In this document: piece by piece, positions 1-64,000 of the stretch
Position numbering within the stretch: position 1 is the first letter of the stretch
Layout: every line of letters begins with the position of its first letter
Source of the DNA: an uncultured Candidatus Saccharibacteria bacterium
GTDB taxonomy: Bacteria > Patescibacteriota > Saccharimonadia > Saccharimonadales > Saccharimonadaceae
Assembly: GCA_964476395.1 (NCBI GenBank)
Contig: CAYYYH010000001.1
Coordinates: 5,222-69,221 of the forward strand
Length of the DNA: 64,000 nucleotides
Reading direction: 5' to 3'
Notes under the pieces: model-generated
What the model saw: the letters and a program-made list of their open reading frames with translations, nothing else
Told to the model about the DNA's origin: nothing
Databases searched by the model: none
Position numbers and translations under genes: made by a program

Positions 1-463
1 TTATGGCTTTCATCTCGTCGTCAAGAATGTTTATTACTTCCTCGCTGTTTGCATTTTCTTCCAAAAACTTCTCGTATTCTTGCTCCGACGTCGAAGTTTC
101 TACACTTTTTACGTTTTGATCTTGCTCAATTACGTTAGTCAAATCAGATAATGCTTGCTCAGATGTATTTGGCTTGAAATAAATCGTGATATCGATTTTA
201 TCCTTCATCATTTCGGCAGTACTAGTTAAAATCACACTCGCCACTACAGTCACAAAAAGAATAATAAGCGTAATTGCCATTACTACCGTTGCCGCCGTCG
301 AAAGCCAAATATTGCGCCCAAAACCCTTCGTCCCATATTTAACAATTCGTACTTTTTCACGCACAATATGACGATTGCGATTCTTTTGCATCGTCTTCAA
401 GCTTTTTTTGGAGACACTTTTTAGCTTCTTTTCTTTGCCTTCTTTTGTCCTACTTCCCACCAT
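1..463 (-). CDS. ftsX: Cell division permease FtsX (5' part; runs off window edge)
   Basis: Manual translation from ATG at 463 (overlapping ftsE stop): MVGSRTKEGK...IVKYGTKGFGRNIWLSTAATVVMAITLIILFV...KDKIDITIYFK; typical FtsX TM1 directly downstream of ftsE. Confidence 0.9.
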   Translation of the reverse strand, partial: MVGSRTKEGKEKKLKSVSKKSLKTMQKNRNRHIVREKVRIVKYGTKGFGRNIWLSTAATVVMAITLIILFVTVVASVILTSTAEMMKDKIDITIYFKPNTSEQALSDLTNVIEQDQNVKSVETSTSEQEYEKFLEENANSEEVINILDDEMKAI

Positions 464-1230
464 TAAATCACTCTCCTTCTTGGACGCAAAGCATGACCAG
501 GCGTCTGCACTTTACGCGCCGGTTGTTTTGGCACTGGCGTGCTATCAAGATTATAGATCCCATTATTCTTTTGATCGTTCACAATTTTACCATCTTTCAG
601 CGTTACTACCCTCTTCTGCAAATTATTAACGATATTTTCATTATGAGTTGTAACTAGAATCGTCGTCCCAAAATCATTAATTCTCTTTAACAAATCAATA
701 ATTTCTTTAGTTGTTAACTTATCCAAATTGGCCGTCGGCTCATCAGCAATTAAAATCTTTGGCTGCCTAGCTACTGAACGCGCAATCGAAACACGCTGCG
801 CCTGACCGCCCGAAAGCTGATCTGGAAATTTATTAGCTTGATCTAGCAAATCAACTAATTCCAATACTTTGGGTACCGTACGACGAATTTCCTTGCCGCT
901 CATCCCGGCGATCTCTAAGGCAAATGCCACATTCTCATAAACCGTTCGCCTTGGCAAAAGCTTAAAATCCTGAAACACCACGCCAAGTCTTCTGCGATAA
1001 CCAGGGATATGACGCTTTTTTACATAATCAAGATCAATTCCACCAATAATAATCTTTCCGGAATCAGGCACCTCTTCTTTAGTGATCATTTTCATCAGGG
1101 TCGACTTGCCAGCACCAGATTTTCCTACCAAAAACACAAACTCATTCGGCTCAATATGAAGAGACACCGAATCGAGTGCCGGCTCAGTATCACCGGGGTA
1201 CTTCTTTGTTACCGAGTCAAGCAATATCAT
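463..1230 (-). CDS. ftsE: Cell division ATP-binding protein FtsE
   Basis: Walker A GKSGAGKST, signature LSGGQAQRV, Walker B ILIADEPT; followed by ftsX. Confidence 0.95.
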   Translation of the reverse strand: MILLDSVTKKYPGDTEPALDSVSLHIEPNEFVFLVGKSGAGKSTLMKMITKEEVPDSGKIIIGGIDLDYVKKRHIPGYRRRLGVVFQDFKLLPRRTVYENVAFALEIAGMSGKEIRRTVPKVLELVDLLDQANKFPDQLSGGQAQRVSIARSVARQPKILIADEPTANLDKLTTKEIIDLLKRINDFGTTILVTTHNENIVNNLQKRVVTLKDGKIVNDQKNNGIYNLDSTPVPKQPARKVQTPGHALRPRRRVI

Positions 1231-1251
1231 ATAATATATTATAGCATAAGT

Positions 1252-3591
1252 TTATTTATGCTCAACTATTCTAAATGAAATGTTTCTTTCTGTTTGACCT
1301 TCAGGCTGATAAATCGAAAGTGGTAAGATCACCGCATCAGGATATTTGGCTTCAACTTCCTTCAGGGCTTCGGCATAAGTTTTATTTGTAGTGATAGTCA
1401 AATCTTCTTGTTTCTTCTCGCCCAACCATACAGCTTTCTTCGTGCCCATATTTTCTAAAACAACATCTAGATCAACAATTTCAAACCCAGCTAAATATGG
1501 CATTAGCTTAAACTGATTTCTCACTGAATTTTTAAATTCACCCACCACGCCAATCACCTCGCCATTAACCATTATATCTGCCGATCTCTTTGGTTCAAAT
1601 GGTTGCCATGCATCATCATTACATTTTTGAGGCACAAATTCCGCTACGATGTTTAATTCTTCCAATAGTTTGGCCACATAAAGCTTTGCCTTATAAAATG
1701 CTGTCTCATTATTCTTGCGCTCTGCCACTACAAACCCAAGCGACATTTTTTCTGCAGGCACTCCATCATCAACGCCCCACGTTTTATTGTAAACCTTATT
1801 CATTTCAAAAATCGCAAATCTTTCAACCGGAAGTTTTTGGTTCACATAAGTCTTTTCGAGCAAACTTGGCACTATCGATTGTCTAATATATTGAAGTTCT
1901 GGCGAAATTGAATTTATAATTTTGTATGATCGCAAAGGTTTTTGCCCAACTTTATCAAGCAATCTCTCGCTCACAAAACTATAAGTAAGGAGTTCATTCG
2001 CGCCAAAACGAGACATAATATTTCTAATCTGTTTCTTTAACTTCAACATTGGATTCTTTTCGGCAGTAGCGTGAAGAGGCAAAGTCGGCGTAATATTATC
2101 ATAACCAAGCAACCTACCAATTTCTTCAATAATGTCCTCTTTAATATGAATATCTGTCCGCCAAGTCGGAGTTTGAATCTCAAGAATCTCACCAGAAGAC
2201 ACCTTAAACCCAACATTACTGAGTGTCCTCACAATTAAATCATCGCCGTAGTTCGTGCCAAGCAGATCATTAATTTCTTTTGTTGTAATTTTTACAACAG
2301 ATGCTACTTGTGCCTCTGGATAGCAATCCCTAACCGCCAAAGGTTTACCACCAATTTCTTTCACTGCTTCAGCAAGCACATTAAACGTCTCACCTGCCGG
2401 CACGCCCTTAGTAAATCTCGTAATCGCTTCACTAAAAATCCCATGTGCCATTTGCGTTTTACGCAAGTTATACAAGCTAAACGAAGCAGACTCTAGAAGT
2501 ACATTCTTCGTTTCTTCATCAATCATTGTATTCTTTCCGCCCATCGCACCAGCCAGAGCCACTGGCGTGTCACCACTCGTAATCACGATATCGCTTTCGA
2601 TTAACTCAACTTCTGCATCATCGAGCAAAACCAACTTTTCGCCTTTTTTTGCCAATCTTACACCAATTTCGGGCACTTCCGTTTTACCAACTTTCAGAAA
2701 CTTATCGCAGTCAAAAGCGTGCAAAGGCTGACCAGTCAGTAACATCAAATAATTTGTCACATCCACAATGCGCGACACGCTCATCATACCAGACTTCGCA
2801 ATCAATACTTGCATCATCGATAAATACTTTTCTTTTTCAGTTGCTTCAGTTACTTTTAGAACCGCTGCCGAATACCGAGGGCAAATATCTTTATCTGCAA
2901 TTTTTACATTAATATCAGCCCCTTTGCTTTTTATTCCGTCCTTTGTGTATTCAAAAAAACCTTCAGGAAAGACATCTTCATGAAACAAAAACTCTGGATC
3001 TTTAAACTCTTGCCCCAAAATCCCAGCTATCTCTCTCGCAAACCCAATAATACCAAAACAATCTGGGCGATGTGTTAATGACTTATTCTCAATATCAAGA
3101 ATCAAATCATTTAAATCAAAAACATCAGCCAAAAGATCACCAGGTTTTGCCATTTCAGGATTAATTTCAACAATTCCACTATGGTCATCGCCAAAGTCCA
3201 ATTCATCTGCCCCCGCCAACATTCCATTAGATTCGTATTTATTTAGCATTTTGCGCGTACCAATCACAAAAGGCGCATCCTCATGCACACTCGCCGGCAC
3301 AATCGCACCCGGCGCAATCCAAGCCGCCAGCATCCCCGCATGTACATTTGGCGCACCACATACTACTTGCACCAATTCGGGCTCACCAACATTTATCTGA
3401 CAAAGAGAAAGATGCGTTTCTGGAATTTTCTCACAAGACTCTACCCGCACAACAAAAATCTTATCGTACTTATGCGTCTCATCAATTACGCCTTCAACTT
3501 CCACTAGCCTCGCACCGATCAGCTTTATCAACTCATCATTCGGAATTTTAATATCTACATATTTTTTTAGCCAATTCAAAGATACTTTCAT
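1252..3591 (-). CDS. pheT: Phenylalanine--tRNA ligase beta subunit (short C-terminal domain)
   Basis: VVCGAPNV, NRPDC-like THRPDC, DVTNY, GQPLHAFD, PTWRTDI motifs; downstream of pheS. Confidence 0.95.
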   Translation of the reverse strand: MKVSLNWLKKYVDIKIPNDELIKLIGARLVEVEGVIDETHKYDKIFVVRVESCEKIPETHLSLCQINVGEPELVQVVCGAPNVHAGMLAAWIAPGAIVPASVHEDAPFVIGTRKMLNKYESNGMLAGADELDFGDDHSGIVEINPEMAKPGDLLADVFDLNDLILDIENKSLTHRPDCFGIIGFAREIAGILGQEFKDPEFLFHEDVFPEGFFEYTKDGIKSKGADINVKIADKDICPRYSAAVLKVTEATEKEKYLSMMQVLIAKSGMMSVSRIVDVTNYLMLLTGQPLHAFDCDKFLKVGKTEVPEIGVRLAKKGEKLVLLDDAEVELIESDIVITSGDTPVALAGAMGGKNTMIDEETKNVLLESASFSLYNLRKTQMAHGIFSEAITRFTKGVPAGETFNVLAEAVKEIGGKPLAVRDCYPEAQVASVVKITTKEINDLLGTNYGDDLIVRTLSNVGFKVSSGEILEIQTPTWRTDIHIKEDIIEEIGRLLGYDNITPTLPLHATAEKNPMLKLKKQIRNIMSRFGANELLTYSFVSERLLDKVGQKPLRSYKIINSISPELQYIRQSIVPSLLEKTYVNQKLPVERFAIFEMNKVYNKTWGVDDGVPAEKMSLGFVVAERKNNETAFYKAKLYVAKLLEELNIVAEFVPQKCNDDAWQPFEPKRSADIMVNGEVIGVVGEFKNSVRNQFKLMPYLAGFEIVDLDVVLENMGTKKAVWLGEKKQEDLTITTNKTYAEALKEVEAKYPDAVILPLSIYQPEGQTERNISFRIVEHK

Positions 3592-4557
3592 TTAAAACTC
3601 CCTCAAAAAATTTAAATTACCAGCTTCAAAATGCCTCACATCATCTAGCCCATATTTAAACATTACCAAGCGATCAATCCCACCGCCCCAGGCAAAGCCG
3701 TGGTACTTAGTGGGGTCAATTCTAGCAGTTTTTAACACATTCGGGTGAATCATTCCACATCCAAGCATCTCGAGATAATCGCCCTTCTTCCCGCCAAGGC
3801 TTTTTGGCTTTTCAATCATAAATTCAAGAGAAGGTTCCGTAAACGGAAAATACCCCGGCTGAGTCCGAATATTCAGTTTTTGCCCATAGTACTTTTCAAA
3901 GAATTCCCTCAAAATCCCCAGCATATCCCCCATAGTACAGGTCTCCGATACATACACACCTTCACATTGATAAAAAGTATGCTCGTGCGTAGCGTCAACG
4001 TCCTCATTTCTAAATACTCTTCCTGGCACCACCACCGCAATCGCTTTGCCAGCTTCCAAATTCTTTTGATAAGCCTTTAGAACTCGGTACTGCATAGTCG
4101 AAGTATGCGCTGGCGGGATCAAACCCTCTTCTGTCCTAAAAGTATCATATCCATCACGCGCTGGATGGTCTTTTGCAAAATTCAAACTATCAAACATATG
4201 GAATTCATCATCCAGCTGTCGAGACTCCATCACGTCAAATCCCATCATCTGATATATCTCGACTACACGATCAAGCTCCGTCATTAATGGATGGCAAGAT
4301 CCAAGATCAGTCGGATAAAATTCTGGTAAAACTTCATTTGTACCCGACCACGCCGTTACATCAATAGGCTGAGCATCTTTATTCAGTAATTCGGCCTCAA
4401 TCTTTTCAATCTCCGTCAGAATTTCATTTTTTTGCTCATTCATTTTACGGCCAAACTCCGCCCGCTCTTCTACCGGTATCTCACGGATATTAGCATATTT
4501 AGCATTTAGCTCTTTTAGTTTTAATTTTAGCTTTTCTAGTTTTTCCGTGTCTTCCAT
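3592..4557 (-). CDS. pheS: Phenylalanine--tRNA ligase alpha subunit
   Basis: HPARD, AHTS, PGRVFR, DATH, YFPFTEPS, GCGMIHP, GFAWGGGIDRL motifs. Confidence 0.97.
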   Translation of the reverse strand: MEDTEKLEKLKLKLKELNAKYANIREIPVEERAEFGRKMNEQKNEILTEIEKIEAELLNKDAQPIDVTAWSGTNEVLPEFYPTDLGSCHPLMTELDRVVEIYQMMGFDVMESRQLDDEFHMFDSLNFAKDHPARDGYDTFRTEEGLIPPAHTSTMQYRVLKAYQKNLEAGKAIAVVVPGRVFRNEDVDATHEHTFYQCEGVYVSETCTMGDMLGILREFFEKYYGQKLNIRTQPGYFPFTEPSLEFMIEKPKSLGGKKGDYLEMLGCGMIHPNVLKTARIDPTKYHGFAWGGGIDRLVMFKYGLDDVRHFEAGNLNFLREF

Positions 4558-4566
4558 ATACTCCTT

Positions 4567-4608
4567 ATTATACCTCTAGTTGACAATTTTATCAATGTGT
4601 GGTATAAT
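4567..4608. promoter_or_regulatory. Overlapping back-to-back sigma70 promoters
   Basis: Minus: TTGATA(4590-4595)-17-TATAAT(4567-4572) before pheS. Plus: TTGACA(4580-4585)-17-TGG-TATAAT(4603-4608). Confidence 0.75.
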
Positions 4609-4624
4609 ATGAATATAGGTCAGT

Positions 4625-7231
4625 TTAAGCAATTAAACTACGGTTTCTTACGTTCGAGTATTCAAATCTACCACACCAAAAACAATATAAATCCTCTTTT
4701 AGCTTTTCGTCACGCACAAATGAAATCCTATGTTCAAGATTAAGGGCAAGCTCTCCAAATTGATATAAATTAGTCGGATCATAATTAGCAATAAATGAAA
4801 GATAAGATGCATAATTTAATGCTAAGGTCGCCTCATCCTTTGTCATACCTGACATCCTTGCAACCCTTCCCGCCACAGAGTTATCTCTTGGGAATTCTTT
4901 CCGGTATTCATCTTTTATTTTGGATACATTGCTCTGCGTACCGTCAATCAAAGATGACACCACGTCATAAAGTGTATATGCAGAGTATAATTCCATATTA
5001 GCTTGATCGCTATTGGAACTACTTAATGTATACTTAGAACCAGTCGCGATCCCAGAATCAACACCATCGCAAGCCTGAAAAATACCAAGCCAATCAAGAA
5101 TACCGCCACCACCTTTCTCGGCCTCACAAACTTGCGCACTTTTCACTCCCACCGTTGCGTCTCTCTCCATACTATATTTGACAAAATTCTGATACCCTTC
5201 ATCCTGCGCCATGTTACCCCATTGCGCCGCCGTACGTTTCATATATTTTGTGCTAATTGTATTATGCGAATTACAATACAAATCACCTTCAACATTTGCC
5301 GCTTTTTTGACAGTGGTACAATCCCCAGCCAAAGTAGTAAACTTTTGCTCACTGCCATTGGCCATTGCGTTACCAAGCAAACTATTCACTGAATCGCTTG
5401 TCAAATCCGCCACAGCCCCCATCGTAGAAGCAATACCAATACTACCAGAAGATGACGAATGGCTTATTAAGACCGTCGCAAAGCTATTTACAAGGCTTCC
5501 CATAAAAGTATTTGGTGAAGATATATCAAATGGGCTTAGCATAGCTCTATCCGCCTCCGCCTTCCGCGCCAAAGCAATATCGACATCATGCTGATATGCG
5601 GCAATCGTACCACTATCCGACGGCATCGCACCCAAAGACTTAGAATTAATAGTATTAGACAAATACGAACCACCCTCCACGATTCTATTGCCACCCACAA
5701 TACTGGAAAATACTTCATTGTTTAATTCAGCCGCAGACATCGCCACCGAACCAGTAGCCTTAGCCAAAGTATCGTCATCAGCCCCAGTCCATTCAAACAA
5801 ATTAGCAAGAATTGTTATACCAGATCTACCGCTATTTCCGTCGTTGATAGTTGTATCACCTACTTGATTATTACCAACAGTATCAGTAGCTATCAGCACG
5901 CGATCTCGCGAGAAATTGTTGGCCTCGTTTTTAGAATATCCTCCGCCCGATATTGCCGCTGCAAAATTTGTCGTCTCAAAAATAGATTTTTTAGCCACCA
6001 CATCTTCATTGGTATTTACATCTGTATATTTGATCTCCGTCGCCCTACTCAATGCATTCATGACTTGGTTAACCGGCCCATTTCCCTCAATCCTCGCACG
6101 CTGGATCGGCTCCTCAATTGCCAAAAATGCGCTCGCAGCCTGACGCGGTTCATTAGATGAAATTGCCGTATTCAAAAGCTGTGCTGCTTTATCCGTAGCG
6201 CTAGCACTGTCACTCCCCCGAGCCGCCTTTTTGACTTTACTAATCACCTCGCTAGCGTCACTACCAGTGGCTAGACTTGCCACATCGTCATCTGTACAGA
6301 CTAATTCCGTTCCACAACCAACCATATCCGACGACCCATCATTGCTCAAAACTTTGTCTAATATTGCATAAAAGGATTCTTCATCCTCCTCTTCATTTCC
6401 GGTACTCTTCCAACTATTAAACGAGCCTCTGGAAAGCCCAAGATCTCTATAAACTTGATCTACATCGCTACTATAATAAAACCTTGCTTTGACATCTAAA
6501 GCCTCAGAATAGGCCGCATACAACCTCGGATTCGACTCCACTGTAGCCACAAAATCATCCGCATTTACGACTTGCCCCTCAAACAGCACCGCTAGCTCAC
6601 CTTCAGAACCATTTCTATAATAATCAAAACCAGTGCCAGCTATTTCAAAAGTTTCGTCTATATTTGCAACATAATTATTAGTTCGCACAAAATCACCCTG
6701 GGCCGTTACTTGGCCAACAACTATTCCAGCATCCGCTAGATCGCCCGAAAACTCACCCGGCACTTTACCGTTAGCTAATTTCTCAGCCATTATATTTGTC
6801 GCTTGCGTTTCCAAAATAGCCATCGTACCTGAAAAACCTAAACTCTGCAATAAGTTAAAATCAACTGAGCCAATTTGCAACAAAGGAGAATTCAATATTA
6901 CCACTGCCACACCAGCAACCACTAACCCAAGGCCAGCTCCAATTGTCGCCGCTAGTTTAAATTTCTTCTTACCCTTTTCTGGCGTCGACGGCTGACCCTT
7001 ATTACCCGTAACAGAAGAACGCCAACCACCGGCAGCTTCACTCTGTGCTAAATTTTTTCCAGCATTTATAATGTTTCCCGCTGCTCCTTCTGCTGCGCCC
7101 AATTTATTTGCCGCCTGCTCATTTTTAGCGACAGGGCTAGGTGTATTTATTTTTTTACCTTTACCTCCATCACCACCCAAAAAATCAGGCAGTATACTAT
7201 TTTTTACGTCCTTTTTTACTGGATCATCCAT
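4625..7231 (-). CDS. Large membrane-anchored hypothetical protein (868 aa)
   Basis: Long ORF; charged low-complexity N-terminus, one hydrophobic segment (LAATIGAGLGLVVAGVAVVIL), large Ser/Ala/Gly-rich domain with paired Cys. Confidence 0.8.
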   Translation of the reverse strand: MDDPVKKDVKNSILPDFLGGDGGKGKKINTPSPVAKNEQAANKLGAAEGAAGNIINAGKNLAQSEAAGGWRSSVTGNKGQPSTPEKGKKKFKLAATIGAGLGLVVAGVAVVILNSPLLQIGSVDFNLLQSLGFSGTMAILETQATNIMAEKLANGKVPGEFSGDLADAGIVVGQVTAQGDFVRTNNYVANIDETFEIAGTGFDYYRNGSEGELAVLFEGQVVNADDFVATVESNPRLYAAYSEALDVKARFYYSSDVDQVYRDLGLSRGSFNSWKSTGNEEEDEESFYAILDKVLSNDGSSDMVGCGTELVCTDDDVASLATGSDASEVISKVKKAARGSDSASATDKAAQLLNTAISSNEPRQAASAFLAIEEPIQRARIEGNGPVNQVMNALSRATEIKYTDVNTNEDVVAKKSIFETTNFAAAISGGGYSKNEANNFSRDRVLIATDTVGNNQVGDTTINDGNSGRSGITILANLFEWTGADDDTLAKATGSVAMSAAELNNEVFSSIVGGNRIVEGGSYLSNTINSKSLGAMPSDSGTIAAYQHDVDIALARKAEADRAMLSPFDISSPNTFMGSLVNSFATVLISHSSSSGSIGIASTMGAVADLTSDSVNSLLGNAMANGSEQKFTTLAGDCTTVKKAANVEGDLYCNSHNTISTKYMKRTAAQWGNMAQDEGYQNFVKYSMERDATVGVKSAQVCEAEKGGGGILDWLGIFQACDGVDSGIATGSKYTLSSSNSDQANMELYSAYTLYDVVSSLIDGTQSNVSKIKDEYRKEFPRDNSVAGRVARMSGMTKDEATLALNYASYLSFIANYDPTNLYQFGELALNLEHRISFVRDEKLKEDLYCFWCGRFEYSNVRNRSLIA

Positions 7232-7263
7232 ATAATTTCATTATACCACTTATACTTATTTTC

Positions 7264-7497
7264 CTAAAAGAAAAAGATCGAAATTAATGACAGAATTGCC
7301 AAAGCAATTAACAAAATCCACACCCAGCCAAATTTACCTGTCTTTTTTAAATCTCTTAAATACTCTGCATCATCTACCAAATCAGGATCTTCGTTCTCTT
7401 CTTTTGAGTTACCGCTTAATTTGGCACGCAAATCAGCGTCAATCCTCCGCGACAATTCATCATTTTTAGTATTTTCTTTATTTACAATTACACCCAT
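7264..7497 (-). CDS. Small C-terminally anchored membrane protein
   Basis: Likely start at ATG 7497 (MGVIVNKE); charged body then GWVWILLIALAILSLISIFFF. Confidence 0.7.
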   Translation of the reverse strand: MGVIVNKENTKNDELSRRIDADLRAKLSGNSKEENEDPDLVDDAEYLRDLKKTGKFGWVWILLIALAILSLISIFFF

Positions 7498-7586
7498 ATT
7501 TTTCCTAAATAAATTACTAACTTTTTTATTATACCACACTAATTTTGTGATATAATAGCTAAAATATTATTTAAGGAGGTTTCCAA

Positions 7587-8504
7587 ATGGCGACGAAAAA
7601 GTCGAAGACGTCGAAGAAAGCCACTTCCAAGGCTACTGCGACGAAATCCAAAACTGCCGCGAAAACTGCGAAGAAGACAGAGCTCGAGGCCGTCAAAACC
7701 AACAAGGTGGAGCAAAAATCAAAAAATAAATCCTTCCTCAAAGGATTCTTTGCGCGAAAATATGAAGAAAAAGAGAGCATCCTCACCATTTTCAAAAACC
7801 GCAAATTCTACGGTTCGCTTCTTGGTGAAGTGCTTGGCACCATGCTTCTTGCATTATTGCTCTTCTCCATCTTCCTTATGGGCATTGCCAATATTGCGTC
7901 ATACGTTTTTGCCTTGATCGCAATCATCATCGCAATCTATGCATTTTCTGGCGCTTGTCTCAACCCAATCGTAGTTGTAGGCATGATGGCATCACGCCGC
8001 ATGTCAGTCATTCGCGGTATTATGTATATCATTGCTGAAATTGTCGGCGCATGGCTTGGTTGGCTAGTCTTTAACGGATTTCATGTTGCAGGCGGCGAAA
8101 CCGCTTACGATGTGTCAACCATAGCTGCTATTGCAGAAGGTGGCTTCTGGCCCATCGCTATGGTCGAGATCCTTGGCGCAATCATCATTGGATTCTTCTT
8201 TGCCAGAGCCATCGAATACAAACGCAGTGTATTTACTTTTGCCGCTATTATCGCTGGTGGTATTACGCTTGCAGCCGTTGTTGGATACGTAGTTTCGGCT
8301 GCTTTCCTTGGCGCCAACAACAACTTCATCTTTAACCCAGCTTTGGCCTTAATGATGAAAATTTTCCCATCAGCTGGTGACAGTTTTGGCGAAGTCCTCG
8401 GAGGCATCATGCAAGCTCTTTCAGCTTATGCAATCTTGCCAATGATTGGCGGAGTCCTTGGCTTCTACTTAGCAGACTTCACTACCAAGTTATCAGCCGA
8501 TTAA
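7587..8504 (+). CDS. MIP/aquaporin-family channel with Lys/Thr-rich N-terminal extension
   Basis: GEVLGT, SGACLNPI (first NPA variant), EIVGA, VEILG, FNPALA; six hydrophobic segments; SD AAGGAGG. Confidence 0.85.
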   Translation: MATKKSKTSKKATSKATATKSKTAAKTAKKTELEAVKTNKVEQKSKNKSFLKGFFARKYEEKESILTIFKNRKFYGSLLGEVLGTMLLALLLFSIFLMGIANIASYVFALIAIIIAIYAFSGACLNPIVVVGMMASRRMSVIRGIMYIIAEIVGAWLGWLVFNGFHVAGGETAYDVSTIAAIAEGGFWPIAMVEILGAIIIGFFFARAIEYKRSVFTFAAIIAGGITLAAVVGYVVSAAFLGANNNFIFNPALALMMKIFPSAGDSFGEVLGGIMQALSAYAILPMIGGVLGFYLADFTTKLSAD

Positions 8505-8513
8505 CCATCGACC

Positions 8514-8545
8514 AAAAAGACCACACTTAGTGTGGTCTTTTTTTT
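8514..8545. terminator. Bidirectional intrinsic terminator
   Basis: AAAAAGACCACAC-TTA-GTGTGGTCTTTTT between convergent MIP gene and metG. Confidence 0.9.
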
Positions 8546-9959
8546 ATTTCTTTGGAAACAGTGGTTCTTTTGGAGGTTTTATCTCTCCTCCGCCAAATAC
8601 ATCTTGCACCTTTTCCGCCGCACTTGGCAAGAATGGTAGAATCATTTTATTTACAACCAATAAATCGTATGCTAAAGTTTGCAAACATTTAGTTAGTCCA
8701 GAAACATCACCATTTTTAGCTAGTACCCATGGTTTTTCATCATCGATACGCTTATTTAAATCTTGAACTCTTTCCCAAACGTAGTCGAAAGCGCGTGAAA
8801 ATTCAAAGCTTTGCATCATGTTTTTGTAATCATCAGGAAGTTCAATATCTTCAACTATGCATTCGACGTGGTTTTTTGTCATTAAAATAGCTAACCTCTG
8901 CACCAAATTCCCAAAATCATTTGCTAGCTCGTTGTTATATGCATTTTCAAATTTTTCCCAACTAAAATCCGAGTCGGCAAAAGTATCAATATGTCTTAAG
9001 AAATAATACCTAAAGGCATCGATGCCGTACTGATTAATAACGTCCATTGGATCCACGACATTACCAATAGTCTTAGACATTTTTTGCCCATCACTTAATA
9101 CCATCCCGTGTGATACTATGACCTTTGGTAAAGGAAGCCCAAGCCCAAGCAACATTGCTGGCCAAATAATTGCATGAAATCTCAAAATATCTTTGCCCAC
9201 AAATTGAGCAATCGCTGGCCACCACTCCGAAATGTCCTTATCCGGATAGTTTAGAACAGTAATATAATTCGATAATGCATCGAGCCATACATACATAGTC
9301 TGCGAATCATCATCTGGCACCGGTATTCCCCAAGCCAACTGTGATTTAGGCCTAGAGATGGATACATCAGGAGACTCCTCCAAAAGCTTCAGTATCTCTT
9401 TGCGCCTAAAATCCGGCAAAATTAGCATTTCATTAGTTTCGATCGCCTGGCGAATCTGCTCTTTAAAATCAGAAATCCTATAATAATAGTTTTCTTCTTC
9501 TAATTTTTCATAAGGCTTCTGATGATCTGGACAAATTCCGTTGTTTTCATCATATTCTTTTTGCGTAATGAATCTTTCGCAACCAGTACAATACCAACCT
9601 TCATACTTAGCCAAATAAATATGGTCAGCTAGTTTTTTCCAAATCTTTTGCACCCGCTCTTTGTGCTCTTGATCTGAAGTCCTAATAAAATCTGTGTAAG
9701 AAATATCAAGCTCGGAAATAAAATCCCGAAACTTTTTTGCGTTACCATCTACATATTCTTGTGTAGGAACACCAACTTCCTTAGCTTTTTGGTCAATCTT
9801 ACTACCATGTTCGTCCGTACCAGCCTGAAGTCGCACTTCATCGCCTAATAAACGATAATACCTGGCACAAACATCCGCCAAGCAACAATCCATAGCATGC
9901 CCAATGTGCGGACGACCATTCATATATGGTATAGCAGTAGTAATATACCTTCTTGTCAT
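8544..9959 (-). CDS. metG: Methionine--tRNA ligase (short form)
   Basis: PYMNGRPHIGH, GTDEHG, WYCTGCE knuckle, YVWLDAL, GKDILRFH, KMSKT. Confidence 0.97.
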   Translation of the reverse strand: MTRRYITTAIPYMNGRPHIGHAMDCCLADVCARYYRLLGDEVRLQAGTDEHGSKIDQKAKEVGVPTQEYVDGNAKKFRDFISELDISYTDFIRTSDQEHKERVQKIWKKLADHIYLAKYEGWYCTGCERFITQKEYDENNGICPDHQKPYEKLEEENYYYRISDFKEQIRQAIETNEMLILPDFRRKEILKLLEESPDVSISRPKSQLAWGIPVPDDDSQTMYVWLDALSNYITVLNYPDKDISEWWPAIAQFVGKDILRFHAIIWPAMLLGLGLPLPKVIVSHGMVLSDGQKMSKTIGNVVDPMDVINQYGIDAFRYYFLRHIDTFADSDFSWEKFENAYNNELANDFGNLVQRLAILMTKNHVECIVEDIELPDDYKNMMQSFEFSRAFDYVWERVQDLNKRIDDEKPWVLAKNGDVSGLTKCLQTLAYDLLVVNKMILPFLPSAAEKVQDVFGGGEIKPPKEPLFPKK

Positions 9960-9968
9960 AAAAATATT

Positions 9969-11078
9969 TTACAATGCTTCACAGGTAAAGTCAAGCGATT
10001 CATAGTTCGCCTTGATAGCGGCATAGTCTAAAGTCACCTCACCAGCATCACTAATCGGCAAATAATAATCAAGCGCAGTTGTCGCAGTTAAGTCGCTAGC
10101 TGCAATTTCGGATGATGAATTACCATTTGAGCCATCCTCGGCTTCTACGGTCTCATCATATACAATCGACTCAGTCAAAGAAACATTCGTAAGTTTTTTT
10201 GCCGAAAAACTAGCTTTTATATTAATGGTGCCCGAAACCGCTTTTTCATGCTCAGACAATTCGTCCGCGTCCATTGCTCTATCACAACTCAATGTAGAAA
10301 CCGCAGTATCAGTAGTTGTCTCCTCCTCTTTTGTTGTTGTATCTTCGATCGCCACCGAACTATTCGGTTTGCTTCCACCACTACTACTGGAACCATCATT
10401 TGGTTCTGTCCCGCCAATAAACTGCAAAATAAACACCGCGGCAAGAGCAATTACTGTCATTACGGCAACGACAATCAGTATGATTAAAGTCATATTGTTT
10501 TTCTTGGGCGCACCAGCCATACCGTTTTGAGCGCTATTTACAGGCACATCCGGTTGCATAGCAGGATCATTAAAAGAAACACTGGGCGTTTGAGGCTCGG
10601 TACCAGCAAAACTATCAGCAGGGCCCGAAACAGCTGAACCAATCGAACCAGGCACAGGAGCAGCCGCCTTCATTGGAGCTTTTAATTCTTCTTCGACTGG
10701 ATCAGGCGCCGAAACTGGCTCAGGTCTTAAAATAGGATCCATCGGCTTAATACCATCAATCGAACCAGTACCCGCAGGACTTAATGGAACTACCGGCGGC
10801 GTAACTGGATTAGGGGCAACTGGGGACGCAGGTGTTACTGGCGCTGGTGGGGTTACAGGCTCAACTGGAGCTACTGGAGCAGGTGGCGTTACAGGAGCTA
10901 CTGGAGCAGGTGGCGTTACAGGAGCTACTGGAGCAGGTGGCGTTACAGGAGCTACTGGAGCCTCCGGGGCCACTGGCGCTACCGGAGCAACGGGATTTAA
11001 TGGTGCTGCACCACCCGCCACAGGCTCAGGACCTGGAACTGGTGCAGGCGTTGGTGTTGGGTTACTAATTGGATCCAT
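9969..11078 (-). CDS. Proline-rich single-pass membrane protein
   Basis: N-terminal PVTPPAPVA repeats, [23 protein letters not shown], acidic Ser/Thr-rich C-domain with two Cys. Confidence 0.8.
10867..10961. repeat. 27-bp perfect in-frame tandem repeat (about 3.5 copies)
   Basis: GGAGCTACTGGAGCAGGTGGCGTTACA at 10867, 10894, 10921, partial at 10948; encodes VTPPAPVAP. Confidence 0.95.
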
Positions 11079-11163
11079 TGTTTTTTCCTTTAAAATATTA
11101 AGTTCTTAAACTCTAACTCTATTTTAACGCTAATGCTTATTTTTGGCAAGACCAAGGCAAAAA

Positions 11164-13026
11164 CTAACGACCAGAAAAACCGCCTCCCCCACCGCCACCG
11201 CCAGAAAAACCGCCTCCCCCACCGCCAGAAAAGCCCGACGACGAACCGCCACCCGAACTCGACATAGTAGAAGCAGTAGTTGCATACGACGCCACATTAT
11301 GCAAGCCTCTCGAAATCTCAGAAATTGCAAGCCCATTCAAAAGATAATCCGGCTCTTCAATCTCTTCCACTTCACAGTATTCCTTCATTTCCTTCATCCA
11401 GCTCTCCTCCAAACCAAATACTGCCGCATACGGCAATAATTTTTCATATAATTTCACTATCCCCTCCGCCGAGGTATCCGCCCCCTCCACACTCTGCAAC
11501 ATTTTCATTCTGTCTGCTTCGGCCATCTCGATATATAATTTCATCCCATCCATATATCGAGCCATCTCCAGTCCCTTTTTAGTGTGGCTTTCGTACCTTT
11601 GTGCCTTGTCACTCAAATACACGCAAATCATCACCGTCAGCACAATTATTATAAAAGCTGTCATATAAAAATCTTCTTCAAATATCATTTCCTTGCCATA
11701 AACCATATCAAGCCCTAGTACGTCCGCCAGCATCCCTAATATAAAAATCCCAATCATTACTACTACCGGCACTACTACTATCGTCATTGCAATTACATTA
11801 GAAAACCCTCTCTTTGCACTGCCACCGATATTGTAATTACTTTCGACCAACTCATCTTTTTTTAGATCTCCTAATATTTTGTTTTCCATCGCTTTTCTTA
11901 GAGAAATCAACTTACTACTGGCCGAACGACGCTTAATTTCAATCGTATCGCCTACTGCCGGCTTCGTACCGTCATTTAAAATCGCCAGCAAATCAGCATA
12001 TTCCCCATTAATCTCTTCTTTTACGATAATCTCCCACTTTTTCTTTTCGGTTTTCTTTAATTCGATTTTCCTTTGAACCACCATCTCAAGCAGCATCGCT
12101 ACCTTTACGTCTTTCTTTTTGTCCAAATAGATCTCCGACATTTCCGCTAAGCTATAATCATTATTTGGCTGATACTCCGGCTTGACAAAAAATTCCTTAT
12201 AATAATTTGCTTTTTCGCGCGTTTTTCTATATTTCCTAAAGAAAACACCTATAAACACCAAGCTAATCACACCAATCGCCAACGTTAGCCAAACATAAGT
12301 ATAATCCTCTTCAGGCCCAGGCACAGTAAAACTATTAGGCTTTAGCTCTACATCGAATGTTAAAGTTTCTCTTGATTTTAGTTCCTTTGCCGAAAACTGC
12401 ACTCCATCATCAATCTCAGTGATCGTGCATCTGTCTTGACCACTTTCACCATAATATCCTACATAGCACCAACTATCGCCTGTAAAAACTTCTTTATCAT
12501 CAAAATGCAATCTTGCCGTCACCGAGTCAAACCTCTGCATTGCACCATTACCATTCGCATCCCAATAAAGCTCTTGAAAAGTCCTACCTTTCTCCGTAAA
12601 CTCCGTTACTACCTTCGAAAACTCATATTCAAACACATAGATTTGCTCACCTAAAACATATTCTTCTGTCCCTGTACAAACATCATAATAATCATCTCCT
12701 CTTTCTATACTATAGATCGACTCCGCTTCGCCATTTCGCATGATTTTTATATTTTCTCTTGTTAAGTTTGGCAAAGTAATGTTGGTTTTATTCTGATTAG
12801 TAAAAGGAATCTGCCGGCAAATCCCCTTGTTTTGATTAAAATTCGGAAAAACCGCCGTTACGCTTTCTACTACTTTTAGATGCGAAATCCCCTCTGCATC
12901 TTGGCTTAAATAATAATCACCAGTAAAATCGCTAAAATAAAAATCGTTTACGCTAGCATTAACTGGAAGTCTTATCAATCCACTACCAATTATTAAACTA
13001 AGCACAAACAACAATACTCTCTTCAT
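11164..13026 (-). CDS. DUF2207-like predicted membrane protein
   Basis: Signal peptide, ELYWD, YEKLLPYAAVFGLEESW, Gly/Ser-rich tail GGGFSGGGGGGGG. Confidence 0.85.
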   Translation of the reverse strand: MKRVLLFVLSLIIGSGLIRLPVNASVNDFYFSDFTGDYYLSQDAEGISHLKVVESVTAVFPNFNQNKGICRQIPFTNQNKTNITLPNLTRENIKIMRNGEAESIYSIERGDDYYDVCTGTEEYVLGEQIYVFEYEFSKVVTEFTEKGRTFQELYWDANGNGAMQRFDSVTARLHFDDKEVFTGDSWCYVGYYGESGQDRCTITEIDDGVQFSAKELKSRETLTFDVELKPNSFTVPGPEEDYTYVWLTLAIGVISLVFIGVFFRKYRKTREKANYYKEFFVKPEYQPNNDYSLAEMSEIYLDKKKDVKVAMLLEMVVQRKIELKKTEKKKWEIIVKEEINGEYADLLAILNDGTKPAVGDTIEIKRRSASSKLISLRKAMENKILGDLKKDELVESNYNIGGSAKRGFSNVIAMTIVVVPVVVMIGIFILGMLADVLGLDMVYGKEMIFEEDFYMTAFIIIVLTVMICVYLSDKAQRYESHTKKGLEMARYMDGMKLYIEMAEADRMKMLQSVEGADTSAEGIVKLYEKLLPYAAVFGLEESWMKEMKEYCEVEEIEEPDYLLNGLAISEISRGLHNVASYATTASTMSSSGGGSSSGFSGGGGGGFSGGGGGGGGFSGR

Positions 13027-13066
13027 ACCTTTATTTTAACAGATTTTATACTTTTTACATAAAAAT

Positions 13067-14428
13067 CTATTGTTGGTATTCAGACTCAAACAGCGACTCA
13101 AAGTATAGTTTTAACTCTTCCGCCACAAATTCATCTTTTTCGTAAGCCAGCTCAAGTTCAGCCAAAAAATTTGGAGCAATCCGCTCAAGACGTGTTTTTC
13201 GATATGCCTGCCAACGCTCATTCTCACTTTCCGACAAAGTTTGAGGGAAATTTCGACCTTTGTAATGCAACAAAAGCTCTGGCAATCTTTCATCTCCAAA
13301 GTCTGGATGAAAATCAGCCAATTTGTTAACATCGGCATTACGTACTGCCTCAACCTTAGCCCGATCTGTATCATCCAAAAAACCATCATAAAGGGCTGCC
13401 TCGGGCTCAAGCGCCACTGGAAAATCCGGCCGGTTTTCTGCCTCCTCTCGCATTTTCTCAGCAAACTCAGGATGCGCTAATAACGTTTTTAGATTTCTTT
13501 CTACAATTGTTTTATCTAATCCAATCTTCTCCCACCCCCCATTTTCTAGCACCGAAATTGGCGCTACCGCTGGGCACTTATTGAAACAAAGCTCCTTTAC
13601 CACCGGATAAAAGGAAGTCATTGAATCATTTTTTAAGAGCTCGTCCAAATTATAACGTAAATCATAAACTAGCACATTACCATTCCGCCCACTAGTTAGC
13701 GGAAAAGCTACCGTAGTCTTATTAAACTCCGAAGGATACCTACCAGACGCATACACAAATGGTCGCTTGTTTTCTAAATTTACTAGCCTTTTGACTTCAT
13801 TTTTAGTCCGCATTTTCAAAAGATAGCTAAACAATTTAGGTTGTTTTTCTCGGATTAACCGCGCAACTGCAATTGTCGCATACACATCAGAAAGCGCATC
13901 ATGTGCATGCGAATGCTCTAAATTATTTAGCTTAGTCAAAAGTTCAAGTCTATTCGTTGGCTGCCCCTTTTCAGTAAACGGCCACTCAATCCCCTCAGGC
14001 CTCAGTGCCCGAGTTAGCCTAACCACATCTAACATATCCCAACGCGATCTACCGTCTCTCCACTCCCATTCATACGGATCATAAAAATTCCGCCACAAAA
14101 TCGCACGCATAAACTCATCGTCAAATCGCACCGTATTATAACCCACCGCAATCGTCCCCGGTGTAAAAATCTCATCCATCGCATATTTAGCGAATTCAGC
14201 TTCGCTAATCCCGTCCCTCAAAGTGTCCTGCGGTGTAATCTTAGTCACCAAAATGGCACCAGGGCTAGGCAAAGCATCGTCAGTTAGTTTAACCAAAATA
14301 TTCACCGGTTCGCCAATCGGCTCTAAGTCCATATTTGTCCTCTGCCCAGCAAACTGCATAATGCGATCTTCGCGCGCATTTAACCCACTAGTTTCAAGAT
14401 CATAAAAGAAAAAACTATCACTCTCCAT
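13067..14428 (-). CDS. sbcB: Exodeoxyribonuclease I
   Basis: FYDLETSG, QFAGQRT, GYNTVRFDDE, HAHDALSDV, NKCPAVAP. Confidence 0.93.
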   Translation of the reverse strand: MESDSFFFYDLETSGLNAREDRIMQFAGQRTNMDLEPIGEPVNILVKLTDDALPSPGAILVTKITPQDTLRDGISEAEFAKYAMDEIFTPGTIAVGYNTVRFDDEFMRAILWRNFYDPYEWEWRDGRSRWDMLDVVRLTRALRPEGIEWPFTEKGQPTNRLELLTKLNNLEHSHAHDALSDVYATIAVARLIREKQPKLFSYLLKMRTKNEVKRLVNLENKRPFVYASGRYPSEFNKTTVAFPLTSGRNGNVLVYDLRYNLDELLKNDSMTSFYPVVKELCFNKCPAVAPISVLENGGWEKIGLDKTIVERNLKTLLAHPEFAEKMREEAENRPDFPVALEPEAALYDGFLDDTDRAKVEAVRNADVNKLADFHPDFGDERLPELLLHYKGRNFPQTLSESENERWQAYRKTRLERIAPNFLAELELAYEKDEFVAEELKLYFESLFESEYQQ

Positions 14429-14451
14429 ACCATATATTATACCTTATTTTA

Positions 14452-14508
14452 AACAAAAGAGTGCCCCCAGGCACTGCTGGGGGCGTCGAGCCCCCAAAAC
14501 CCGGGGGC
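14452..14508 (-). terminator. Tandem GC hairpins plus U-rich tail downstream of the 130-aa gene
   Basis: GCCCCCAG-6-CTGGGGGC (14463-14484) and GCCCCC-7-GGGGGC (14490-14508); minus strand continues ACTCTTTTGTTT. Confidence 0.7.
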
Positions 14509-14518
14509 AAACTCTCCT

Positions 14519-14911
14519 TCACCATCTCAGTTCTCGCCGTGCCTCGCGCGCAAGGCGCTTAGCATATCGGTCTTGCATCAGGTCATGATACTTGCAGGCA
14601 TCGTGACCAATCCACCCAAAGAGGATGGCGACAACAAGGCCGACCAGCGTCAAGACCAGCCAAAGGCCAGTCTCTCCGGCGAGAAGCTCGTACGGCCTCT
14701 CAGGACGAGCCTCGAAGTACTGGTATATTGCATCCAGCCCTCCGAGCGACAGGATGATTGCCGCAAAGGCAATCATTCCGCCCGCCACGCACCATCCGTA
14801 GATGACTGCGTGACTCGCACGCTGATCGGCGAGAACGCCAACCACGTACTTTGTCGCGAAAAACGCGACAAAAGCGAGAATGGCGGAGAAGATGTTAATG
14901 AAAATGCCCAT
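14519..14911 (-). CDS. Hypothetical 3-TM membrane protein
   Basis: Three hydrophobic segments, basic C-terminus; own promoter TTGACT-17-TATAAT near 14977-15004; visibly GC-richer than neighbours. Confidence 0.7.
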   Translation of the reverse strand: MGIFINIFSAILAFVAFFATKYVVGVLADQRASHAVIYGWCVAGGMIAFAAIILSLGGLDAIYQYFEARPERPYELLAGETGLWLVLTLVGLVVAILFGWIGHDACKYHDLMQDRYAKRLAREARRELRW

Positions 14912-15024
14912 TTTTCCCCCTTTATTCTTCGATTTTAGGCATTACGAGGTTTTTCGTTTGAAAACCTATATTCACATTATACCACAAGCATCATAAAAAG
15001 TCAAGTATACCTCTGTTGTTTTGC

Positions 15025-15750
15025 CTATTCTTCAGCACCCATCATCTCATCATAATCTACGCCATAATTAGCGTATTGCAAACGCATATAAGCCGTATCT
15101 AAATCACTAGCAAGAGTTTTCAGAGGATCTTCCTTAGCCTTAGTCATCACCAAAAACTTCAGTGGCTTGTTATATCCACCACAGATCTCCATCGAATCAC
15201 CATAAGCCAATTCACCAGGGATCGTAATCTCACGAATCCCCCCCAGGCGCATCCCTTTTACCCCTTCATTCCACCCCTCAATCATTCCAAGAGAAGCATC
15301 CAAAATCTTTGCAAAAGACGTAGGATTATCATTGTCGTCAAAAGAAGAGTCAAAGATAGTCTCATCGGCACACCAACCTACATAATAAGCTAGGTATTCC
15401 GTATCTTCATCTATCTTGCTACCAGAGCCTTTCAAGAGATCCTTGGTTTGCACGCCATCATCGTTAGCGCTTGTCTCATTATAGGCTTTTATCTCTGATT
15501 TATAAGAAATAAATTGATCATAATCATCCTTAGTTTTTTCAGAAAATTCCTTCAAAAGTTCGTCGTACGCTGTCTGATATTCAGCAACCTTAGCATCATC
15601 TACTCCAGTATCACCAGAAGCGGTAGAAGATCCACTCCCGTTTAAGATGATCGCTGTGTAACTAGCGATAATTGATCCAAGCATTAATACTGCGATAATA
15701 CCGATGATGACCCGCTGTTTAGTACTGGTTTTTAATTCCTTCTCATCCAT
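15025..15750 (-). CDS. Membrane-anchored FKBP-type peptidyl-prolyl isomerase
   Basis: Start likely ATG 15750 (SD GGAG); N-terminal TM; YVGW, FDSS, MIEGWNEGVKGMRLGGIREITIPGELAYG. Confidence 0.85.
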   Translation of the reverse strand: MDEKELKTSTKQRVIIGIIAVLMLGSIIASYTAIILNGSGSSTASGDTGVDDAKVAEYQTAYDELLKEFSEKTKDDYDQFISYKSEIKAYNETSANDDGVQTKDLLKGSGSKIDEDTEYLAYYVGWCADETIFDSSFDDNDNPTSFAKILDASLGMIEGWNEGVKGMRLGGIREITIPGELAYGDSMEICGGYNKPLKFLVMTKAKEDPLKTLASDLDTAYMRLQYANYGVDYDEMMGAEE

Positions 15751-15788
15751 AATAGAAACTCCACTTAATAATAGATACATTATAGCAC

Positions 15789-15816
15789 AAAATAACCCCG
15801 ATGAGCGGGGTTATTT
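15789..15816 (-). terminator. Terminator after rplO
   Basis: AAATAACCCCG-ATGAG-CGGGGTTATTT. Confidence 0.8.
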
Positions 15817-15830
15817 CGATTTTTAAGCTA

Positions 15831-16295
15831 TTATTCAGCTTTCTTAGCCGGTTTTTTAAAGATAGCAACTTTTTTGAACGATCCGCCAGCCTTCTTGATG
15901 GCTTCTACTGCCGTCTTAGATGCAAATTGAGTCTCAAGATCAATCTTTGCGGTTAGTTCACCCCTGGTGATCACCTTGACCTTAGCAAATGGCGTTGAAA
16001 TCAAACCAGCTTCAGCCAAAGAATAATTATCAACCTTACCCTTAAGATCATTCAAACGATCAGTATAAACCACTTCGGCTTTAGCATGGATCGACTTAAA
16101 ACCTTTAATCTTTGGCACAGCCTGCATAATTGCACGCTGACCACCCATAAAGCCTCTCGGCATCTTGTTGTGGCCGGCACGAGCCTTTTGCCCCTTGGTA
16201 CCACGACCAGCCGTCTTGCCCTGACCAGCTGCAATTCCACGACCTTTACGAGATGGCCTAGTATTCTTTTCAACTTTTAAATCATTGTACTTCAT
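15831..16295 (-). CDS. rplO: 50S ribosomal protein uL15
   Basis: GRGIAAGQGKTAGRGTKGQKAR, FMGGQ. Confidence 0.97.
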   Translation of the reverse strand: MKYNDLKVEKNTRPSRKGRGIAAGQGKTAGRGTKGQKARAGHNKMPRGFMGGQRAIMQAVPKIKGFKSIHAKAEVVYTDRLNDLKGKVDNYSLAEAGLISTPFAKVKVITRGELTAKIDLETQFASKTAVEAIKKAGGSFKKVAIFKKPAKKAE

Positions 16296-17059
16296 TATTT
16301 GGTCTCCTTCTTGGAAGTTTTCTTAGTAGAAACCTTCTTCGTAGTGGCGGCTTTTGGTTTAGCAACTGTTTTAGCCTTAGCTGGGGCCTTAGCCTTAGCC
16401 GAAGCCTTAGCTTCAGCTTTTTCAGTTACTTTTTCAGCCATTGGCGCCTTACCATTGTTACCAACCCAATCTTTGCGTGGTACCTGTTGGCGCAAACCCT
16501 CAATCACTGCATAAGCAATGTTGACTTTGTTGGTCGAACCAAGAGATTTAGAAATCAAGTTCTTAACTCCAGTTAAACCCATAATTGCACGTACCGTACC
16601 ACCAGCGATAATACCAGTACCAGGAGCAGCTGGCTTCATCAAAACATCAGCACCAGTTACCTTAGTACGAGTTTCGTGGCAAATAGTCTCGCCATCAATG
16701 TTAAAGGTAATCATAGACTTCTTGGCTTTAGAAGTAGCCTTAGCTACTGCCGTAGTTACATCGTTACCTTTAGCTACACCAATACCAACTTTGTTCTTGT
16801 GGTTGCCAATCGCGACCAATGCTTTAAAACGCATTCTACGACCACCAGCTACAGTACGAGAAACTCTGTCTACTGCAATGGTAATATCGTCAAATTCTTT
16901 TGGCCCTGCATCTGCGCGTACGCGATCACGGCGATTGCGACGATCCATTCTCTTACCAGAGATATCGCGAGTAACCTTGCGTGCCGCAGTTTCGTCAGAC
17001 ATCTTCAAAGTGCCTGACTCATTTATTACTCTTGGGGCTTTTTTGTCATTCTCTGCCAT
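16295..17059 (-). CDS. rpsE: 30S ribosomal protein uS5 with N- and C-terminal extensions
   Basis: RVSRTVAGGRRMRF, LMKPAAPGTGIIAGG, KSLGSTN. Confidence 0.97.
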   Translation of the reverse strand: MAENDKKAPRVINESGTLKMSDETAARKVTRDISGKRMDRRNRRDRVRADAGPKEFDDITIAVDRVSRTVAGGRRMRFKALVAIGNHKNKVGIGVAKGNDVTTAVAKATSKAKKSMITFNIDGETICHETRTKVTGADVLMKPAAPGTGIIAGGTVRAIMGLTGVKNLISKSLGSTNKVNIAYAVIEGLRQQVPRKDWVGNNGKAPMAEKVTEKAEAKASAKAKAPAKAKTVAKPKAATTKKVSTKKTSKKETK

Positions 17060-17061
17060 AA

Positions 17062-17391
17062 TTAAAACTCCAATCCTTCCTTACGAGCGGCTTCCGCAAC
17101 AGCGGACATACGCCCAGCGTATAGTTTTGAACCACGGTCAAAAACGACCTTCTTGATTTTAGCGGTTTTTGCCTTCTTGGCAATTTCTTCACCAATTTTA
17201 GTAGCTTTTTCCGTCTTGGTGCCGGTCATTTTTGTGCCTACCGTAGTAGCGTAGACCAAAGTTGCTTTTTTATCATCATCAATAATCTGCGCAGTAATGT
17301 GCTGATTCGAAAAATGAACCGAAAGCCTTGGCCTATCAGCCGTGCCATGAATCTTAGCACGAGTTCTTTTTGCTCTAAAAATCTTATTCAT
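17062..17391 (-). CDS. rplR: 50S ribosomal protein uL18
   Basis: RPRLSVHFSNQHITAQIIDD, VVFDRG, AARKEGLEF. Confidence 0.97.
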   Translation of the reverse strand: MNKIFRAKRTRAKIHGTADRPRLSVHFSNQHITAQIIDDDKKATLVYATTVGTKMTGTKTEKATKIGEEIAKKAKTAKIKKVVFDRGSKLYAGRMSAVAEAARKEGLEF

Positions 17392-17927
17392 TATTTTTTA
17401 CCAGCCTTTCCTGCCTTACGAAGGATCACTTCGTCGACATACTTAATGCCTTTACCCTTGTAAGGTTCCGGCTTCTTGAGGCTACGAATCTCAGCTGCCA
17501 CTTGACCAACTTTTTGCTTGTCAATTCCTGAAACGGTAATCTCCATTTTGTTGGTAGAAAGCTGTACACCTTCAGGCGCCTTATACTTGACTGGATGTGA
17601 AAACCCAAGCGCCATCTCGATTTCTTGTCCACCACCAGAAAGGCGATAACCTACGCCGTTAATCTCTAGTTTTTTCTCGTAACCTTTAGTTACACCTACA
17701 ACGGCATTATTAATTAGTGCCCGTTGCAAACCGTGCCAAGCACGGGATTTTGGCTCGTCATCCTCACGGGTAACGGTCAAGATGTTGCCATCGATTTTAA
17801 CCTTAGTTTTCGGCTGAACCGGGACGATGAGCTGACCCTTCGGGCCCGCAACAGTAATCTCGCTGTCGCCGACCGTGATTGTCACTCCCGCCGGAATCTC
17901 GATGGGTTGTTTTCCGATACGACTCAT
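17391..17927 (-). CDS. rplF: 50S ribosomal protein uL6
   Basis: MSRIGKQP, GPKG, LGFSHP, PEPYKGKGI. Confidence 0.98.
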   Translation of the reverse strand: MSRIGKQPIEIPAGVTITVGDSEITVAGPKGQLIVPVQPKTKVKIDGNILTVTREDDEPKSRAWHGLQRALINNAVVGVTKGYEKKLEINGVGYRLSGGGQEIEMALGFSHPVKYKAPEGVQLSTNKMEITVSGIDKQKVGQVAAEIRSLKKPEPYKGKGIKYVDEVILRKAGKAGKK

Positions 17928-17958
17928 ATCTTTTCCCTTTTATGTTAATATCCGGACT

Positions 17959-17987
17959 ATTATACCACAGATCACTATAAATGTAAA
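17959..17987 (-). promoter_or_regulatory. Dedicated promoter for rplF-rplR-rpsE-rplO
   Basis: TTTACA(17982-17987)-17-TGG-TATAAT(17959-17964). Confidence 0.8.
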
Positions 17988-18005
17988 TCTATAAATAGCA
18001 AAAAT

Positions 18006-18716
18006 CTATCTATTGTTCAAAATCTTATTAGGATTTGTCACTAGTAGTTGCTTCAGCTCGCCGTCACTATAGTATTTATTTAGTTTTCTCTTTGCCAAAA
18101 CTAGATAATCGCTCCTACTGCAATGGTGAATATCACTGCCAAAAGTGAAGATCATCTTGTCTTTTGCCATCCGTCGCACCAACTTTTTGGCTTCGCGACC
18201 GTACTTGCCTACTACACTACCCATATTGCACTGCAGCAACACTCCCATATCAAACAGATTTTTCGCCACTTCATAATCTTCCTGAATAATCGTATATCTT
18301 TCTGGGTGTGCCAATATCACCTTGTAGCCATAATCCATCAATTCTCGCAAAAAATCATCATAATTTGGCCATTTCTCATCCAAAGGTAATTCCACCAACA
18401 AATACTTACTACCCGCCATCGTCGAAATCTTGCCTCGCTTGATTAAATCAATCATCTCTCTGTCAATATATATTTCATTGCCCAAAAACAGGTTAATCTT
18501 GATGTTTTCTAGCGCCAATCTATCTTTAAGCTCATTCAAAATCCGCACGTTTTCAAGACGTGGTGACATATAAATTGATTCGTTCACATAATGAGGCGTT
18601 GCGATGATATCGGTCACGCCCTGCCTCATCAATTCTTTAATAATATTTATACTGTCTTCAAATGTTTTTGCCCCATCGTCTATGCCCGGCAAGATATGCG
18701 CGTGCACATCAATCAT
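18006..18716 (-). CDS. CpsB/Wzb-type PHP phosphotyrosine phosphatase
   Basis: Start likely 18716; DVHAH, ATPH, GNE, HPER, GSDIH metal-binding motifs. Confidence 0.92.
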   Translation of the reverse strand: MIDVHAHILPGIDDGAKTFEDSINIIKELMRQGVTDIIATPHYVNESIYMSPRLENVRILNELKDRLALENIKINLFLGNEIYIDREMIDLIKRGKISTMAGSKYLLVELPLDEKWPNYDDFLRELMDYGYKVILAHPERYTIIQEDYEVAKNLFDMGVLLQCNMGSVVGKYGREAKKLVRRMAKDKMIFTFGSDIHHCSRSDYLVLAKRKLNKYYSDGELKQLLVTNPNKILNNR

Positions 18717-18717
18717 T

Positions 18718-20076
18718 CTACTTGGAACTACCATAATAATAATTATTATAATACTTTGAAGCTTTTCGGTTCACCATATTAAATACAACTCCAGCCACCT
18801 TAGCACCTACCTTTTCAAGCGAGTCCTTTGCAGTAATCAAATCAGCTTTGGTAGTATTTCCATCCTTTACTACTATTAACGTTTCATCCATCAAGCTAGA
18901 CAAAATCACCGAATCAGCAAGCCCACCTACCGGCGCCCCATCAAAGATGATCAAATCATAATAACCGCACAAAGCCTTAATCAAACGCTTGTTTTTCTTA
19001 GAAGCAAGCAACTCGCTTGGATTTGGTGGATACGTTCCACAAGTAATAATATCTAAGTTTTTGATCTTAGTAGAACGAATGTATTTGCCGAGGCTTCTTA
19101 AATCACTTGTCAAGAGGTTTGATAAACCACCAGTGTTTGCAATATCAAACAACTTGTGCAACCTGCCCCTTCGTAAATCACAGTCAATGAGCAGCACCTT
19201 TTTGTCTGCCTGAGCAAACGAAATCGCAAGATTAGCCGACACAAAGCTCTTGCCCTCGCTTGCATTGGTACTAGTTACTAAAATCGTCCTCAAGTCTTTA
19301 TCTACGGCCGTGAATTGCAAATTCGTTCTAAGACTCTTAATATTTTCACTTACTATTGCCTTTGGCATTTTCTCCGCGATCAACTCGCCACTAGCCTTCC
19401 TACTTTTAACATCGCCCTTCAAAATCTGCCCAGTCACCGGCAAACCGATTATTTTTTCTACATCATCATTGTGCTTAACGGTATCATCGAGATAAAATCT
19501 AAGGAAGGCAAAGCCAGTCACCGCTAGCACCGCAATCGCTACTGCTAATACCATATCACGCGTCAAAGTATTATTCGCCGGGTTTTCGGGTGCCACTGCC
19601 ACAGAAAGTTGAGTAACATTTTCAATCTTGTAAATATCAATCACCTCAGCAGAAAACACTTTTGCAATTTCGTTTGCTATCGTGGCTGCCAACTTAGCAT
19701 TTGGATCCTTTACAGTAATACTAAGTATCGAAGTATCATTTACTGGCTTAATCGTTAAACTCTTGCTTAATTCTTTCACGCCGACGTGAAGGCCTAAGCT
19801 CTCAATTACCTTTTTTAAAACTAATTCGCTTTTGGCAATTTCGCTATACGTAGTCGCAAGTTTTTGGCTAGCATTAATATCATTAAGCGAAGCCGCTGTG
19901 CCATCAGTCATATCAGATTTTGCAATAACTACTGTAGTCTGCGCCTGATAAATCGGCTGCTTTATCATACTGTCATACACGAAGACTCCGCCTACAACCA
20001 AGACGGTCAAAATTATAAAAGCCAGAATATAACGTTTTAAATAGCTAAAAAAATCTTTTATATTTATTTCATCCAT
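18718..20076 (-). CDS. Fused CpsC-CpsD (Wzz/Wzc-type) chain-length regulator and tyrosine autokinase
   Basis: Two TMs, Walker A EGKS, LLIDCDLRR, Walker B IIFDGAP, C-terminal Tyr cluster YYNNYYYG. Confidence 0.92.
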   Translation of the reverse strand: MDEINIKDFFSYLKRYILAFIILTVLVVGGVFVYDSMIKQPIYQAQTTVVIAKSDMTDGTAASLNDINASQKLATTYSEIAKSELVLKKVIESLGLHVGVKELSKSLTIKPVNDTSILSITVKDPNAKLAATIANEIAKVFSAEVIDIYKIENVTQLSVAVAPENPANNTLTRDMVLAVAIAVLAVTGFAFLRFYLDDTVKHNDDVEKIIGLPVTGQILKGDVKSRKASGELIAEKMPKAIVSENIKSLRTNLQFTAVDKDLRTILVTSTNASEGKSFVSANLAISFAQADKKVLLIDCDLRRGRLHKLFDIANTGGLSNLLTSDLRSLGKYIRSTKIKNLDIITCGTYPPNPSELLASKKNKRLIKALCGYYDLIIFDGAPVGGLADSVILSSLMDETLIVVKDGNTTKADLITAKDSLEKVGAKVAGVVFNMVNRKASKYYNNYYYGSSK

Positions 20077-20136
20077 AATAACTCCTGCCCATCATTATAA
20101 CATAAGCATCTTAATTGTAAACAATTATTAAAACTA

Positions 20137-21612
20137 TTATTCATCCTCAATTGTCATATAACTATTTATTTTGTCTTTTGCTTCCTGCATTGACTCATCA
20201 AACGGCACCATCACATAAAGTGGTTCGTCCGCACCCATGCTATAAGTTGGTTCCATCAATCCATATCCATCAAGCCCAATTGATTCAATTTGCCATTTTG
20301 TTAAATCATCTAACTGCATTTGGATAAATGCCGCAATATCATCACGACTTAGGGTAGTTTCAAATGAATCCGCCGCAATACTTAAAATAGTAGGTAACTT
20401 CAAAAGGTAATCTCGAGAAGTAGATAGTTTGTTGATTATACTAGTAAGAACTTGCTGCTGGTTCTCACCCCGACGTCTATCTCCTCTATTGTAGGATTTT
20501 CTCTCACGTGCAAACCTTAAAGCACAATCACCATCTACAGTCTGTGTACCTACCACATAATAACAAACTTTTGATTCACCCTTATCTTCTCCTCTTGCTA
20601 TTACGCTAAAATGCATTGCTTTGTCTGAATAGATTTCTATCCCATCTAGCTCATCCACAACATCAACCACTGTTTCAAAACTCACCTTAATAGTATGATC
20701 TATCTTAATATCAAGAAAATCTTCGATCGTAGTTTTGCTCATATTGATTCCATACAATCCCGAATGTGACAATTTGTCCTTCAGGCCAGTAGTACCACGT
20801 AGTTGTACATAAGTATCGCGCGGGATCGATAACAATAGTATCTTTCTTTGTTTAGGATTTACCACCGCAATAATATTCACGTCCGTACGCGCTACGGTTT
20901 TTAATCCGCTCCTCGAATCGCTGCCAGAAATATAAACCATGAAAGGTTCTTCGGTTAAATTCTTCTCCGATATGCCTACACCTTCAGCCACTAATTCAAT
21001 TTCAAAAGTACCTATTACTCGCGTATCGTCTAAAACATCTGCCTCTTCCTTGGCCATTTCCAGCCGATCCGTTTCTAATACTATTGCATTTACTACATTG
21101 TTCTTTAGTACATCTGCCATAATATTTACATCATCATAAAACTCAGTTTTTACGCTTACAATCTCTTGCAAATGCTGTTCTGCTTCGGCCACCATATTAT
21201 CGATCTTAAGAAATCCTACATACTTTTGGTTTAACTGTTCAAGCTCGTTTATGTCACTTTCATTCATCACGATGACACTGTATTCTTTCATTTCCGGCTT
21301 TTGCTCAGTAATTCTATTCAAAAAATCATTAAATGCATCAGTAAAACGCAGGGCAAAACATGCTCCAATAATACATACCACCGCCAAAATCGTACAAATG
21401 ATTCTACCAGTAAGTGACGCTTTGTTTTTGATTGCCAGTACTACTAAATTTAATACAAATAGTAAAAGCAAAACTACAGCCACTATTATTATAATCCAAT
21501 TAGCAACAATGCCAGTATTCACTAATGAAAAAACTAATAGCACCGACGTCACTAATTGTACGGCTACCAAAATTGCGCCAATTACCCGCCAAATCAGAGT
21601 CCTTTTTTCCAT
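20137..21612 (-). CDS. LCP-family (CpsA-like) glycopolymer transferase
   Basis: Three N-terminal TMs, GSDSR, RTDVNI, SIPRDTYV, ARER, RGENQQ. Confidence 0.92.
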   Translation of the reverse strand: MEKRTLIWRVIGAILVAVQLVTSVLLVFSLVNTGIVANWIIIIVAVVLLLLFVLNLVVLAIKNKASLTGRIICTILAVVCIIGACFALRFTDAFNDFLNRITEQKPEMKEYSVIVMNESDINELEQLNQKYVGFLKIDNMVAEAEQHLQEIVSVKTEFYDDVNIMADVLKNNVVNAIVLETDRLEMAKEEADVLDDTRVIGTFEIELVAEGVGISEKNLTEEPFMVYISGSDSRSGLKTVARTDVNIIAVVNPKQRKILLLSIPRDTYVQLRGTTGLKDKLSHSGLYGINMSKTTIEDFLDIKIDHTIKVSFETVVDVVDELDGIEIYSDKAMHFSVIARGEDKGESKVCYYVVGTQTVDGDCALRFARERKSYNRGDRRRGENQQQVLTSIINKLSTSRDYLLKLPTILSIAADSFETTLSRDDIAAFIQMQLDDLTKWQIESIGLDGYGLMEPTYSMGADEPLYVMVPFDESMQEAKDKINSYMTIEDE

Positions 21613-21630
21613 CAAACTCCTTCCTTATTA

Positions 21631-22815
21631 TTAATCCCGCGCAAACAAATCACGCGTATAGACGATATCCGCCACATCACGAAGTTGATCTTCTAAGCGA
21701 TTTGCGAGAATAAGATCGCTACGTTCTGCAAAACTGTTAAAATCGTTTTCGACTTCAAATCCAGCAATTTTTTTCTCAGAGAGCGTTGGCTCGTAGATTA
21801 TTACTTCAATTCCCTCACCGCGAATATATTTAATAATATCCTGAATCGCAGCCGAACGGAAATTGTCTGAGCCACTTTTCATAGTTAGCCTGTACACTCC
21901 GACCGTCTTTGGCTTGCGTTTGCAAACATCCTTTGCAATAAATTCTTTACGAGTTTTATTCGCCTGAACAATAGCTCTAATAATATCCTGAGGCACATTA
22001 CGATAATTTGCAAGCAGTTGCTTCGTATCCTTAGGCAAACAGTATCCGCCATAGCCAAAAGATGGATTATTATAGTGTGCCCCAATACGAGGATCAAGAC
22101 AAACTCCTTCAATAATAGCTTTTGCATCAAGATTTTTAACCTGAGCATAAGTGTCTAGTTCATTGAAATAGGAAACGCGCAACGCAAGATAAGTGTTAGC
22201 AAATAGTTTCACGGCCTCAGCCTCGGTCGGTGGCATAAACAAAACTGGTACATCTTTATTCAGTGATGCTTTTTGCAAAAGTTTCGCGAATGTCTTAGCT
22301 TGCTTAGTCTCGTCACCAACAATAATTCTTGCCGGATAAAGATTATCATACAACGCTTTGCCCTCGCGCAAAAATTCCGGCGAAAAGAAAATGTTTTTAA
22401 TGCCATATTTTTCGCGGACTTTTTCGACATATCCAACCGGGATCGTAGATTTAATAACCGTCGTTATGTTGTCGTCCTTCATTCGAATGACTTTTTCGAT
22501 AATATCTTCAACAGCAGAAGTATCAAAAGTATTACTATCGTCATCGTAATTAGTTGGCGTAGCAATAATTACAAACTCAGCTCCTTTCATGGCGTCTTTA
22601 AAATCAATCGTTCCACGAAGATCTAGTTTTCGTTTTCCGCTTTTCGCTTCATCAAAATATTTTTCAATATATTCATCCTTAATTGGTGAAACAAAATCAT
22701 TGATTTTATCAACCTTTTCCTGATGTATCTCAAGCAAAACTACTTCATTTCTTTGGCTTAACAACGTGGCTAAAGACAAGCCAACATAGCCACCACCCGC
22801 TACAGTTATTTTCAT
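21631..22815 (-). CDS. ugd: UDP-glucose 6-dehydrogenase
   Basis: GGGYVG, FSPEFLREG, YNNPSFGYGGYCLPKD, SDNFR. Confidence 0.96.
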   Translation of the reverse strand: MKITVAGGGYVGLSLATLLSQRNEVVLLEIHQEKVDKINDFVSPIKDEYIEKYFDEAKSGKRKLDLRGTIDFKDAMKGAEFVIIATPTNYDDDSNTFDTSAVEDIIEKVIRMKDDNITTVIKSTIPVGYVEKVREKYGIKNIFFSPEFLREGKALYDNLYPARIIVGDETKQAKTFAKLLQKASLNKDVPVLFMPPTEAEAVKLFANTYLALRVSYFNELDTYAQVKNLDAKAIIEGVCLDPRIGAHYNNPSFGYGGYCLPKDTKQLLANYRNVPQDIIRAIVQANKTRKEFIAKDVCKRKPKTVGVYRLTMKSGSDNFRSAAIQDIIKYIRGEGIEVIIYEPTLSEKKIAGFEVENDFNSFAERSDLILANRLEDQLRDVADIVYTRDLFARD

Positions 22816-22845
22816 TTTATCTCCACTATTAATAACTCAAACTTA

Positions 22846-22874
22846 ATTATAAACTATTATCAAATCTCCGTCAA
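22846..22874 (-). promoter_or_regulatory. Promoter upstream of ugd
   Basis: TTGACG(22869-22874)-17-TATAAT(22846-22851). Confidence 0.75.
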
Positions 22875-22879
22875 CGAGT

Positions 22880-23920
22880 TTAAAAGTAAAATTCTTTGTA
22901 CCACTCGGCAAATTTTCGAAGACCATCACGAAGTGAAGTAGTAGGCTTAAAGCCAAAATCTTTTTCTAGCGCGCTGGTATCCGCATAAGTCACCGGCACA
23001 TCACCAGGCTGCATTGGCACGAGTTCCTTATGTGCTTCAAAATCATAATCTTCCGGTAACACTCCAGCCCGAATTAATTCTTCTTGCAAAATCTGCACGA
23101 AATCTAGCAAATTCTCCGGGCTCGAATTGCCTATATTATATACAGCATATGGTGCCAAAGGCAAACCGTCCTCACCGTCCTTTTTTTCCGGCGCCTTCGC
23201 CATCACTCGCATCACGCCCTCCACGATGTCGTCAATGTAAGTAAAATCTCGCTTACAATTTCCGAAATTAAATATCTGAATCTTCTCACCTTTAATTAAC
23301 TTATTGGTGAAGCCAAAATACGCCATGTCCGGACGCCCCGCCGGCCCATAGACCGTGAAGAAACGCAAACCCGTAGACGGTATATTATATAGTTTTGAAT
23401 ATGCATGCGCGAGAAGCTCATTGGATTTCTTGGTCGCCGCATATAGACTCACCGGATTATCCACCTTGTCTTCCGTATCAAACGGCACCTTCTTATTTCC
23501 ACCATATACGGACGATGACGAAGCATACACTAAATGCTCCACCGGATAGTGCCGACACGCTTCCAATATGTTATAAAAGCCAATCAAATTCGCCTCAATA
23601 TACGCATCCGGATGATCAATTGAATACCGCACCCCAGCCTGCGCCGCCAGATTCACCACAATCTCCGGATGATATTTTTCAAACAACTTGTTTACGGCTT
23701 CCTTATCCGCTAAATTTCCTTTAATGAATGCAAAATTCTTGTATTGCTCCAGATCCTTCAACCGATATTCCTTCAATTTCACATCATAGTAATCATTTAC
23801 ACTATCAAATCCAATCACCTTAGCCTTCGGGTTTTCTTCGCACACTCGCTTCACGAGCGCCCATCCGATAAACCCCGCCGCCCCCGTAATCAAAATTGTT
23901 TTACCATTAAAATCACTCAT
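22880..23920 (-). CDS. NAD-dependent epimerase, UDP-glucuronate 4-epimerase-like
   Basis: TGAAGFIG, LAAQAGVRYS, ASSSSVYG, YAATKK, GRPDMAYF, MQPGDV. Confidence 0.92.
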   Translation of the reverse strand: MSDFNGKTILITGAAGFIGWALVKRVCEENPKAKVIGFDSVNDYYDVKLKEYRLKDLEQYKNFAFIKGNLADKEAVNKLFEKYHPEIVVNLAAQAGVRYSIDHPDAYIEANLIGFYNILEACRHYPVEHLVYASSSSVYGGNKKVPFDTEDKVDNPVSLYAATKKSNELLAHAYSKLYNIPSTGLRFFTVYGPAGRPDMAYFGFTNKLIKGEKIQIFNFGNCKRDFTYIDDIVEGVMRVMAKAPEKKDGEDGLPLAPYAVYNIGNSSPENLLDFVQILQEELIRAGVLPEDYDFEAHKELVPMQPGDVPVTYADTSALEKDFGFKPTTSLRDGLRKFAEWYKEFYF

Positions 23921-23929
23921 ATTATTTCC

Positions 23930-24226
23930 TTATGATTCTTCCATACCTTCTTGGGTATACTCTGATACAATCTTTACCACCTGCTGAATAGTCGGGGAAC
24001 AGTTCTTGAAACTAACTTTTTCAAAGAACAAATCCCCAAATTCACGCATCGGTCCGACTATTAATGCATGAATGAACGATTGCGTTGCTCCAATCATGCC
24101 TTCAAAATCAAGAATTACCTCCTCACCATCAACTAACGCCGGCATAATTTGTTTAATCCTAATCCGCCTAGCTGTGTCTTTATTCTCCCCAAATTCCCCC
24201 GCCATTTTCGCCAATTTTATAATCAT
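23930..24226 (-). CDS. STAS-like (DUF4325-like) small protein
   Basis: VILDFEGM...SFIHAL pattern; overlaps stop of upstream HATPase gene. Confidence 0.75.
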   Translation of the reverse strand: MIIKLAKMAGEFGENKDTARRIRIKQIMPALVDGEEVILDFEGMIGATQSFIHALIVGPMREFGDLFFEKVSFKNCSPTIQQVVKIVSEYTQEGMEES

Positions 24227-25188
24227 ACGAACTTCACCTCCTTATATTTAGCTTTTTTGCGCTCGCGTATAGCTTTGCTATATGATACTTTAATTCTTTC
24301 CAAAATTTCGCTAAATGTTTCCGTATCAGTTAAAGTCAAATCAAGACCTATCAAAGTACCTCCAAAATTTGGCAAATCGTCATAAACTGCACATTTATCG
24401 GCAAATGGGTTCTCGTTTAACCGCGGACTATATTTTACTCTTTTATCAAATTTGTGCAATTTATAGGCTGCACTCCCGCTATATACTAGGAAGTAATTCC
24501 GGGTTGTTTTCACAATAGATTTAACGATATATAATCCCGCCCCGGCATTATCACCAGTACCACCCCTATATGCCGTTCCAGAAACGCCCGGCATCAATGC
24601 AAGTCGTATCGCATCAAGATCATCGACCGGATTATGGTATTTCTCAAGACTAGCCCTAAGACCGACTCCGGTATCACATATACCCACACTCAACTTATTT
24701 TTCTCGGCCGTATATTGCACAGCGACGAAGGCGCCATTCTGCGCGTTTGAATGTTCAATCACATTCCGAATCAATTCCCCCAAGACGTATTTAACAGTTT
24801 CAGACTTTTCCGGAGAAAGATGCAAAATCGGATGTAAATCCGCGATAAACCGCGACTGCTCCTGCTCGGTCTTAAGCTGTGTTATAGGGATGAAACGCCC
24901 CGTCTCCTCATGCTGATTATACTCGATCGGGCAATTACTCGATGAATAATCATATAAACCCATCCTGTCTAAATACATCGCCGCCCGAGGCACCCCAATA
25001 TCAATCGTTGTATTTTCCTTCCCGACCTCAGACGCCAAAGCCGCCGCAAAAGCCAAGCAAACGGGATGAACATATATCCAACTTTTCTCCGCGCAAATTT
25101 CAAGTTTACTACTATCAGACAGGTCATTAGTCCTCAAAAAATAGTTAATACTCTTTAGCTGGTCCACATTCGAAAACGATATTTTCAT
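24223..25188 (-). CDS. GHKL/HATPase_c-domain protein (anti-sigma/kinase-like)
   Basis: ELIRNVIEHS (N box), CDTGVG (G1), NAGAGLY (G2). Confidence 0.8.
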   Translation of the reverse strand: MKISFSNVDQLKSINYFLRTNDLSDSSKLEICAEKSWIYVHPVCLAFAAALASEVGKENTTIDIGVPRAAMYLDRMGLYDYSSSNCPIEYNQHEETGRFIPITQLKTEQEQSRFIADLHPILHLSPEKSETVKYVLGELIRNVIEHSNAQNGAFVAVQYTAEKNKLSVGICDTGVGLRASLEKYHNPVDDLDAIRLALMPGVSGTAYRGGTGDNAGAGLYIVKSIVKTTRNYFLVYSGSAAYKLHKFDKRVKYSPRLNENPFADKCAVYDDLPNFGGTLIGLDLTLTDTETFSEILERIKVSYSKAIRERKKAKYKEVKFV

Positions 25189-25194
25189 ATCTTC

Positions 25195-25223
25195 ATTATA
25201 ACGGTTAGACGTATTTTTGTCAA
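25195..25223 (-). promoter_or_regulatory. Consensus promoter of the HATPase-STAS pair
   Basis: TTGACA(25218-25223)-17-TATAAT(25195-25200), ATG 6 nt downstream. Confidence 0.85.
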
Positions 25224-25313
25224 TATACGCTTAACCGTAGATTAACAGGGGTAAAAAAGTTATAATTCTGCGGTTAGACGTATTTTCCCAAAAACACGCT
25301 TAACAGTAGATTA
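25202..25313. repeat. Two 43-bp imperfect direct repeats, each partly palindromic
   Basis: 25202-25244 and 25271-25313, 36/43 identical; CGGTTA-GA-CGTAT...ATACG-CT-TAACCG dyad. Confidence 0.85.
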
Positions 25314-25352
25314 TTGTCTCACTCTCCCCACGACGTTTTCACTAACCACCTC

Positions 25353-25381
25353 TTGACTTTTTCAACCACTCGCGCTATAAT
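25353..25381 (+). promoter_or_regulatory. Promoter with no downstream ORF (drives candidate sRNA)
   Basis: TTGACT-17-TATAAT. Confidence 0.8.
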
Positions 25382-25387
25382 AAAACC

Positions 25388-25439
25388 ATATTCGGGGATA
25401 CCCGTCCACCCTAATCGAAAGATTAGGGGACATTTTTTT
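25388..25439 (+). ncRNA. Candidate ~52-nt small RNA convergent on the PemK-like gene
   Basis: Promoter, hairpin CGGG-GATA-CCCG, terminator GTCC(A)CCCTAATC-GAAA-GATTAGGGGAC plus T7 reaching the PemK stop codon. Confidence 0.6.
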
Positions 25440-25833
25440 AGCAAAACAAATTGTGAAAACCAATCCTTATTGTTTGTAAATCAGAATCTGGCAATGCCCC
25501 CATTTTCTTATAAAGCCTAGAAACACTAAAAACTCGCGCCTGTGCAAGAACGGCATATTCCTGTCGATTTTTAAATACAAATGGAGCATACCAGCTGCCA
25601 TTATGCTCCTGTGAAGTTAGCGGGACGCCCATAAAACCATACTTGCTTAACTTTTTCAAAACAACGACAGGCCGAGCGAATGTTTCACTTTTCCCGTTAA
25701 TCTCTACACCGACGCTCTCTCCAACAGCGCACCAATATACATCTCCATCCTTAATATCACGCAGGACACCTTTTCCATGTAAATCCGACTTCACCACAAT
25801 CCACTCCTCAAAATGTTTTTCTTTTTCTTCCAT
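25438..25833 (-). CDS. PemK/MazF-like endoribonuclease toxin (no adjacent protein antitoxin)
   Basis: GDVYWCAVGESVGVEINGK...RPVVVLKK...GVPLTSQ...LAQARVFSVSRL; SD AAGGAG. Confidence 0.8.
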   Translation of the reverse strand: MEEKEKHFEEWIVVKSDLHGKGVLRDIKDGDVYWCAVGESVGVEINGKSETFARPVVVLKKLSKYGFMGVPLTSQEHNGSWYAPFVFKNRQEYAVLAQARVFSVSRLYKKMGALPDSDLQTIRIGFHNLFC

Positions 25834-25845
25834 AGAACTCCTTAA

Positions 25846-25923
25846 TTTATTTCCAACTACCCTACCACACCCACTCCGCTAAATCAACCCAACCAACACT
25901 CTTATGCCAATCCACCCCTTAAA
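25846..25923. repeat. 78-bp direct repeat, copy 1
   Basis: 72/78 identical to 28106-28183; C/A-rich on plus strand, non-palindromic. Confidence 0.92.
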
Positions 25924-25934
25924 TTTATGTCCGC

Positions 25935-27176
25935 TCAAACACCCAATTCCTCGCACTTTTCGAATTCCAAAGTCTCTTTCATTAAATTGTCACAATTATT
26001 TGAAATCTCTTTTCTAATCTCTTCGCCAAACTCGCTATACGAATTTGTTTCAGAAATCAAGCGATAAAATTTTGCAACATTGGGCTGTACTCTTTTTATG
26101 ACTTCAGGCATTTCACGGTATATTCCATCAGTCTTAAACAATTGCCAAAGCACTTTACTAAGTTCGTCAAGTTCTGCGTCTCCCACAACAGTAGGACTGA
26201 CTACTACGTAATACGCAAGCGTCCCAAACCAACACTCATACTTATCAAAACGTTTCTCCGAATCGTCAGTCACGGCAGCTTTTACATACTCGGAAATAGC
26301 GTTTAGCCACATTTTCTTACGCCACGTAGCGTGTTCGTTGGCATAGCCAAACAATAAAGGCTGTATAATTGAACATCCGACACCGACTTGCTCTATATTA
26401 TAAAAATCAATCATATGATTTGAAAAATTTAGAAACCCCTTCTGGGCATACGCCATGTCCTCACCAGATATTTGGCTAAGAAAAGATAGGTACAAAACGG
26501 CGTACATAGCAAAATCATCTCTTGCTAAAAATTCATAAGTTTTAGAATCATCCCACAGCATAGACCACTTCTTCTGCTGCATACTAACAGACCCACACCG
26601 CAGGTAAGCTAAGCGCAGCTGCTTCCTCGTGCCGATATCTATCAAATCCATAATCTTACTAGAATCATCTTCAGATAACGGTGTACCCGTATTTATCTTT
26701 ACGTTACCCATGTTGTCGAGTACTGGAGTACTAGACGGATTATTGTCATTGAACGACGGCACATCATAAAGCCAATTAAAAGCATTGTTTAGTGCTTCTG
26801 TTGAATGATATCCCAACCTTACAGAAAATACTATCATCCCAGATAATAAAACTAACAAAATAAACCTCCTAATTGGACCCCTTCGTTTTATGCTATTCAT
26901 AATCAAAAAAGCTAAACTTAAAAAAGCAATCATCAAAATCTGTTCCAACAATTCGGGTAAACCGACTACGGCGTCTGAAATAACCAAATAATCTACATCA
27001 ATAATCGCATTATCCTGCAACATAAAGATAGTGACCGGTATAAAAACGGCAATCACCACGCCTACATAAGCAAAGAATCCAGCAGAAATACCACTATGAT
27101 TGAAAAGATCATCTAGGTGTCCCCTCAGAAAATTTTTCACATCAATAAAACGTTCTTTTATATCATTTTTGGTCAT
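25935..27176 (-). CDS. Hypothetical membrane protein (413 aa)
   Basis: Three to four N-terminal hydrophobic segments followed by a soluble helical-looking domain; no family recognised. Confidence 0.7.
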   Translation of the reverse strand: MTKNDIKERFIDVKNFLRGHLDDLFNHSGISAGFFAYVGVVIAVFIPVTIFMLQDNAIIDVDYLVISDAVVGLPELLEQILMIAFLSLAFLIMNSIKRRGPIRRFILLVLLSGMIVFSVRLGYHSTEALNNAFNWLYDVPSFNDNNPSSTPVLDNMGNVKINTGTPLSEDDSSKIMDLIDIGTRKQLRLAYLRCGSVSMQQKKWSMLWDDSKTYEFLARDDFAMYAVLYLSFLSQISGEDMAYAQKGFLNFSNHMIDFYNIEQVGVGCSIIQPLLFGYANEHATWRKKMWLNAISEYVKAAVTDDSEKRFDKYECWFGTLAYYVVVSPTVVGDAELDELSKVLWQLFKTDGIYREMPEVIKRVQPNVAKFYRLISETNSYSEFGEEIRKEISNNCDNLMKETLEFEKCEELGV

Positions 27177-27231
27177 AGTTACAACTATTATACCATATCA
27201 TCATCTGGCAAAAATGCCACCCTAGCACCAA

Positions 27232-27807
27232 TCATTCTTCCTCGCCTATCACCAAATCATTTTCATAAATCAAATTGATAATTATCGCAGAAAAATCAAT
27301 CATTTGTTCAGCATCCTTCTTTGTTAAAAACTTAATCTCGTGGGTAGCATCGTTGCCTTTCTTTCGAATTATGTCTACCCACTTCTTTGAACCCCTCGGA
27401 ATATAATTCTCCTTATCAAGATAGTCGACGTAGTCCATGAAACTCAAACCTTCTTTTGCACCCAAATTTACACAGATGTTCATCAAAAGCTTCCTACAAC
27501 ACATTCCCGCAGCAGTAAAAGCATTCACGCTATAGGCCGCTCTGGCCTCTTCATATATTTTTTTCACTTCTAGCGGAATTGGTAAATCAAAATACTTTCC
27601 ATACTTCGGACCAGGAAATTGTTTAACCCCGGACAGCATATTAAAAAAAGTTGGCGACAAACAATTATGACAGATATAAATCTTAAGCTTTGGGTATTTA
27701 CTATTAAAATAGCCAACCTCTGAACATATTTCCCTACCACAATACGAACAGACATAAGTTTTACTATCTATTTTTTCCGAACCATACCAACCAGTAGAAT
27801 TACTCAT
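27232..27807 (-). CDS. DUF4145 (HEPN-like) protein with N-terminal Zn finger
   Basis: Start likely ATG 27807 after TGG-TATAAT; CSYC/CHNC, YEEARAAYSVNAFTAAGMCCRKLL, RKKGNDATH. Confidence 0.8.
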   Translation of the reverse strand: MSNSTGWYGSEKIDSKTYVCSYCGREICSEVGYFNSKYPKLKIYICHNCLSPTFFNMLSGVKQFPGPKYGKYFDLPIPLEVKKIYEEARAAYSVNAFTAAGMCCRKLLMNICVNLGAKEGLSFMDYVDYLDKENYIPRGSKKWVDIIRKKGNDATHEIKFLTKKDAEQMIDFSAIIINLIYENDLVIGEEE

Positions 27808-27824
27808 ATCACATATTATACCAC

Positions 27825-27880
27825 AAAAAAGAGGGCGATGTCCCGCATATATCCAATGCAGGTCCTGCCCCCCATCGCCC
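27825..27880 (-). ncRNA. Candidate ~55-nt structured small RNA downstream of CdiA-CT-like gene
   Basis: Promoter TTGACT(27906-27911)-16-TATAAT(27884-27889); outer stem GGGCGATG/CATCGCCC, inner hairpin CCTGCAT/ATGCGGG, then T6. Confidence 0.6.
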
Positions 27881-27894
27881 CTCATTATAGCGCA

Positions 27895-28110
27895 TCATTT
27901 CATAAAGTCAAGTATTTTTCCTCTCTTAGAAACAACCATCAAACGCTGTAAACTTTTTGATCGTTCGAATTCCCGCCGTAATTCATTTGTGCACTTTGAT
28001 TGATGACGCTTTGTCCTGCGTAAATCCACAATAACATAACGAGACTGTTTCACCGCTTTCTGAATCGTATTCGCCATGAGATATTTACTTTCTCCAATCG
28101 GTGATTTTAT
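27895..28110 (-). pseudogene. 5'-truncated CdiA C-terminal-like (tRNase-type) nuclease
   Basis: EIKSP...NTIQKAVKQSRYVIVDLRRT...LMVVSKRGKILDF matches C-terminal half of solo CdiA_C-like nucleases as I recall them; sequence upstream of EIK is the 78-bp repeat. Confidence 0.6.
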
Positions 28111-28183
28111 TTCCAACCACCCTACCACACCCACTCCGCTAAATCAACCCTGCCATCACTATTATGCCAATCCACCCCTAAAA
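28106..28183. repeat. 78-bp direct repeat, copy 2
   Basis: 72/78 identical to 25846-25923. Confidence 0.92.
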
Positions 28184-28198
28184 TCGAAACCCGAACCC

Positions 28199-28227
28199 TT
28201 GACTTTTTCAACCTCCCAACCTATAAT
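28199..28227 (+). promoter_or_regulatory. Promoter of abiF-like module
   Basis: TTGACT-17-TATAAT; shares CTTGACTTTTTCAACC-N7-CTATAATAAAA with 25352-25385. Confidence 0.85.
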
Positions 28228-28233
28228 AAAATC

Positions 28234-28287
28234 AACATCTCCTCCAGGCTTGGTTACGGCCAGCACACTTGGAGGAGTTCTGTTTGT
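28234..28287 (+). ncRNA. abiF-type structured leader RNA (candidate RNA antitoxin)
   Basis: Stem CTCCTCCAGG(28239-28248)/CTTGGAGGAG(28268-28277) enclosing TGGTT-AC-GGCCA hairpin, between promoter and Abi gene. Confidence 0.65.
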
Positions 28288-28295
28288 GAGGTAAA

Positions 28296-29192
28296 ATGCT
28301 TAAGGAATTCAAGACAATCGAAGATCAAATTGAGTTACTTAAATCCCGCGGCCTAAACATAGACGATGAGGATATTGCAAAGAAGTTCCTATTAGAAAAC
28401 AACTACTACCGCATAAGCGGCTATTCATTAACACTCCGCACAAACAATACTTTTCACGAAAATGCAACCTTTCAAAATATCATTGATATTTATAATTTCG
28501 ACCATGAACTACGAAACATATTGATAAAATATATTGAAATCATTGAAGTTAAGCTAAAATCGGTATTTGCATATGAGTTTTCAAAACAATATGGCCCAAC
28601 CAGTTATTTGGACCCTAATTATTTTTCCGACCCTATAAAGCACCAGGAAATCATACTAAAATCTGAAAAACTAAAAGTGCAACGACTCCCGCACGAAGCT
28701 TTTCTTAAACACTTTATTAACGAGTTACAAGAAACCGTACCACTATGGGCGTACGTCGAATTATTTTCCATTTCGGATATCTCTTTATTTTATAAAATAT
28801 CGCCAGAACAAATTAAAAAATCCGTCGTCTCAGCGTTCAATATAGAAATTGAAAAATATAAACTATTAGAAAGCTTTATGCATAGCATCACGATACTCCG
28901 AAATCTTTGCGCCCACGATAGTAGAATATTCAATCGACTATTCGAGCAAAAACCTCGACTTAGCACAATAGAAAAAGCTTGGCTAAGACAGAAAGAAGAT
29001 GGCAACATAGATAACGAACATCTTTTTAGCTTCGTACTAATAATGAAAAGACTACTCGACCCCACTCAGTTTACCCAAATGGTGAAAGACATAGAGAAAT
29101 TACATCAGGAAATTCCTTTTGTCAAAATGAGCCACTACGGTTTCCCTGACGATTGGCAAGAATTATTCACAAACACTTTGGAGGCTCCCTAA
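28296..29192 (+). CDS. Abi_2/AbiF-family HEPN abortive-infection RNase
   Basis: FKTIEDQIELLKSRGL, NYYRISGY, IYNFDHELR, PLWAYVE, HEPN motif RNLCAH. Confidence 0.9.
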   Translation: MLKEFKTIEDQIELLKSRGLNIDDEDIAKKFLLENNYYRISGYSLTLRTNNTFHENATFQNIIDIYNFDHELRNILIKYIEIIEVKLKSVFAYEFSKQYGPTSYLDPNYFSDPIKHQEIILKSEKLKVQRLPHEAFLKHFINELQETVPLWAYVELFSISDISLFYKISPEQIKKSVVSAFNIEIEKYKLLESFMHSITILRNLCAHDSRIFNRLFEQKPRLSTIEKAWLRQKEDGNIDNEHLFSFVLIMKRLLDPTQFTQMVKDIEKLHQEIPFVKMSHYGFPDDWQELFTNTLEAP

Positions 29193-29433
29193 GACGACTC
29201 AATACCCCATAATCCACCATCAACACGATGATCGATTTTGCAGACCTACAAACCCAAGAATTCGAAATACATCCAAAAGGAAATAGTCAAAAATGGCTCT
29301 TTTGCAATATGGATATCAAATATAAAACACTGTTAGATAGTATCTCGACTTAGTTTGGCCAATCACCCTTCCTCACCCATCACTCAACCATTTCTATGAA
29401 CCAAATTGCACTATCGCCACAGCAAACCAATAA

Positions 29434-29973
29434 TTATACTACTCTATTTACATACCCATCCGTCGCATCCTGTCTTGGGATAATCCGACCAGGATTGCCC
29501 ACAACAATAGAATTACTCGGCACATCAAAATTTACATAACAAAGCGGAGCAATCAAAACATTATCTCCTATCTCAATATTGCCAACTACTACAGCATTTG
29601 CACCTATCCAAACCTTATTCCCTATCTTCGGACAGCCTTTTCTTTTGCCACGGTTTTCCTGACCAATTACCACTCCGGTCGCAACATTGCAATTGTCCCC
29701 AATCCTTGTTTTTTCATTAATAATAATTCGCCCATTATGACCTATGTAAAACCCTTTACCTATATTGGTTCTATGCGGTATCTGTATAAATGTTTTCTTT
29801 TTCAACCTGTTTAAAATAAATCGATAATATGCTCTCGTCACACCCAGTTTGCAACTATTGCTTTTTCGAAAGACTATCATATACCGTAATCCGTCCGGTC
29901 GCAAAAGACGTTGAGTAATCGTCTCTCTATACTTGCCGTAGTATCTGTATATGTCAAACTTATATTTTTTCAT
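29434..29973 (-). CDS. Hexapeptide-repeat O-acetyltransferase (CysE/LacA-like)
   Basis: IGKGFYIGH, IGDNCN, CPKIGNKVWIGANAVVVG, VVGNPGRII. Confidence 0.88.
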   Translation of the reverse strand: MKKYKFDIYRYYGKYRETITQRLLRPDGLRYMIVFRKSNSCKLGVTRAYYRFILNRLKKKTFIQIPHRTNIGKGFYIGHNGRIIINEKTRIGDNCNVATGVVIGQENRGKRKGCPKIGNKVWIGANAVVVGNIEIGDNVLIAPLCYVNFDVPSNSIVVGNPGRIIPRQDATDGYVNRVV

Positions 29974-29975
29974 CC

Positions 29976-31502
29976 TTACCTCCTAATTCGAAATCTTAAA
30001 AATTTCTTTAATATGCGCCTTACGATATCATTAAAACTAGAATTGGCATGATACATCACAAAGAAAACTGCAAAGAAAATAATAGTCGATATGATCGCAT
30101 TCTTCAGCAGCTCCAAAATAGAATTATTAAACACTACGATGTTCGATAAACAGACGGCTATTAAGCTCATAACTACAGCAGACAACAAATACAGAAAATG
30201 TTGCTTAAAATATAAATTTGCTGATTCATTAAAAATCTTCCTATAAACGATAAATGGATACGAGCCGAAACATAATACTAGTGTACTAATAATCGTCCCC
30301 ATTATAATACCAGGAACCCCAAATACCTTCGCGCAAATAAGTGAAGCAATGATATTTACTACAGATTCGATAATCGGAATGAATCTATCCTCATAGAAAA
30401 TACCAGCTGCATTTTTAAAAGCTATCGTCGTCAGCTTCATCATTCTTAAATACAAATAAACTGATAACGTTCCGACCATCAACTCAGACATCAAGTATTC
30501 GTCACCAATCCATATTTTCACTAAAGGTTGCACGCACGCATAAAAAGTACAAGAAACATATGCGGCCAAAATAAAATTAATAGCCTGAATGCCCCTATAT
30601 GCGTGTAAATTGCTACGTTCATTTTTCATCACCAGCAGATTCCCAATACTCGCCGTAATACCAGAAAAAACGCTACTAATTAAATTGAAAATTGAAGATA
30701 CCACCAAAAAGTAATTATTATAAAAGCCGACCTGGGTCACACCAAACATCATCGATATCATGATATTATCTGTACCGTTAACAACAAATCCTCCAATCTG
30801 ATGGTAAAACATTGCGCGAATCTTTTTAGTTAAGCTTTTCTTTATTGAAATAGGAAGCGGCTTAGCCTTCTCAGTGATATAAGGATATTTCTTATTCGCT
30901 ATACCAGCAATAATGATATTTTCTAAACCAGTAAATAATACCTTTACCAAAAGGAATAAATAAAAATTCTTAGTAAGATATAATAGTAAAATTTGGACAA
31001 CATTCATTAAAACTATTTTGCCAATATGGACATATTTTGTAATGCGCTCCTTCTGATCAGCTATAATTATTGACCGCTTATATGAAAGCAAGTAAGAAAG
31101 AACGGCCTCCAAAAGAAAAAGAATATAAGCGATGTAGATGTTTACATCAATATCTAAGCTCCCAATAATTGAATGCAAAAAGGGGATAATAATAACTCCG
31201 ACAGCAGAAACAACGAAAGCAATTATCCTATAACATTTTTTGTAGAAATTCATGAGCGATTTCGTTAATTCGATATTCTTCTTATGAATCGGTTCATATA
31301 GGAAAAAAATAATAGTAGTACCTATTCCCAGTTCCGCAATTGACAAAATCGAAATAATGCTCGTAAGCAAACTATTTAACCCATTATATTCTGCTCCCAG
31401 AATATCAATAAAAATCTTTCGAGCAACAAAATTCACAATCAGATTGACCCCAAAAGCAAAAACAGACCAAAACACATTTTTTAAAGAATTCTCTGTCCTC
31501 AT
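29976..31502 (-). CDS. Wzx-type polysaccharide flippase
   Basis: About 12-14 TMs; ILSIAELGIG, GTDNIMIS, GNLLV, NIIASLI; inside cps locus. Confidence 0.88.
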   Translation of the reverse strand: MRTENSLKNVFWSVFAFGVNLIVNFVARKIFIDILGAEYNGLNSLLTSIISILSIAELGIGTTIIFFLYEPIHKKNIELTKSLMNFYKKCYRIIAFVVSAVGVIIIPFLHSIIGSLDIDVNIYIAYILFLLEAVLSYLLSYKRSIIIADQKERITKYVHIGKIVLMNVVQILLLYLTKNFYLFLLVKVLFTGLENIIIAGIANKKYPYITEKAKPLPISIKKSLTKKIRAMFYHQIGGFVVNGTDNIMISMMFGVTQVGFYNNYFLVVSSIFNLISSVFSGITASIGNLLVMKNERSNLHAYRGIQAINFILAAYVSCTFYACVQPLVKIWIGDEYLMSELMVGTLSVYLYLRMMKLTTIAFKNAAGIFYEDRFIPIIESVVNIIASLICAKVFGVPGIIMGTIISTLVLCFGSYPFIVYRKIFNESANLYFKQHFLYLLSAVVMSLIAVCLSNIVVFNNSILELLKNAIISTIIFFAVFFVMYHANSSFNDIVRRILKKFLRFRIRR

Positions 31503-32473
31503 TTTTTTATTCTACCATGTTTTATTATCCATAAAACTATTTTCTTTTTAAGCGAATAGTCTGGATAAAAACATGACAAATCCGCCTTATTAATTATTTT
31601 TCCTAATTCTTTCAAACTAGTTCTGCTCCCTCTTGTAAAAAAATGCTGTGCAATAAGTCTACAATAAACATCTAAAGCAATCGATCCATATGATGATACA
31701 ATCTCCTTATTATGTATTAGCGATGAACCTTTTATGATATTTTCAGAACGTTCCATTAAAGTATTCATCTTATAGTCTTTCGAGTCAGTCAATGAATTTC
31801 TATCATTAGAATGATTAGAAATATAAAAATAATTATTTACGCACATTATTTTTTTACATTTATCCAAACAAATATATGACGCAACTAAATCCTCATAGTT
31901 CAAAAACCCGACAAAGGCATTTTCTGTAACTATTTCTTTTCTAAAAATCTTAGTACTCATATTGCCCACTATTGTTCTACTACTAAAAATGCTCAGGTCA
32001 TATATACCTGAACGAATCTCTTTTCCAACAAAAGAACTTAAAACAATATCTGAAGGAAAGGCTTTCCGCTTAGCTATGCACGCATCAATATCAGGATATC
32101 TACAAAACAATTCATTAATCTCAGCAAAAGTATTTGGCCTAGATAGCCAATCGTCACTATCCAAAAAGAACAACAAATCACCCTTACTTTTTAAATACCC
32201 CAATCTCCGAGCGGGACCAGGTCCTTCGTGCTTTTTTCTATACACACGAATCTTATCATTGCCCAAACTATACTTTCTTAAAAAAGAATAAGTGCCATCA
32301 GACGATCCGTCGTCTATAAAAACCACTTCATACGCATTATACGCTTGACGTTCCACGCTTTCTAGAAGCCTTTGAACCTTATCTCTCGAGTTATAAGTTG
32401 GCACTATAAGAGAAATCAGATTATTCCTATATATACTATTATTGCTTTTAAGATTATTCATGCGTCTTTCCAT
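31499..32473 (-). CDS. GT2 glycosyltransferase
   Basis: SLIVPTYN, IDDGSSDGT, FLDSDD. Confidence 0.92.
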   Translation of the reverse strand: MERRMNNLKSNNSIYRNNLISLIVPTYNSRDKVQRLLESVERQAYNAYEVVFIDDGSSDGTYSFLRKYSLGNDKIRVYRKKHEGPGPARRLGYLKSKGDLLFFLDSDDWLSRPNTFAEINELFCRYPDIDACIAKRKAFPSDIVLSSFVGKEIRSGIYDLSIFSSRTIVGNMSTKIFRKEIVTENAFVGFLNYEDLVASYICLDKCKKIMCVNNYFYISNHSNDRNSLTDSKDYKMNTLMERSENIIKGSSLIHNKEIVSSYGSIALDVYCRLIAQHFFTRGSRTSLKELGKIINKADLSCFYPDYSLKKKIVLWIIKHGRIKK

Positions 32474-33398
32474 CTTGTTTTTTTCTTAAATCGACCAGCA
32501 ACGGCTCTAAATCAATATAATCACCCAGTTTTATATTCCAAACTTCATCTGCAAATGGCACCATTCCAGCACAAGTCGAAAAAGTCAATTCACCAAAGTA
32601 CAATTTACCATTAATTTCATACCAGTCTACCCTTAAATGAGGTATCCCCTTAGATAATATGGAGCTAAACATCTTCATCTTATCAAAATTTGCTGGTTTT
32701 TTCGGCTTATAATCTAACGGCTTATAATCTTTTCTTCTACATGTCGTAATATTCATATTCATATCGTAGAAACTCATTTTTGCTGTTTTGTGATCTTCTA
32801 GCCCTTCAGATATGTACATTATTTTTGGCTCACCATTAAAACAAAAGAATTTATAATCCCTCATCGATTTCTTATTATTATCCTCCATATACTTTTCAAT
32901 TATTATTCTCGGACGGACATTTTTATAAGGCCACTCCCGGTGTTGATAATAAAAATTATTCTTCAAAAGCGAATTAAATCTTTTTCTTATAGTTTTTATA
33001 TCTAGGTTCTTTTTATCCTTGCAAATTACTATTCCGCCAGAATCATGGGTGCATTTCATAACAAACCTATTCGGTAATTTTGAAAAATCAATGTCGTCAA
33101 ACCTTTCATATATACCAATCGTGGGTATTATATATTCTTTTCCAATTGCTTCGGCAACAATCAGTTTTGCCTCATACTTATCAACCATAGATGTATAGAT
33201 ATCTTTTCTATCATATAGTTTCAACCACTGTAATTTTTCATTAAACGTCCTAGGATTGTTCAAATCTAATTCTTTCCCGCACCATAACAAGTATTCCTTC
33301 TTAAGATATTTATCATCAGCCATCATATTATATAATCCAATTCTAGACAAAATACTGAATCGAACTCTTCTATTAAAAATACTCTTCAATTTATTCAT
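32454..33398 (-). CDS. TupA-like ATP-grasp ligase
   Basis: PRTFNEKLQWLK, VDKYEAK, KCTHDSG, PRIIIEKY, DYKFFCFNG, GELTF. Confidence 0.88.
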   Translation of the reverse strand: MNKLKSIFNRRVRFSILSRIGLYNMMADDKYLKKEYLLWCGKELDLNNPRTFNEKLQWLKLYDRKDIYTSMVDKYEAKLIVAEAIGKEYIIPTIGIYERFDDIDFSKLPNRFVMKCTHDSGGIVICKDKKNLDIKTIRKRFNSLLKNNFYYQHREWPYKNVRPRIIIEKYMEDNNKKSMRDYKFFCFNGEPKIMYISEGLEDHKTAKMSFYDMNMNITTCRRKDYKPLDYKPKKPANFDKMKMFSSILSKGIPHLRVDWYEINGKLYFGELTFSTCAGMVPFADEVWNIKLGDYIDLEPLLVDLRKKQDGKTHE

Positions 33399-34734
33399 TC
33401 AATTCCTTTCTTTCACCACAAATAAACTGTGCGGAAATAATATAAACAACAGAGCCAAACATGCTAAGTAAAATAGGAGACAAATCAATAAATGTCGCAA
33501 AAGATTGCATTCTGTGGATCCCAAAATAATAATAGATTATTGTGTAAAAAGCAATGTCCCTATACCCAGCCAAAAGCTTTTCGGTAAGCGCAATCAACCA
33601 GCCGTAAAACATGGGCACAAGTGCTAAACCGACCCAACCTAAAGTCATAATTGAACCAGAAACCAGGTCAACTGGTAGCTGACCAGTTGTGCTCTTATAG
33701 AGGGATGTATTAAACTGGTTCATGTTCTGTAAATCCTTAGGCTTAACACTTATTGGTAACCAACTAAATGGTATACTTATTAGATTATCTTTTATCCTAA
33801 AACCATCAATTATGCCATTATCATACATATAAAAAGTGTTTACCATATTTGTGTATACATACGAAAACTCTTTAACCATAAAGCCAGAAAATTCGCTATC
33901 AACGCCAGAATCATCTAATTCATTATTACTTGAACTTATAACTCCTATAGAAGTACAAAACAAGACGACAATCAAAATAACAAATGTTGCTAAAGGAGAG
34001 CTAATCCTTCTAATTCTTTTATCAAAAAGAATAAATACAAACATAAGTATAAAGATAATTACAAGACCTCGACCATCTAGGTTAATCAAATTCACGATAG
34101 TACCGAATAACGACGCAATACATAATAGCAAAGAAGGGATGAACCTTTTCGACCTATTTTTAAAATCACGAATAGATATTTTTAAAAATGCGAAGAATAC
34201 GAGTGGAAACGCAGTACAGAATCTAGAAAAAATAGCCAGCGGATTATTCATTTCTGCTCCGTCGCGAATTGCAGACGCATATTGAAACATACCAAAAATA
34301 GATCCATATTGTAAAGTCCACAAGAAAAGACATAAAAACAGAAACCCTAAATAAAATGCACAAAACAACCAGAACTTTTTAGAATATATGTCTACAACCC
34401 GTTTTATTGTATACGTCCTTTTGCCTCTACGGAATAGCTTAAAACTTAGAAGTATTACTAAATAAACGAATACTGTAGCCAAAGCCGACCACAAATGATA
34501 TCTATCTTGACTTGTCATCAAATATCTAAAATAAACACCACGGTTAACCTCGTCAAGCACAAGCGATGATGTCAAACAATGAGAAATAAAAAAGTACAGA
34601 CTAAAGAAATCAAACATGTTTAATTTTTTATTCTTTCTAAAACTATTCCATACAAGAATCAAAATAAATATTCCGAGGGAAATATATATTGTTTTGCATA
34701 GCATAAAAGTGTCATCACTGATTGAACCTATCAT
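33391..34734 (-). CDS. Wzy-type polysaccharide polymerase (probable)
   Basis: About 10-11 TMs, very AT-rich, central position in GT cluster. Confidence 0.7.
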   Translation of the reverse strand: MIGSISDDTFMLCKTIYISLGIFILILVWNSFRKNKKLNMFDFFSLYFFISHCLTSSLVLDEVNRGVYFRYLMTSQDRYHLWSALATVFVYLVILLSFKLFRRGKRTYTIKRVVDIYSKKFWLFCAFYLGFLFLCLFLWTLQYGSIFGMFQYASAIRDGAEMNNPLAIFSRFCTAFPLVFFAFLKISIRDFKNRSKRFIPSLLLCIASLFGTIVNLINLDGRGLVIIFILMFVFILFDKRIRRISSPLATFVILIVVLFCTSIGVISSSNNELDDSGVDSEFSGFMVKEFSYVYTNMVNTFYMYDNGIIDGFRIKDNLISIPFSWLPISVKPKDLQNMNQFNTSLYKSTTGQLPVDLVSGSIMTLGWVGLALVPMFYGWLIALTEKLLAGYRDIAFYTIIYYYFGIHRMQSFATFIDLSPILLSMFGSVVYIISAQFICGERKELNE

Positions 34735-34741
34735 TTATTAA

Positions 34742-35824
34742 TCACCTCCCACCTCCTTTGTCTTTTAATAAAATAGCTTCCCACATTTCAAAAACAGTCT
34801 TTCTGGAATATTTTTTCATATCTATAATCCTGTTCTCATAGCTTTTCAATATACTTTCGTACATAGCATTTGCCAGCCCTCTTACGTCACCGCATTTGAC
34901 TAGCATAGAACTATGACGCCCCAATAAATCCCTTGGTCCACCACACGGACAATCGGTAGAAACACATGGAACTCCTACTACCATAGCTTCCATTAAAGAA
35001 TTAGGCATACCCTCATAGTCAGAAGACAACACAAAAAGCTTAGCCTTAGCTAACTCTTTTTCTATATTATTTACTTCACCCATGAATACTATTCTATTGC
35101 ACATTCCCATACTTCTCACATAATTCCGCAAAGGCACTTCTAGGGAGCCTGCACCATATATCAGAAGTTTATCTTTCCCAATTTTGTCCTCTATCATAGC
35201 AAAGGCGTCAATCAATAGTTTATGATTCTTCTGTGGCTCTAAACGACCCACAGTTGCAATATTTTTTGGCTTTTTTGCTCTTTCAGTATTAAAAAACTTC
35301 TCGTCAACCGGATTGGGTATTACAAAAGACTTTTTTTGAATAGAACGATTAAAAAACATTTTTGCTTCTCTTGTTTGAAACACGCAAATATCTGCAAGGG
35401 AGAATAATCTATTTGCCAACCATTTTTTTAGCCGTCCATCTCCATACTCTCTTCTGGGATCATTCCGCACTGAAACACATTTACGACATTTTAGTCCAAA
35501 CGTAGATATTAGCATTCTATAGTTTTGTTTTCCCAGAAAGGACAAAATGACATCAGCCTTTTCATTCTTCACAATTCGTCTTAATCGTTTTATTCTGTAA
35601 AGATTTTTTTTGAAAAAATTCTTATACGGTGATTCAATCGATACACATTTAATATCTTCCAGTAATGAATAGTTTTTTCCATCATTCTTTACAGGTATAT
35701 CAGTAACCAATGTGACATCATATCCAATCTCAGCAAACGAATTAGCCAATATCGACATCACCCTTTCGGCCCCGCCCCTATGCATTGACACAGTATACAT
35801 TACTATATGATTCTTAGCCATCAA
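34742..35824 (-). CDS. GT4 glycosyltransferase
   Basis: GGAERV, IPNPV, VGRLEPQKN, SDYEGMPNSLMEAM. Confidence 0.92.
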   Translation of the reverse strand: MMAKNHIVMYTVSMHRGGAERVMSILANSFAEIGYDVTLVTDIPVKNDGKNYSLLEDIKCVSIESPYKNFFKKNLYRIKRLRRIVKNEKADVILSFLGKQNYRMLISTFGLKCRKCVSVRNDPRREYGDGRLKKWLANRLFSLADICVFQTREAKMFFNRSIQKKSFVIPNPVDEKFFNTERAKKPKNIATVGRLEPQKNHKLLIDAFAMIEDKIGKDKLLIYGAGSLEVPLRNYVRSMGMCNRIVFMGEVNNIEKELAKAKLFVLSSDYEGMPNSLMEAMVVGVPCVSTDCPCGGPRDLLGRHSSMLVKCGDVRGLANAMYESILKSYENRIIDMKKYSRKTVFEMWEAILLKDKGGGR

Positions 35825-36858
35825 TTGTTCTCCTTCAAGTCATCCATGAATGGCTTCATAGCTATGTCAGGCATATATTTCAAAGCAGCATCATGGGCAT
35901 TTTTTGACATTTCAACCAAAGTTCTTTCATCATTTGCTAGCAAGCTCATCGCATCAGCAATGCTACCAGGTTTTCGTACCTCAGCCATAATACTGTTTTT
36001 GCCAGCTTCAAGAATAGAAAAATTATCATTCCAATCAGAAGCTATAACAGGGGTAGAAGCGAAAAAAGAGTCTAATAGGGTACCGGGGAATCCCTCACCC
36101 TTCCAATATGTTGGAAACAGTAAAACATCGTATTTATTAATAATTCTCGAAGAATCGCTAGAATTCACTTCCCCCATATATCGCACAGATTGTTTGTTAG
36201 CCTCAAGTAGGGCACTGAACTCTTTACTGTATTCTTTTGATATTCTACCGTAAATATCTAATTTATATTCTATTCCATCATGTCTATCATTTACCAATCT
36301 TATAGCGTCAATTGCGTCAGAAATACCTTTTTCCTTTATTATGCGACTAAATATGCATCCAACGAACTCTTTTGATTTAATATAACTGTTCTTCGGTGGA
36401 TACAGTTTAAGGCTTTTAAAATTGGGTATAATATCTACGTTCATTACCCCGCGCTTCTCATACTCTTTTTTCATTCTTTCTGTTTCAACATATATTTTCG
36501 TAAACGCCTTAGCAGTTTCTTTTAATGATGGATGTTTATCAAAAAGCTTAAACCTTGCCCCACCGATAACAAAATCGAAGACTTTTTTATGACAATGTTT
36601 GCCATTCTTTAGCAAAACTTTTGCAATCAATTTATAACCTCGAGAAGAAACCATCAAAATCGTAGCATCGCTATTCGCGACTCCTCTTTTAATATCTGAA
36701 AGAATCCCCAGGGGGTTTCTCTTTAACAAAAAAGTGTCTATAGCATTCACAGTCATCCCATTTTTCACCAAAAAATCATATACCTCTTTCGTCTTTACCG
36801 TTTGCCCATCAGTAAAGTTCTTCTTTCCACCAAAGTGTCCAATAATGCAAATCCTCAT
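35821..36858 (-). CDS. GT4 glycosyltransferase
   Basis: IIPNF, SRIIKEKG, FPTYWKGEGFPGTLLDS. Confidence 0.88.
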   Translation of the reverse strand: MRICIIGHFGGKKNFTDGQTVKTKEVYDFLVKNGMTVNAIDTFLLKRNPLGILSDIKRGVANSDATILMVSSRGYKLIAKVLLKNGKHCHKKVFDFVIGGARFKLFDKHPSLKETAKAFTKIYVETERMKKEYEKRGVMNVDIIPNFKSLKLYPPKNSYIKSKEFVGCIFSRIIKEKGISDAIDAIRLVNDRHDGIEYKLDIYGRISKEYSKEFSALLEANKQSVRYMGEVNSSDSSRIINKYDVLLFPTYWKGEGFPGTLLDSFFASTPVIASDWNDNFSILEAGKNSIMAEVRKPGSIADAMSLLANDERTLVEMSKNAHDAALKYMPDIAMKPFMDDLKENN

Positions 36859-37733
36859 ACGCCTACCTCCAATTTCTCTCCGAGTTTTAAATTACCATCA
36901 TCGCTATAATATGGCGCGCACGAACAAGCAGGCGTAAAAGTTAACTCTCCGAAAATAATTTTCCCATTGTCATTATACAAATCCACCCGCACGAATGGAA
37001 AACCCTCAGATAATTTTTCGGCATATTCTCTCATTTTCTTTAAGTTTTTTGGCTTTTCAATATCTTTTCTAGAACTCCAAGACTTTTTTTCGTAAGGCAA
37101 CCTATTCCATTCCGAATCATAATAGCTGAGTCTCAATTTGTCATCTCGTTCTGAGCAAACCAAAACGCACTTCACCTCACCATTCATGCAATAAAACTTA
37201 TAATCAAGCGGCATCTTGCCGTCTTTTCCGCATAGATATTTCTCCGCAATTATTCTCGGCTTTATTCTCGTATAATGGAGTTCAGAAGTTGCATAACCAT
37301 ATTTTTCCTTCTGCCATTTCTTGATCCTCTTGCGGGCATTGTCGACATCCAGTTTACCCTTATCATCAACGATAATATTGTACGCACAACCGTGCACACA
37401 TTTCAAAGCAAATCTATCTGGCAATTGAGCAAAATCTATCTCATCAAAATTATCATAAACACCAAATAGCTCATTAAGAATTTCACCACACCCTTTCGAC
37501 TCCACGTATTCACGCACCGCATATTTATCGGCACATCGCGAGACCAACTCATTATGATTATAATTGTGTAATTTTAGCCAAGTAGTTTTTTCGTTAAATG
37601 TTTTTGGATTTTTTAAGTTTGGCCATTTATGTGTTCGCATTAAAAATAAAACTTTTGCATTCAAGACTGGAGCAACTTTCCCAAAAACCGCCAAAACATC
37701 TTTTGCGCAGCTTTTTATAACATTCCCCATCAC
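36855..37733 (-). CDS. TupA-like ATP-grasp ligase (second copy)
   Basis: PKTFNEKTTWLK, ADKYAVR, KCVHGC, PRIIAEKY, DYKFYC, VRVDLY, GELTFTP. Confidence 0.88.
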   Translation of the reverse strand: MMGNVIKSCAKDVLAVFGKVAPVLNAKVLFLMRTHKWPNLKNPKTFNEKTTWLKLHNYNHNELVSRCADKYAVREYVESKGCGEILNELFGVYDNFDEIDFAQLPDRFALKCVHGCAYNIIVDDKGKLDVDNARKRIKKWQKEKYGYATSELHYTRIKPRIIAEKYLCGKDGKMPLDYKFYCMNGEVKCVLVCSERDDKLRLSYYDSEWNRLPYEKKSWSSRKDIEKPKNLKKMREYAEKLSEGFPFVRVDLYNDNGKIIFGELTFTPACSCAPYYSDDGNLKLGEKLEVGV

Positions 37734-38506
37734 ACTCTCCTCCTCACCGCATTAAAGCAATACACTATGAAACACTCACAGCTCTTACAGAATCCCAGCC
37801 CTTCCACATTTCGATACAGATTCCAAGTTCGCTTCAAAGCCGTCAGTTTGTTCGAAGATAACGACCCAGCACTTCGCCGATAAAACGACAACACCTCATT
37901 TAGCCCATAGGCATAATCAATCTTCTTTAGCACTTTCCACCACGTCGCCGTGTCTTGCCCACGCCTCACATCCGGCATTAAGACATCATCCACATCCAAT
38001 TTCTCCATGTCAAACATCACCGTCGAAGTCCAAATCGTCGTATTCTTTAGCGCTTGTTTATACGAAATTCGTGCTGGCACCGAAACCACTTTACCATTTG
38101 GTCGTCCAGAAGCATCCGCAAACTCATACCCCGTAAATGAAAAAGTGCAGTCGTTTTCCCGCATAAAGTCCACCTGCCGCGCCAATTTATCATGCGCCCA
38201 CAAATCATCCGCATCCAAAAACGCCAAAAACCTACCTCGCGCCGCCTTAATCCCGGCATTCCGAGCTTTCGCTGCACCACTATTCCTGTCTAGCTTTATT
38301 AAGCGAATTCTTTTATCCCCAGTTTGCTTCAATGTTTCATTGATTATCGCCACCGTATTATCATCAGATTTATCGTCAACAATAATCCATTCCCAATTAC
38401 GATAGCTCTGCTCGCAAACAGTTTTAATCGTTTCAGCAAAAAAAGCTTCACCATTATGCACTGGCGTCACAATACTAACTAGCGGCTCATTTTCTATTTT
38501 TCCCAT
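37730..38506 (-). CDS. GT2 glycosyltransferase (TuaG-like)
   Basis: VSIVTPVHN, VDDKSDD, GAAKARN, FLDADD, GQDTATW. Confidence 0.92.
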   Translation of the reverse strand: MGKIENEPLVSIVTPVHNGEAFFAETIKTVCEQSYRNWEWIIVDDKSDDNTVAIINETLKQTGDKRIRLIKLDRNSGAAKARNAGIKAARGRFLAFLDADDLWAHDKLARQVDFMRENDCTFSFTGYEFADASGRPNGKVVSVPARISYKQALKNTTIWTSTVMFDMEKLDVDDVLMPDVRRGQDTATWWKVLKKIDYAYGLNEVLSFYRRSAGSLSSNKLTALKRTWNLYRNVEGLGFCKSCECFIVYCFNAVRRRV

Positions 38507-39221
38507 TTTCCCTCTTCAAATCCTTTATATCATTATGAACACGCGCCTTACCAGCATCAGCCTCTTTACGGGACAATACTGTCTTCACCGTCAATAGCAC
38601 CACTTTCACATCCTGCCCAAGCGAATAGTTTCGCACATATTCCAAATCATACCCAATCTTCTCAAACACCGATAGCCCGTTCCGGCCTTTCGCCGCCGCG
38701 AGCCCCGTAATCCCCGGTCTCACCTTCGCCCGTTCTCGTTCCCTCTCGTTCATATTCTCCCAGTATTCTGGCACCCACGGGCGCGGCCCAATGAATGACA
38801 TTTGCCCCTTAAATACATTTATAAGCTGTGGCAACTCATCCACCGAAGATTTACGCAATTTCTCGCCCAGCCTCGTGTATTTATCATCGCACGACGTATC
38901 TCTCATATCATTATCCGCCACCATACTACGGAATTTCAACATTTCAAACTCTTTGCCCTTCTTGCCAGTGCGTTTTTGCCGGAAAAAAACTGGCCCAGGA
39001 CTATCAATCTTTATCGCTAGTGCCACTACTACAAACAAAGGCGACAACCCCACTAGTAATACTCCAGAAGTCACCAAGTCAAACAATCTTTTCAACGCAC
39101 CAAAAGAAACCAGCCTCATAATCTTAGCCTTACTTGGCACTACTACTGGCATTGTCATATAAACCGGCTTCACTAGCACCGCCTCGCTCCCCACGGCACT
39201 ACTCACAGTATTTTTTGGCAT
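38487..39221 (-). CDS. Priming sugar-phosphate transferase (Bac_transf family)
   Basis: KRLFD, DSPGPVFFRQ, KFRSM, DELPQLINV, MSFIGPRP, PGITGLA. Confidence 0.93.
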   Translation of the reverse strand: MPKNTVSSAVGSEAVLVKPVYMTMPVVVPSKAKIMRLVSFGALKRLFDLVTSGVLLVGLSPLFVVVALAIKIDSPGPVFFRQKRTGKKGKEFEMLKFRSMVADNDMRDTSCDDKYTRLGEKLRKSSVDELPQLINVFKGQMSFIGPRPWVPEYWENMNERERERAKVRPGITGLAAAKGRNGLSVFEKIGYDLEYVRNYSLGQDVKVVLLTVKTVLSRKEADAGKARVHNDIKDLKRENGKNRK

Positions 39222-39255
39222 AATTCTCCACGATAATATAAATTATCCTGTTTAT

Positions 39256-39284
39256 ATAATATACAATACTCCCCCAAAAGTCAA
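39256..39284 (-). promoter_or_regulatory. Probable cps operon promoter
   Basis: TTGACT(39279-39284)-17-TATTAT(39256-39261). Confidence 0.6.
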
Positions 39285-39424
39285 ACACGCTTATGCCACA
39301 CTTTTGCAAACCAAATTCCCCGAAAATTGCCATTTTTGGGGATTTTAAGCCCATTTTACAGATATTTCGCAGAATCTCACCCCCGTCAAACAGGGGTGGG
39401 GCACCATATATAATAATATAGTTA

Positions 39425-42400
39425 CTATTTCTGCCTTCTCGCCACAATCGTAGCGCCAGCCAATACGAATACCGACACCACACCCATCACCACCGAAGCA
39501 CTAGCTACAGCCCCACCATTAGCGCTACCCCGCTCCGTCGTAAACGCACCCGTCTCCGGCGTCACCGGCGGCTCGATAATACCACCACAACCGCCAATCA
39601 AACACACATCTGTAATCGTATTATTAATCACATAGTCATAGCCATTGTGCTCATACGAAGTATCATAGTTCTCCACCACTGTCTCATTGATCGTGTACTC
39701 AATTTCCTCACCATCTTTATACTTACGCAACCCTTCAAATACATACTCCCAATTGCCATCCTCATCCGGCTCAATTTCAACCGTGTCAATCACTTCACTG
39801 TCCGCCAAAAGTTCCACGACGATACTAGCTGGACGCGTGTTGCCAAGATTATCTTCGTCATCCCATTTCTTCGTCACCACCAACTGGCCATCGTTATCCG
39901 GATCGTCATCATCGTTCTTAATCAATTCCGGCTCGTGGTAGTTTACAAACGTCATCGAATACTGATCACCGCTAACCCACACCATCTCATAGTCATCAGA
40001 CGCTAGAACCTCTTCCGCAATATATTCAATCACTTCAGCGTTCTCGTCCGCTACTGGCAAATCCGTAAATTCATACATCCAAACATCATAGCCCTTCAGC
40101 TCTTCTGGCAAATCTTCCTCAGCCACCAAATTACTATCCGACAAACCTTCATTCTCTACTACTTCGTCACCAACTAGCAAGTTCACCATCAAAGTACCCG
40201 GCCTCTTACCATCATTATCATACTCATCATCCCAAATCTTCACCACGGTATATTTAGTTTTGTTCACTTCATATTCATTCTTCATCTTAAATACCGCATC
40301 CTGCCCCTTCGTCACCGAAATTTCCTCATCGCTAGTTGCTTTCAAGGTAAAGTTCTCAATCTCCGCATTCTTTTCTGTAACCGTATATTTACCAGTCGGG
40401 ACCTTTCCTTTCAGTTCACAAGTAATCACATCGCCAACAGTCTTACAACCCTCACTTACCTTCAAAGTCACTTCCGCAAAGTCTTCTGGACCACTTACTA
40501 CAAACTCCAAATCTTTCAATACCGTCGCCGATACACCCGTCACCGTCTTTTCAATCCTAAACGACTTAGCCAAGCTCCGCTTGTTCAGGACCGTCAGAGT
40601 CAAACTATCCTCATCCCACACAAATGCCCCATCCGCTTCGTCGCTAAACACACAGGTCTTAGTATAAGTATTCACTAGCGTATCCACATTTACACCGGAT
40701 AACACACTCGTGCAAGTTACCGTAATCGTCGCCGAACCCGATACGATATCATAGCCCTCTAGAGCCTCCTTCTCGGCGATTTGATATTCAAAGTTTTCCT
40801 CCTTTTTGTTCTTAGTTAGCGGCACCGTAATCTTAATCTCACCATTCTTATCCGTCGTATAATCCTTGTCACCAACCGTAAACACTACACCCTGCAATGC
40901 CTTTCCATCGCCATCGTACTTCTTGATCGAAAACTCATCTTCACCATCATATTCAATCTCCTCAGTTGACTTTGTCCAGGTATTCGTCACTTCATGTTTG
41001 TCATTATCTACACTCTTAGTCCAGCTACCCTCAACTGCACCGTCATTTGATAATACAACTATCGCACTTTCATCTTCACCAAATGTAGTTTCACCAAGCT
41101 TAGATTCTTGCACCGAATATATAATCGGCTCACCGTCTTCATTTAGATACAAATTCTTAAAAGTATGTTTCCACTCATTCGCTGCCGAAACCGTAACTGG
41201 CTCACCTAGTCTCGAACCGTTAGCATAAAGCTCAATCGTAATCGTAGTCGGTCTAGCCAATTCATTACCTTCGCCGTTCCAAATCTTTTGTACAGTCAAT
41301 TCACCAGTTTCATCATATAGCGCCGGCTCATGGAAGTTAGTAACCACACCATTCTCAATCGTTACAGCATAATCATCATCACCAGCAAATTCAGTACATT
41401 TAATACTACTGCCACTACCACTGCAAGTAGACGCTTCTACAATCTCGTAAGTAATAGCCTCACCATTCACAGTCTTTGTCGGCAAATGTGTGAAACTATA
41501 ATCATCCTTATTCTCAAGCGCTAATTTTTGGTACGCCACATACTTACCACTATTATTCTTTACTGCCACATAATAGTTCGCATAATTTTTTCGTAAGCCA
41601 TCACGGTTCTCGCCATCGTTCCAAACTTTAGCAGCAGTCACATCAATATATGGAATCGCCTCATTTTTTACCGTATATGTACGACTTTCGGTATCATAAG
41701 TATACCCAGTCACATTCGTAGCCGAAATCGAAAAGACATACTCAAATATGTTATTCAAATTTACCAAATCGACTTGGTTCAGTTTTTTAATCTTAGTGAT
41801 ATTAACACTTGCCTCGCTTGAAATAGCTTGGTAATCCGTAGGAGCCTCGGTCTCTTTAAGCGAATACTCACCGGCGTCAAGTTTATCAAAAGTTGCTTCA
41901 CCGTTTTCATCGGTGGTTTTAGAAATCGTCGTGCCATTGTTCAGTTTAAGTTCAAATACGGCACCTTCAAGCGGCTCTTCAGTTGAAGCATCAATCTTTT
42001 TAATGCTAAAGCTAGTTAGCCCACTGACAGATTCAGTAGCAGGTGTCCAAGTGTTTCGAAGGACATATTCGTCGAAAGTCATTACTTTCCATCTACCTAC
42101 GACGGCATGCTGACCATTGTTTTCCTCAGCATCGTATTCAAAGAAAGCATCCTGCTGCTCATTGTAAGTAGCACCCTCAATCACGCTTTCTTTGATCGAA
42201 TAGACGATCTCCACGCCATTATCGTATTTTGGTAAATCCGTAAATGAGGCCTTCCAGTTATTGTCAGCATTAGCGTCCTCAGTTCTGCCAGTAGAAACTT
42301 CATTTCCATCAGCACCCTTCTTAAACAATTCAACCGTAATACTACCAGGAAGAGTCTTTCCGCTTAATACATTCCCGTCCGCATCATACCAAGTCTTCTC

Positions 42401-44857
42401 AAAATCAACCCTAGTTTTCTCGTCAAGAAACTTATTAGTTACAGTAACAGACGAGGCTGTGTTACCAGAGACTACATAGTAGTTATCAGCCGTACTAGTG
42501 GATGGAACCAAATCCCCATCGCTACCATATTTTTCTTCATAAGTAATTACAGGATTCGCATCATACCCGGCCTTAACCTCTTCTTCGACATAGTATTCCA
42601 CGCCGGCATCTACGTTGACGATACGGATAGTATCACCAAGATAAAGAGTCTCAGTCAAAGTTCCTTCGCCGTAAATGTGATTACTACGACTAAATCTGAA
42701 ATTGCCTTCCGCATCATACACTTTGTGCGATTCGTATTCTGGATTCTTCTCGCCATAGTAAATACGGTAATCATAGCTGTAAGGATTTCCATCGGCATCA
42801 ATGAGATGTGCAGTTATTTCGAACGAGTCATTAGTGTCGACTGACTTACCATCTTTATCGACTACCTTCTTTTCAATATTAATACCACCCTTCAATGTGT
42901 TCGTAGCAGAAAGCGTATCAAGATTTTCAATCCTTTCAATACCGGTAATATTACCATCAGCATCTCGACTGAAGAAGACATCTTTAACCGCATTACCGAT
43001 TTTCATTGGATGATGGATGTAAGAAGTGAGTTCGAAGTGATTATTGATACCTTTTTCCTCAAAGGTATACTCATGACCGGCCTCAAGAATAGCATACGTT
43101 ACACCACCATAGGATACCTGAGGTGCATTAGGATCGTAGGCAGCGCTGTTTTCTGCAACCATAAGACCAGGAGCCACACTAATGCCAGGGTCAATCTTCC
43201 AATCACTAGTTTCAGTAAGAAGAATTTCGTCCGTCAAATTATCGCCGACTTTAATCTCATATGGTTTACCGTCCATAAGAAGATTAAGCGTCACTTCACC
43301 ACCAACTTCTTCGCGTTGAGTTGGGTCAAGAGAATCTTCCCATTTCTTTTCAAGAGCTAATTTAGCTTCAGAAAGATTAACAGGTTCAGGATTATTAATG
43401 TCAACAGTAGTCGGGTCAGAAGTAACAGATGTAGGAACACCATCTACGGTAGTAGTGGTAATTGTCGAATAAGTGAGAGTAGGAAAGTCGGTATTAGTTT
43501 TAAGTGCATATTTATCGCCATTTTGCTTAATTTGAGATTTCTGAGAATCGGTAAGGTCGTCATAAGATATGATGCCATTATTTAAATCAGCGACCAAATC
43601 GAGCGAAGATTGCTTTGGCCAGACCACAAACGTTATAGTATAAGTTACGCCATTTTCGAGAATCAAATCATCAAGATCCCAATCCACCTCATTATCCGCA
43701 TTAATGGTTGCTTCAGGAGCATTGGTCCATTCCTCACCGAGGCCATTATTAGCAGTTGAGCTATAGGAGCCACCAGAGCGATAATACTTAAGGCCAGTTA
43801 CTTTACCACTAGCTGAAGCTTTAACACTAGAAGCCGTCATTGCCGTGATTCCATCTTCCAATTCAACGTCTGTATAGCCCACGCCAGTAGTAATGTTATG
43901 TACAATCTGGTTTAGCGCATTAATAAGGGCAGTGGTACTACTTGCGTCGGTATAGTATTCAGCATAATCAGAGCTTAGAGAACTGCTATAAGTTCCAGTT
44001 CCAGTGTATGCATATTGGACTAAACTTTTGAGAAAAGCGGAAGGAGTCTGCGAATAACCCGAGCTGTTGCTTGAACTACCCCAAGTAAAGAGACCGTAGA
44101 AAGTATACCCAGCCGAAACAATGGCTCTCGCATCATCGCTAGCATAACCCCATTCTTCACCATAATTCATGTTGACATTATGGTTATTCCGAGCACGAGT
44201 TTCGTCGGTCGTTGGCTCACCGTCGGTTAGAAAAATAACATAAACATCCTCATCCGACTGTGCTTGCTTTTTTGCATCGGCAAGATTTTTCGCTATCTGC
44301 AGAGCACCCTCCCAGTTAGTACCAGTCGAAGTCGTTAGACCATTAATGGTATTTTTCAAAGTAGTTCCATTCGTAGTCCATGTTTGAGCAGTATGCCCTT
44401 CAGTACCAAAGTTTACTACGGCAACTTCGATAATATCAGACCTCACAGAATCTCCAGGAACATTTTGAGCAAGGAGTTTGTCAACGATGCCGTCGTCTTT
44501 GGTTAAGGCATCTTTCTCTGCGTCAATCCTTGAAATGGACTGACCAGAAGCAGTAGTTTCACCACTACTACTATTCATCGAGTTAGAAGTATCAACGACA
44601 AGAATAACGTTAGCCTTCGTAGCACTCGTAGTCTCGCTACTTTCCCTAGAACCAGTTACGCTAAGAGCAATGGTATAGGTTCCGTCACCATTAGGTATAA
44701 GCGTTTTACTATGTGCCGGTGCATCACTCGAAGTATTAGTGTTCGTAGCTCCCGGTTCGTCGTCTGCAGCATAGGTATCAAAAAAGGTCATTGGTACCGA
44801 ACCAAAAACCATCACCACAGCTGCGAAAATATTTAGTATTCTTCGCTTTAAACTCAT
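39425..44857 (-). CDS. vWA-tipped CnaB/SpaA-repeat surface adhesin with sortase-type sorting signal (~1,810 aa)
   Basis: Start likely ATG 44857 (SD GAAGGAG); signal peptide; MIDAS DTSNS, TNWEGAL, FLTDGEP; CnaB repeats KVWND/KIWDD/KKWDD; KKIDA..EPLEGAVF; C-terminal TPETG, hydrophobic segment, RRQK. Confidence 0.9.
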   Translation of the reverse strand: MSLKRRILNIFAAVVMVFGSVPMTFFDTYAADDEPGATNTNTSSDAPAHSKTLIPNGDGTYTIALSVTGSRESSETTSATKANVILVVDTSNSMNSSSGETTASGQSISRIDAEKDALTKDDGIVDKLLAQNVPGDSVRSDIIEVAVVNFGTEGHTAQTWTTNGTTLKNTINGLTTSTGTNWEGALQIAKNLADAKKQAQSDEDVYVIFLTDGEPTTDETRARNNHNVNMNYGEEWGYASDDARAIVSAGYTFYGLFTWGSSSNSSGYSQTPSAFLKSLVQYAYTGTGTYSSSLSSDYAEYYTDASSTTALINALNQIVHNITTGVGYTDVELEDGITAMTASSVKASASGKVTGLKYYRSGGSYSSTANNGLGEEWTNAPEATINADNEVDWDLDDLILENGVTYTITFVVWPKQSSLDLVADLNNGIISYDDLTDSQKSQIKQNGDKYALKTNTDFPTLTYSTITTTTVDGVPTSVTSDPTTVDINNPEPVNLSEAKLALEKKWEDSLDPTQREEVGGEVTLNLLMDGKPYEIKVGDNLTDEILLTETSDWKIDPGISVAPGLMVAENSAAYDPNAPQVSYGGVTYAILEAGHEYTFEEKGINNHFELTSYIHHPMKIGNAVKDVFFSRDADGNITGIERIENLDTLSATNTLKGGINIEKKVVDKDGKSVDTNDSFEITAHLIDADGNPYSYDYRIYYGEKNPEYESHKVYDAEGNFRFSRSNHIYGEGTLTETLYLGDTIRIVNVDAGVEYYVEEEVKAGYDANPVITYEEKYGSDGDLVPSTSTADNYYVVSGNTASSVTVTNKFLDEKTRVDFEKTWYDADGNVLSGKTLPGSITVELFKKGADGNEVSTGRTEDANADNNWKASFTDLPKYDNGVEIVYSIKESVIEGATYNEQQDAFFEYDAEENNGQHAVVGRWKVMTFDEYVLRNTWTPATESVSGLTSFSIKKIDASTEEPLEGAVFELKLNNGTTISKTTDENGEATFDKLDAGEYSLKETEAPTDYQAISSEASVNITKIKKLNQVDLVNLNNIFEYVFSISATNVTGYTYDTESRTYTVKNEAIPYIDVTAAKVWNDGENRDGLRKNYANYYVAVKNNSGKYVAYQKLALENKDDYSFTHLPTKTVNGEAITYEIVEASTCSGSGSSIKCTEFAGDDDYAVTIENGVVTNFHEPALYDETGELTVQKIWNGEGNELARPTTITIELYANGSRLGEPVTVSAANEWKHTFKNLYLNEDGEPIIYSVQESKLGETTFGEDESAIVVLSNDGAVEGSWTKSVDNDKHEVTNTWTKSTEEIEYDGEDEFSIKKYDGDGKALQGVVFTVGDKDYTTDKNGEIKITVPLTKNKKEENFEYQIAEKEALEGYDIVSGSATITVTCTSVLSGVNVDTLVNTYTKTCVFSDEADGAFVWDEDSLTLTVLNKRSLAKSFRIEKTVTGVSATVLKDLEFVVSGPEDFAEVTLKVSEGCKTVGDVITCELKGKVPTGKYTVTEKNAEIENFTLKATSDEEISVTKGQDAVFKMKNEYEVNKTKYTVVKIWDDEYDNDGKRPGTLMVNLLVGDEVVENEGLSDSNLVAEEDLPEELKGYDVWMYEFTDLPVADENAEVIEYIAEEVLASDDYEMVWVSGDQYSMTFVNYHEPELIKNDDDDPDNDGQLVVTKKWDDEDNLGNTRPASIVVELLADSEVIDTVEIEPDEDGNWEYVFEGLRKYKDGEEIEYTINETVVENYDTSYEHNGYDYVINNTITDVCLIGGCGGIIEPPVTPETGAFTTERGSANGGAVASASVVMGVVSVFVLAGATIVARRQK

Positions 44858-45029
44858 TTTGTACTCCTTCGCTCTAGATTTAATGCTAGAATTGCCGTCA
44901 TTATACCACACCTGTCAAACAGGGGCAACGATAAGCGTCTTCAAAGACAACAAAAACAACTCCACTTTAACCAAGAGCATCATCAAAATAACCACAAATT
45001 TTTCAAAACACCCCGAAGCAACTTTCCCC

Positions 45030-45058
45030 TTGACAATTCCACTTCCAACCTGTATCAT
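45030..45058 (+). promoter_or_regulatory. Promoter driving candidate antisense sRNA
   Basis: TTGACA-17-TATCAT with no plus-strand ORF downstream. Confidence 0.75.
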
Positions 45059-45064
45059 TAAATC

Positions 45065-45136
45065 ATAAGGAATATAGCGTTAGGAACTATATTCTAGTTG
45101 GTTGGTTCTAACCGGTCTTACCGGTTAGAATTTTTT
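45065..45136 (+). ncRNA. Candidate ~70-nt two-hairpin antisense RNA
   Basis: GAATATAG-9-CTATATTC hairpin; terminator TTCTAACCGG-TCTTA-CCGGTTAGAA-T6; overlaps 3' end of 29-aa ORF. Confidence 0.6.
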
Positions 45137-45207
45137 CTTCGGCTTCCTCGCCGTACTGAGAGTTTTACAGTAATCCGAATCCGCCATAACGAAAACTTTA
45201 TACTCAT
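45118..45207 (-). CDS. 29-aa basic peptide, candidate type I toxin (below ORF-track cutoff)
   Basis: MSIKFSLWRIRITVKLSVRRGSRRKNSNR*; AAAGGAGG just upstream (short spacing); stop lies in the loop of the sRNA terminator. Confidence 0.5.
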   Translation of the reverse strand: MSIKFSLWRIRITVKLSVRRGSRRKNSNR

Positions 45208-45491
45208 CTTCCTCCTTTCCGAACTTCTGGCATACCTAACATAGCTGTTTAATGAAGCTCCACACCCGCACGAATGCTCTATGGCACATTCCTACTGTTT
45301 TCAAACCCACTAAACTCCGAAGCCAACCCGACATTATCTAAACACACCTTAAAATCTTAATCAACCCCTCTTCAACTAAAATTGAAGCATAAGAATTGTG
45401 CAATCTGTTATTTCACCATTAATCCTTCCGCTTAACTAAACCATAAAAACTTTTTCAAAAAGCACGAGAAGCTTTCTGTAGACTCGAAAAC

Positions 45492-45540
45492 AAAAAAGCA
45501 GGGGGGCAGAATTTCTTCTACCAGGCCCTGCTATTTTTTT
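45492..45540 (-). terminator. Terminator after rpsH
   Basis: AGCAGGG/CCCTGCT stem extended by GGTAGAA-GAAA-TTCTGCC, followed by T6 on minus strand. Confidence 0.8.
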
Positions 45541-45543
45541 AAC

Positions 45544-45945
45544 TTACCAAACCTTCACCAAGATCTCACCACCCAACCGATTCTTCTTCGCTTCGCGGCC
45601 AGTCATTAAGCCCTTCGAGGTAGATACAATGATCATACCGCGTCCAGATTTAATCGTCGGCAAATCGTCCGCACTAGAATACACGCGACGACCCGGCTTA
45701 GACACCTTAGAAATCTCGTTGATTTTTGCAATAGCACCCGGTTCGTTGATGACGACACGGAGCATTCCACGTGGCGAACCATCGACAATTTCAAAGCTAG
45801 AAACGTAACCGTTCTTGACTAAAACTTCTACTACACCAGCCTTCAGCTTAGAAGTCGGGACGAGGATTTCATTTTTGCCAACTAGTACCGCATTGCGAAT
45901 TCGCGTGATGAGGTCTGCAATTTGATCAGTTGATTGTATAGACAT
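45544..45945 (-). CDS. rpsH: 30S ribosomal protein uS8
   Basis: [32 protein letters not shown]. Confidence 0.98.
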
Positions 45946-45960
45946 ATCTTCTCCTTTCTC

Positions 45961-46230
45961 CTACCAGCTACTCTTAGTTACACCAGGAATTTCGCCTTTA
46001 GATGCTTTTTCCCGGAAATTAATACGTGAAATTCCAAACCTACGCATATATCCACGCGGACGTCCATCCAACATATCGCGGTTTTTTAGCCTAGTTGGCG
46101 ATGAATTACGTGGCAACTTTTGAAGTCCTTCCAAATCGCCAGCTGCCTTTAGCTCTGCACGCTTGTCTTTATATTTTTCGTACATTTTGCGACGCTTAAT
46201 GTCGCGATAAACTGCAGATTTCTTAGCCAT
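45961..46230 (-). CDS. rpsN: 30S ribosomal protein uS14, 89-aa zinc-free type
   Basis: [24 protein letters not shown]; no Cys; [11 protein letters not shown]. Confidence 0.97.
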
Positions 46231-46845
46231 CTACTTGCCCTCCTTTTCGAATGGCATTCCAAAATATTCTAGCAATTTTAGACTTCCTTCCTTTGAGCCA
46301 TTTTTAATTATAAACGTTACCTCTAGGCCATGAACAGCCGCTGCATCCTCAAAAGTAATTTCTGGAAAAACAGTTTGCTCTTTGAGGCCCAAATTGTAAT
46401 TACCTTGCGCATCAAATGCCTTGCGAGAAACACCATGAAAATCTCGCACGTGTGGCAACGCGATGTTGATTAACCTATCGACGAACTCGTACATTTTGTC
46501 ATTACGTAAAGTCGTTAGATAACCAACTGGCGCACCCATACCTTTACGAATTTTAAAGGTAGCGATCGATTTCTTGGCTAGGCGCGAAGTTGCAGCCTGA
46601 CCGGTAATCTTAGCAAGGGTCAATTCTACCGTCTCGGTAAATCTCTTATCCTCACGTTTTTTGCCTACGCCAGACGAAACAATCACTTTCTTTAGCTCTG
46701 GGACTTGATTAATATTTTTAAGCCCAAGCTCTTTCTTGAGTTTTGCCTTTAGCTCGTTATTGTAGAGAGCTTTAAGGCGTGGTTGTGCTTTAGCATTTGC
46801 GCTAGCTTTAGCGCTTGCTTTGGCAGCCGTTTTCTTTTCCGCCAT
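46231..46845 (-). CDS. rplE: 50S ribosomal protein uL5
   Basis: KITGQ, KKSIATFKIRKG, LPHVRDFHG, GNYNLG. Confidence 0.97.
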   Translation of the reverse strand: MAEKKTAAKASAKASANAKAQPRLKALYNNELKAKLKKELGLKNINQVPELKKVIVSSGVGKKREDKRFTETVELTLAKITGQAATSRLAKKSIATFKIRKGMGAPVGYLTTLRNDKMYEFVDRLINIALPHVRDFHGVSRKAFDAQGNYNLGLKEQTVFPEITFEDAAAVHGLEVTFIIKNGSKEGSLKLLEYFGMPFEKEGK

Positions 46846-47150
46846 TACTTAGCTCCTTTCTTAACTTTAGTTTCCTTCTTAGCTGTTTTCTTTTCTGATT
46901 TCTTAGCTGATTTTTCAAACTTAGCAGATTCTACTAGCTTCAAATTAGACAAATCAATCCCAGCGTGCACGGTTTTCTTGCCACCAGCAGGATTAAGATA
47001 TGACTTCCTCATATGACGTTCAATCATACCAATGCCTTCAAGGCAAGCCTTACGTGCTTCGCGATCAATCTTCACAATCTTTGCTTCTTTGCCTTTGTTT
47101 ACACCAGCAATTACTCTAACTTTGTCATTTACTTTTAATTTCTGTGCCAT
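46845..47150 (-). CDS. rplX: 50S ribosomal protein uL24
   Basis: DKVRVIAGVNKGK KOW motif; position in spc operon. Confidence 0.93.
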   Translation of the reverse strand: MAQKLKVNDKVRVIAGVNKGKEAKIVKIDREARKACLEGIGMIERHMRKSYLNPAGGKKTVHAGIDLSNLKLVESAKFEKSAKKSEKKTAKKETKVKKGAK

Positions 47151-47151
47151 T

Positions 47152-47520
47152 TTAGAGTACCTCCGGTGCTAAGCTAACGATCTTCATAAAGCCAAGCTCA
47201 CGTAATTCGCGAGGAATCGGACCAAACACGCGCGTTCCCTTTGGCGTTTTATCGTCATTTACAAGTACAGCTGCATTTTCGTCAAAACGTATCGTTGAAC
47301 CATCTGGCCTACGAATTGGTTGGCGCGTGCGTACGATTACAGCACGTACTACAGCTTTTTTCTTAACGCCACCATTTGGAGTGGCATCCTTAACTGAGCA
47401 AGTAACAATATCACCAACCCTAGCATAACGAGCCCTCGTACCACCAAGCACGCGGATCACTCCGAGCTCCTTAGCGCCACTGTTATCTGCTACTTTTAAT
47501 CTACTTTCTTGCTGAATCAT
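47152..47520 (-). CDS. rplN: 50S ribosomal protein uL14
   Basis: [30 protein letters not shown]. Confidence 0.98.
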
Positions 47521-47880
47521 TTAAGCCTCCTCGCCTTCCTTGTTAGCTTCTTCAGCCTTTTTGGCTTTGGCCTCAGCGTCAGCGCCAACTTTTTCGGGCA
47601 ATTCAACTTTATTGACGTCTTCCTTTAGCTCAACTGTACCATGTGATTTCTCAAGTACTTTTACTAATGTATAGGATTTAGTCTTTGAAATTGGACGACC
47701 CATCGCAATTTGCACGCGATCGCCCACGTGAGCTTCATTTTTCTCATCGTGTGCAGTATATTTACGAGTCTTCGTGTACTGCTTGCGATAAAGCGGATGA
47801 GTCTCGCGACTCGTGATGGAGACGGTAATGGTCTTATCACGCTTGTCGGAGGTTACAATACCTATGAGTGTGTGTGCCAT
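47521..47880 (-). CDS. rpsQ: 30S ribosomal protein uS17 with C-terminal extension
   Basis: GIVTSDKRDKT, HPLY, AHDE, RPISKTK. Confidence 0.97.
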   Translation of the reverse strand: MAHTLIGIVTSDKRDKTITVSITSRETHPLYRKQYTKTRKYTAHDEKNEAHVGDRVQIAMGRPISKTKSYTLVKVLEKSHGTVELKEDVNKVELPEKVGADAEAKAKKAEEANKEGEEA

Positions 47881-47881
47881 C

Positions 47882-48301
47882 TTAGAACTCCTCTTTCTTA
47901 ATTATTTTACATTTGACCGGCAACTTATGCGAAGCAAGCCTCAAAGCCTCACGTGCTCTAGGCTCTTCTACATCAGCAATCTCAAACATTACTGTACCAG
48001 CCTTCACCTTAGCTACATAAAATTGTGGTTCACCCTTACCAGAACCCATTTTCACATCAAGTGGCTTCTTCGATACTGGTGTATGTGGGAAAATTCGAAT
48101 CCAAATTTTACCACCACGTTTTACGTACCTAGTAATCGCCTGACGAGCAGCCTCAATTTGGCGCGAGGTAATGCGCTCATTGTCAAGCGACATCAAACCG
48201 AAGTCGCCGAATGCTACAGTATTACAACGTGTAGCTACGCCTTCGTTTTTGCCTTTACGCACCTTGCGATGCGGAACTTTCTTTGGTACTAATATAGCCA
48301 T
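47882..48301 (-). CDS. rplP: 50S ribosomal protein uL16
   Basis: [27 protein letters not shown]. Confidence 0.98.
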
Positions 48302-48302
48302 C

Positions 48303-48929
48303 TTACTTTTCCCCCTTATAAATCCAAACTTTCACGCCTACGATGCCTGCAATCGTTGGAGCATGATGACAATAAAAGTCAATATCTGCTCTAAGGGTAT
48401 GTAGAGGCACTGAACCTTCAATGAATTTCTCACGACGGCTCATCTCAGCACCGTTCAAACGACCGGCCACTTCGATACGTACACCTTTAGCGCCAGCATT
48501 CATCGACGACTGTAAAGCCATCTTCACTGCGCGACGGAAATTCATCCTTTTACCTAGCTGAAAACCAATATTTTCAGCTACCAACTTGGCGTTAAGTTCT
48601 GGTTTTTTAACTTCTTCTACGTTGATCCTAATCGGACCTTCTACAATTTTTTCAAGCTGTTTTTTTAGCTCGTTGATACCGGCACCCTGCTTACCGATTA
48701 CTGCGCCTGCCTTAGCAGTCAAAATTGTAATCGTAGTAAGATTAGCGGAGCGCTCGATATTAATCCGCGCAATCGTTGGACGAGCTTTAAATCTCTCCTC
48801 GATAATCTTGCGAATCTTGTCGTCTTCGTATAGCCAGCGACGAAAATCACTCTTCTTGGTAAACCATTTGGAGGCCCAGTCCTTGCTGACCTGGAGACGG
48901 TAAGAGATGGGATTAACCTTCTGACCCAT
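48303..48929 (-). CDS. rpsC: 30S ribosomal protein uS3
   Basis: [40 protein letters not shown]. Confidence 0.98.
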
Positions 48930-48930
48930 A

Positions 48931-49305
48931 TTACTTCTTCTCCTTCTTTACTTTTTCTTCGCCAGCAACTTCGACGAAGATATTACTTGAGATTTTCTCG
49001 TATGGCAAAGCTCGACCACGCGATGCCGGTTTGTATCTACGAATTCTTGTTCCACTCGTGACAATAATTCTTGCAATTCGAACAGTTTTAGGATCAATGC
49101 TAACTTTTGAATTATTTAATAAATTCGCATTAGCAGATTCTATTGCCTTTCGTACTGCACGAGCAGCACGCCTTGGGGTATGTTCCAAAATCACCACAGC
49201 ATCTGCTACATAGCGATCACGTACTAACGCTGCCACTATGTTCGTCTTGCGTGGCTGAGAATCGATCCCCTTTTCATATGCATGTGCAAAATGAGTATCC
49301 GCCAT
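48931..49305 (-). CDS. rplV: 50S ribosomal protein uL22
   Basis: QPRK, SANAN, PASRGRA; position between rpsS and rpsC. Confidence 0.93.
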   Translation of the reverse strand: MADTHFAHAYEKGIDSQPRKTNIVAALVRDRYVADAVVILEHTPRRAARAVRKAIESANANLLNNSKVSIDPKTVRIARIIVTSGTRIRRYKPASRGRALPYEKISSNIFVEVAGEEKVKKEKK

Positions 49306-49307
49306 AG

Positions 49308-49601
49308 TTATGCCTTTCCTTTCGCCGCCGCAGCTTCAGCTGCTTTCTTGCCACCATGGCGCTTAAATTTGCGAGTTGGCGCAAATTCGCCAAGCTTGTG
49401 ACCTACCATGTTTTCTGAAACAAATACTGGGACATGCACCTTGCCATTATGCACAGCAATTGTCCGACCAACCATTTCTGGAGAAATTGTTGATTGTCTC
49501 GCCCAAGTCTTTATTACGGTGCGGTCTTCGCTAGAGAGAGCGGCAATCTTTTTCGCGAGTTTTGCGTCCACAAACGGACCCTTCTTTAGACTCCTCGACA
49601 T
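49308..49601 (-). CDS. rpsS: 30S ribosomal protein uS19
   Basis: [26 protein letters not shown]. Confidence 0.98.
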
Positions 49602-50437
49602 TATTTCCTCTTTCCTTCGTGGCGACTGCGCACGATCATTTTATTAGTTTTCTTATTATGACGAGTACGATATCCAAGCGTAAGTTGTCCCCATGGAGTA
49701 CGCGGGGCCTTACCAGTACCGTGACGACCGCCATCACCACCACCATGTGGGTGGTCTGCGGCATTCATCACAACGCCACGTACTGTTGGGCGAATACCCT
49801 TACGACGCTTACGACCTGCAGCACCAATCTTTACGTTTTGATGTTGCAAGTTAGAAACTGTACCAATCGACGCTTCGCATGCTACCAACACCTTGCGCAC
49901 CTCGCCAGATGGCATTTTAAGAGTGGCATAGCCATTTTCCTTTGCCATCAACTGTGCCGAGCTACCAGCTGCACGTACCATTTGTGCGCCCTTACCAGGA
50001 GCTAACTCCACCGCATAAACAAACGTACCGACTGGAATATTTTCAAGTGGCATGCGATTACTGTTTTCAACTTCAACCTCAGTGCCAGTCTTGAAAGTAG
50101 CACCCTTAGTCATCTTAGTATCAGCGATTACATAATAATACGTACCGTTTTCGTCTTTCACTCGAGCAATCCTTGCCGAACGGTTTGGATCATACTCAAT
50201 TTCTTCTACGGTAAAGGTCAAGTCCTTTGGTAGATTATAAGTTACTACCCGGTAATGACGCTTTACACCACCACCACGGTGCCTTACCGTAATTCGGCCT
50301 TGGTTATTTTTACCGGCCTGTTGTTTTTTCGCCCTAGTCAACGATTTTAATGGTTTTTTCGTTGTGATTTGGTCATAATCTTCAGTCGTCTTTTGACGCT
50401 GAGCCGGCGTAATCGGGCGATATTGTTTGATAGCCAT
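49601..50437 (-). CDS. rplB: 50S ribosomal protein uL2
   Basis: [35 protein letters not shown]. Confidence 0.99.
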
Positions 50438-50808
50438 TACTTGTCCTCCTTCTTAGCAGACTTTGCTGGCTTAGCTTTAGGCTCTTCGGTTTGTTCTTCG
50501 AATACACGAATCGAATCGCCTTTCTTTAGTCTTACATAAGCATATTTCTTATCTTGACGATATGTTGTGCCAGGATAAGCATGCTTGCCCTTGCTATATT
50601 TAGTCTTTTTACCATTACGAATCAACGTCCTAACATCTGTTACGGTTACGTTGAATTCCTTTTCCACCATCTTAGCAATCTCTTGTTTACTCATCGTTCG
50701 CTTTACTGGAAAAACGTAAATACGATTAGTTTGTTCAAGATAGCTTTTTTCAGTAGCTCTTGGCTCTAAGAGATGAAGTTCGATATTAGTATTGTCGTTT
50801 TTAGCCAT
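50437..50808 (-). CDS. rplW: 50S ribosomal protein uL23 with C-terminal extension
   Basis: PRATEKS, YVFPV, KKYAYV. Confidence 0.93.
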   Translation of the reverse strand: MAKNDNTNIELHLLEPRATEKSYLEQTNRIYVFPVKRTMSKQEIAKMVEKEFNVTVTDVRTLIRNGKKTKYSKGKHAYPGTTYRQDKKYAYVRLKKGDSIRVFEEQTEEPKAKPAKSAKKEDK

Positions 50809-50809
50809 C

Positions 50810-51409
50810 TTACTTCTCCTCTCCCATTAGCCACTTCTCCGTAGCCTTAAGTGCAGCCTCCGAAAACACAATTGCATCTGCATTCATAATGTCAAACACA
50901 TTAAGATATGTCGCACGTACTAATTTAACGTTCGACAAATTGTTGGTTGAACGTAAAACTTCTGGAGTTTTTTCGTTGGCTACTGCCAATACGTTCTTAC
51001 CTTCGAGCTTCATGTCTTTCAAAACTTTTACTGCACTCTTGGTTTTGCCGTCTAATTTAACGGTTGGATCAAGTACAAATACTGCTTTGTCGGCATTTTT
51101 CATTGAAAGTGCCTGACGAACAGCAAGTAACTTTGCGCTCTTTGAAATCTTCTTTGTGAAGTTTTCTTCGCCAGTGCGACCACCAGCCACACCACCATGG
51201 CGCCAAATCGGGTTACGAGTGGAGCCAAAACGAGCTCTACCGGTACCTTTTTGCTTCCATGGTTTCTTACCACCACCACGTACTTCACCACGCTTCAAAG
51301 TTTTAGCGTGAGCAGAACGAGAATTAGCTAGATATGCATCATAAGCGAGCTTGACGAGTTCATGATTTTCAACTTTCAAGCCAAAGATGTCTTTACTTAG
51401 TGTAGCCAT
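50810..51409 (-). CDS. rplD: 50S ribosomal protein uL4
   Basis: RGEVRGGGKKPWKQKGTGRAR, GGVA, LNVFDI. Confidence 0.97.
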   Translation of the reverse strand: MATLSKDIFGLKVENHELVKLAYDAYLANSRSAHAKTLKRGEVRGGGKKPWKQKGTGRARFGSTRNPIWRHGGVAGGRTGEENFTKKISKSAKLLAVRQALSMKNADKAVFVLDPTVKLDGKTKSAVKVLKDMKLEGKNVLAVANEKTPEVLRSTNNLSNVKLVRATYLNVFDIMNADAIVFSEAALKATEKWLMGEEK

Positions 51410-51410
51410 A

Positions 51411-52031
51411 TTACTCCTTTCCCTCCACGCTTACGATACCCTTGCGAGGTCCAGGAACTGCGCCCTTTAGTCCAATCAGATTATTCTCTACGTCGATATA
51501 AGCAACAACGAGATTCTTAACTGTTACCTGATCGTGGCCCATCCGGCCTGGCATCTTTTTGCCCTTAAAGACTTTTTGTGGGTACATCGAGCCGATTGAA
51601 CCAACTCTACGGATATTCCCCTTAAAGCCATGCGTGTTACGAGATTCGTTAAAGTTGTGGCGCTTAATTGTACCAGCATAGCCTTTACCCTTGCTCGTAC
51701 CAGTTACCGCAACTTTATCCCCCAATTTAAAACTCTCGACCGTTAATACGTCGCCGAGTTTTGCACCTTCAGGAATCTCCTCAACGCGAAACTCCTTTAG
51801 GACTTTAGGATTGATATTTTCACCAGCCTTTTTTATGTGGCCAGCAACCGACTTGCTCAGATTCTTACCCTGACCGTAGCCCACTTGCACAGCATTATAA
51901 CCGTCGGTTTCGACAGTCTTTATCTGAGTCACTGTGCACGGACCGGCTTGGATGATTGTAACTGGGGTTACCACACCATCTTCGCCGATAATCTGGGTCA
52001 TACCAATTTTGGTGCCGAGAATGACTTGCAT
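51411..52031 (-). CDS. rplC: 50S ribosomal protein uL3
   Basis: GTKIGMTQ, DGYNAVQ, SKGKG, GSIG, KKMPGRMG, GAVPG. Confidence 0.98.
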   Translation of the reverse strand: MQVILGTKIGMTQIIGEDGVVTPVTIIQAGPCTVTQIKTVETDGYNAVQVGYGQGKNLSKSVAGHIKKAGENINPKVLKEFRVEEIPEGAKLGDVLTVESFKLGDKVAVTGTSKGKGYAGTIKRHNFNESRNTHGFKGNIRRVGSIGSMYPQKVFKGKKMPGRMGHDQVTVKNLVVAYIDVENNLIGLKGAVPGPRKGIVSVEGKE

Positions 52032-52242
52032 CCTATTCCTTTCCTTTATTATTTAGTTTTGTCACAATAAGTGACGACTCCACGCCCCTATAAGGCGCTA
52101 TGAGAGTTTTGCCTCTGTACAACAAGCAAAACTGCACTATTAAAACTAGACTTTTAGGAAGGTTTCCGCTCGTGAGTTTTACGGACCTCTCCTTATGTCT
52201 AGATAACAAACCAATTATATCACACCTTTTTTCTCTTGCCAA
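52032..52242 (-). promoter_or_regulatory. Promoter and ~175-nt structured 5' leader of the rplC operon
   Basis: TTGGCA(52237-52242)-17-TGA-TATAAT(52214-52219); leader contains CTAGAC/GTCTAG, GTTTTGC/GCAAAAC and GCGCC/GGCGT stems. Confidence 0.7.
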
Positions 52243-52261
52243 CCCCTAATTTGAAATGGCG

Positions 52262-52285
52262 GAGCCCCAGCACATGCCGGGGCTC
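52262..52285 (-). terminator. GC hairpin downstream of 52292 gene
   Basis: GAGCCCC-N10-GGGGCTC. Confidence 0.55.
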
Positions 52286-52291
52286 GCAGGA

Positions 52292-52531
52292 TCAAGGATA
52301 GCGCAACGTATCAATCCGATAAACCCCCTCACGAAGTTTTTGCCACTTCTCATCGGCTTTCTGGTAGAAGTAATCTACCAGATCGGTGCCAGAAATTACC
52401 GGAGAAACACCTCCTACCATCTGCAGTCGGCTCCAGTCTTCGCAATTCCCCCCAAGCTTTGTTATCACTGCCGCTAGTTCCAACGGGCTAAGTTCCCCGC
52501 AGAACAATTTCATCAGCTCACCGATCTCCAT
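52292..52531 (-). CDS. Small hypothetical protein
   Basis: Start more likely ATG 52531 (GAGGTG upstream) than 52555; own TTGCCG-17-TATAAT promoter at 52576-52604. Confidence 0.6.
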   Translation of the reverse strand: MEIGELMKLFCGELSPLELAAVITKLGGNCEDWSRLQMVGGVSPVISGTDLVDYFYQKADEKWQKLREGVYRIDTLRYP

Positions 52532-52623
52532 ACGTTTATGTTCACCTCTTTCCATTGCTAAGGTACGGTTTTGATATTATACCACAAAAAACAAATTCCG
52601 GCAAAAAGCTATGCCTTCTAATA

Positions 52624-53694
52624 TTACATCTCTAGATAAGCATCAATAAAACCATCAATTTTACCATCTAGTACTGCATCTGGGTCGGTATCTTCATACT
52701 CTGTACGAGTATCTTTTACCAATTTATAAGGCTGTAATACATAATTTCTAATCTGTTGGCCCCAACCTGCAGATTCTCCTGCTCGAAGCTCCCCAATCGT
52801 TGCCGCGTGTTGCTCTAATTGCATCTGCACCAACTTACCTCTTAAAATCTCCATTGCTTTTTCTCTATTTTGAATCTGGCTCCGCTCATTTTGAATCGCC
52901 ACCACAGTATTAGTCGGAATATGCGTAATTCTTACCGCCGAATCAGTCGTATTCACCCCTTGGCCACCATGCCCACCCGAACGGTAAACATCAATTCTTA
53001 GATCTTTTTCATCAATTTCAACCTCAGTATCAGCCTTGATTACTGGCAATATTTCAACCAAAGCAAACGACGTTTGTCTTAAATTATTAGCATTAAACGG
53101 CGAAAGCCGTACCAAGCGATGCACCCCATGCTCAGATTTCAAAAGACCATAGGCATTTGCTCCTGTCACCTCATATACGGCAGTCTTTATCCCCGCCTCC
53201 TCACCAACTACTCGCTCTAAGCAAGAAACCTTTAAACCTTTGCGTTCGCAAAATCTTAAATACATTCGCTCTAACATCGAAGCCCAATCCATCGCCTCTG
53301 TACCACCCGCCCCAGAAGTAATCCGAATAATGGCATCTTTTTGATCATGTAGTCCCTGAAATCTCAAGGCTTTTTTTAGCTCCTGAAAATTTGACTCCAT
53401 CCCAGCAATTTGGCCTTCTATTTCTTCCTTCAAGCCACTATCCGCAATTGTCAATAATTCTTTTAGATCCTCAATTTGAGTTTTAAGAAGTTCCCATGGC
53501 TGGATTTTATCCTGTAATTTAGCTAATTCCTGATTTGCCTCTGTGGCCCTACCAACATTTTTCCAAATATCAGGGTCAGAAACTACTTTCTCTAGTTTCC
53601 TAAGCCTCGAAATCTCATCAAAAATCCCCAATTTCTGATAAACCTTCAAAAAATCTGCCTCTAATTCTTTCAATCGCTTTTCCAAGTCCTGCAT
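52624..53694 (-). CDS. prfB: Peptide chain release factor 2 (continuous frame)
   Basis: GAGGTEA, GVHRLVRLSPF (SPF), SGGHGGQGVNTTDSAVR, QIRNYVLQPY. Confidence 0.97.
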   Translation of the reverse strand: MQDLEKRLKELEADFLKVYQKLGIFDEISRLRKLEKVVSDPDIWKNVGRATEANQELAKLQDKIQPWELLKTQIEDLKELLTIADSGLKEEIEGQIAGMESNFQELKKALRFQGLHDQKDAIIRITSGAGGTEAMDWASMLERMYLRFCERKGLKVSCLERVVGEEAGIKTAVYEVTGANAYGLLKSEHGVHRLVRLSPFNANNLRQTSFALVEILPVIKADTEVEIDEKDLRIDVYRSGGHGGQGVNTTDSAVRITHIPTNTVVAIQNERSQIQNREKAMEILRGKLVQMQLEQHAATIGELRAGESAGWGQQIRNYVLQPYKLVKDTRTEYEDTDPDAVLDGKIDGFIDAYLEM

Positions 53695-53777
53695 ATCCTA
53701 TATTATAGCATATTCAGACCATGAAAAAGGGAGGCCTAAGCTAATACAAAAAACCAGCCCCACGAAGGGGCCGATCT

Positions 53778-54026
53778 TTATTGTGTGAGGTGCCAGGAAA
53801 GATTGCCCGAGTCAAACTCGAGGCGTTTTTGTTCCCGACCAACCAGAACGTCGAAGATGTGTAACGCAACGCCGCCTACGAACCTAATCTGAGTTCGAAG
53901 TAGCTCCGTTACCTCGGTTTCTTTTTCCCCTTTCCGCCTAAAAGTAAGTGGCTGACAGGGGGTCATTTCATAACCGAAAAGGGCCATGACCTCGACACGT
54001 TCCTTGTTTTTGTTAAAGTTTTGCAT
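53778..54026 (-). CDS. Small beta-rich hypothetical protein
   Basis: SD AAGGAG; HIFDV...LEFDSGNLSWHL; hairpin GGCCCC/GGGGCT just downstream. Confidence 0.7.
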   Translation of the reverse strand: MQNFNKNKERVEVMALFGYEMTPCQPLTFRRKGEKETEVTELLRTQIRFVGGVALHIFDVLVGREQKRLEFDSGNLSWHLTQ

Positions 54027-54056
54027 AATTGACTCCTTAAAATTAGATTTCTTAGA

Positions 54057-54107
54057 GTCATTTATGTGAGCCCGTTTTATTGGCTCCTGGCCACGGGGCC
54101 AAATGAC
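54057..54107 (-). promoter_or_regulatory. Three-way-junction RNA in 5' leader of the 82-aa gene
   Basis: Closing stem GTCATTT/AAATGAC enclosing GGCC/GGCC and GAGCC/GGCTC hairpins; promoter TGC-TATACT at 54152-54160. Confidence 0.55.
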
Positions 54108-54190
54108 AAAAACCCGCGCAGCTTTAAACTTTTCTCATTGCCAGTGACCGAAGTATAGCATGAGCACTTTAATTATATCATGAAAAAGGC

Positions 54191-54214
54191 TGGCCAGCAC
54201 ATACGTGCTGGCCA
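54191..54214 (-). terminator. Terminator after 174-aa gene
   Basis: Perfect 10-bp stem TGGCCAGCAC-4-GTGCTGGCCA then GCCTTTTT. Confidence 0.75.
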
Positions 54215-54224
54215 AAACCAAGGT

Positions 54225-54749
54225 CTAGTACGTCACAGGACGAAAGCTAAATCCACATCCTCTCGCTCCGTATTCCACGCTTACGTTGCCATCCGCGGCA
54301 AGCGACAAAATCGCTACGCCAAGATGACCTTCAGAGTCGGACAGGTAGCACCCACAATCACCGACGTATTTAACATCGGTGAAGCCCTCCGGATCAGCAT
54401 TGTACCTGTCCATGTCCTCAGCGTCAATCCAGCCGTTCATGCCAAAACCAAGAGATTGCTCCAGGACCTCCACTGCAGTACAACCTTCATAGCCGTAATT
54501 GCAGCGAATATACTTAATGACATTAGAGACAATCTGGTAAAACTCATCCTCAGTCGGGACAACCGCGCCGTAAGGCATCTTATGTTCCGACTGCAAGGCA
54601 GCCAACTCGTCGAAGGTAAAATACCTCTTGCCCTTCTTCATCACTGTGCCATCAGACATCTTAATGTCCTCAGGCAAAACCATGTCCGCCCCCGCGAGGA
54701 AACGCCCATTCGGGATAGCCACATTAATAAAACGCATCATTCCGCCCAT
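54225..54749 (-). CDS. FISUMP (Fib_succ_major)-like domain protein
   Basis: YFTFDE...P.G..VPT..EF..I...GF..NG...G..GCY.S.S...GFSFRPV resembles the FISUMP pattern; SD AGGAGG. Confidence 0.6.
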   Translation of the reverse strand: MGGMMRFINVAIPNGRFLAGADMVLPEDIKMSDGTVMKKGKRYFTFDELAALQSEHKMPYGAVVPTEDEFYQIVSNVIKYIRCNYGYEGCTAVEVLEQSLGFGMNGWIDAEDMDRYNADPEGFTDVKYVGDCGCYLSDSEGHLGVAILSLAADGNVSVEYGARGCGFSFRPVTY

Positions 54750-54850
54750 ACAGACCTCCTAAAGAACTTTACCGATCGCCACCACCAGATAACTTACCCT
54801 ATACAATATCACATTTATCGTCTAATAGCAAAACATGGTATAATATCAAA

Positions 54851-55900
54851 ATGAATTTTGAAAAAGTCAATATCTGGAACAATTTGCCCCGACCATTCCT
54901 CGTTCTCGCACCCATGGAAGGCGTGACAGATATCGTGTTTCGCCAAGTTATCGCTAAAGCCGGCCGACCAGATTTATTTTTTACCGAATTTACTAATGTC
55001 TCTAGCTACGCTTCCGAAAAAGGTCGCGCTAACGCTCTGGAACGCCTTGAAGTTGCCGAATCCGACAAGCCGATTATTGCCCAAATTTGGGGCAAAAATC
55101 CCGAACATTTTTCGGAATGCGCCGAGGCGCTCGAATCGTTAGGTTTTTCTGGAATTGATCTTAATTTCGGCTGCCCAGATAAGCACGTCAATAAGGCCGG
55201 CGGCGGCGCAGCCATGATCAAAACTCCTGACCTCGCAATTAAATGCTACAAAAATGCCTTAAAATCTACCAATCTTCCTGTTTCTATCAAAACTCGCCTC
55301 GGCTGGAATGATATCGAAGAATATAAGACTTGGCTCCCAACTCTTTTGAATGAGCATCCCGTCGCTCTCACCGTACACCTTCGTACGCGTAAAGAAATGA
55401 GTAAAGTCCCCGCCCACTACGAGCTCATTCCTTCCATCATTAAATTACGCAACGAAATCTCTCCAGAGACCAAACTCATCATCAATGGCGATATTCGCGA
55501 CAAAGCTCACGCTTTAGAATTACATCAAAAATTCCCCGAGGTGGACGGCTTCATGATCGGCCGCGGTGTTTTTGCTAACCCCTATTGCTTTACCAATCAC
55601 ACCCCCACCCAAGACGAATTGATAGAACTTTTGAAACTACATTTAGATTTGTATGAGGCTCATGCGAATAATTCTTTTCGGGGACGCTCCTCACGCCCGT
55701 CTTCACGGGGTTCGTCGCTTCGTCCTCGTAGCAACTGCGGATGCCCCCGAAAAGAACTTTCGCATGAGCCTAATTACGAACCTTTGAAGCATTTTTTCAA
55801 AATTTACATCAACAATTTTCCAGGTGCGAAAGAAATTAGAGCCAAACTCATGGAAACTCACTCCGTCACCGAAGCTCGCAAAATTGTCAATTCCATATAG
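54851..55900 (+). CDS. tRNA-dihydrouridine synthase (Dus family) with C-terminal insertion
   Basis: LAPMEGVTD, DLNFGCP, SIKTRLG, TVHLRT, NGDI, MIGRG. Confidence 0.93.
   Translation: MNFEKVNIWNNLPRPFLVLAPMEGVTDIVFRQVIAKAGRPDLFFTEFTNVSSYASEKGRANALERLEVAESDKPIIAQIWGKNPEHFSECAEALESLGFSGIDLNFGCPDKHVNKAGGGAAMIKTPDLAIKCYKNALKSTNLPVSIKTRLGWNDIEEYKTWLPTLLNEHPVALTVHLRTRKEMSKVPAHYELIPSIIKLRNEISPETKLIINGDIRDKAHALELHQKFPEVDGFMIGRGVFANPYCFTNHTPTQDELIELLKLHLDLYEAHANNSFRGRSSRPSSRGSSLRPRSNCGCPRKELSHEPNYEPLKHFFKIYINNFPGAKEIRAKLMETHSVTEARKIVNSI
55656..55771. repeat. Palindromic element inside the dus reading frame
   Basis: Arms AGGCTCATGCGAA-TAA-TTCTTTTCGGGG / CCCCGAAAAGAA-CT-TTCGCATGAGCCT; inner hairpin CCCGT-CTTC-ACGGG. 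Confidence 0.85.
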
Positions 55901-55902
55901 CA

Positions 55903-55931
55903 GAAAAGGCCGCACAAAGTGCGACCTTTTC
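55903..55931. terminator. Bidirectional terminator between dus and 220-aa gene
   Basis: GAAAAGG-CCGCAC-AAA-GTGCG-ACCTTTTC. Confidence 0.75.
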
Positions 55932-55952
55932 AGTAGTGCAAACTCCTCGGAA

Positions 55953-56615
55953 TTACCAAGACACGTAGACATCGAGATTGCCGTAGCCGGAGCCACAGTC
56001 ATACACGACGCCCGTGCCACATCCAAACGGGACACTCACAACAGTGCCATAGGGGAAGTCATCCGAGGCTAGGCAAAGATTGCCATTGCCATCGCAAACA
56101 TACCCTTCGTCACCTACGTGACGTCCCGGAATGGAGAGTCCGCCTCCAGGGAGCACATTCTCCGAATAGTAGGTGTAAGAAAACCCACTACCCGAATCAT
56201 AGTGCACCCCCATCCAGCAGAAGTCAGAACCAGCGATCCAGACACCATCAACATTTGCGTTGACATAACCAGAGTCGTAGCTGGCAGAAGAGCCATAATC
56301 CTCTTCGACCGCTGCTTCTTCGGCCTCCGGCTCACTGGCAACCTCTACCTCTGCCATCGGTTCGCCAATGATAGAATCGCCACTTTCTTCTTCAAATTCG
56401 AAAGAGATAGTCTTGAGATCATCCTTACAAGGCGATGACGCCTTTCCATCGACATAATCGACATCAATCCGATCATACACAACGACTGCCGGAATGGCGG
56501 CACGCTCACTTGTGTAAGCAACCTCGGCATCCACAGCATCGCAATGCTGGAATACCAAAAATGCTCCGAAAAGAAAACCAACGATGATGATAAAGCTGCG
56601 TTTGACGATGTTCAT
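55953..56615 (-). CDS. Exported protein with C-terminal 3D/RlpA-like (cell-wall-active) domain
   Basis: N-terminal signal/TM, acidic linker, TYY...LPGGGL.IPGRH...LCLASDDFPYGTVV...VYDCG...DVY. Confidence 0.55.
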   Translation of the reverse strand: MNIVKRSFIIIVGFLFGAFLVFQHCDAVDAEVAYTSERAAIPAVVVYDRIDVDYVDGKASSPCKDDLKTISFEFEEESGDSIIGEPMAEVEVASEPEAEEAAVEEDYGSSASYDSGYVNANVDGVWIAGSDFCWMGVHYDSGSGFSYTYYSENVLPGGGLSIPGRHVGDEGYVCDGNGNLCLASDDFPYGTVVSVPFGCGTGVVYDCGSGYGNLDVYVSW

Positions 56616-56764
56616 TGTTCGTCCTTCCTCGTTGTAACACTACTTCTAAACTACAGCAGGCCACAAAAACCAACCTACCAATTACTAATTATAGCACAAA
56701 CACTATAAAATGTCAATGCTTAACCCATATACTCCTGTAAAGCAAATCATGTTATAATCAAGCT

Positions 56765-58015
56765 ATGAAAATTGCATTACTCGGCTACGGCAAAGAGGGC
56801 CAAGCCACCGAAAAATATTTTAAGTCACATTTCCCCAATATAGTTTGTGATATTTTCGAGAATTTTACCACCGAGAAGATTCGCCAGAAGGATTTTTCTG
56901 ATTACGACCTCGTTTTTCGCAGCCCCTCTGTCCCGCCTCTTGGCATACCCAATGAAACATCCGCCACACGCTACTTCTTCGAGCATTGCCCGTGCCAGAT
57001 TATCGGTGTCACTGGTACCAAAGGCAAAGGTACCACCTGCTCTCTCATCGACGCCATTTTGAAGTCACTCAATCTGCCCTCGCATTTAGTCGGCAACATT
57101 GGCTATCCCGCCATCGACATTCTTGATAGCCTTGATCAAGACGACGTCGTAGTATTTGAAATGTCCAGTTTCCAGCTCTGGGATCTCAATAAATCGCCTC
57201 AGACCGCCGTGGTGCTCCGCATCGAACCAGACCATCTCAACGTCCACAGAGATTTCGACGATTACGTCAATGCCAAAAGCCACATCGCCGAGTTCCAAAC
57301 CTCAAACAACAACCTAATCTATTTCAAAGATAACCAAAATTCGGTGCAAATTGCTAAAAAAAGCCCTGGCCACAAATATCCTTACCCAATCGAGCATCCA
57401 TCAAAACAGCTCACCGATTTACTAGATTCTCTTCAAGTCCCAGGCCAACACAATAGAGAAAACGCCGAAGCCGCTATCATCACCTGCGCCGCTTTTCTCA
57501 GCATCCCTCTAGAAAAATTCATCGACCAAAACTTCGACCAAATTTCATCCGCACTTGAGGATTTCAAAGGCCTGCCACATCATCTGGAATTCGTGCGGCG
57601 CCTAAATGACGTCGATTACTACGACGATTCTTTTTCCGCTTCTTCCCCTTCGCTCGAAGTCGCAATTAAAGCTTTTCCGGAGCGTCCAGTCATTTTAATT
57701 GCCGGCGGCAAAGACCGCGGGCTCGATCTCGCTCCTCATAAAGAAGCTATTTTTAAAGCCCCTAATCTCGTAAAGGCCTTTCTCATCGGCGAGACCAAAG
57801 CCGCTCTCTCTGTCGGTGAAGATCCCGAGAAATTCCTCCTCTATGATAATTTAAAAGATGCAGTTTTGGCCGCCCAGTCTCACGCCGAATCGCTGGTCGC
57901 ACCAGAAAACCAGCCCGTAGTACTACTCAGCCCCGGCGCCGCCAGTTTTGACATGTTTAAAGATTTCTATGATCGTGGCGATCAATTTAAACGAATCGTA
58001 AAGGAGCTAAAATAA
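56765..58015 (+). CDS. murD: UDP-MurNAc-L-Ala--glutamate ligase (MurD, probably L-Glu-adding MurD2)
   Basis: SPSVP, VTGTKGKGTT, GNIG, EMSSFQL, PDHL, HHLEFV, DDSFS, LIAGGKDR, LLSPGAASFDMF. Confidence 0.92.
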   Translation: MKIALLGYGKEGQATEKYFKSHFPNIVCDIFENFTTEKIRQKDFSDYDLVFRSPSVPPLGIPNETSATRYFFEHCPCQIIGVTGTKGKGTTCSLIDAILKSLNLPSHLVGNIGYPAIDILDSLDQDDVVVFEMSSFQLWDLNKSPQTAVVLRIEPDHLNVHRDFDDYVNAKSHIAEFQTSNNNLIYFKDNQNSVQIAKKSPGHKYPYPIEHPSKQLTDLLDSLQVPGQHNRENAEAAIITCAAFLSIPLEKFIDQNFDQISSALEDFKGLPHHLEFVRRLNDVDYYDDSFSASSPSLEVAIKAFPERPVILIAGGKDRGLDLAPHKEAIFKAPNLVKAFLIGETKAALSVGEDPEKFLLYDNLKDAVLAAQSHAESLVAPENQPVVLLSPGAASFDMFKDFYDRGDQFKRIVKELK

Positions 58016-59262
58016 TGTTTGAATTTAAAAGTTATAGTTTTGACTATCTAACTGGCACTGCCACATTTAGCTACAAAGGCTCTAACGATATTACCTATAT
58101 TGAAAGAATCGAATTTAATCTCCCATCTCACCCACTATCCCCCGCCAGGCAAGCACTTCTTATGAATGCATTGTTTTTGGCTTCAGTCATTCTTGGCACC
58201 TCTTATTACAAAACCGCCCCCACGCCCAAGGTCAAGCTAAACACACCAATTGATCAAGTTCAAGCCGATTTCTTCACTCAAATCTATCAAGAAGGGCTCG
58301 GACAATTTGCATTCGAAAATAATCTCACCCGCAATAACCTTGCCACATTTGAAGCTACCAAAACCGATAAAGATACCGATCCGGCGTTCCCTATTCAATC
58401 TGACACCATCGCCCCAACCACACCCAACATCATATCTGACCAAGAACTAGGTATGCCACTGCTGCTTTTAAGCGGAGGCAAAGATTCTTTGCTTACCGCC
58501 GAGATGCTTTCCCGCAATAATACCACTTTTAAGTCTGTCTATATCTCAAACAGTGACACAGACCTCCCCGATATTATCTCGTCATATGGCAACCCGCTCG
58601 TTATCCGTCGGCATATCGACAAAGAAGCCTTGCAAAAATCCGCTGGGCTTAATGGCCACGTGCCAATCACACTTATTAACGAAGTCGTCGCGCTCATCCA
58701 AGCCATCCTGTCCGATTCAGCCGAAATCTACATCGGCTTAGGGCGCGAAGGCGAAGAACCACATGCCCGTATCGACGATCTAGTCGTTAACCATCAATGG
58801 TCCAAAACTCCAACCACGCAACATGCACTCAAATCTTATATTAAGTCCTATATTACCCCAGATATCCAAATAAAATCGCTCCTCGAATCCAAAAATGAAC
58901 TTGAAATCGCCGGAGAGTTCGTAAAACTTTGTTGGGAGAAATTTGGTGACCAGTTTTCCTCTTGTAATGTCGCAAACTATAAACAAGGTAGCCAAAACAA
59001 GTCGCTCAAATGGTGCGGCAAATGTCCAAAATGCGCTAACTCCTTTCTATTATTTGCGCCATATCTACCACTGGAAAAACAACCTTTTGGCCATGACTTA
59101 TTCTTAGATCCAGATCTGACCGATACGTTTAAAGGATTACTCGGCGTAGATGGCTTCATGAAACCATTTGAATGTGTCGGCGAAATTTCCGAGCTCCGCG
59201 AGGCATACGCTAATCGCCAAAAAAGCTATGGTAGCCTCCCGTTTACCGTTCCAAACTCATAG
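58015..59262 (+). CDS. murL: MurL-like UDP-MurNAc-L-Ala-L-Glu epimerase
   Basis: SYYK, EGLGQFA, SGGKDS, NGHVP, VNHQWSK, SSCN, WCGKCPKC, KPFECVGE; overlaps murD stop by 1 bp. Confidence 0.78.
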   Translation: MFEFKSYSFDYLTGTATFSYKGSNDITYIERIEFNLPSHPLSPARQALLMNALFLASVILGTSYYKTAPTPKVKLNTPIDQVQADFFTQIYQEGLGQFAFENNLTRNNLATFEATKTDKDTDPAFPIQSDTIAPTTPNIISDQELGMPLLLLSGGKDSLLTAEMLSRNNTTFKSVYISNSDTDLPDIISSYGNPLVIRRHIDKEALQKSAGLNGHVPITLINEVVALIQAILSDSAEIYIGLGREGEEPHARIDDLVVNHQWSKTPTTQHALKSYIKSYITPDIQIKSLLESKNELEIAGEFVKLCWEKFGDQFSSCNVANYKQGSQNKSLKWCGKCPKCANSFLLFAPYLPLEKQPFGHDLFLDPDLTDTFKGLLGVDGFMKPFECVGEISELREAYANRQKSYGSLPFTVPNS

Positions 59263-59272
59263 TATTCTTATG

Positions 59273-60544
59273 TCAAAAATTTAATCTTGTCTCTAAACTA
59301 GAAATAAATGCTTTGTCAGTAGAAGATACAGCTGCAAAGCCCTTCACTCCCGATCCGGCAAACTCACGCGCAAGCTCCACCATCTTAAACTTATCTATTG
59401 CCCTAATCATATTCGCCATGTCATCATATTTTTCGATTGTTTCATTGGTAAAGTAGCCCTCAGCATAATAATCTGCAATTTGACCCACCGTCTGTGCACC
59501 CATCTGCAATCTACCGAGCGCGTAAGATTTTGCCGCATCAAAATCCTTATCCGAAATCTCGCCATTCAAAGCCTTGGTTAGCTCTACCTGAATTAAATCA
59601 AATAATTCTTCAGCATTTTCTACATTTACCTCGCCGTCAAAATCCCAATAAGAACTGTTGGCATTGCTCGCCACCGAACTACCCATACCATACACTAATC
59701 CGCGCTTACGCGCCGTGCCAAAAATCCTTGAATTTGTCGTACCATTCAAAATATGATTAAGACAATTCATCGCAAACACCTCATTTGGCTCCAAATGCCT
59801 TGGCGTAACTAGCGAAAACCCAAAAGTCACATTAGATGCGTCCTTACGCCTGATCGACACCGCCTCTCCCGCGTGCAAATCTGCTACCGGAATTTCGAAT
59901 TTTTCGCCTTCTTTCAAATTCCAAGCTTCAAGCATTCGCATAATCTTGTGCTTACGCCCCCTAATCTTACCCGCAACTACAAAAAGCATATTTTTTGCAG
60001 TGTGCGTACGTCGATAGTGTTCACGAATATCTTTGAGCTCGATATTTTTAATCGTCTCAAGTCGCTCCGGCAATGCCAGGATATCTTCGCCGACTGCTTG
60101 CTGGACTCGTGGCCAAAGCAAGCGATAATAATCATTCATATAGCCGGTCAGCTCACTTCTAACATTAGATTTCTCAGATTTTAACTCCTCTTCATTAAAT
60201 CTCGGCTCACAGATCGAGACTTGTTGCAAATCCATGATCCTTTCCCATTCGAAATCTGCACATTCTGTTTCATAACACACCGAAATATCCGACGTCCATG
60301 CATTATGGTAAGCACCATTTTTGGTAAACTCAGCCTCAAAGGCTTGCTCGTCACGAAACTTTGCATTCGCGCCAAAAGCCAAATGCTCCACCACATGTGG
60401 TATTTCGTAAACATCCTTATTCTTGGCATACATCATCCCTGCGCGAAACTGAATCCTCGTAGACATCACGCTCGCGCCAGGAATGTCGATAAGAAGCCCC
60501 TTTGCCCCATTTTTTAAAGTTATTTCTTCAACAGAATGTTTCAT
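59273..60544 (-). CDS. M16 (insulinase/pitrilysin) family zinc peptidase
   Basis: Inverted zinc motif HVVEH, NAWT, SSRLF-like NSRIF. Confidence 0.92.
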   Translation of the reverse strand: MKHSVEEITLKNGAKGLLIDIPGASVMSTRIQFRAGMMYAKNKDVYEIPHVVEHLAFGANAKFRDEQAFEAEFTKNGAYHNAWTSDISVCYETECADFEWERIMDLQQVSICEPRFNEEELKSEKSNVRSELTGYMNDYYRLLWPRVQQAVGEDILALPERLETIKNIELKDIREHYRRTHTAKNMLFVVAGKIRGRKHKIMRMLEAWNLKEGEKFEIPVADLHAGEAVSIRRKDASNVTFGFSLVTPRHLEPNEVFAMNCLNHILNGTTNSRIFGTARKRGLVYGMGSSVASNANSSYWDFDGEVNVENAEELFDLIQVELTKALNGEISDKDFDAAKSYALGRLQMGAQTVGQIADYYAEGYFTNETIEKYDDMANMIRAIDKFKMVELAREFAGSGVKGFAAVSSTDKAFISSLETRLNF

Positions 60545-60560
60545 TCATGCACCTAGTCAG

Positions 60561-63287
60561 CTATTTGCGACCTTTTTTGCGAGTAGCTTTTTTACGCTTC
60601 TTGGAAGCTCCTTTTTTCTTGGTACCACCACGTTGCTTTGATGTAGCCTTCTTAAATTCGTCATCTAAATTCTTTTCACCTTTAGAAATCTCATTTACAC
60701 CACGTTCAGTTTGCGATTCCGCCATTTTGGTGAGTTCGGATTCATATTCTTCACCATCAGTTACGTCTTCCGCTCTGGCTTCAGCCGGAGTAATAGTAAG
60801 CAGAATCTTCAAAACTTCCTCGCGCAAATTCCTCTGCAAACCGTCAAACAATTTTTGCGACTCACTTCTGTATTCAACTAATGGATCGCGTTGGCCCACA
60901 CTACGCCAATGAATACCCTCACGCAAGTGTTGCATATTCTCAAGATGTTGCATCCATAGCATATCAAGCACCTTAAGATATACCTCACGCTCAACTTTGC
61001 GCATCGTTTCTTCGCCAAACTCAAGCTCCTTTTTATGATAAGCCTCCTCAACAGCTTCAAGTGCAACCTTGTAGCGTTCTTTTTCTTTACGAATTAAACC
61101 AATTCCGTGGACTAAATCGTCATCAAAATCAAATACCGCCTTAAATTCTTCATCGAAGTGTTTATTCACGCGCGACGAAAACTCAGTTAGCATTTTTACT
61201 TCTTCGCGCATCAAACGCTTAATTTCAGGATAGATTTCCTCACCATCCAAGATTCGCCTGCGCATCATGTATACTACCTTACGGTGACGATTAATCACGT
61301 TATCATATTGCACTACGTTTTTACGTGAATCAAAGTTAAAGCCTTCAATTCGCTTTTGCGCCGCCTCCAAAGTTTTAGAAATAGCTTTAGTCTGGATTGG
61401 CGTATCTTCATCTACCCCTAATCTCGTCATTAATACTTTTACTCTGTCACCTTGAAAAATACGCATCAGATCGTCTTCGCAAGATACAAAGAACTGAGTA
61501 GTGCCTGGATCACCCTGACGTCCACCTCGGCCTCTAAGCTGGTTGTCAATTCGACGAGCATCGTGCCGCTCTGAACCGATCACTACTAACCCACCAAGCT
61601 CCTTGACACCTTTCCCGAGCTTAATATCTGTGCCACGACCAGCCATATTGGTAGCTAGCGTAATCGCGCCCTTTTCACCAGCCTTGGCAATAATCGCCGC
61701 CTCACGCTCGTTATTCTTAGCGTTCAAAAGTTCATAATGCATACCAAGACCATCTAGATAACGTGCAATTTCCTCATTGTTTTCAATCGAACCTGAACCG
61801 ACGAGTACTGGTTGGCCCTTGTCATGATATTTTTTAATTTCATTCGCGATTGCTTTCAATTTAGCCGCTTTGGTTTTATAAATCAAATCATCCTTATCAA
61901 CACGCGCAATTGGCTTGTTCGGTGGAATCTGAATCACGTCTAGCGCATAAATCTGCTGAAATTCTTCTGCTTCTGTAAAGGCTGTACCAGTCATACCGGA
62001 CAACTTCTTGTATAGTCTAAAGAAATTCTGAAACGAAATTGTCGCAAGCGTCATCGACTCCTGCTTAACCACTACACCTTCTTTTGCTTCAATCGCCTGA
62101 TGAAGACCTTCATTATAACGACGCCCCTGCATCAAACGCCCAGTATGCTCATCAACGATAATTACTTCGCCAGAATTCGTTACCACATAATCCTTATCAC
62201 GCTTAAACACAATCTCCGCCCGAATTGCTTGCTCCAAGTGATAGACTAAACGCATATTCTTTGTAGAGTAAAGATTATCAACGCCCAAAATCTTTTGTAC
62301 TTTTTCAATGCCTGCATCGGTTAAAGTTACCGCTCGGCGTTTTTCTTCAAAGATATAGTCATCCGGCGTTAATCTCGCTGCAACTTTGGCAAACTGGTAA
62401 TAAGATTCTGGGTTGTCACCTGCCGGTGCAGAAATAATAAGTGGCGTCCTTGCCTCATCAATCAAAATCGAGTCTACCTCATCCACAATCGCAAAATTTA
62501 GCTCTCTCTGGCGCAAATACTGCACTTCCGACGCCATATTATCGCGCAAATAATCAAAACCAAATTCATTATTTGTGCCGTAAGTTACATCTGCTTCATA
62601 AGCTTCCCTACGCGTAGCCGGTCGAAGATGCAAAAATCTCTCGTCATCATGTTCGTCATTCTCGTATTCTGGATCATAAATAAATGACGCTTCATTGATA
62701 ATTACGCCCACCGAAAGACCAAGAAAATCATAAATTGGACCATTCCAGCCCGCATCACGCTGAGCCAAATAATCATTTACCGTTACAATATGTACACCAC
62801 GCCCAGTCAAACCATTAAGATAAGCCGGCAACATTGCCACCAAAGTCTTACCTTCGCCAGTCTTCATTTCGGCTACCGCACCCTCATGAAGAACCATACC
62901 ACCGATTAACTGTACATCATAAGGCCTCAGTCCGGTCACACGTTTAGACGCCTCCCTTGCCACTGCAAACACATCTGGCAAAAGTTCGTTCAATATTTTT
63001 GTATCATCCACTGGCGGACGCTTTTTGCCGGTCTTGTTGATACCTTCTTCGGCTCGTGCCACCTTAAGAGCCTTATCAATTTTACGTCGAAAAACCTCCG
63101 TTTGCTCTTTCAGCTCTTCATCAGACATCGCCTCATACTTAGGCTCTAGCTTATTAATTTCTTGAGCCCTACGCCAAAGCCTTTTTAAGACTCTTTTTTG
63201 CGCATCACCAAACACCCCCTGCAAAAACTTAGTGAGTGCGGTTTTGTCAGCCAATTTATCAGTTGGTTTCTTTTCTTTTTTCGCCAT
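60561..63287 (-). CDS. secA: Preprotein translocase subunit SecA
   Basis: Start likely ATG 63287 (SD GGAG); MKTGEGKT, VTVNDYLA, DEVDSILIDEARTPLIIS, NMAGRGTDI, QLRGRGGRQGDPG; Lys-rich tail instead of Cys zinc motif. Confidence 0.98.
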   Translation of the reverse strand: MAKKEKKPTDKLADKTALTKFLQGVFGDAQKRVLKRLWRRAQEINKLEPKYEAMSDEELKEQTEVFRRKIDKALKVARAEEGINKTGKKRPPVDDTKILNELLPDVFAVAREASKRVTGLRPYDVQLIGGMVLHEGAVAEMKTGEGKTLVAMLPAYLNGLTGRGVHIVTVNDYLAQRDAGWNGPIYDFLGLSVGVIINEASFIYDPEYENDEHDDERFLHLRPATRREAYEADVTYGTNNEFGFDYLRDNMASEVQYLRQRELNFAIVDEVDSILIDEARTPLIISAPAGDNPESYYQFAKVAARLTPDDYIFEEKRRAVTLTDAGIEKVQKILGVDNLYSTKNMRLVYHLEQAIRAEIVFKRDKDYVVTNSGEVIIVDEHTGRLMQGRRYNEGLHQAIEAKEGVVVKQESMTLATISFQNFFRLYKKLSGMTGTAFTEAEEFQQIYALDVIQIPPNKPIARVDKDDLIYKTKAAKLKAIANEIKKYHDKGQPVLVGSGSIENNEEIARYLDGLGMHYELLNAKNNEREAAIIAKAGEKGAITLATNMAGRGTDIKLGKGVKELGGLVVIGSERHDARRIDNQLRGRGGRQGDPGTTQFFVSCEDDLMRIFQGDRVKVLMTRLGVDEDTPIQTKAISKTLEAAQKRIEGFNFDSRKNVVQYDNVINRHRKVVYMMRRRILDGEEIYPEIKRLMREEVKMLTEFSSRVNKHFDEEFKAVFDFDDDLVHGIGLIRKEKERYKVALEAVEEAYHKKELEFGEETMRKVEREVYLKVLDMLWMQHLENMQHLREGIHWRSVGQRDPLVEYRSESQKLFDGLQRNLREEVLKILLTITPAEARAEDVTDGEEYESELTKMAESQTERGVNEISKGEKNLDDEFKKATSKQRGGTKKKGASKKRKKATRKKGRK

Positions 63288-63318
63288 ATAACTCCAATCT
63301 ACCCCCCATTCTACCACA

Positions 63319-63681
63319 TTATTTTCTCTTAATAAAGAGATTGCGCCAGTTTCTTTTTTGGCGATGTGGTTGGATCTCCAATTTGTACCGACGAATCTGA
63401 CCAGTTAATTTAGCTTCAATCAAATCTACTCCCGCAAAGATATTCGAACACTCATCTTTGGCCGCAATCACTTTACCACCAGGAATCTCCATTGCTGCCG
63501 ACAACATATATTTTTCATTCTTATTTCTACCAATCTCAGACACTACCACCTTCAAAACCACGTCTTTCTTGGCATTACGAGGTAAATATTTATCCAATTT
63601 CCCCAATCTTTTCTCGATGTATTTTTTCAAAGAATCATCAACTTTATAGCCATTACCGCTAATTTCGGTTTTTTCAATCAT
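63319..63681 (-). CDS. hpf: Ribosome hibernation factor (HPF/RaiA)
   Basis: LKKYIEKRLGKLDKY, FAGVDLIEAKLTGQIRRYK; upstream of secA. Confidence 0.88.
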   Translation of the reverse strand: MIEKTEISGNGYKVDDSLKKYIEKRLGKLDKYLPRNAKKDVVLKVVVSEIGRNKNEKYMLSAAMEIPGGKVIAAKDECSNIFAGVDLIEAKLTGQIRRYKLEIQPHRQKRNWRNLFIKRK

Positions 63682-64000
63682 TTATAACTCCTCCTTATTA
63701 TTTAAATATGGCTTTAATACTTCAGGAATCTTAAGTTTACCATTTTTGGTAGCATAATTTTCAATCACCGCTACCATTGTACGCGCCAAAGATACTGCCG
63801 TACCATTCAAAGTATGCAATACTTCTACCGACCCATCCTCGCGACGCACTCTAATATTAAGATTTCGCGCCTGAAAATCCGTACAGTTACTACAGCTAGT
63901 TAGCTCACGATATGTCTGATCCACTGGCGACCAGTATTCAATATCATACTTTTTTGCTGCCGGGGCGCCAAGGTCACCCGCTGCAATATTTATCACGCGA
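63682..64000 (-). CDS. serS: Serine--tRNA ligase (3' part; 5' beyond window)
   Basis: GDLG..AAKKYDIE, ELTSCSNCTDFQAR, HTLNGTA, IPEVLKPY. Confidence 0.95.
   Translation of the reverse strand, partial: RVINIAAGDLGAPAAKKYDIEYWSPVDQTYRELTSCSNCTDFQARNLNIRVRREDGSVEVLHTLNGTAVSLARTMVAVIENYATKNGKLKIPEVLKPYLNNKEEL

Follow-up and report, generated by a model that had tools for sequence, protein, structure and literature searches.

Gene organization between rpsH and rplF

The window, i.e., the whole 64,000-nt stretch of DNA analysed here, originated from an uncultured Candidatus Saccharibacteria bacterium (23-contig metagenome assembly) of a Saccharibacteria genus that inhabits the ruminant gut. Saccharibacteria are very small bacteria that live on other bacteria. 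A ribosomal protein unit starting with rplC was found to end with rpsH, and the start of rplF followed 27,616 bp behind the rpsH stop codon on the same minus strand (Table 1). Based on the Pfam identities of both genes and on this distance, the spc operon is indeed split exactly between rpsH and rplF by about 27.6 kb, as had been claimed in the preliminary description. While rpsH and rplF are adjacent and co-transcribed in the canonical spc operon, a predicted terminator and a predicted promoter lie between them here, and genes for an FKBP, a membrane protein, and exonuclease I were located 3' of rplO instead of the canonical secY. The secY gene was identified on another contig (C10) immediately behind rpoC, and rpmD was absent from the downstream unit rplF-rplR-rpsE-rplO. 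Overall, the genome revealed two further breaks, namely rpsJ/rplC (rpsJ on contig C11), a break shared by each of the 45 genus loci that were examined, and rplO/secY.

Table 1. Features identified around the rpsH/rplF junction (positions in the window)
Feature	Position	Strand	Basis
Upstream unit rplC...rpsH	52031-45544	-	
rpsH (ribosomal protein S8)	45544-45945	-	Pfam Ribosomal_S8, E 6e-38
Predicted intrinsic terminator directly after rpsH stop: nested hairpin, then U6	45486-45537	-	Fold
rpsH-proximal non-coding stretch (short basic-peptide ORF, ~45118-45207, and hairpin)	44980-45440	-	Alignment
Promoter-like site of adhesin gene, TTGCCC-17-TATAAT with TG	44900-44928	-	Promoter scan
Adhesin, 1810 aa, sortase substrate: signal peptide, VWA, SpaA, 5 Cna_B, C-terminal TPETG, TM segment, basic tail	39425-44857	-	Pfam, sorting signal, gene call
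Capsule locus, variable part facing rpsH	29434-39221	-	Pfam, TM count
Initiating sugar transferase	38487-39221		Bac_transf, E 2e-60
Candidate Wzy, 447 aa	33391-34734		~9 predicted TM segments, without Pfam match
Wzx flippase	29976-31502		Polysacc_synt, 28.1 bits (just below Pfam cut-off of 28.2 bits); 12 predicted TM segments
Hexapeptide acetyltransferase	29434-29973		
Defence islet nested within capsule locus, between its two halves	23930-29192	mixed	Pfam, PADLOC
AbiD/Abi_2	28296-29192	+	PADLOC AbiD, E 8e-83
DUF4145	27232-27885		
Uncharacterised protein, 413 aa, 3 TM	25935-27176		
PemK/MazF	25438-25833		
HATPase_c protein	24223-25188		
DUF4325/STAS-like	23930-24226		
Capsule locus, conserved part adjoining rplF	18006-23920	-	Pfam
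NAD-dependent epimerase	22880-23920		
UDP-glucose 6-dehydrogenase	21631-22815		
LytR-CpsA-Psr ligase	20137-21615		LytR_cpsA_psr, E 8e-34
Wzz+CpsD-type tyrosine kinase	18718-20076		Wzz plus P-loop kinase domain
CpsB phosphatase	18006-18734		CpsB_CapC, E 6e-61
Predicted rplF promoter TTTACA-17-TATAAT with extended -10 TG	17959-17987	-	Scan score 11/12 plus TG
rplF	17391-17927	-	Pfam Ribosomal_L6, E 8e-36
Downstream unit rplF-rplR-rpsE-rplO	15831-17927	-	Pfam

The earlier suggestion that both halves of the operon have been re-wired is supported by the predicted signals at either end of the interval. Folding of the stretch 45484-45543 (minus strand) behind rpsH revealed a 46-nt hairpin at about 45492-45537 with -23.6 kcal/mol (z = -5.5), which was matched by none of 200 shuffles, and the near-consensus promoter of rplF was predicted about 35 nt 5' of its ATG. 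Between the predicted terminator and the adhesin gene, the non-coding stretch displayed no match to an Rfam family, and it could be aligned over about 500 nt (314 of 503 positions identical) with the entire gap, 517 nt in length, of the sister species L102.

The adhesin was most similar to that of L128 (75% identity). Its C-terminus displays PPVTPETG, a variant of the LPXTG motif, followed by a hydrophobic stretch and ARRQK, while its signal peptide was called by eye only from the hydrophobic N-terminus (MSLKRRILNIFAAVVMV...). The promoter and 5'UTR were conserved upstream of the adhesin genes in L147, L128, L127, L109, L112, and L021. Elsewhere in the genome, two sortase genes were identified by PF04203 matches above the cut-off, on contigs C11 and C10.

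In the variable part of the capsule locus, the initiating sugar transferase is followed by a GT2, a TupA-like ATP-grasp, a GT1, and a GT4 gene and the candidate Wzy, and then by a second TupA-like ATP-grasp, another GT2, the Wzx flippase, and the acetyltransferase; the GT2 and GT1/GT4 domains were also matched by Pfam. This part had a GC content of 0.359 compared to 0.42 for the genome, under the genome's 5th percentile, and was only partially shared with relatives, L104 being the closest. The conserved genes were found in the same order beside rplF in 13-19 other species at 52-93% identity. Altogether, the locus harbored components of a Gram-positive Wzx/Wzy locus, i.e., an initiating transferase, glycosyltransferases, and, as a weaker call, Wzx, together with the CpsB, CpsC/D, and LCP module. 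For the defence islet, PADLOC revealed weak PD-T7-4 and DrmA-N matches in addition to AbiD, and apart from MazF, homologues of its genes were absent from the 101 other loci of the genus.

Variability of the junction within the genus

For comparison, 102 loci, each representing a species of the genus, were considered, 78 of which spanned the gap fully. In these 78, the distance between rpsH and rplF ranged from 18 nt to 27.6 kb with a median of 3.0 kb (14 of them below 300 nt), a distribution that is truncated because the contig stops within the gap in 11 of the 80 added loci. The other 13 junctions from rplC to rpsH did not exceed 225 nt in 49 loci, while rpsH to rplF varied there between 21 nt and 27.6 kb. 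Outgroups keep the canonical order rpsJ...rpsH-rplF...rplO-secY with a gap of 4-30 nt, and among 39 genomes representing the family's other genera, 26 revealed a gap of at most 30 nt.

Within the genus, the junction displayed graded states: only a ribosome-binding site (18-20 nt), only a promoter (35-71 nt), a terminator and a promoter without a gene (116-168 nt), followed by small ORFs and finally islands. The cargo comprised 291 protein clusters, 202 of them singletons, so that identical content throughout the clade, named beforehand as a result that would speak against the proposal, was not encountered. Sortase substrates were the commonest cargo, being encoded at 43 of the 102 loci, and among the 59 loaded loci, 30 had such a gene as the first one behind rpsH; capsule loci were identified in 19. 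With the same core flanks, different content, and invariant neighbouring junctions, the site behaves as the hotspot for surface and defence genes that had been postulated. Housekeeping blocks, either leuS...rpoBC or a relocation of rplF behind rpsB-tsf, were found at the junction in 11 loci, showing that ordinary chromosomal rearrangement acts there too.

Based on a tree of 13 ribosomal proteins that left out the two flanking genes, at least 7-9 switches between empty and loaded states are required. Sister species differed accordingly: the window's species carries 27.6 kb and L102 517 nt, while L157 (20 nt) and L165 (116 nt), at 98% amino-acid identity, are distinguished by a clean 96-nt indel. 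Where the gap measured 100 nt or more (69 genus loci), a hairpin with a T-run, differing in sequence, was located 3' of rpsH in 67 cases. Of the 102 genus loci, 94 displayed TGnTAnAAT at a distance of 36-41 nt 5' of rplF, compared to 2 of 75 loci outside the genus. The old feature of the junction is this predicted promoter, present across the genus, rather than the cargo.

Differences were also identified between conspecific strains in two related species, while all samples of the window's own species share one island. L024 and L021 are sister species, and strains in each carry differing junction content. In the L024 species, flanks of 97-98% identity enclose alleles with lengths of 20 nt, 59 nt, and 2.08 kb, the longest encoding a 583-aa sortase substrate, and these differ from end to end of the intergenic region, promoter and 5'UTR included. 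Of the roughly 1000 flank sites that segregate in this species, just 2 were fixed between the allele classes, one being the final base of the stop codon of rpsH. In the L021 species, adhesin alleles shared only 34-64% identity within flanks of 96.8% identity. With such alleles in nearly identical flanks and no linkage of flanking SNPs to the allele, the pattern would fit an exchange by homologous recombination by way of the ribosomal genes. Between species, cargo proteins were rarely more similar than L6, and every single-gene tree rejected the others, so that no specific signal emerged; the flanking DNA (70-88% identity) is too divergent there for efficient homologous exchange.

Explanations for the interrupted operon

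An assembly chimera, in which binning or assembly joined the operon halves to unrelated DNA, might be suspected in a 23-contig metagenome assembly, particularly as many related assemblies break at this junction. Nevertheless, Logan contigs of four gut-metagenome runs tiled positions 26100-46099 at even depth without mismatches, two of them bridging the rpsH junction into the adhesin gene (X1, 44301-45874; X3, 34880-45958). The identical S8 protein was found on about 20 independent contigs and the identical L6 on 15, from many samples and two assemblers and with the same neighbours on both sides; every sampled contig of the window's species had the same island, and the same types of junction reappeared in more than 50 other species. 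The misassembly that the preliminary description had named as a refuting outcome was therefore not borne out, and we consider its probability practically negligible. An integrated mobile element (genomic island, ICE, or prophage remnant) inserted site-specifically into the rpsH-rplF spacer would account for typical island cargo such as AbiD and MazF and for the low GC content of the variable capsule part. However, when the window's cargo ORFs of at least 80 aa were compared with Pfam, domains of integrases, transposases, or relaxases were absent, no recombinase domain was found in the larger cargo protein clusters of relatives, which this screen covered, and neither a tRNA nor an Rfam family was detected in window or cargo, in agreement with the earlier statement that no integrase or tRNA target is visible. 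The sole direct repeat flanking the interval, and the longest word shared by its borders, was the 11-nt promoter core, a length that shuffled sequences also reached (maximum 14), the tetranucleotide profile of the island lay mostly inside the genome's range, and the interval combines, like a mosaic, an adhesin locus with a capsule locus, both known at this site from other species, all of which makes a mobile element extremely unlikely. Hardly better placed, and in our view very unlikely, is a fixed, old split, as had originally been assumed, with vertically inherited content. It would be in line with the genus-wide rplF promoter and with the capsule genes on the rplF side, which are about as similar between species as ribosomal proteins and fit a long residence in one clade, but it fails on gaps ranging from 18 nt to 27.6 kb, short ones in 14 of 78 spanned loci, content that differs in almost every species, and differences between sister species and even conspecific strains. 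For the genus overall this explanation is refuted; it could apply only to the capsule module within a sub-clade.

A more serious competitor, though still rather unlikely, regards the site as a neutral breakpoint, one of several decay points of the ribosomal supercluster, whose surface bias mirrors a small accessory genome and which has neither a dedicated role nor an exchange mechanism. The two additional breaks in the same genome, the rpsJ/rplC break throughout the loci examined, and the housekeeping blocks at the site are compatible with it, and Brandis 2021 (PMC8046335) presents insertion followed by disconnection of ribosomal-cluster units as a general process under relaxed selection. Against it, the rpsJ/rplC break is fixed, whereas rpsH/rplF turns over repeatedly, even within species; sortase substrates are frequent and take the first position behind rpsH in just over half of the loaded loci; and adhesin alleles of 34-64% identity within 97%-identical flanks suggest diversifying replacement.

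We therefore favour, as the likely explanation, that the rpsH/rplF boundary of this genus is an insulated junction, the sole permissive slot in a rigid gene row, which has gained, lost, and regained cargo on many occasions. The terminator would close the rplC...rpsH unit, and the strong genus-wide promoter, which probably predates the cargo, would restart rplF-rplR-rpsE-rplO; because both insulate the junction, inserted DNA should have no polar effect on the essential genes. For the most part, the slot would receive sortase-anchored surface proteins and capsule loci, with defence genes in some cases and, now and then, housekeeping blocks moved from elsewhere, and in the window's genome it holds three layers, i.e., an adhesin with its own promoter, a Wzx/Wzy-type locus, and a defence islet between the halves of that locus. 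New cargo may first enter by rare illegitimate events, and within species the intergenic alleles would then be exchanged whole by homologous recombination with crossovers in the conserved ribosomal genes. Possibly, though we propose this only tentatively, the slot is more than merely tolerated and is the principal site at which the genus varies its outer surface, and with it probably host attachment and evasion of phages or host defences, adhesin and capsule alleles being kept polymorphic by selection and shuffled between strains by natural transformation, with ultra-conserved, undeletable ribosomal genes as anchors and the terminator-promoter pair as the enabling step.

The ribosomal supercluster is the textbook case of a gene order that has been frozen. 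In the genus studied here, one junction within spc has opened throughout, and since intermediate states (promoter only, terminator and promoter, small cargo, island, full separation) survive in living species, the breaking of an essential operon can be observed directly. The host range of epibionts is thought to depend on their surface, and the slot offers a fixed address where, across more than 60 species, variants of adhesins and capsules can be looked up. CPR phylogeny and binning make use of a syntenic ribosomal-protein block that is interrupted at this point, and assemblies that break here, as 11 of the 80 added ones do, can lose half of the markers. In the spc operon of E. coli, translational feedback mediated by S8 reaches the distal genes; the split should uncouple rplF-rplO from it, which raises the question of how ribosomal proteins are balanced in reduced genomes.

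Comparison with known systems

A published description of a rpsH/rplF junction island was not found in the literature, and several known systems share features with it. The cps locus of S. pneumoniae sits between dexB and aliA. As generally described, pneumococcal cps and Gram-positive Wzx/Wzy loci likewise occupy a fixed chromosomal address between conserved genes, combine a conserved CpsB, CpsC/D, and LCP module with a serotype-like variable part for glycosyltransferases, Wzx, and Wzy, and have whole alleles replaced via flank homology. In contrast to the pneumococcal locus, the flanks here are essential ribosomal-protein genes of one ancestral operon, the conserved module is located at the 3' end, and the same slot may instead hold adhesins, defence genes, or nothing, the capsule itself being predicted from genes. 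The adhesin resembles pilus tip adhesins of the RrgA/GBS104 type from Gram-positive bacteria in its signal peptide, VWA domain, SpaA/Cna_B stalk domains, and C-terminal sorting signal with TM segment and basic tail; the protein of a relative also matched GBS104-like_Ig, and sortases are present in the genome. It differs in its (T/A)P(E/D/N)TG motif instead of LPXTG and in having neither a pilin backbone gene nor a pilus-type sortase beside it, and its anchoring is a prediction.

Oliveira, Touchon and Rocha reportedly described in 2017 hotspots of horizontal transfer that are flanked by core genes and lack integrases, and many of these spots are said to carry no mobile-element genes, their turnover being ascribed to homologous recombination in the flanks. 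As there, one core-gene pair brackets differing accessory content across genomes, but in our case the spot lies mid-operon, among bacteria's most conserved, and the insulating terminator-promoter pair would have evolved beforehand. With events between operons in Gammaproteobacteria and Bacilli that are described in Brandis 2021 (PMC8046335), the junction shares that a few genes first enter between transcription units and that some descendants then separate the units fully; both stages were seen here, as small cargo and as rplF moved behind rpsB-tsf, and rpoBC itself is involved. In contrast to those events, the cut in this genus lies inside spc by the operon definitions of E. coli and Bacillus rather than between two operons, the junction has its own new predicted promoter and terminator, and it recurs, with turnover within species, in 100 or more species belonging to one CPR genus.

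Split operon and gap contents in the window

The organism of the window is a ruminant-gut Saccharibacterium, judging from the records of its relatives and of the samples, with a genome of 677 kb in 23 contigs (99% complete). All genes of interest in the window lie on the minus strand, and 27,616 bp separate the stop codon of rpsH from the start of rplF. Fold prediction gave the terminator behind rpsH an energy of -23.6 kcal/mol (z = -5.5), with none of 200 shuffles folding equally well; it was missed by the pattern scanner solely owing to the narrow loop rule of that program. The metatranscriptome runs that were found contained only 7% of the sampled words and thus stem from relatives of the organism.

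Features of the split spc operon and its gap (window coordinates)
Feature	Position	Strand	Basis or remark
rplC-rplD-rplW-rplB-rpsS-rplV-rpsC-rplP-rpsQ-rplN-rplX-rplE-rpsN-rpsH	52031-45544	minus	tight gene row
rpsH (S8)	45544-45945	minus	Pfam
Terminator directly 3' of the rpsH stop, nested hairpin and six U	45484-45543	minus	fold prediction
Short basic-peptide ORF	about 45118-45207		within non-coding stretch 44980-45440
Strong hairpin	45104-45132		within non-coding stretch 44980-45440
Promoter-like site of adhesin gene	44928-44900	minus	
1810-aa adhesin with VWA, SpaA, and five Cna_B domains	next after promoter-like site	minus	Pfam
TupA-like ATP-grasp gene	36855-37733		capsule locus, paralogous to the following
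TupA-like ATP-grasp gene	32454-33398		capsule locus, paralogous to the preceding
rplF promoter TTTACA-17-TATAAT with extended -10 TG	17987-17959	minus	scan score 11/12
rplF (L6)	17391-17927	minus	Pfam
rplF-rplR-rpsE-rplO	17927-15831	minus	second tight gene row

In this genome, the slot, i.e., the gap between rpsH and rplF, carries an adhesin gene, a capsule locus, and a defence islet. Starting from rpsH, its first part is about 630 nt of non-coding DNA including the short basic-peptide ORF. The adhesin ends in TPETG followed by a hydrophobic segment and a basic tail, and the two sortase genes of the genome are both located away from the slot. The polysaccharide locus encodes an initiating sugar transferase, GT2, GT1, and GT4 enzymes, the two TupA-like enzymes, an acetyltransferase, a probable Wzx flippase (12 membrane segments; Polysacc_synt with 28.1 bits, barely under the cut-off of 28.2 bits), and a candidate Wzy of 447 aa with about nine membrane segments. 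Its variable glycosyltransferase part is the only compositional outlier in the gap (GC content 0.359 vs. 0.42 in the genome). The defence islet comprises genes for AbiD (PADLOC, E = 8e-83), a DUF4145 protein, a 413-aa membrane protein, PemK/MazF, and a HATPase protein with its DUF4325 partner. The conserved end of the polysaccharide locus harbors, in order toward rplF, genes for an epimerase, UDP-glucose dehydrogenase, LCP ligase, Wzz-CpsD kinase, and CpsB phosphatase, with 78 nt between the end of cpsB and the rplF start. Pfam searches of the 447-aa, the 413-aa, and a 94-aa ORF revealed nothing significant.

Window positions 44980-45440 are conserved in the sister species (L102), whose gap aligns in full with 314 of 503 nt identical; the stretch had no Rfam match. 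In low-depth contigs of two runs (3-6x vs. about 55x), position 32858 is joined to 37236, as would fit a minority variant or a relative without the 4.4 kb between the TupA-like paralogues. Within the capsule locus, the boundary of the variable genes and the epimerase gene forms a second, nested insertion point (window 23920-29434). The defence islet sits at this inner junction of the variable and conserved halves, and two other species carry an extra 166-aa gene at the same junction (L121:10164-10661; L124:10775-11215), the products being 98.6% identical vs. only 93.8% for the L6 proteins. In L121, a 1102-aa gene additionally lies between that for the epimerase and ugd. Apart from MazF, the defence genes of the window had no counterpart in any other locus surveyed.

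An assembly artefact as the source of the split was ruled out, since independently built contigs of four gut-metagenome runs tile positions 26100-46099 with even depth and zero mismatches and the neighbours are identical on independent contigs. In these runs, 99% of the sampled words at the rpsH junction were present, and single Logan contigs cross into rpsH from the adhesin gene or the glycosyltransferase genes (X1, 44301-45874; X3, 34880-45958). About 20 contigs encode the exact S8 protein and 15 the exact L6 protein, covering many samples and two assemblers; S8 always had the adhesin and capsule genes downstream, and L6 had cpsB-cpsCD-LCP upstream wherever the contig reached that far. An integrative mobile element was likewise rejected, since Pfam revealed neither integrase nor transposase among the gap ORFs, tRNA and Rfam scans of the window yielded no hits, and a search for att-like repeats gave a single word common to both borders, the 11-nt promoter core TGTGGTATAAT, a match no longer than expected by chance. 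Nor did the rest of the genome contain any copies of the border sequences. The preliminary description, which had reported the operon split, two re-wired halves, and no integrase, proved accurate to the base for the split (Pfam, coordinates, terminator, and promoter) and held for the terminator 3' of rpsH, the promoter 5' of rplF, and the gap ORFs.

The junction across the genus

Our survey covered about 100 further species of the genus, from which we took the sequence between rpsH and rplF or as much as 19.4 kb ahead of rplF. Both genes were in reach in 78 loci, with gaps from 18 nt to 27,616 nt (median 3.0 kb), the largest fully spanned one being that of the window; nine gaps were below 100 nt, five between 100 and 300 nt, and 59 at least 1 kb. 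Twelve further loci lacked rpsH within 18-19 kb, and the remaining ones reached a contig end. As a control, the 13 other junctions from rplC to rpsH were measured in 49 loci and were all at most 225 nt long (block length 6.32-6.68 kb). Since these junctions never open, the gap marks one specific hotspot and not general decay. Other Saccharibacteria, serving as outgroups, displayed the canonical order rpsJ-rplC...rpsH-rplF...rplO-secY with an rpsH-rplF spacing of 4-30 nt, and spacing was at most 30 nt in 26 of 39 informative genomes from other genera of the family (30 genera). Among these genera, an open gap was seen only in the nearest one (3/3 genomes, 1.4-4.7 kb, with a similar promoter) and in a few scattered genera.

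Among 80 added assemblies of the genus, 11 had a contig break inside the gap (L100, L101, L105, L110, L111, L113, L114, L118, L119, L128, and L135), several of them within 100-1300 nt of rplF. Such breaks fit strain heterogeneity at the slot and mean that the ribosomal marker block is often divided among contigs in these MAGs.

In regard to the signals, an extended -10 element (TGnTAnAAT) precedes the rplF start by 36-41 nt in 94 of 102 loci of the genus vs. 2 of 75 outside it, and a hairpin with T-run 3' of rpsH was present in 67 of the 69 loci with a gap of at least 100 nt, its sequence varying among species. The short gaps can be arranged in a series, from a ribosome-binding site only, as in the outgroups (18-20 nt), via a promoter only (35-71 nt) to a terminator and promoter with nothing between them (116-168 nt), followed by single small ORFs, such as those for membrane peptides or a rubrerythrin, and then by islands. 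We infer that an internal rplF promoter may have come first and would have made the site safe for insertions, although reversals also occur.

The ribosomal cluster is broken at other sites as well. In the window's genome, rplO is followed by genes for an FKBP, a small membrane protein, and exonuclease I, without secY (window 13067-15831); secY lies on another contig (G000:C10:11972-29071), immediately after leuS...rplKAJL-rpoB-rpoC and in front of a sortase gene. The break does not extend to the whole genus, since rplO-secY-sortase-infA-rpsM is still intact in the species of locus L024. Upstream of rplC, prfA and one 87-aa ORF take the place of rpsJ, which is found on contig C11, and rpsJ was found upstream of rplC in none of the 45 genus loci with rplC in reach, so that the rpsJ|rplC break looks fixed in the genus. 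The prfA-rplC spacer is strain-variable, with three extra ORFs in another assembly of the same species (window 52031-53694; L181:1693-3915). In three species, the rpsH-rplF gap holds the housekeeping genes leuS, nusG-rplKAJL, rpoB, and rpoC (L007:2026-16030; L123; L171), and at least six species, forming one clade, have rplF placed behind rpmE, rpsB, and tsf and rpsH at a different site. Altogether, this one genus shows the four-gene module rplF-rplO in at least four chromosomal contexts.

Turnover between and within species

On a tree of 13 ribosomal proteins, from which the two flanking genes were excluded, empty (below 300 nt) and loaded slots were separated by at least seven changes (45 taxa) to nine changes (54 taxa). 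Supported sister pairs differed strongly, namely the window's species and L102 (27.6 kb vs. 517 nt), L137 and L178 (2.3 kb vs. 36 nt), L122 and L130 (2.4 kb vs. 71 nt), and L120 and L140 compared to L103 (6 kb vs. 53 nt). The whole 517-nt gap of L102 aligns to the window's gap over the initial 566 nt of the latter, and the rplF promoter of L102 follows immediately. Loci L157 (20 nt) and L165 (116 nt), with 98% protein identity, differ at the junction by one clean 96-nt indel corresponding to the terminator-promoter module, showing that the operon can also be re-fused.

In tests for recombination between species, the similarity of cargo proteins exceeded L6 identity by at least 4 points in only 6 of 643 pairs. 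Pairwise-distance correlations identified S8 as the least concordant gene, with no pattern across the slot; in AU tests each single-gene tree rejected every other, hence there was no specific signal, and per-gene and sliding-window identities of the window to 25 relatives revealed no consistent nearest neighbour. Flank DNA identity between species was only 70-88%, which is too divergent for efficient RecA-type exchange. Two allele classes of rplD occur among otherwise close species (about 68% vs. 87-90% identity to the window), a hint of mosaic ribosomal protein genes in the genus.

Within species, different alleles occur between nearly identical flanks. Ten contigs of the L024 species from different samples, with the same S8 protein and flanks of 97-98% identity, displayed three slot alleles of 20 nt, 59 nt (promoter only), and 2.08 kb, which differ throughout the whole intergenic stretch. 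The longest one consists of a terminator, a gene for a 583-aa sortase substrate with its own promoter, a second terminator, and finally a distinct promoter and 5'UTR for rplF. About 1000 sites segregate within 12 kb of flanks, yet no more than two are fixed between empty and loaded strains, one of which is the third position of the rpsH stop codon. Linkage thus disappears right at the slot borders, as would be expected of homologous exchange via the ribosomal genes. In the L021 species, flanks of 96.8% identity surround adhesin alleles, of 2098 aa and 2041 aa, with a mutual identity of only 34-64%. For the window's own species, the same island was found on all sampled contigs, so no exchange of this particular island was seen, although it may occur. 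In one strain of the L024 species, a 39-nt deletion removes the -10 element of rplF together with the normal ribosome-binding site, so that only 20 nt of spacer remain (L243:8403-8422); this could be a genuine re-fused allele or stem from the assembly.

The preliminary description had taken the site for a fixed, old split serving as a hotspot. The hotspot was confirmed by the variable cargo across the genus next to 13 closed junctions; a fixed split is contradicted by the range of gap sizes, the at least seven to nine state changes, and the strain-level alleles.

Cargo across the genus and known systems

The 563 cargo ORFs fell into 291 clusters, 202 of them singletons. Sortase substrates were the commonest theme, with a C-terminal (A/T/V)P(E/D/N)TG, membrane segment, and basic tail in 52 cargo proteins of at least 400 aa; counting from 200 aa, 43 loci hold at least one, and in 30 of 59 loaded loci such a gene comes first 3' of rpsH. 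Capsule loci ranked second, with a CpsCD, CpsB, and LCP core in 19 loci that always adjoins rplF and variable enzymes on the rpsH side. Pfam searches of widespread cargo families of 613 aa and 1325 aa revealed nothing significant. Some slots harbor a Peptidase_M73 (camelysin/TasA-like) gene and others, in different species, a weakly matching signal-peptidase S26-like gene (L020:6557-8067; L135:1510-2508), recalling the TasA/SipW fibre system of Bacillus, though here the two genes are known from different species; such a system would be a further kind of surface cargo.

The best-supported reading of the slot is that of an insulated and permissive junction, with contents that are swapped as whole alleles within species and rebuilt over longer times. 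Functionally, it resembles the pneumococcal cps locus, which is located between dexB and aliA, and also the integrase-free, core-gene-flanked hotspots that Oliveira and colleagues reportedly described. A full-text literature search revealed no published description of an rpsH|rplF island in Saccharibacteria. The nearest framework for alterations of ribosomal clusters is that of Brandis 2021 (PMC8046335), whose sequence of events has the same order in the present case, while here the cut lies inside the spc operon of a CPR genus and is accompanied by a new promoter-terminator pair and continuing turnover.

What the first reader, a model, noticed from the sequence alone, without database searches (positions are those of the whole stretch)
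25350..29192. Cluster of orphan RNase toxins, each paired with its own small structured RNA: candidate RNA-antitoxin island
Seen: four predicted RNase-type genes in 4 kb (PemK/MazF-like, DUF4145/HEPN-like, CdiA-CT-like fragment, AbiF/HEPN), none with an adjacent protein antitoxin. Three separate 50-60 nt hairpin RNAs each follow a near-consensus TTGACT..TATAAT promoter (25388-25439 +, 27825-27880 -, 28234-28287 +). Two of these promoters share CTTGACTTTTTCAACC-N7-CTATAATAAAA. Established: type III TA systems neutralise RNase toxins with RNA, ToxN has a MazF/Kid fold, and AbiF is linked to a conserved upstream RNA. Inference: this is a battery of RNA-antitoxin modules spanning different nuclease folds in a CPR genome.
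Basis: partly seen in the sequence, partly recalled or inferred. Interest (0 to 1): 0.88.

Follow-up and report, generated by a model that had tools for sequence, protein, structure and literature searches.

The report
Nuclease genes paired with small RNAs
A 4-kb defence island in a tiny gut Saccharibacteria genome holds three unrelated toxin-type nuclease genes, each tied across many genomes to its own small structured RNA gene and to no antidote protein, so the RNAs are most likely the antidotes.

Summary
Four nuclease-type genes and three promoter-driven hairpin RNAs sit at the stated coordinates.

All three RNAs belong to conserved RNA families, and none matches Rfam.
- **sRNA1** faces the end of the PemK/MazF-like gene. 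An RNA of this kind was found beside 55 of 56 PemK homologues tested.
- **sRNA2** belongs to the CdiA-CT-like gene upstream of it, not to DUF4145. It followed 29 of 29 testable close homologues. Its -35 box lies inside the last codons of the nuclease gene.
- **sRNA3** is a leader RNA conserved upstream of all 27 AbiF homologues with readable upstream DNA (26 gut Firmicutes and other gut MAGs, one Saccharibacteria). It is not the Rfam abiF motif.

- The window's CdiA-CT gene is a dead N-terminal truncation that has lost its catalytic Asp, so sRNA2 is an orphan here.
- DUF4145 is a PD-T7-4-like single-gene defence protein with no RNA of its own.

RNA genes often survive without their nuclease; a nuclease lacking its RNA was seen once in 85 loci. 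Divergent CdiA-CT paralogues carry different RNAs that track protein clades. Both patterns fit RNA antidotes, but no function was tested. Only AbiF has an experimental precedent (RCd22).

This scan has already noted the PemK-RNA and CdiA-C-RNA pairings on other DNA.

The parts
25353..25381 (+). Promoter of sRNA1 (TTGACT-17-TATAAT), part of repeat D3.
   Evidence: 11 of 12 matches. The -10 box sits at a fixed distance in all 27 family members.
25388..25439 (+). sRNA1. It has a 5' AUAUUCG, a near-invariant hairpin CGGGGAUACCCG, and a variable terminator hairpin plus U-tract that overlaps the PemK stop codon.
   Evidence: model R1, 87 bits. Present beside PemK in 36 of 36 and 19 of 20 loci.
25438..25833 (-). 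PemK/MazF-like RNase gene, 131 aa, intact, with no protein antitoxin gene beside it.
   Evidence: Pfam PF02452. R54-P55 and T73 are at least 96% conserved in 49 homologues. Found in 138 of 301 genomes of the genus.
25846..25924 (.). Repeat D1, copy A. This is the PemK upstream region, with a weak extended -10 (TGGTAGGGT) on the minus strand.
   Evidence: A related GGTAGGGT motif lies upstream of PemK in other genomes.
25935..27176 (-). 413-aa membrane protein of unknown family. It lies inside the 2.26-kb variable segment.
   Evidence: No Pfam, NCBIfam or PADLOC family. The segment is absent from a variant contig.
27232..27807 (-). DUF4145 protein resembling the PD-T7-4 single-gene phage defence. 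It has its own TGGTATAAT promoter directly before the ATG and no RNA partner.
   Evidence: Pfam 1.2e-14. PADLOC PD-T7-4 7.5e-8, near full length. The 26 extra codons of the 217-aa ORF are a read-through of sRNA2 (cluster artefact).
27825..27880 (-). sRNA2. The consensus core is 27872-27825: stem GGGGGC/GCCCUC, internal loops AGGA and ACAUC, inner hairpin CCUGCAU-UGGAUAU-AUGCGGG, then U6. Its nuclease is dead here, so it is an orphan.
   Evidence: model R2, 75.5 bits. Present in 29 of 29 testable loci of close nuclease homologues.
27884..27911 (-). Promoter of sRNA2. The -35 TTGACT lies in the last codons of the CdiA_C gene and the -10 lies just past its stop codon.
   Evidence: The same layout is seen in 5 own-genome paralogues and in other genera.
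27895..28134 (-). N-terminally truncated CdiA-CT-like PD-(D/E)xK nuclease remnant, 79 aa. It corresponds to residues 52-127 of full-length relatives and lacks the catalytic Asp.
   Evidence: alignment A5.
28106..28184 (.). Repeat D1, copy B (92% identical to copy A). It replaces the 5' half of the CdiA_C gene.
   Evidence: A contig in run X7 joins 25845 directly to 28106.
28199..28227 (+). Promoter of the AbiF leader (repeat D3, 84% identical to the sRNA1 promoter over 37 nt).
28234..28287 (+). sRNA3, the AbiF leader RNA. It has a 10-bp outer stem, an internal loop with conserved GCACA, a variable inner hairpin and a U-rich tail, followed by the RBS.
   Evidence: 97.7% of cells paired, 19 double-change cells, 0 of 500 shuffles reaching this.
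28296..29192 (+). AbiF/AbiD (Abi_2) gene, intact. Its closest relatives are in gut Firmicutes.
   Evidence: Pfam 1.8e-45. PADLOC AbiD 8.3e-83. for the relatives.

Best explanation
The stretch is a strain-variable defence island in an animal-gut Saccharibacteria genome. It carries three two-part cassettes, each made of a toxin-type nuclease and a small RNA.

1. **PemK/MazF-like RNase and sRNA1.** The RNase gene is read from a weak promoter. A strongly promoted 52-nt two-hairpin RNA faces it, and the RNA's terminator abuts the toxin stop codon.
2. **CdiA-CT(Bp1026b)-type PD-(D/E)xK nuclease and sRNA2.** The nuclease gene is truncated and dead in this genome. Its last codons and stop codon contain the promoter of a roughly 48-nt hairpin RNA. 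That hairpin also terminates the nuclease mRNA.
3. **AbiF and its leader.** The gene is preceded by promoter, structured leader, U-tract and RBS.

Shown here: the RNA families, their structures, and their near-obligate linkage to the nucleases.

Inferred: each RNA keeps its nuclease harmless.
- For sRNA2 and the AbiF leader, the likely route is direct binding of the protein, as in type III systems. The leader would also attenuate transcription.
- For sRNA1, the route is either direct binding or pairing with the complementary 3' end of the PemK mRNA, as in type I systems.

DUF4145 and the 413-aa membrane protein are separate passengers.
For: **RNA families and structure**
- sRNA1: 95% of cells paired, 27 double-change cells, 0 of 500 shuffles as good.
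- sRNA2: 93.5% paired, 14 double-change cells, 0 of 500. A conserved U-G pair argues for selection on RNA rather than DNA.
- sRNA3: 97.7% paired, 19 double-change cells, 0 of 500.

**Linkage**
- R1 matched beside 36 of 36 PemK loci.
- In a further 20 low-identity PemK loci, R1 matched at the expected place in 19, three of them only weakly (E 0.13-0.16) and one of those (L195) with no RNA visible by eye. The one locus without a match, L207, carries a longer variant RNA.
- R2 matched in 29 of 29 testable nuclease loci.
- The leader lies upstream of all 27 AbiF homologues of 46-78% identity that have upstream sequence.

**Asymmetry expected of poison and antidote**
- About 12 of 27 sRNA1 loci have a truncated or missing PemK.
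- About 10 of 33 sRNA2 loci have no nuclease. Some of these sit after dnaJ, valS or a flavodoxin gene.

**Not leaders of downstream genes**
- Genes after sRNA2 vary in identity and strand.

**Co-diversification**
- Five more paralogues in this genome, and homologues in 8 other genera, keep the nested promoter plus hairpin but with different RNAs. The RNA types follow protein clades, not taxonomy.

**Active-site conservation**
- PemK R54-P55 and T73 are conserved. The nuclease family keeps D47, E56 and K58.

**Fold**
- The AlphaFold2 model has pLDDT 93. Its best Foldseek match is 4g6v_A, TM 0.71.

**Promoter strength**
- The RNA promoters match 11 of 12 consensus positions. The toxin -10 is TAGGGT.

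**Precedent**
- AbiF of C. difficile is neutralised by its upstream RNA, RCd22 (PMC12373285).
Against: - No toxicity, rescue or binding experiment exists for any of these three pairs.
- No discrete small transcripts were seen. Metatranscriptome contigs cover the PemK and DUF4145 genes at low depth. Only one 168-nt contig, from a relative, spans sRNA1, and DNA carry-over cannot be excluded.
- None of the modules has the tandem repeats that define type III antitoxins.
- The sRNA2 module is non-functional in this genome.
- The inner hairpins of sRNA1 and sRNA2 hardly vary, so covariation supports mainly the terminator stems.
- sRNA1 shows no extra complementarity to the PemK translation start (-14.3 against -13.0 kcal/mol for shuffles).
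Confidence: 0.65

Rival explanations
1. For the PemK module alone: sRNA1 is a type I-style cis-antisense RNA. The PemK mRNA reads through the hairpins, pairs with sRNA1 over about 50 nt, and is degraded, for example by RNase III. No RNA-protein contact is involved.
For: The two genes converge and sRNA1 ends on the PemK stop codon in every locus. On the toxin strand the hairpin is not followed by a U-tract, so read-through is likely. The layout resembles the B. subtilis txpA/RatA pair (own knowledge). Plasmid pVir of C. jejuni carries a 34%-identical PemK homologue, again with a convergent promoter and hairpins. pVir is also reported to hold a validated RNA antitoxin, cjrA (PMC7826846 citing Shen 2016).
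Against: A cis-antisense RNA is complementary whatever its sequence, yet the 5' AUAUUCG and hairpin 1 stay near-invariant while the protein drops to 45-65% identity. That points to recognition of the RNA itself. I could not confirm that cjrA/cjpT is the PemK locus of pVir.
Confidence: 0.3
2. The RNAs are needed for, or direct, the nuclease activity. They could be a cofactor, a substrate that is processed, or a specificity element, rather than an inhibitor.
For: Near-obligate linkage and co-diversification fit any specific RNA-protein partnership, not only inhibition.
Against: RNA genes often persist after the nuclease has been lost, whereas a nuclease without its RNA was seen once in 85 loci. 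A cofactor would have no use on its own. The RNA promoter is much stronger than the toxin promoter, which fits a labile antidote made in excess.
Confidence: 0.1
3. The hairpins are only intrinsic terminators or 3'-end stabilisers of the nuclease mRNAs (or an attenuator, in the case of AbiF). The promoter-like boxes are incidental, so there is no trans-acting RNA.
For: All three elements end in a stem plus a U-rich tract. Covariation is concentrated in those stems.
Against: Ordinary terminators are not 90-98% identical across species whose flanking gene is 55-70% identical. The -35 and -10 boxes keep their spacing in every paralogue, even at 30% protein identity. Orphan copies keep their promoters, and one locus has two promoter-bearing copies in tandem.
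Confidence: 0.1
4. The CdiA-CT-like protein is a free-standing homing-type DNA endonuclease, and the conserved 'RNA' is its DNA target or insertion site.
For: The fold is PD-(D/E)xK. Weak structural matches include homing endonucleases. Copies are scattered and some 'sites' are empty.
Against: The only strong structural and sequence relative is a tRNase toxin (4g6v). Conserved G-U pairs and compensatory changes indicate selection on RNA pairing. The promoter and U-tract are conserved.
Confidence: 0.03

Closest known systems
AbiF(Cd)/RCd22 of Clostridioides difficile (Saunier et al. 2025, PLoS Genet, PMC12373285)
   Same: An Abi_2 (AbiD/F) HEPN protein is preceded on the same strand by its own promoter, a structured RNA, a terminator-like U-tract and then the RBS. 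In that system the RNA both attenuates transcription and neutralises the protein by direct binding.
   Different: RCd22 carries two copies of the Rfam abiF motif (RF03085). The leader here is a single bipartite hairpin of a different, unregistered family. RF03085 matches neither the window nor 17 homologous loci. No experiment exists for this subfamily.
Type III toxin-antitoxin systems (ToxIN, AbiQ/antiQ, CptIN, TenpIN)
   Same: An endoribonuclease toxin has no protein antitoxin. The RNA is made in excess and would bind the protein. ToxN has a Kid/MazF-like fold (own knowledge).
   Different: Type III antitoxins are tandem arrays of 34-50-nt repeats upstream of the toxin, cut into units by the toxin. 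Here each RNA is single-copy with its own promoter, and lies convergent to the toxin gene (PemK) or nested at its 3' end (CdiA-CT-like). The toxins belong to other families.
Type I systems with convergent, 3'-overlapping antitoxin RNAs (B. subtilis txpA/RatA, bsrG/SR4); possibly cjrA/cjpT of C. jejuni pVir
   Same: Toxin gene and small RNA gene converge and share the terminator region. The RNA promoter is strong and the toxin promoter is weak.
   Different: Classical type I toxins are small membrane peptides, not a 131-aa RNase. sRNA1 is conserved in sequence beyond what antisense pairing requires. I could not check whether the pVir PemK homologue is CjpT.
CdiA-CT(II)/CdiI of Burkholderia pseudomallei 1026b (PDB 4G6V)
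   Same: Full-length relatives of the window's remnant share the PD-(D/E)xK tRNase domain: Pfam CdiA_C up to 1e-16, Foldseek TM 0.71.
   Different: The proteins here are stand-alone, about 127 aa, with no delivery domains. The slot after the toxin, where cdiI would lie, holds an RNA gene instead of an immunity protein gene.
MazEF/PemIK type II toxin-antitoxin systems
   Same: The toxin belongs to the PemK/MazF family and keeps the catalytic Arg-Pro and Thr positions.
   Different: No MazE/PemI-like gene lies upstream or downstream in the window, nor among the recurring neighbour ORFs of the 27 sRNA1 loci examined. A convergent RNA gene was found beside 55 of 56 PemK homologues.

Membership tests
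Type III toxin-antitoxin (ToxIN/CptIN/TenpIN) | The antitoxin is a tandem array of direct repeats upstream of the toxin on the same strand. | tested here: not met
   No tandem repeats occur around any of the genes. The RNAs are single-copy and lie convergent, downstream, or as a single leader hairpin.
Type III toxin-antitoxin (ToxIN/CptIN/TenpIN) | The toxin is a ToxN/AbiQ-family endoribonuclease. | tested here: not met
   Pfam returns only PemK_toxin, CdiA_C and Abi_2.
Type III toxin-antitoxin (ToxIN/CptIN/TenpIN) | The RNA inhibits the toxin protein by direct binding. | not testable with these tools
   This needs co-expression, pull-down or a structure.
Type I toxin-antitoxin | The antitoxin RNA is complementary to the toxin mRNA. 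| tested here: inconclusive
   sRNA1 abuts the PemK stop codon, so any 3' UTR would be its complement. The mRNA 3' end is unknown. sRNA2 and sRNA3 lie on the same strand as their genes, so the feature is not met for them.
Type I toxin-antitoxin | The toxin is a small hydrophobic peptide. | tested here: not met
   The toxins are a 131-aa RNase and a roughly 127-aa nuclease.
AbiF with abiF-motif RNA (RF03085) | The protein is an Abi_2/AbiD/F family member. | tested here: met
   Pfam 1.8e-45. PADLOC AbiD 8.3e-83.
AbiF with abiF-motif RNA (RF03085) | The upstream RNA matches the abiF covariance model. | tested here: not met
   No match at E up to 10 on 28180-28310. No match near this gene in the whole genome. 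No match in 17 homologous loci.
AbiF with abiF-motif RNA (RF03085) | The order is promoter, structured RNA, terminator-like tract, RBS, abiF. | tested here: met
   Seen in the window and in all 27 homologous loci that have upstream sequence.
CdiA-CT/CdiI (Bp1026b type) | The protein has a PD-(D/E)xK tRNase domain homologous to 4G6V chain A. | tested here: met
   Met for full-length relatives: Pfam, PDB profile E 2.8e-4, Foldseek TM 0.71. The window copy keeps only the C-terminal 76 residues and lacks the catalytic Asp.
CdiA-CT/CdiI (Bp1026b type) | The toxin is the C-terminal tip of a large CdiA, and a CdiI immunity protein gene follows. | tested here: not met
   The genes are stand-alone, 126-148 aa. 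No recurrent ORF lies downstream and an RNA gene occupies that slot.
MazEF/PemIK type II | The toxin is of the MazF/PemK family. | tested here: met
   PF02452, E 7.5e-8. Catalytic-position residues are conserved.
MazEF/PemIK type II | An adjacent protein antitoxin gene is present. | tested here: not met
   No such ORF is present in the window. No neighbouring ORF family recurs across the 27 sRNA1 loci examined.
PD-T7-4 (single-gene phage defence) | The protein shows full-length similarity to the PD-T7-4 profile. | tested here: met
   DUF4145 protein: PADLOC PDLC04109, E 7.5e-8, residues 12-184 against profile positions 8-181 of 211. The score is moderate.

The most novel reading that the evidence does not exclude
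In these very small genomes, RNA has taken over the antidote or immunity role for several unrelated toxin folds.

The most novel element is the large, horizontally moving family of stand-alone CdiA-CT-type PD-(D/E)xK nucleases. It was found in 218 of 301 genomes of the genus, with up to 8 matches per genome. In this family the immunity function would be provided by a small RNA gene nested in the 3' end of the toxin gene, with its -35 box inside conserved codons.

That would be a new architectural class of toxin-antitoxin system. It would stand alongside a MazF family restrained by a convergent RNA and an AbiF subfamily with a new leader RNA.
Probability: 0.5. Interest if true: 0.85.

Novelty: new variant of a known kind. 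Interest (0 to 1): 0.72.

Why it matters
If the RNAs are antidotes, two classical protein-neutralised toxin families would turn out to have RNA-neutralised branches. These are MazF/PemK, normally paired with MazE, and CdiA-CT tRNases, normally paired with CdiI. Their gene layouts fit none of the textbook toxin-antitoxin types.

The nested layout, with an RNA promoter inside the toxin's last codons and a shared terminator, is a compact way to make the antidote in excess.

The modules are abundant in uncultivated Saccharibacteria. They cluster in strain-variable islands next to recognised phage-defence genes (AbiD/F and PD-T7-4-like). They are therefore likely to matter for phage defence or gene stabilisation in organisms with almost no characterised immunity.

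The AbiF leader is shared with many gut Firmicutes. This extends the recently shown AbiF-RNA principle to a second RNA family.

All three pairs are small enough to test directly in E. coli.

Tried and rejected
- **Rfam.** Searches of 20000-34000 at E up to 1 and of 28180-28310 at E up to 10 found no family for any of the three RNAs. RF03085 also failed on the whole genome and on 17 AbiF loci.
- **sRNA2 as partner or leader of DUF4145.** Rejected. In relatives sRNA2 follows the CdiA_C gene, and the genes after it differ in identity and strand.
- **A 'protein family' downstream of sRNA2 in five loci.** This was an artefact of ORFs reading through the RNA. The 217-aa form of the DUF4145 ORF is the same artefact.
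- **Pairing of sRNA1 with the PemK ribosome-binding region.** No signal beyond shuffled controls.
- **R1 on the PemK loci of C. jejuni pVir and a Nitratiruptor plasmid.** No match, although pVir has a convergent promoter plus hairpins.
- **The Shen 2016 cjrA/cjpT paper.** It is not held, so I could not check whether CjpT is the PemK homologue.
- **RNA-run search with 27800-28300.** It listed nothing. The reads laid gave only thin, non-discrete coverage.
- **Direct PDB sequence searches with the window's PemK and truncated CdiA_C proteins.** Nothing useful came back. Only the family profile reached 4g6v.
- **Tree script.** It mis-framed six minus-strand loci. Four were dropped, and two (L153, L155) stayed in as long, mostly unfilled rows that form their own branch. 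The clade and RNA-type statement rests on the remaining 20 rows.

Full report
**Setting.** The window lies on contig 1 of a 677-kb genome in 23 contigs, 98.9% complete. That size is typical of candidate phyla radiation (CPR) bacteria. One related record is titled Candidatus Saccharibacteria. The DNA is held almost entirely by four animal-gut metagenome runs.

The island sits between an epimerase-type gene with a DUF4325/HATPase pair on one side and polysaccharide-synthesis genes on the other.

**The observation.** Pfam confirms the four genes:
- PemK_toxin at 25438-25833(-)
- DUF4145 at 27232-27885(-)
- CdiA_C at 27895-28134(-)
- Abi_2 at 28296-29192(+)

Three promoters match 11 of 12 consensus positions and lie where stated. 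The hairpins fold as described. The shared promoter motif occurs only twice in the genome. No Rfam family matches the region.

**sRNA1 and PemK.**
- A blastn search with 71 bases around sRNA1 hit 71 of 301 genomes of the same genus.
- The aligned copies share four features:
  - a -10 box at fixed distance;
  - a 5' AUAUUCG;
  - an almost invariant hairpin CGGGGAUACCCG;
  - a terminator hairpin that varies by compensatory changes.
- On that alignment 95% of cells are paired, with 27 double-change cells, and 0 of 500 shuffles reach this.
- The PemK-like protein is found in 138 of 301 genomes, with up to 8 matches per genome.
- Covariance model R1 matched in all 36 PemK-centred loci tested. The RNA was always convergent and abutted the stop codon.
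- In 20 further loci of 41-50% protein identity, R1 matched at the expected place in 19. Three of these matches were weak (E 0.13-0.16).
- By eye, the locus with no match (L207) carries a longer variant RNA. One weak-match locus (L195) shows no RNA.
- In the opposite direction, about a third of sRNA1 loci have a truncated or frameshifted PemK and three have none.
- No neighbouring ORF family recurs apart from PemK itself.
- The positions equivalent to the MazF catalytic Arg-Pro and Thr are at least 96% conserved in 49 sequences.
- The toxin's likely promoter is a weak extended -10 (TGGTAGGGT) inside repeat D1, and related motifs occur upstream of PemK in other genomes.
- sRNA1 shows no special complementarity to the PemK translation start.

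**sRNA2 and the CdiA-CT-like nuclease.**
- sRNA2 hit 67 of 301 genomes of the genus. It is 90-98% identical in places where the adjacent gene is only 55-70% identical.
- Its consensus is GAGGGC-AGGA-CCUGCAU-UGGAUAU-AUGCGGG-ACACC-GCCCUC-U6.
- The outer stem covaries, with 14 double-change cells and 0 of 500 shuffles as good. The inner hairpin is nearly invariant and keeps a U-G pair.
- In relatives the RNA lies directly after a protein of 126-145 aa on the same strand.
- That protein matches Pfam CdiA_C over the whole profile, down to E 1e-16.
- It carries a PD...ExK motif.
- It matches the CdiA-CT chain of PDB 4G6V by profile, E 2.8e-4.
- It matches the same chain by fold: model pLDDT 93, Foldseek TM 0.71, E 5e-7.
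- R2 matched in 29 of 30 loci of the closest homologues. The thirtieth locus runs off its contig.
- The window's gene corresponds only to residues 52-127 and lacks the catalytic Asp. It is a dead remnant and sRNA2 is an orphan here.
- About 10 of 33 sRNA2 loci have no nuclease gene. Some follow dnaJ, valS or a flavodoxin gene.
- Genes downstream of sRNA2 vary in identity and strand. sRNA2 is therefore neither a leader RNA nor a partner of DUF4145.

**A wider family of nuclease-RNA pairs.**
- The nuclease family is found in 218 of 301 genomes of the genus, with more than 500 matches.
- Five further paralogues in this genome (29-36% identity) each show the same layout: TTGACA or TTGACT inside the codons of the conserved C-terminal IDI/LDF motif, a -10 box at the stop codon, and a 50-60-nt hairpin plus U-tract.
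- Their RNA sequences differ from sRNA2.
- The same layout recurs in 8 other genera of the class.
- RNA types group with protein clades rather than with taxonomy. One type, with core GCACGGNGCAGUAUGCNCCUACCGC, occurs in three taxonomic families.
- The sequence families R1 and R2 themselves were found only in this genus among 150 genomes sampled across the class.

**sRNA3 and AbiF.**
- The closest AbiF homologues (46-63% identity) are in gut Lachnospiraceae, Faecalibacterium, Ruminococcus and similar organisms, plus one Saccharibacteria fragment at 78%.
- All 27 with upstream sequence carry the same leader: promoter, AACAUCUCC, an 8-10-bp stem, a variable inner hairpin, conserved GCACACUUG, GUUUUGUUU and then the RBS.
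- On that alignment 97.7% of cells are paired, with 19 double-change cells, and 0 of 500 shuffles reach this.
- The leader is not the Rfam abiF motif.
- A 2025 paper shows that a C. difficile AbiF is toxic. It is held in check by its upstream RNA, RCd22, through both termination and direct binding (PMC12373285). That is the only experimental precedent bearing on this island.

**Other genes and the repeats.**
- The DUF4145 protein resembles the single-gene defence PD-T7-4 (PADLOC E 7.5e-8, near full length). AbiF matches PADLOC AbiD at E 8e-83.
- The 79-nt repeat D1 is the PemK upstream region. Its second copy replaces the 5' half of the CdiA-CT gene.
- A contig in another sample joins 25845 directly to 28106. 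A variant without the 2.26-kb segment between the D1 copies therefore exists.
- In relative G031 the D1-D3 block precedes sRNA1, and PemK is reduced to its two ends.
- The region is therefore a recombining cassette site.
- PemK-RNA and CdiA-CT-RNA modules also lie side by side in other genomes.

**Expression.** Two metatranscriptome runs contain contigs over the PemK gene, and one of them (X13) also a contig over DUF4145. Neither has contigs over the membrane-protein gene. One 168-nt contig from a relative spans sRNA1. Depth is low, the data are assembled contigs, and DNA carry-over cannot be excluded. This is weak evidence, and no small-RNA data exist.

**Reading.**
- The pairing of each RNA with its nuclease is firmly shown.
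- Four observations favour an antidote role for the RNAs:
  - no protein antitoxin is present;
  - orphan RNAs are common, while a nuclease without its RNA was seen once in 85 loci;
  - RNA promoters are strong and toxin promoters weak;
  - RNA types diversify together with the protein clades.
- The AbiF precedent points the same way.
- The antidote role remains an inference.
- For sRNA2, which lies on the same strand as its gene, direct protein binding is the simplest mechanism.
- For sRNA1, antisense action on the mRNA 3' end and direct binding are both open.

**Earlier notes of this scan.** The PemK-RNA pairing had already been described on several other genomes and the CdiA-C-RNA pairing on one. 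I re-tested both independently here. One earlier lead pointed to C. jejuni pVir. I confirmed a 34%-identical PemK homologue there with a convergent promoter and hairpins. I could not confirm that it is the published cjrA/cjpT pair.

Noticed in passing
window 25195-25313: Two 43-nt dyad-symmetric repeats (84% identical, 69 nt apart) overlap a perfect 12-of-12 promoter for the HATPase/DUF4325 gene pair. The region folds far better than shuffles on both strands (z -3.4 and -4.6).
   Followed up: no
window 23930-25188 (-): A DUF4325 (STAS-like) gene and a HATPase_c_2 gene form a pair next to the island. The HATPase protein gives a partial PADLOC match to DrmA (E 1.8e-11), so this may be another defence-type module.
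   Followed up: no
window 25352-25388 and 28198-28234: The promoters of sRNA1 and of the AbiF leader are 84% identical over 37 nt, including the spacer. This motif occurs only at these two places in the genome. In relative G031 the same block, preceded by D1, drives sRNA1. The likely cause is local promoter-block duplication or gene conversion, but the mechanism is unexplained.
   Followed up: partly
G000:C5:34094-34160 (locus L089/L095): A weak second R2 match (28 bits) lies divergent from another CdiA_C paralogue, which also has its own different downstream RNA. It is followed by a second promoter and the hisS gene.
   Followed up: partly
window 27807-27823 and several PemK loci (e.g. L116, L119, L121, L123): The -10 boxes sit only about 7 nt before the ATG. 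This suggests leaderless mRNAs for DUF4145 and for some PemK genes.
   Followed up: no
L056-L186 (AbiF homologues): The window's AbiF is closer to genes of gut Firmicutes (56-63% identity) than to anything found in other Saccharibacteria, apart from one fragment. The leader RNA came along with it. This suggests transfer of the whole RNA-gene cassette between phyla sharing the gut habitat.
   Followed up: partly
L068 (G211:C14:10310-10429): Two sRNA2 copies lie in tandem 74 nt apart. Each has its own TGTGGTATAAT-type promoter, and no nuclease gene is nearby.
   Followed up: no

What the first reader, a model, noticed from the sequence alone, without database searches (positions are those of the whole stretch)
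25353..25833. Antitoxin-less PemK/MazF gene with a convergent 52-nt RNA ending on its stop codon
Seen: a plus-strand TTGACT-17-TATAAT promoter, a CGGG-GATA-CCCG hairpin, then a GAAA-loop terminator whose U-tract overlaps the PemK stop codon, with no ORF in between. Upstream of the toxin there is only the 78-bp repeat, not a MazE-like gene. Inference: the RNA is the antitoxin, either by binding the protein (ToxI-like) or by 3' antisense action. It may correspond to a catalogued pemK-associated RNA motif, which I cannot verify.
Basis: partly seen in the sequence, partly recalled or inferred. Interest (0 to 1): 0.78.

Follow-up and report, generated by a model that had tools for sequence, protein, structure and literature searches.

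The report
MazF-type toxin with partner RNA
A MazF/PemK-type RNA-cutting toxin gene in a tiny gut Saccharibacteria genome has no protein antidote gene beside it; it is instead faced, here and in about 80 related loci, by a conserved 52-base two-hairpin RNA gene that is most likely its antidote, a pairing barely described for this toxin family.

Summary
A TTGACT-17-TATAAT promoter (25353-25381, +) precedes a small hairpin (25393-25404). A GAAA-loop terminator follows (25409-28), and its U-run overlaps the TAA stop of a 131-aa PemK/MazF-fold gene (25438-25833, -).

This is not chance. A covariance model of the RNA finds it at the toxin's 3' end in 82 of 83 homologous loci (50-80% protein identity, gut and rumen Saccharibacteria). 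Pairing holds in 95% of cells, with 157 compensatory cells. G-U pairs outnumber A-C by 39 to 11, and 47 of 87 terminator loops are GNRA, all on the RNA's strand only.

No protein neighbour is conserved, and the genome has no MazE. Distant homologs (25-35% identity) and Campylobacterota plasmids keep the same layout. On C. jejuni pVir the facing RNA (CJpv3) was seen on a Northern blot.

Rfam's pemK motif (RF02913) does not match.

The RNA is very probably the toxin's partner and probably its antitoxin. An invariant single-stranded leader (AUAUUC here, ACAAAU in distant clades) makes me favour direct recognition by the toxin (type III-like, 0.45) over pure 3' antisense (type I-like, 0.3). No experiment here decides between them.

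This scan has reported the same module on other DNA.

The parts
25438..25833 (-). PemK/MazF-fold toxin gene, 131 aa, with an N-terminal extension of about 27 residues before the PemK domain
   Evidence: ORF. Pfam PF02452 at E 7.5e-8. AlphaFold2 model with pLDDT 80.6, whose best Foldseek hits are all MazF structures (E about 1e-6, TM 0.6-0.7). R54 and T73 align with the B. subtilis MazF residues in GvRPVLV and AITAQ. It is the only PemK match in the 677-kb genome.
25859..25887 (-). Predicted promoter of the toxin gene: -35 TTGATT (25887-25882), 17 nt, extended -10 TGG-TAGGGT (25867-25859). It lies inside the 79-nt repeat. The SD AAGGAG is at 25843-25838.
   Evidence: Read from the sequence. The same TTGaAg-17-TGnGaTAGGGT pattern stands upstream of the toxin in L082, L083, L004, L035, L067 and L025. 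Inferred; no transcript data.
25353..25381 (+). Promoter of the small RNA: TTGACT, 17 nt, TATAAT
   Evidence: 11 of 12 matches. A strict pattern is conserved in 64 of 85 homologous loci, and by eye most others carry a near-consensus box. A copy 84% identical over 37 nt lies at 28198-28234.
25388..25439 (+). Predicted small RNA of about 52 nt. The start is inferred 7 nt after the -10. The end is in the U-run that overlaps the toxin stop codon.
   Evidence: Covariance model R1 scores 68.7 bits, E 1e-13, at 25386-25438, and this is the only copy in the genome. The same -10-to-start spacing was mapped by experiment for CJpv3 on C. jejuni pVir.
25388..25392 (+). Single-stranded 5' leader AUAUU; with C25393, the first base of P1, it makes the AUAUUC block conserved at 90% or more across the family
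   Evidence: Nearly invariant columns in A2 and A3. Distant toxin clades carry a different invariant leader, ACAAAU.
25393..25404 (+). P1 mini-hairpin CGGG-GAUA-CCCG
   Evidence: 99.4% of cells paired. Three of its 4 pairs show compensatory changes, such as CGAG/CUCG, CGAC/GUCG and UGGC/GCCA.
25409..25428 (+). P2 terminator hairpin: 8 bp with a GAAA (GNRA) tetraloop, then GACA and U7 (25429-25439)
   Evidence: All 8 pairs show compensatory changes. 47 of 87 distinct sequences have a GNRA loop on this strand and none on the other.

Best explanation
This is a two-part toxin-antitoxin-like module. One part is a MazF/PemK-fold endoribonuclease gene with its own promoter. The other is a convergent, strongly promoted RNA of about 52 nt (leader AUAUUC, 4-bp hairpin P1, GNRA-capped terminator hairpin P2) that takes the place of the missing MazE/PemI protein.

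I think the RNA neutralises the toxin mainly by direct, sequence-specific binding. In this model the invariant single-stranded leader, presented next to P1, occupies the RNA-binding groove of the toxin dimer as a poor or non-cleavable substrate. This is type III-like in logic. MazE's tail blocks the same groove, and ToxI RNA blocks ToxN in the same way.

Because the RNA gene abuts or overlaps the toxin's stop codon and the toxin strand has no U-run after the hairpin, toxin transcripts that read on would also be fully complementary to the RNA. A second, antisense or transcription-collision layer is therefore likely.

Shown: anatomy, conservation, covariation, strand of selection, absence of a conserved protein partner, MazF fold and catalytic residues. 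Inferred: expression in this organism, toxicity, neutralisation, and which of the two routes dominates.
For: 1. The pairing is constant. The RNA lies at the toxin's 3' end in 82 of 83 loci with 50-80% protein identity, although the neighbouring genes differ. Its 3' end overlaps the stop codon or CDS in 67 of 81 loci.

2. It is a real structured RNA on the + strand. 95.3% of cells are paired, 157 cells are compensatory, and 0 of 500 shuffles reach that. G-U pairs number 39 against 11 A-C. GNRA or UUCG loops occur in 51 of 87 sequences on this strand and none on the other.

3. No protein antitoxin is evident. The commonest neighbouring family occurs in 18 of 82 loci at varying positions. No MazE is found in the 98.9%-complete genome.

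4. Primary sequence is conserved where antisense pairing would not need it. The leader and P1 are 90% or more invariant while the proteins differ by about 50%. In distant toxin clades (25-35% identity) the layout is kept, the leader is a different invariant word (ACAAAU), and P1 varies freely.

5. The 5' half has no predicted target in the toxin leader or CDS (mean z +0.16 over 73 loci).

6. One locus (L068) carries two units head to tail with no promoter or U-run between them. The inner P2 is therefore kept although it does not terminate.

7. Intact orphan copies, and arrays of copies whose P1 types belong to other toxin clades, imply action in trans.

8. The toxin looks active. It has the MazF fold, and the Arg and Thr that align with B. 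subtilis MazF R25 and T48 are invariant or nearly invariant.

9. A homologous module on C. jejuni pVir expresses its convergent RNA strongly. The read count at the CJpv3 start site is 16164, against 28 at the toxin's start site, and the RNA is Northern-positive (Dugar 2013, PMC3656092, supplement).
Against: No binding, toxicity or rescue data exist for this family.

The strictly convergent, abutting geometry is conserved even in Campylobacterota. That is what cis-antisense control predicts, and a purely protein-binding RNA would not need it.

Known type III RNAs are tandem repeats upstream of the toxin and in the same orientation, which this is not.

The leader motif is not depleted in the toxin's own CDS. 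That test is uninformative rather than supportive.

The pVir RNA antitoxin CjrA is described in the literature as type I antisense (PMC10470494). If its toxin is pVir0047, the only experimental precedent favours the rival.

Metatranscriptome contigs cover the toxin CDS but give no strand or ends.
Confidence: 0.45

Rival explanations
1. Pure cis-antisense control (type I-like, as in B. subtilis txpA/RatA or bsrG/SR4). The toxin mRNA reads through the hairpin into the RNA gene. The abundant small RNA pairs with this 3' extension, RNase III cuts the duplex, and the toxin mRNA is degraded. Convergent transcription from the strong promoter also collides with toxin transcription. The RNA never touches the protein.
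For: The convergent layout, with the RNA's 3' end on or inside the toxin's stop codon, holds in 67 of 81 loci, and all lie within 21 nt. The same layout is kept in distant clades and on Campylobacterota plasmids.

No U-run follows the hairpin on the toxin strand, so read-through is expected.

The genome encodes RNase III.

The A/U-rich single-stranded leader could serve as a toehold for pairing.

CjrA on C. jejuni pVir is cited as an antisense type I antitoxin (PMC10470494, PMC7826846).
Against: Antisense pairing is automatic for any sequence, so it does not explain near-invariance of the leader and P1 across about 50% protein divergence, nor a clade-specific change of the leader word.

GNRA and UUCG loops are closed, stable loops and poor sites for loop-loop initiation.

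An orphan copy such as L083:2807-2862, whose P2 differs from the P2 behind that locus's own toxin gene, cannot pair fully with that toxin mRNA yet stays intact.

Known type I toxins are small membrane peptides, not stable soluble RNases. For a stable RNase, control of the mRNA alone gives no protection against protein already made.
Confidence: 0.3
2. The RNA is a conserved partner but not an antitoxin. It could be the preferred substrate, a cofactor or guide, or a sensor for the MazF-like RNase, for example a decoy consumed on phage infection. Alternatively, P2 is chiefly a shared terminator and the short transcript has a regulatory role unrelated to neutralisation.
For: Co-inheritance shows a functional link but not its sign. 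Its promoter is shared with the neighbouring AbiF-associated RNA.
Against: A MazF-fold RNase with intact catalytic residues and no other inhibitor would need some restraint. Orphan RNA genes survive after toxin loss (G119; a toxin stump in G013). That pattern fits an antidote better than a substrate. A mere terminator needs no promoter, leader or P1.
Confidence: 0.15
3. A protein still does the neutralising. It could be an unlinked or unrecognised antitoxin, or the family-specific N-terminal extension of about 27 residues acting within the molecule. On this view the RNA is accessory.
For: The extension (residues 1-27, with invariant F8, W11 and K15) is absent from solved MazF proteins and is modelled with low confidence. 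On a Nitratiruptor plasmid, translating (my own reading) the 62-aa ORF annotated downstream of the module gives a motif that looks like a ribbon-helix-helix protein.
Against: No conserved small ORF flanks the toxin in 82 loci. No MazE family match is found in the genome. An extension that is always present cannot by itself give conditional control. None of this explains why the RNA gene is kept.
Confidence: 0.05

Closest known systems
PemK/MazF-family gene CJJ81176_pVir0047 with the convergent sRNA CJpv3 on Campylobacter jejuni 81-176 plasmid pVir (Dugar et al. 2013, PMC3656092, supplementary tables)
   Same: The toxin is homologous: 34% identity over residues 1-106, E 1e-10, annotated in RefSeq as a PemK/MazF family toxin. 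An sRNA gene with a TATAAT promoter faces it, and the RNA ends 5 nt after the toxin's stop codon. The start lies 7 nt after the -10. It has hairpins followed by a GC-rich terminator. Expression is shown by dRNA-seq and Northern blot.
   Different: CJpv3 is 77 nt with three hairpins, and the covariance model built here does not detect it. It sits on a conjugative plasmid of a proteobacterium-like lineage, not in a Saccharibacteria chromosome. The 2013 paper lists it only as an sRNA. Shen et al. 2016 (Mol Microbiol 101:909) describe a pVir type I pair, cjrA/cjpT. I could not read that paper, so I could not establish whether cjpT is pVir0047.
Type III toxin-antitoxin systems (ToxIN, AbiQ/antiQ, CptIN, TenpIN)
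   Same: A protein endoribonuclease is held in check by a small structured RNA encoded next to it, with no protein antitoxin. From my own knowledge, ToxN and AbiQ have a fold distantly related to MazF/Kid. Specificity lies in the RNA sequence. One relative here (L068) has a two-unit tandem array.
   Different: Type III RNAs are arrays of direct repeats upstream of the toxin on the same strand, cut into units by the toxin. Here a single unit with its own promoter and terminator lies downstream on the opposite strand. The toxin belongs to Pfam PemK_toxin, not to the ToxN/AbiQ families. Binding has not been tested.
Type I systems with convergent genes that overlap at their 3' ends (B. subtilis txpA/RatA, bsrG/SR4)
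   Same: The geometry is tail-to-tail, and the RNA's 3' end overlaps the toxin gene's 3' end. The RNA has a strong constitutive-looking promoter. RNase III is available in this genome.
   Different: Those toxins are hydrophobic peptides of 30-60 aa, whereas this one is a 131-aa RNase. Those RNAs are 180-220 nt and poorly conserved in sequence. This one is 52 nt with an invariant leader and stable tetraloops.
Canonical type II MazEF/PemIK
   Same: Same toxin fold and the same catalytic Arg/Thr positions.
   Different: No upstream, co-transcribed MazE/PemI gene. The toxin has its own promoter and an extra N-terminal segment.
Rfam pemK RNA motif (RF02913; Weinberg et al. 2017)
   Same: It is a structured RNA named for its association with pemK genes.
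   Different: Nothing in the genome reaches the family's 34.8-bit cut-off, and none of the four sub-threshold matches (E 0.9-6) lies at this locus. No match in the window or in 12 related loci. Rfam types it as cis-regulatory.

Membership tests
PemK/MazF toxin family (Pfam PF02452) | Match to the family profile above the curated cut-off | tested here: met
   33 bits against a 23.1 cut-off, E 7.5e-8, residues 28-127; repeated on the genome.
PemK/MazF toxin family (Pfam PF02452) | MazF/Kid SH3-like barrel fold | tested here: met
   AlphaFold2 model with pLDDT 80.6. The top 50 Foldseek PDB hits are all MazF-type toxins, E 1e-6 to 3e-5.
PemK/MazF toxin family (Pfam PF02452) | Catalytic Arg and Thr/Ser equivalents | tested here: met
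   R54-P55 and T73-S74 align with B. subtilis MazF GvRPVLV and AITAQ. R54, P55 and S74 are invariant and T73 nearly invariant in 30 relatives.
PemK/MazF toxin family (Pfam PF02452) | Endoribonuclease activity and toxicity | not testable with these tools
   Needs expression and an RNase assay.
Type II MazEF/PemIK operon | Adjacent, co-transcribed protein antitoxin (MazE/PemI, AbrB or RHH type) | tested here: not met
   No such ORF next to the gene. No conserved flanking ORF in 82 loci. No PF04014 match in the genome.
Type III TA (ToxIN-like) | Small non-coding RNA encoded next to the toxin and co-inherited with it | tested here: met
   82 of 83 loci; covariation.
Type III TA (ToxIN-like) | RNA is a tandem repeat array upstream of the toxin on the same strand, separated from it by a terminator | tested here: not met
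   A single unit, downstream and convergent. Arrays occur only in a few relatives, and most units there have their own promoters.
Type III TA (ToxIN-like) | RNA binds and inhibits the toxin protein | not testable with these tools
   The complex predictor takes no RNA chains. Needs EMSA or co-purification.
Type I TA (3'-overlapping class) | Antisense RNA gene convergent with, and overlapping, the toxin gene's 3' end | tested here: met
   The U-run overlaps the stop codon here. There is overlap in 67 of 81 loci, median 2 nt, up to 53 nt.
Type I TA (3'-overlapping class) | Toxin is a small hydrophobic membrane peptide | tested here: not met
   A 131-aa soluble MazF fold.
Type I TA (3'-overlapping class) | Toxin mRNA and antitoxin RNA form a duplex in vivo | not testable with these tools
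   Only contigs of metatranscriptomes were available, with no strand or ends.
Rfam RF02913 pemK motif | Covariance-model match at or above the gathering score | tested here: not met
   The best genome-wide match is 15.5 bits against 34.8, and it lies elsewhere.
CJpv3/pVir0047-type module | Homologous toxin with a convergent sRNA abutting its stop codon | tested here: met
   The published coordinates, 31119 to 31043, lie against a CDS end at 31038.
CJpv3/pVir0047-type module | Homology of the RNAs themselves | tested here: inconclusive
   Model R1 gives no hit on L105. The architecture is similar by eye only.

The most novel reading that the evidence does not exclude
MazF-fold toxins in Patescibacteria and on Campylobacterota plasmids form a distinct class of toxin-antitoxin system. 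In it, a single promoter-to-terminator RNA of about 50 nt inhibits the protein directly. Its invariant 5' single-stranded word (AUAUUC, or ACAAAU in other clades) acts as a pseudo-substrate that plugs the active-site groove, so the leader word encodes which toxin each RNA neutralises. On this reading, the arrays of extra RNA genes with non-cognate P1 types, and the orphan copies, would be immunity genes against toxins of incoming elements.
Probability: 0.35. Interest if true: 0.8.

Novelty: new variant of a known kind. Interest (0 to 1): 0.62.

Why it matters
MazF/PemK is the textbook type II toxin, defined by its protein antitoxin. A large, conserved lineage that has swapped the protein for a 52-nt RNA would blur the type I/II/III classification. 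It would also mean that "orphan" MazF genes in genome annotations are not orphans.

The system is minimal and easy to test. One small protein and one small RNA could show how an RNA restrains an RNase.

It also adds a defence or addiction module to Saccharibacteria, whose reduced genomes (677 kb here) largely lack CRISPR. The leader-word idea predicts the cleavage specificity of each toxin clade from sequence alone, and that prediction can be checked directly.

Tried and rejected
1. **Rfam.** There is no family at gathering score in the window or in 12 related loci. With E up to 10, the only match in 25100-26000 is a chance SAM-SAH hit inside the CDS. RF02913 does not match the locus.

2. **Trans base-pairing.** I tested pairing of the RNA's 5' 28 nt with the toxin leader and CDS using RNAduplex against shuffles in 73 loci. 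Mean z was +0.16 and no target position recurred. I rejected this route. The strong value in L083/L084 falls in the G-rich promoter region, which is probably not transcribed.

3. **Depletion of the leader word.** AUAUUC, its sub-words and ACA are not depleted in the toxin's own CDS. ATATTC occurs 9 times against 10.6 expected. The test is uninformative.

4. **Expression from public runs.** Only Logan contigs were available. Two metatranscriptome runs of one study hold contigs over the toxin CDS (25529-25924 and 25545-25848). One 168-nt contig from a relative spans the RNA gene with unlike flanks. There is no strand, no ends, and DNA carry-over cannot be excluded, so this counts neither for nor against transcription.

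5. **Literature.** No paper in the held library describes a MazF/PemK toxin with an RNA antitoxin in Patescibacteria. Shen et al. 2016 is not held, so the identity of CjpT stays open.

6. **NCBIfam and PADLOC.** Neither has a model for this toxin.

7. **First RNAduplex script.** It timed out and was rerun with fewer shuffles.

8. **Promoter regex.** The strict pattern misses loci with weaker boxes (64 of 85). The covariance model was used instead for the counts.

Full report
**What is in the window**

The window comes from a 677-kb, 98.9%-complete genome. Its relatives are gut and rumen Saccharibacteria, many labelled Candidatus Nanosyncoccus.

On the minus strand, 25438-25833 encodes a 131-aa protein that matches Pfam PemK_toxin above its cut-off. 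An AlphaFold2 model (pLDDT 80.6) has only MazF-type toxins among its best PDB matches. The residues that align with B. subtilis MazF in GvRPVLV and AITAQ are conserved: R54 is invariant and T73 nearly invariant in the family. About 27 N-terminal residues are extra.

On the plus strand, TTGACT-17-TATAAT (25353-25381) is an 11 of 12 match. After it come:
- a short A/U leader;
- hairpin P1, CGGG-GAUA-CCCG (25393-25404);
- a 4-nt linker;
- hairpin P2 with a GAAA loop (25409-25428);
- GACA and seven U, the last two of which overlap the toxin's TAA stop.

**Is it more than chance?**

The fold energy alone is modest (z -2.9). Comparison is decisive. A scan of one genome per species found 286 relatives of the protein, and I examined the best 80 plus four metagenome loci. 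In nearly all of them the stop codon is followed by an A-run, a GC-rich hairpin, the block GCGGGTATTCCCGAATAT, then ATTATA and GTCAA. Read on the other strand, that is a promoter, a leader, P1, P2 and a U-run.

A covariance model built from 34 of these finds the RNA next to the toxin's 3' end in 82 of 83 loci with a flank. The exception, L042, has a copy 1.5 kb away.

On the resulting alignment of 87 distinct sequences:
- 95.3% of cells pair, against 82.3% in shuffles;
- 11 of 12 pairs and 157 cells show changes on both sides;
- no shuffle in 500 reaches these values, and sliding the partners collapses pairing to 37-58%.

Selection acts on the RNA's strand. There are 39 G-U/U-G cells against 11 A-C/C-A. 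The P2 loop is a GNRA tetraloop in 47 of 87 sequences and UUCG in 4, and none is GNRA when read on the toxin strand. The hairpin is therefore not merely the toxin gene's terminator.

**Is anything else constant in the module?**

No. Neighbouring genes differ from locus to locus. Clustering all ORFs of 35 aa or more within about 800 nt of the toxin in 82 loci gives no family present in more than 18 loci, and that family sits at varying positions and strands. The recurrent 36-47-aa "ORFs" are translations of the RNA gene itself.

The genome has one PemK match, no MazE-family match, and an RNase III gene. The toxin has its own predicted promoter. In the window it is TTGATT-17-TGG-TAGGGT, inside the 79-nt repeat. 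In another subclade a TATAAT lies 7 nt before the ATG, which suggests leaderless mRNAs.

**How far does it reach?**

In an even sample of 151 genomes of the class, the RNA model hits 5 genomes, 4 of them in the window's genus including this one. The protein profile hits 13 genomes.

I fetched the distant homologs (25-35% identity, other families of the class). Nine of them (L091-L098, L104) again show a convergent near-consensus promoter, a single-stranded leader, a mini-hairpin that often has a UUCG loop, and a terminator abutting or overlapping the stop codon. The other two (L099, L100) look alike by eye, with leader words close to it. The model from the close clade does not detect these RNAs. 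In eight that I aligned, the leader word ACAAAU is invariant while the mini-hairpin's sequence differs in each.

The plasmid collection holds homologs (28-37% identity over most of the protein; shorter pieces up to 48%) only in Campylobacter, Helicobacter and Nitratiruptor. The three I read have the same tail-to-tail promoter-hairpins-terminator arrangement.

Following a lead from earlier notes of this scan, I checked Dugar et al. 2013. Its supplementary tables list sRNA CJpv3 on pVir, minus strand 31119 to 31043, 77 nt, Northern-positive. The read count at its start site is 16164, against 28 at the start site of pVir0047. pVir0047 (30634-31038) is the PemK homolog. The mapped start lies 7 nt after the TATAAT. 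That is the same spacing as between the -10 and the conserved leader here, which is my basis for placing the start at about 25388.

**Variants that inform the mechanism**

- Some loci carry two or three RNA genes in a row behind one toxin gene, such as L056, L013 and L081. Most of these units have their own promoters.
- On a protein tree, P1 types follow toxin clades. The copy next to the toxin is of the type of that clade, and the extra copies are of types that belong to other clades.
- L068 has two units joined head to tail with no promoter or U-run between them.
- Intact copies occur away from a toxin gene: L083:2807-2862 behind a KAP NTPase gene, and G119 with no toxin match. In L014 and G013 only a toxin stump remains.
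- In L082 the toxin ORF has lost its stop and reads 17 codons into the RNA gene.

**Mechanism**

The RNA is almost certainly a functional partner of the toxin. I put this at about 0.95, on co-inheritance over deep divergence. That it is the antitoxin is the natural reading for a MazF-fold RNase with intact catalytic residues and no protein inhibitor. I put this at about 0.75.

Two routes are possible.

*Antisense.* The toxin strand has no U-run after P2, so read-through transcripts would be perfectly complementary to the RNA. RNase III is present. The abutting convergent geometry is conserved everywhere.

*Direct binding.* Antisense pairing imposes no constraint on sequence. Yet the leader and P1 are nearly invariant across about 50% protein divergence. 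The leader changes to a different invariant word in distant toxin clades while the hairpins covary freely. The loops are closed GNRA/UUCG tetraloops rather than kissing loops. The 5' half has no predicted target in the toxin leader or CDS. An internal, non-terminating P2 is kept in L068. From established knowledge, MazF binds a short single-stranded word in the groove of its dimer, MazE's tail blocks that groove, and ToxN is inhibited by an RNA that retains its cleavage product in the active site.

I therefore favour direct, leader-specific recognition, with the antisense overlap as a likely second layer (0.45). Pure antisense comes next (0.30). No data here decide between them.

A caveat: the pVir RNA antitoxin CjrA is cited as type I antisense. 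I could not read the primary paper to learn whether its toxin is pVir0047.

**Comparison with known systems and novelty**

The toxin is a member of the PemK/MazF family. The module is not a type II operon, because it has no protein antitoxin. It is not a ToxIN-type type III locus, because it has no upstream repeat array and a different toxin family. It is not a classical type I locus, because the toxin is not a membrane peptide. It is not Rfam's pemK motif.

It works like a type III or type I system, with a type II toxin. The closest described instance is the CJpv3/pVir0047 pair, published only as an expressed sRNA and possibly as cjrA/cjpT.

I rate it a new variant of a known kind. The same module has been reported several times by this scan on other DNA, so this window adds one more well-preserved example. 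The analyses I have not seen in those notes are the leader-word contrast between clades and the tetraloop and strand evidence.

Noticed in passing
window 25846-25924 and 28106-28184: A 79-nt direct repeat (92% identical, 2260 nt apart). Copy 1 holds the predicted promoter and 5' UTR of the PemK gene. Copy 2 overlaps the 5' end of a 79-aa minus-strand ORF (27895-28134). DNA contigs of the source run break at both ends of copy 1, and depth there rises about fivefold. This fits a recombination-prone cassette junction.
   Followed up: partly
window 28198-28234: A second copy (84% over 37 nt) of the small RNA's promoter, TTGACTTTTTCAACC...TATAAT, stands 13 nt after repeat copy 2. The RNA partners of two different toxin genes thus share one promoter.
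   Followed up: partly
window 25202-25244 and 25271-25313: Two 43-nt direct repeats (84% identical). The first overlaps a perfect 12 of 12 minus-strand promoter (25223-25195) that drives a HATPase_c gene (24223-25188) and a DUF4325/STAS-like gene (23930-24226). The HATPase gives a weak PADLOC DrmA match.
   Followed up: no
window 27232-27885 (-): A DUF4145 protein with a PADLOC PD-T7-4 match (E 1e-7).
   Followed up: no
L068:3389-3483 (-): Two RNA units joined head to tail, with no promoter or U-run between them. This is the only ToxI-like tandem form I saw, and it would need processing to give single units.
   Followed up: partly
L056:624-896 (-), L013:3389-3566 (-), L081:3381-3515 (-): Arrays of two or three RNA genes behind one toxin gene. 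In L056 each copy has its own promoter. The P1 types differ, and the extra copies match types that accompany other toxin clades.
   Followed up: partly
L083:2807-2862 (-); G119:C13:34717-34772; L014:2799-2851 (-): Intact RNA genes without an intact toxin gene beside them. One lies behind a KAP NTPase gene. One is in a genome with no toxin match. One is next to the last codons (..GFKRLYC*) of a lost toxin gene.
   Followed up: partly
L082:3001-3447: In the 80%-identical relative the toxin ORF has lost its stop codon and reads 17 codons through the RNA gene (148 aa). This shows how closely the two genes are packed.
   Followed up: no
L106:1270-1458 (+): On the Nitratiruptor plasmid a 62-aa ORF downstream of the toxin-RNA pair, translated here, gives ...TIRVEDDLWDKFKKIA..., which looks like a ribbon-helix-helix protein. 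It could be an unrelated regulator or a protein antitoxin in that lineage.
   Followed up: no
L028, L031, L033, L058, L021 and others, just upstream of the toxin ATG: In one subclade a TATAAT box lies only 7 nt before the toxin's ATG, which suggests leaderless toxin mRNAs.
   Followed up: no
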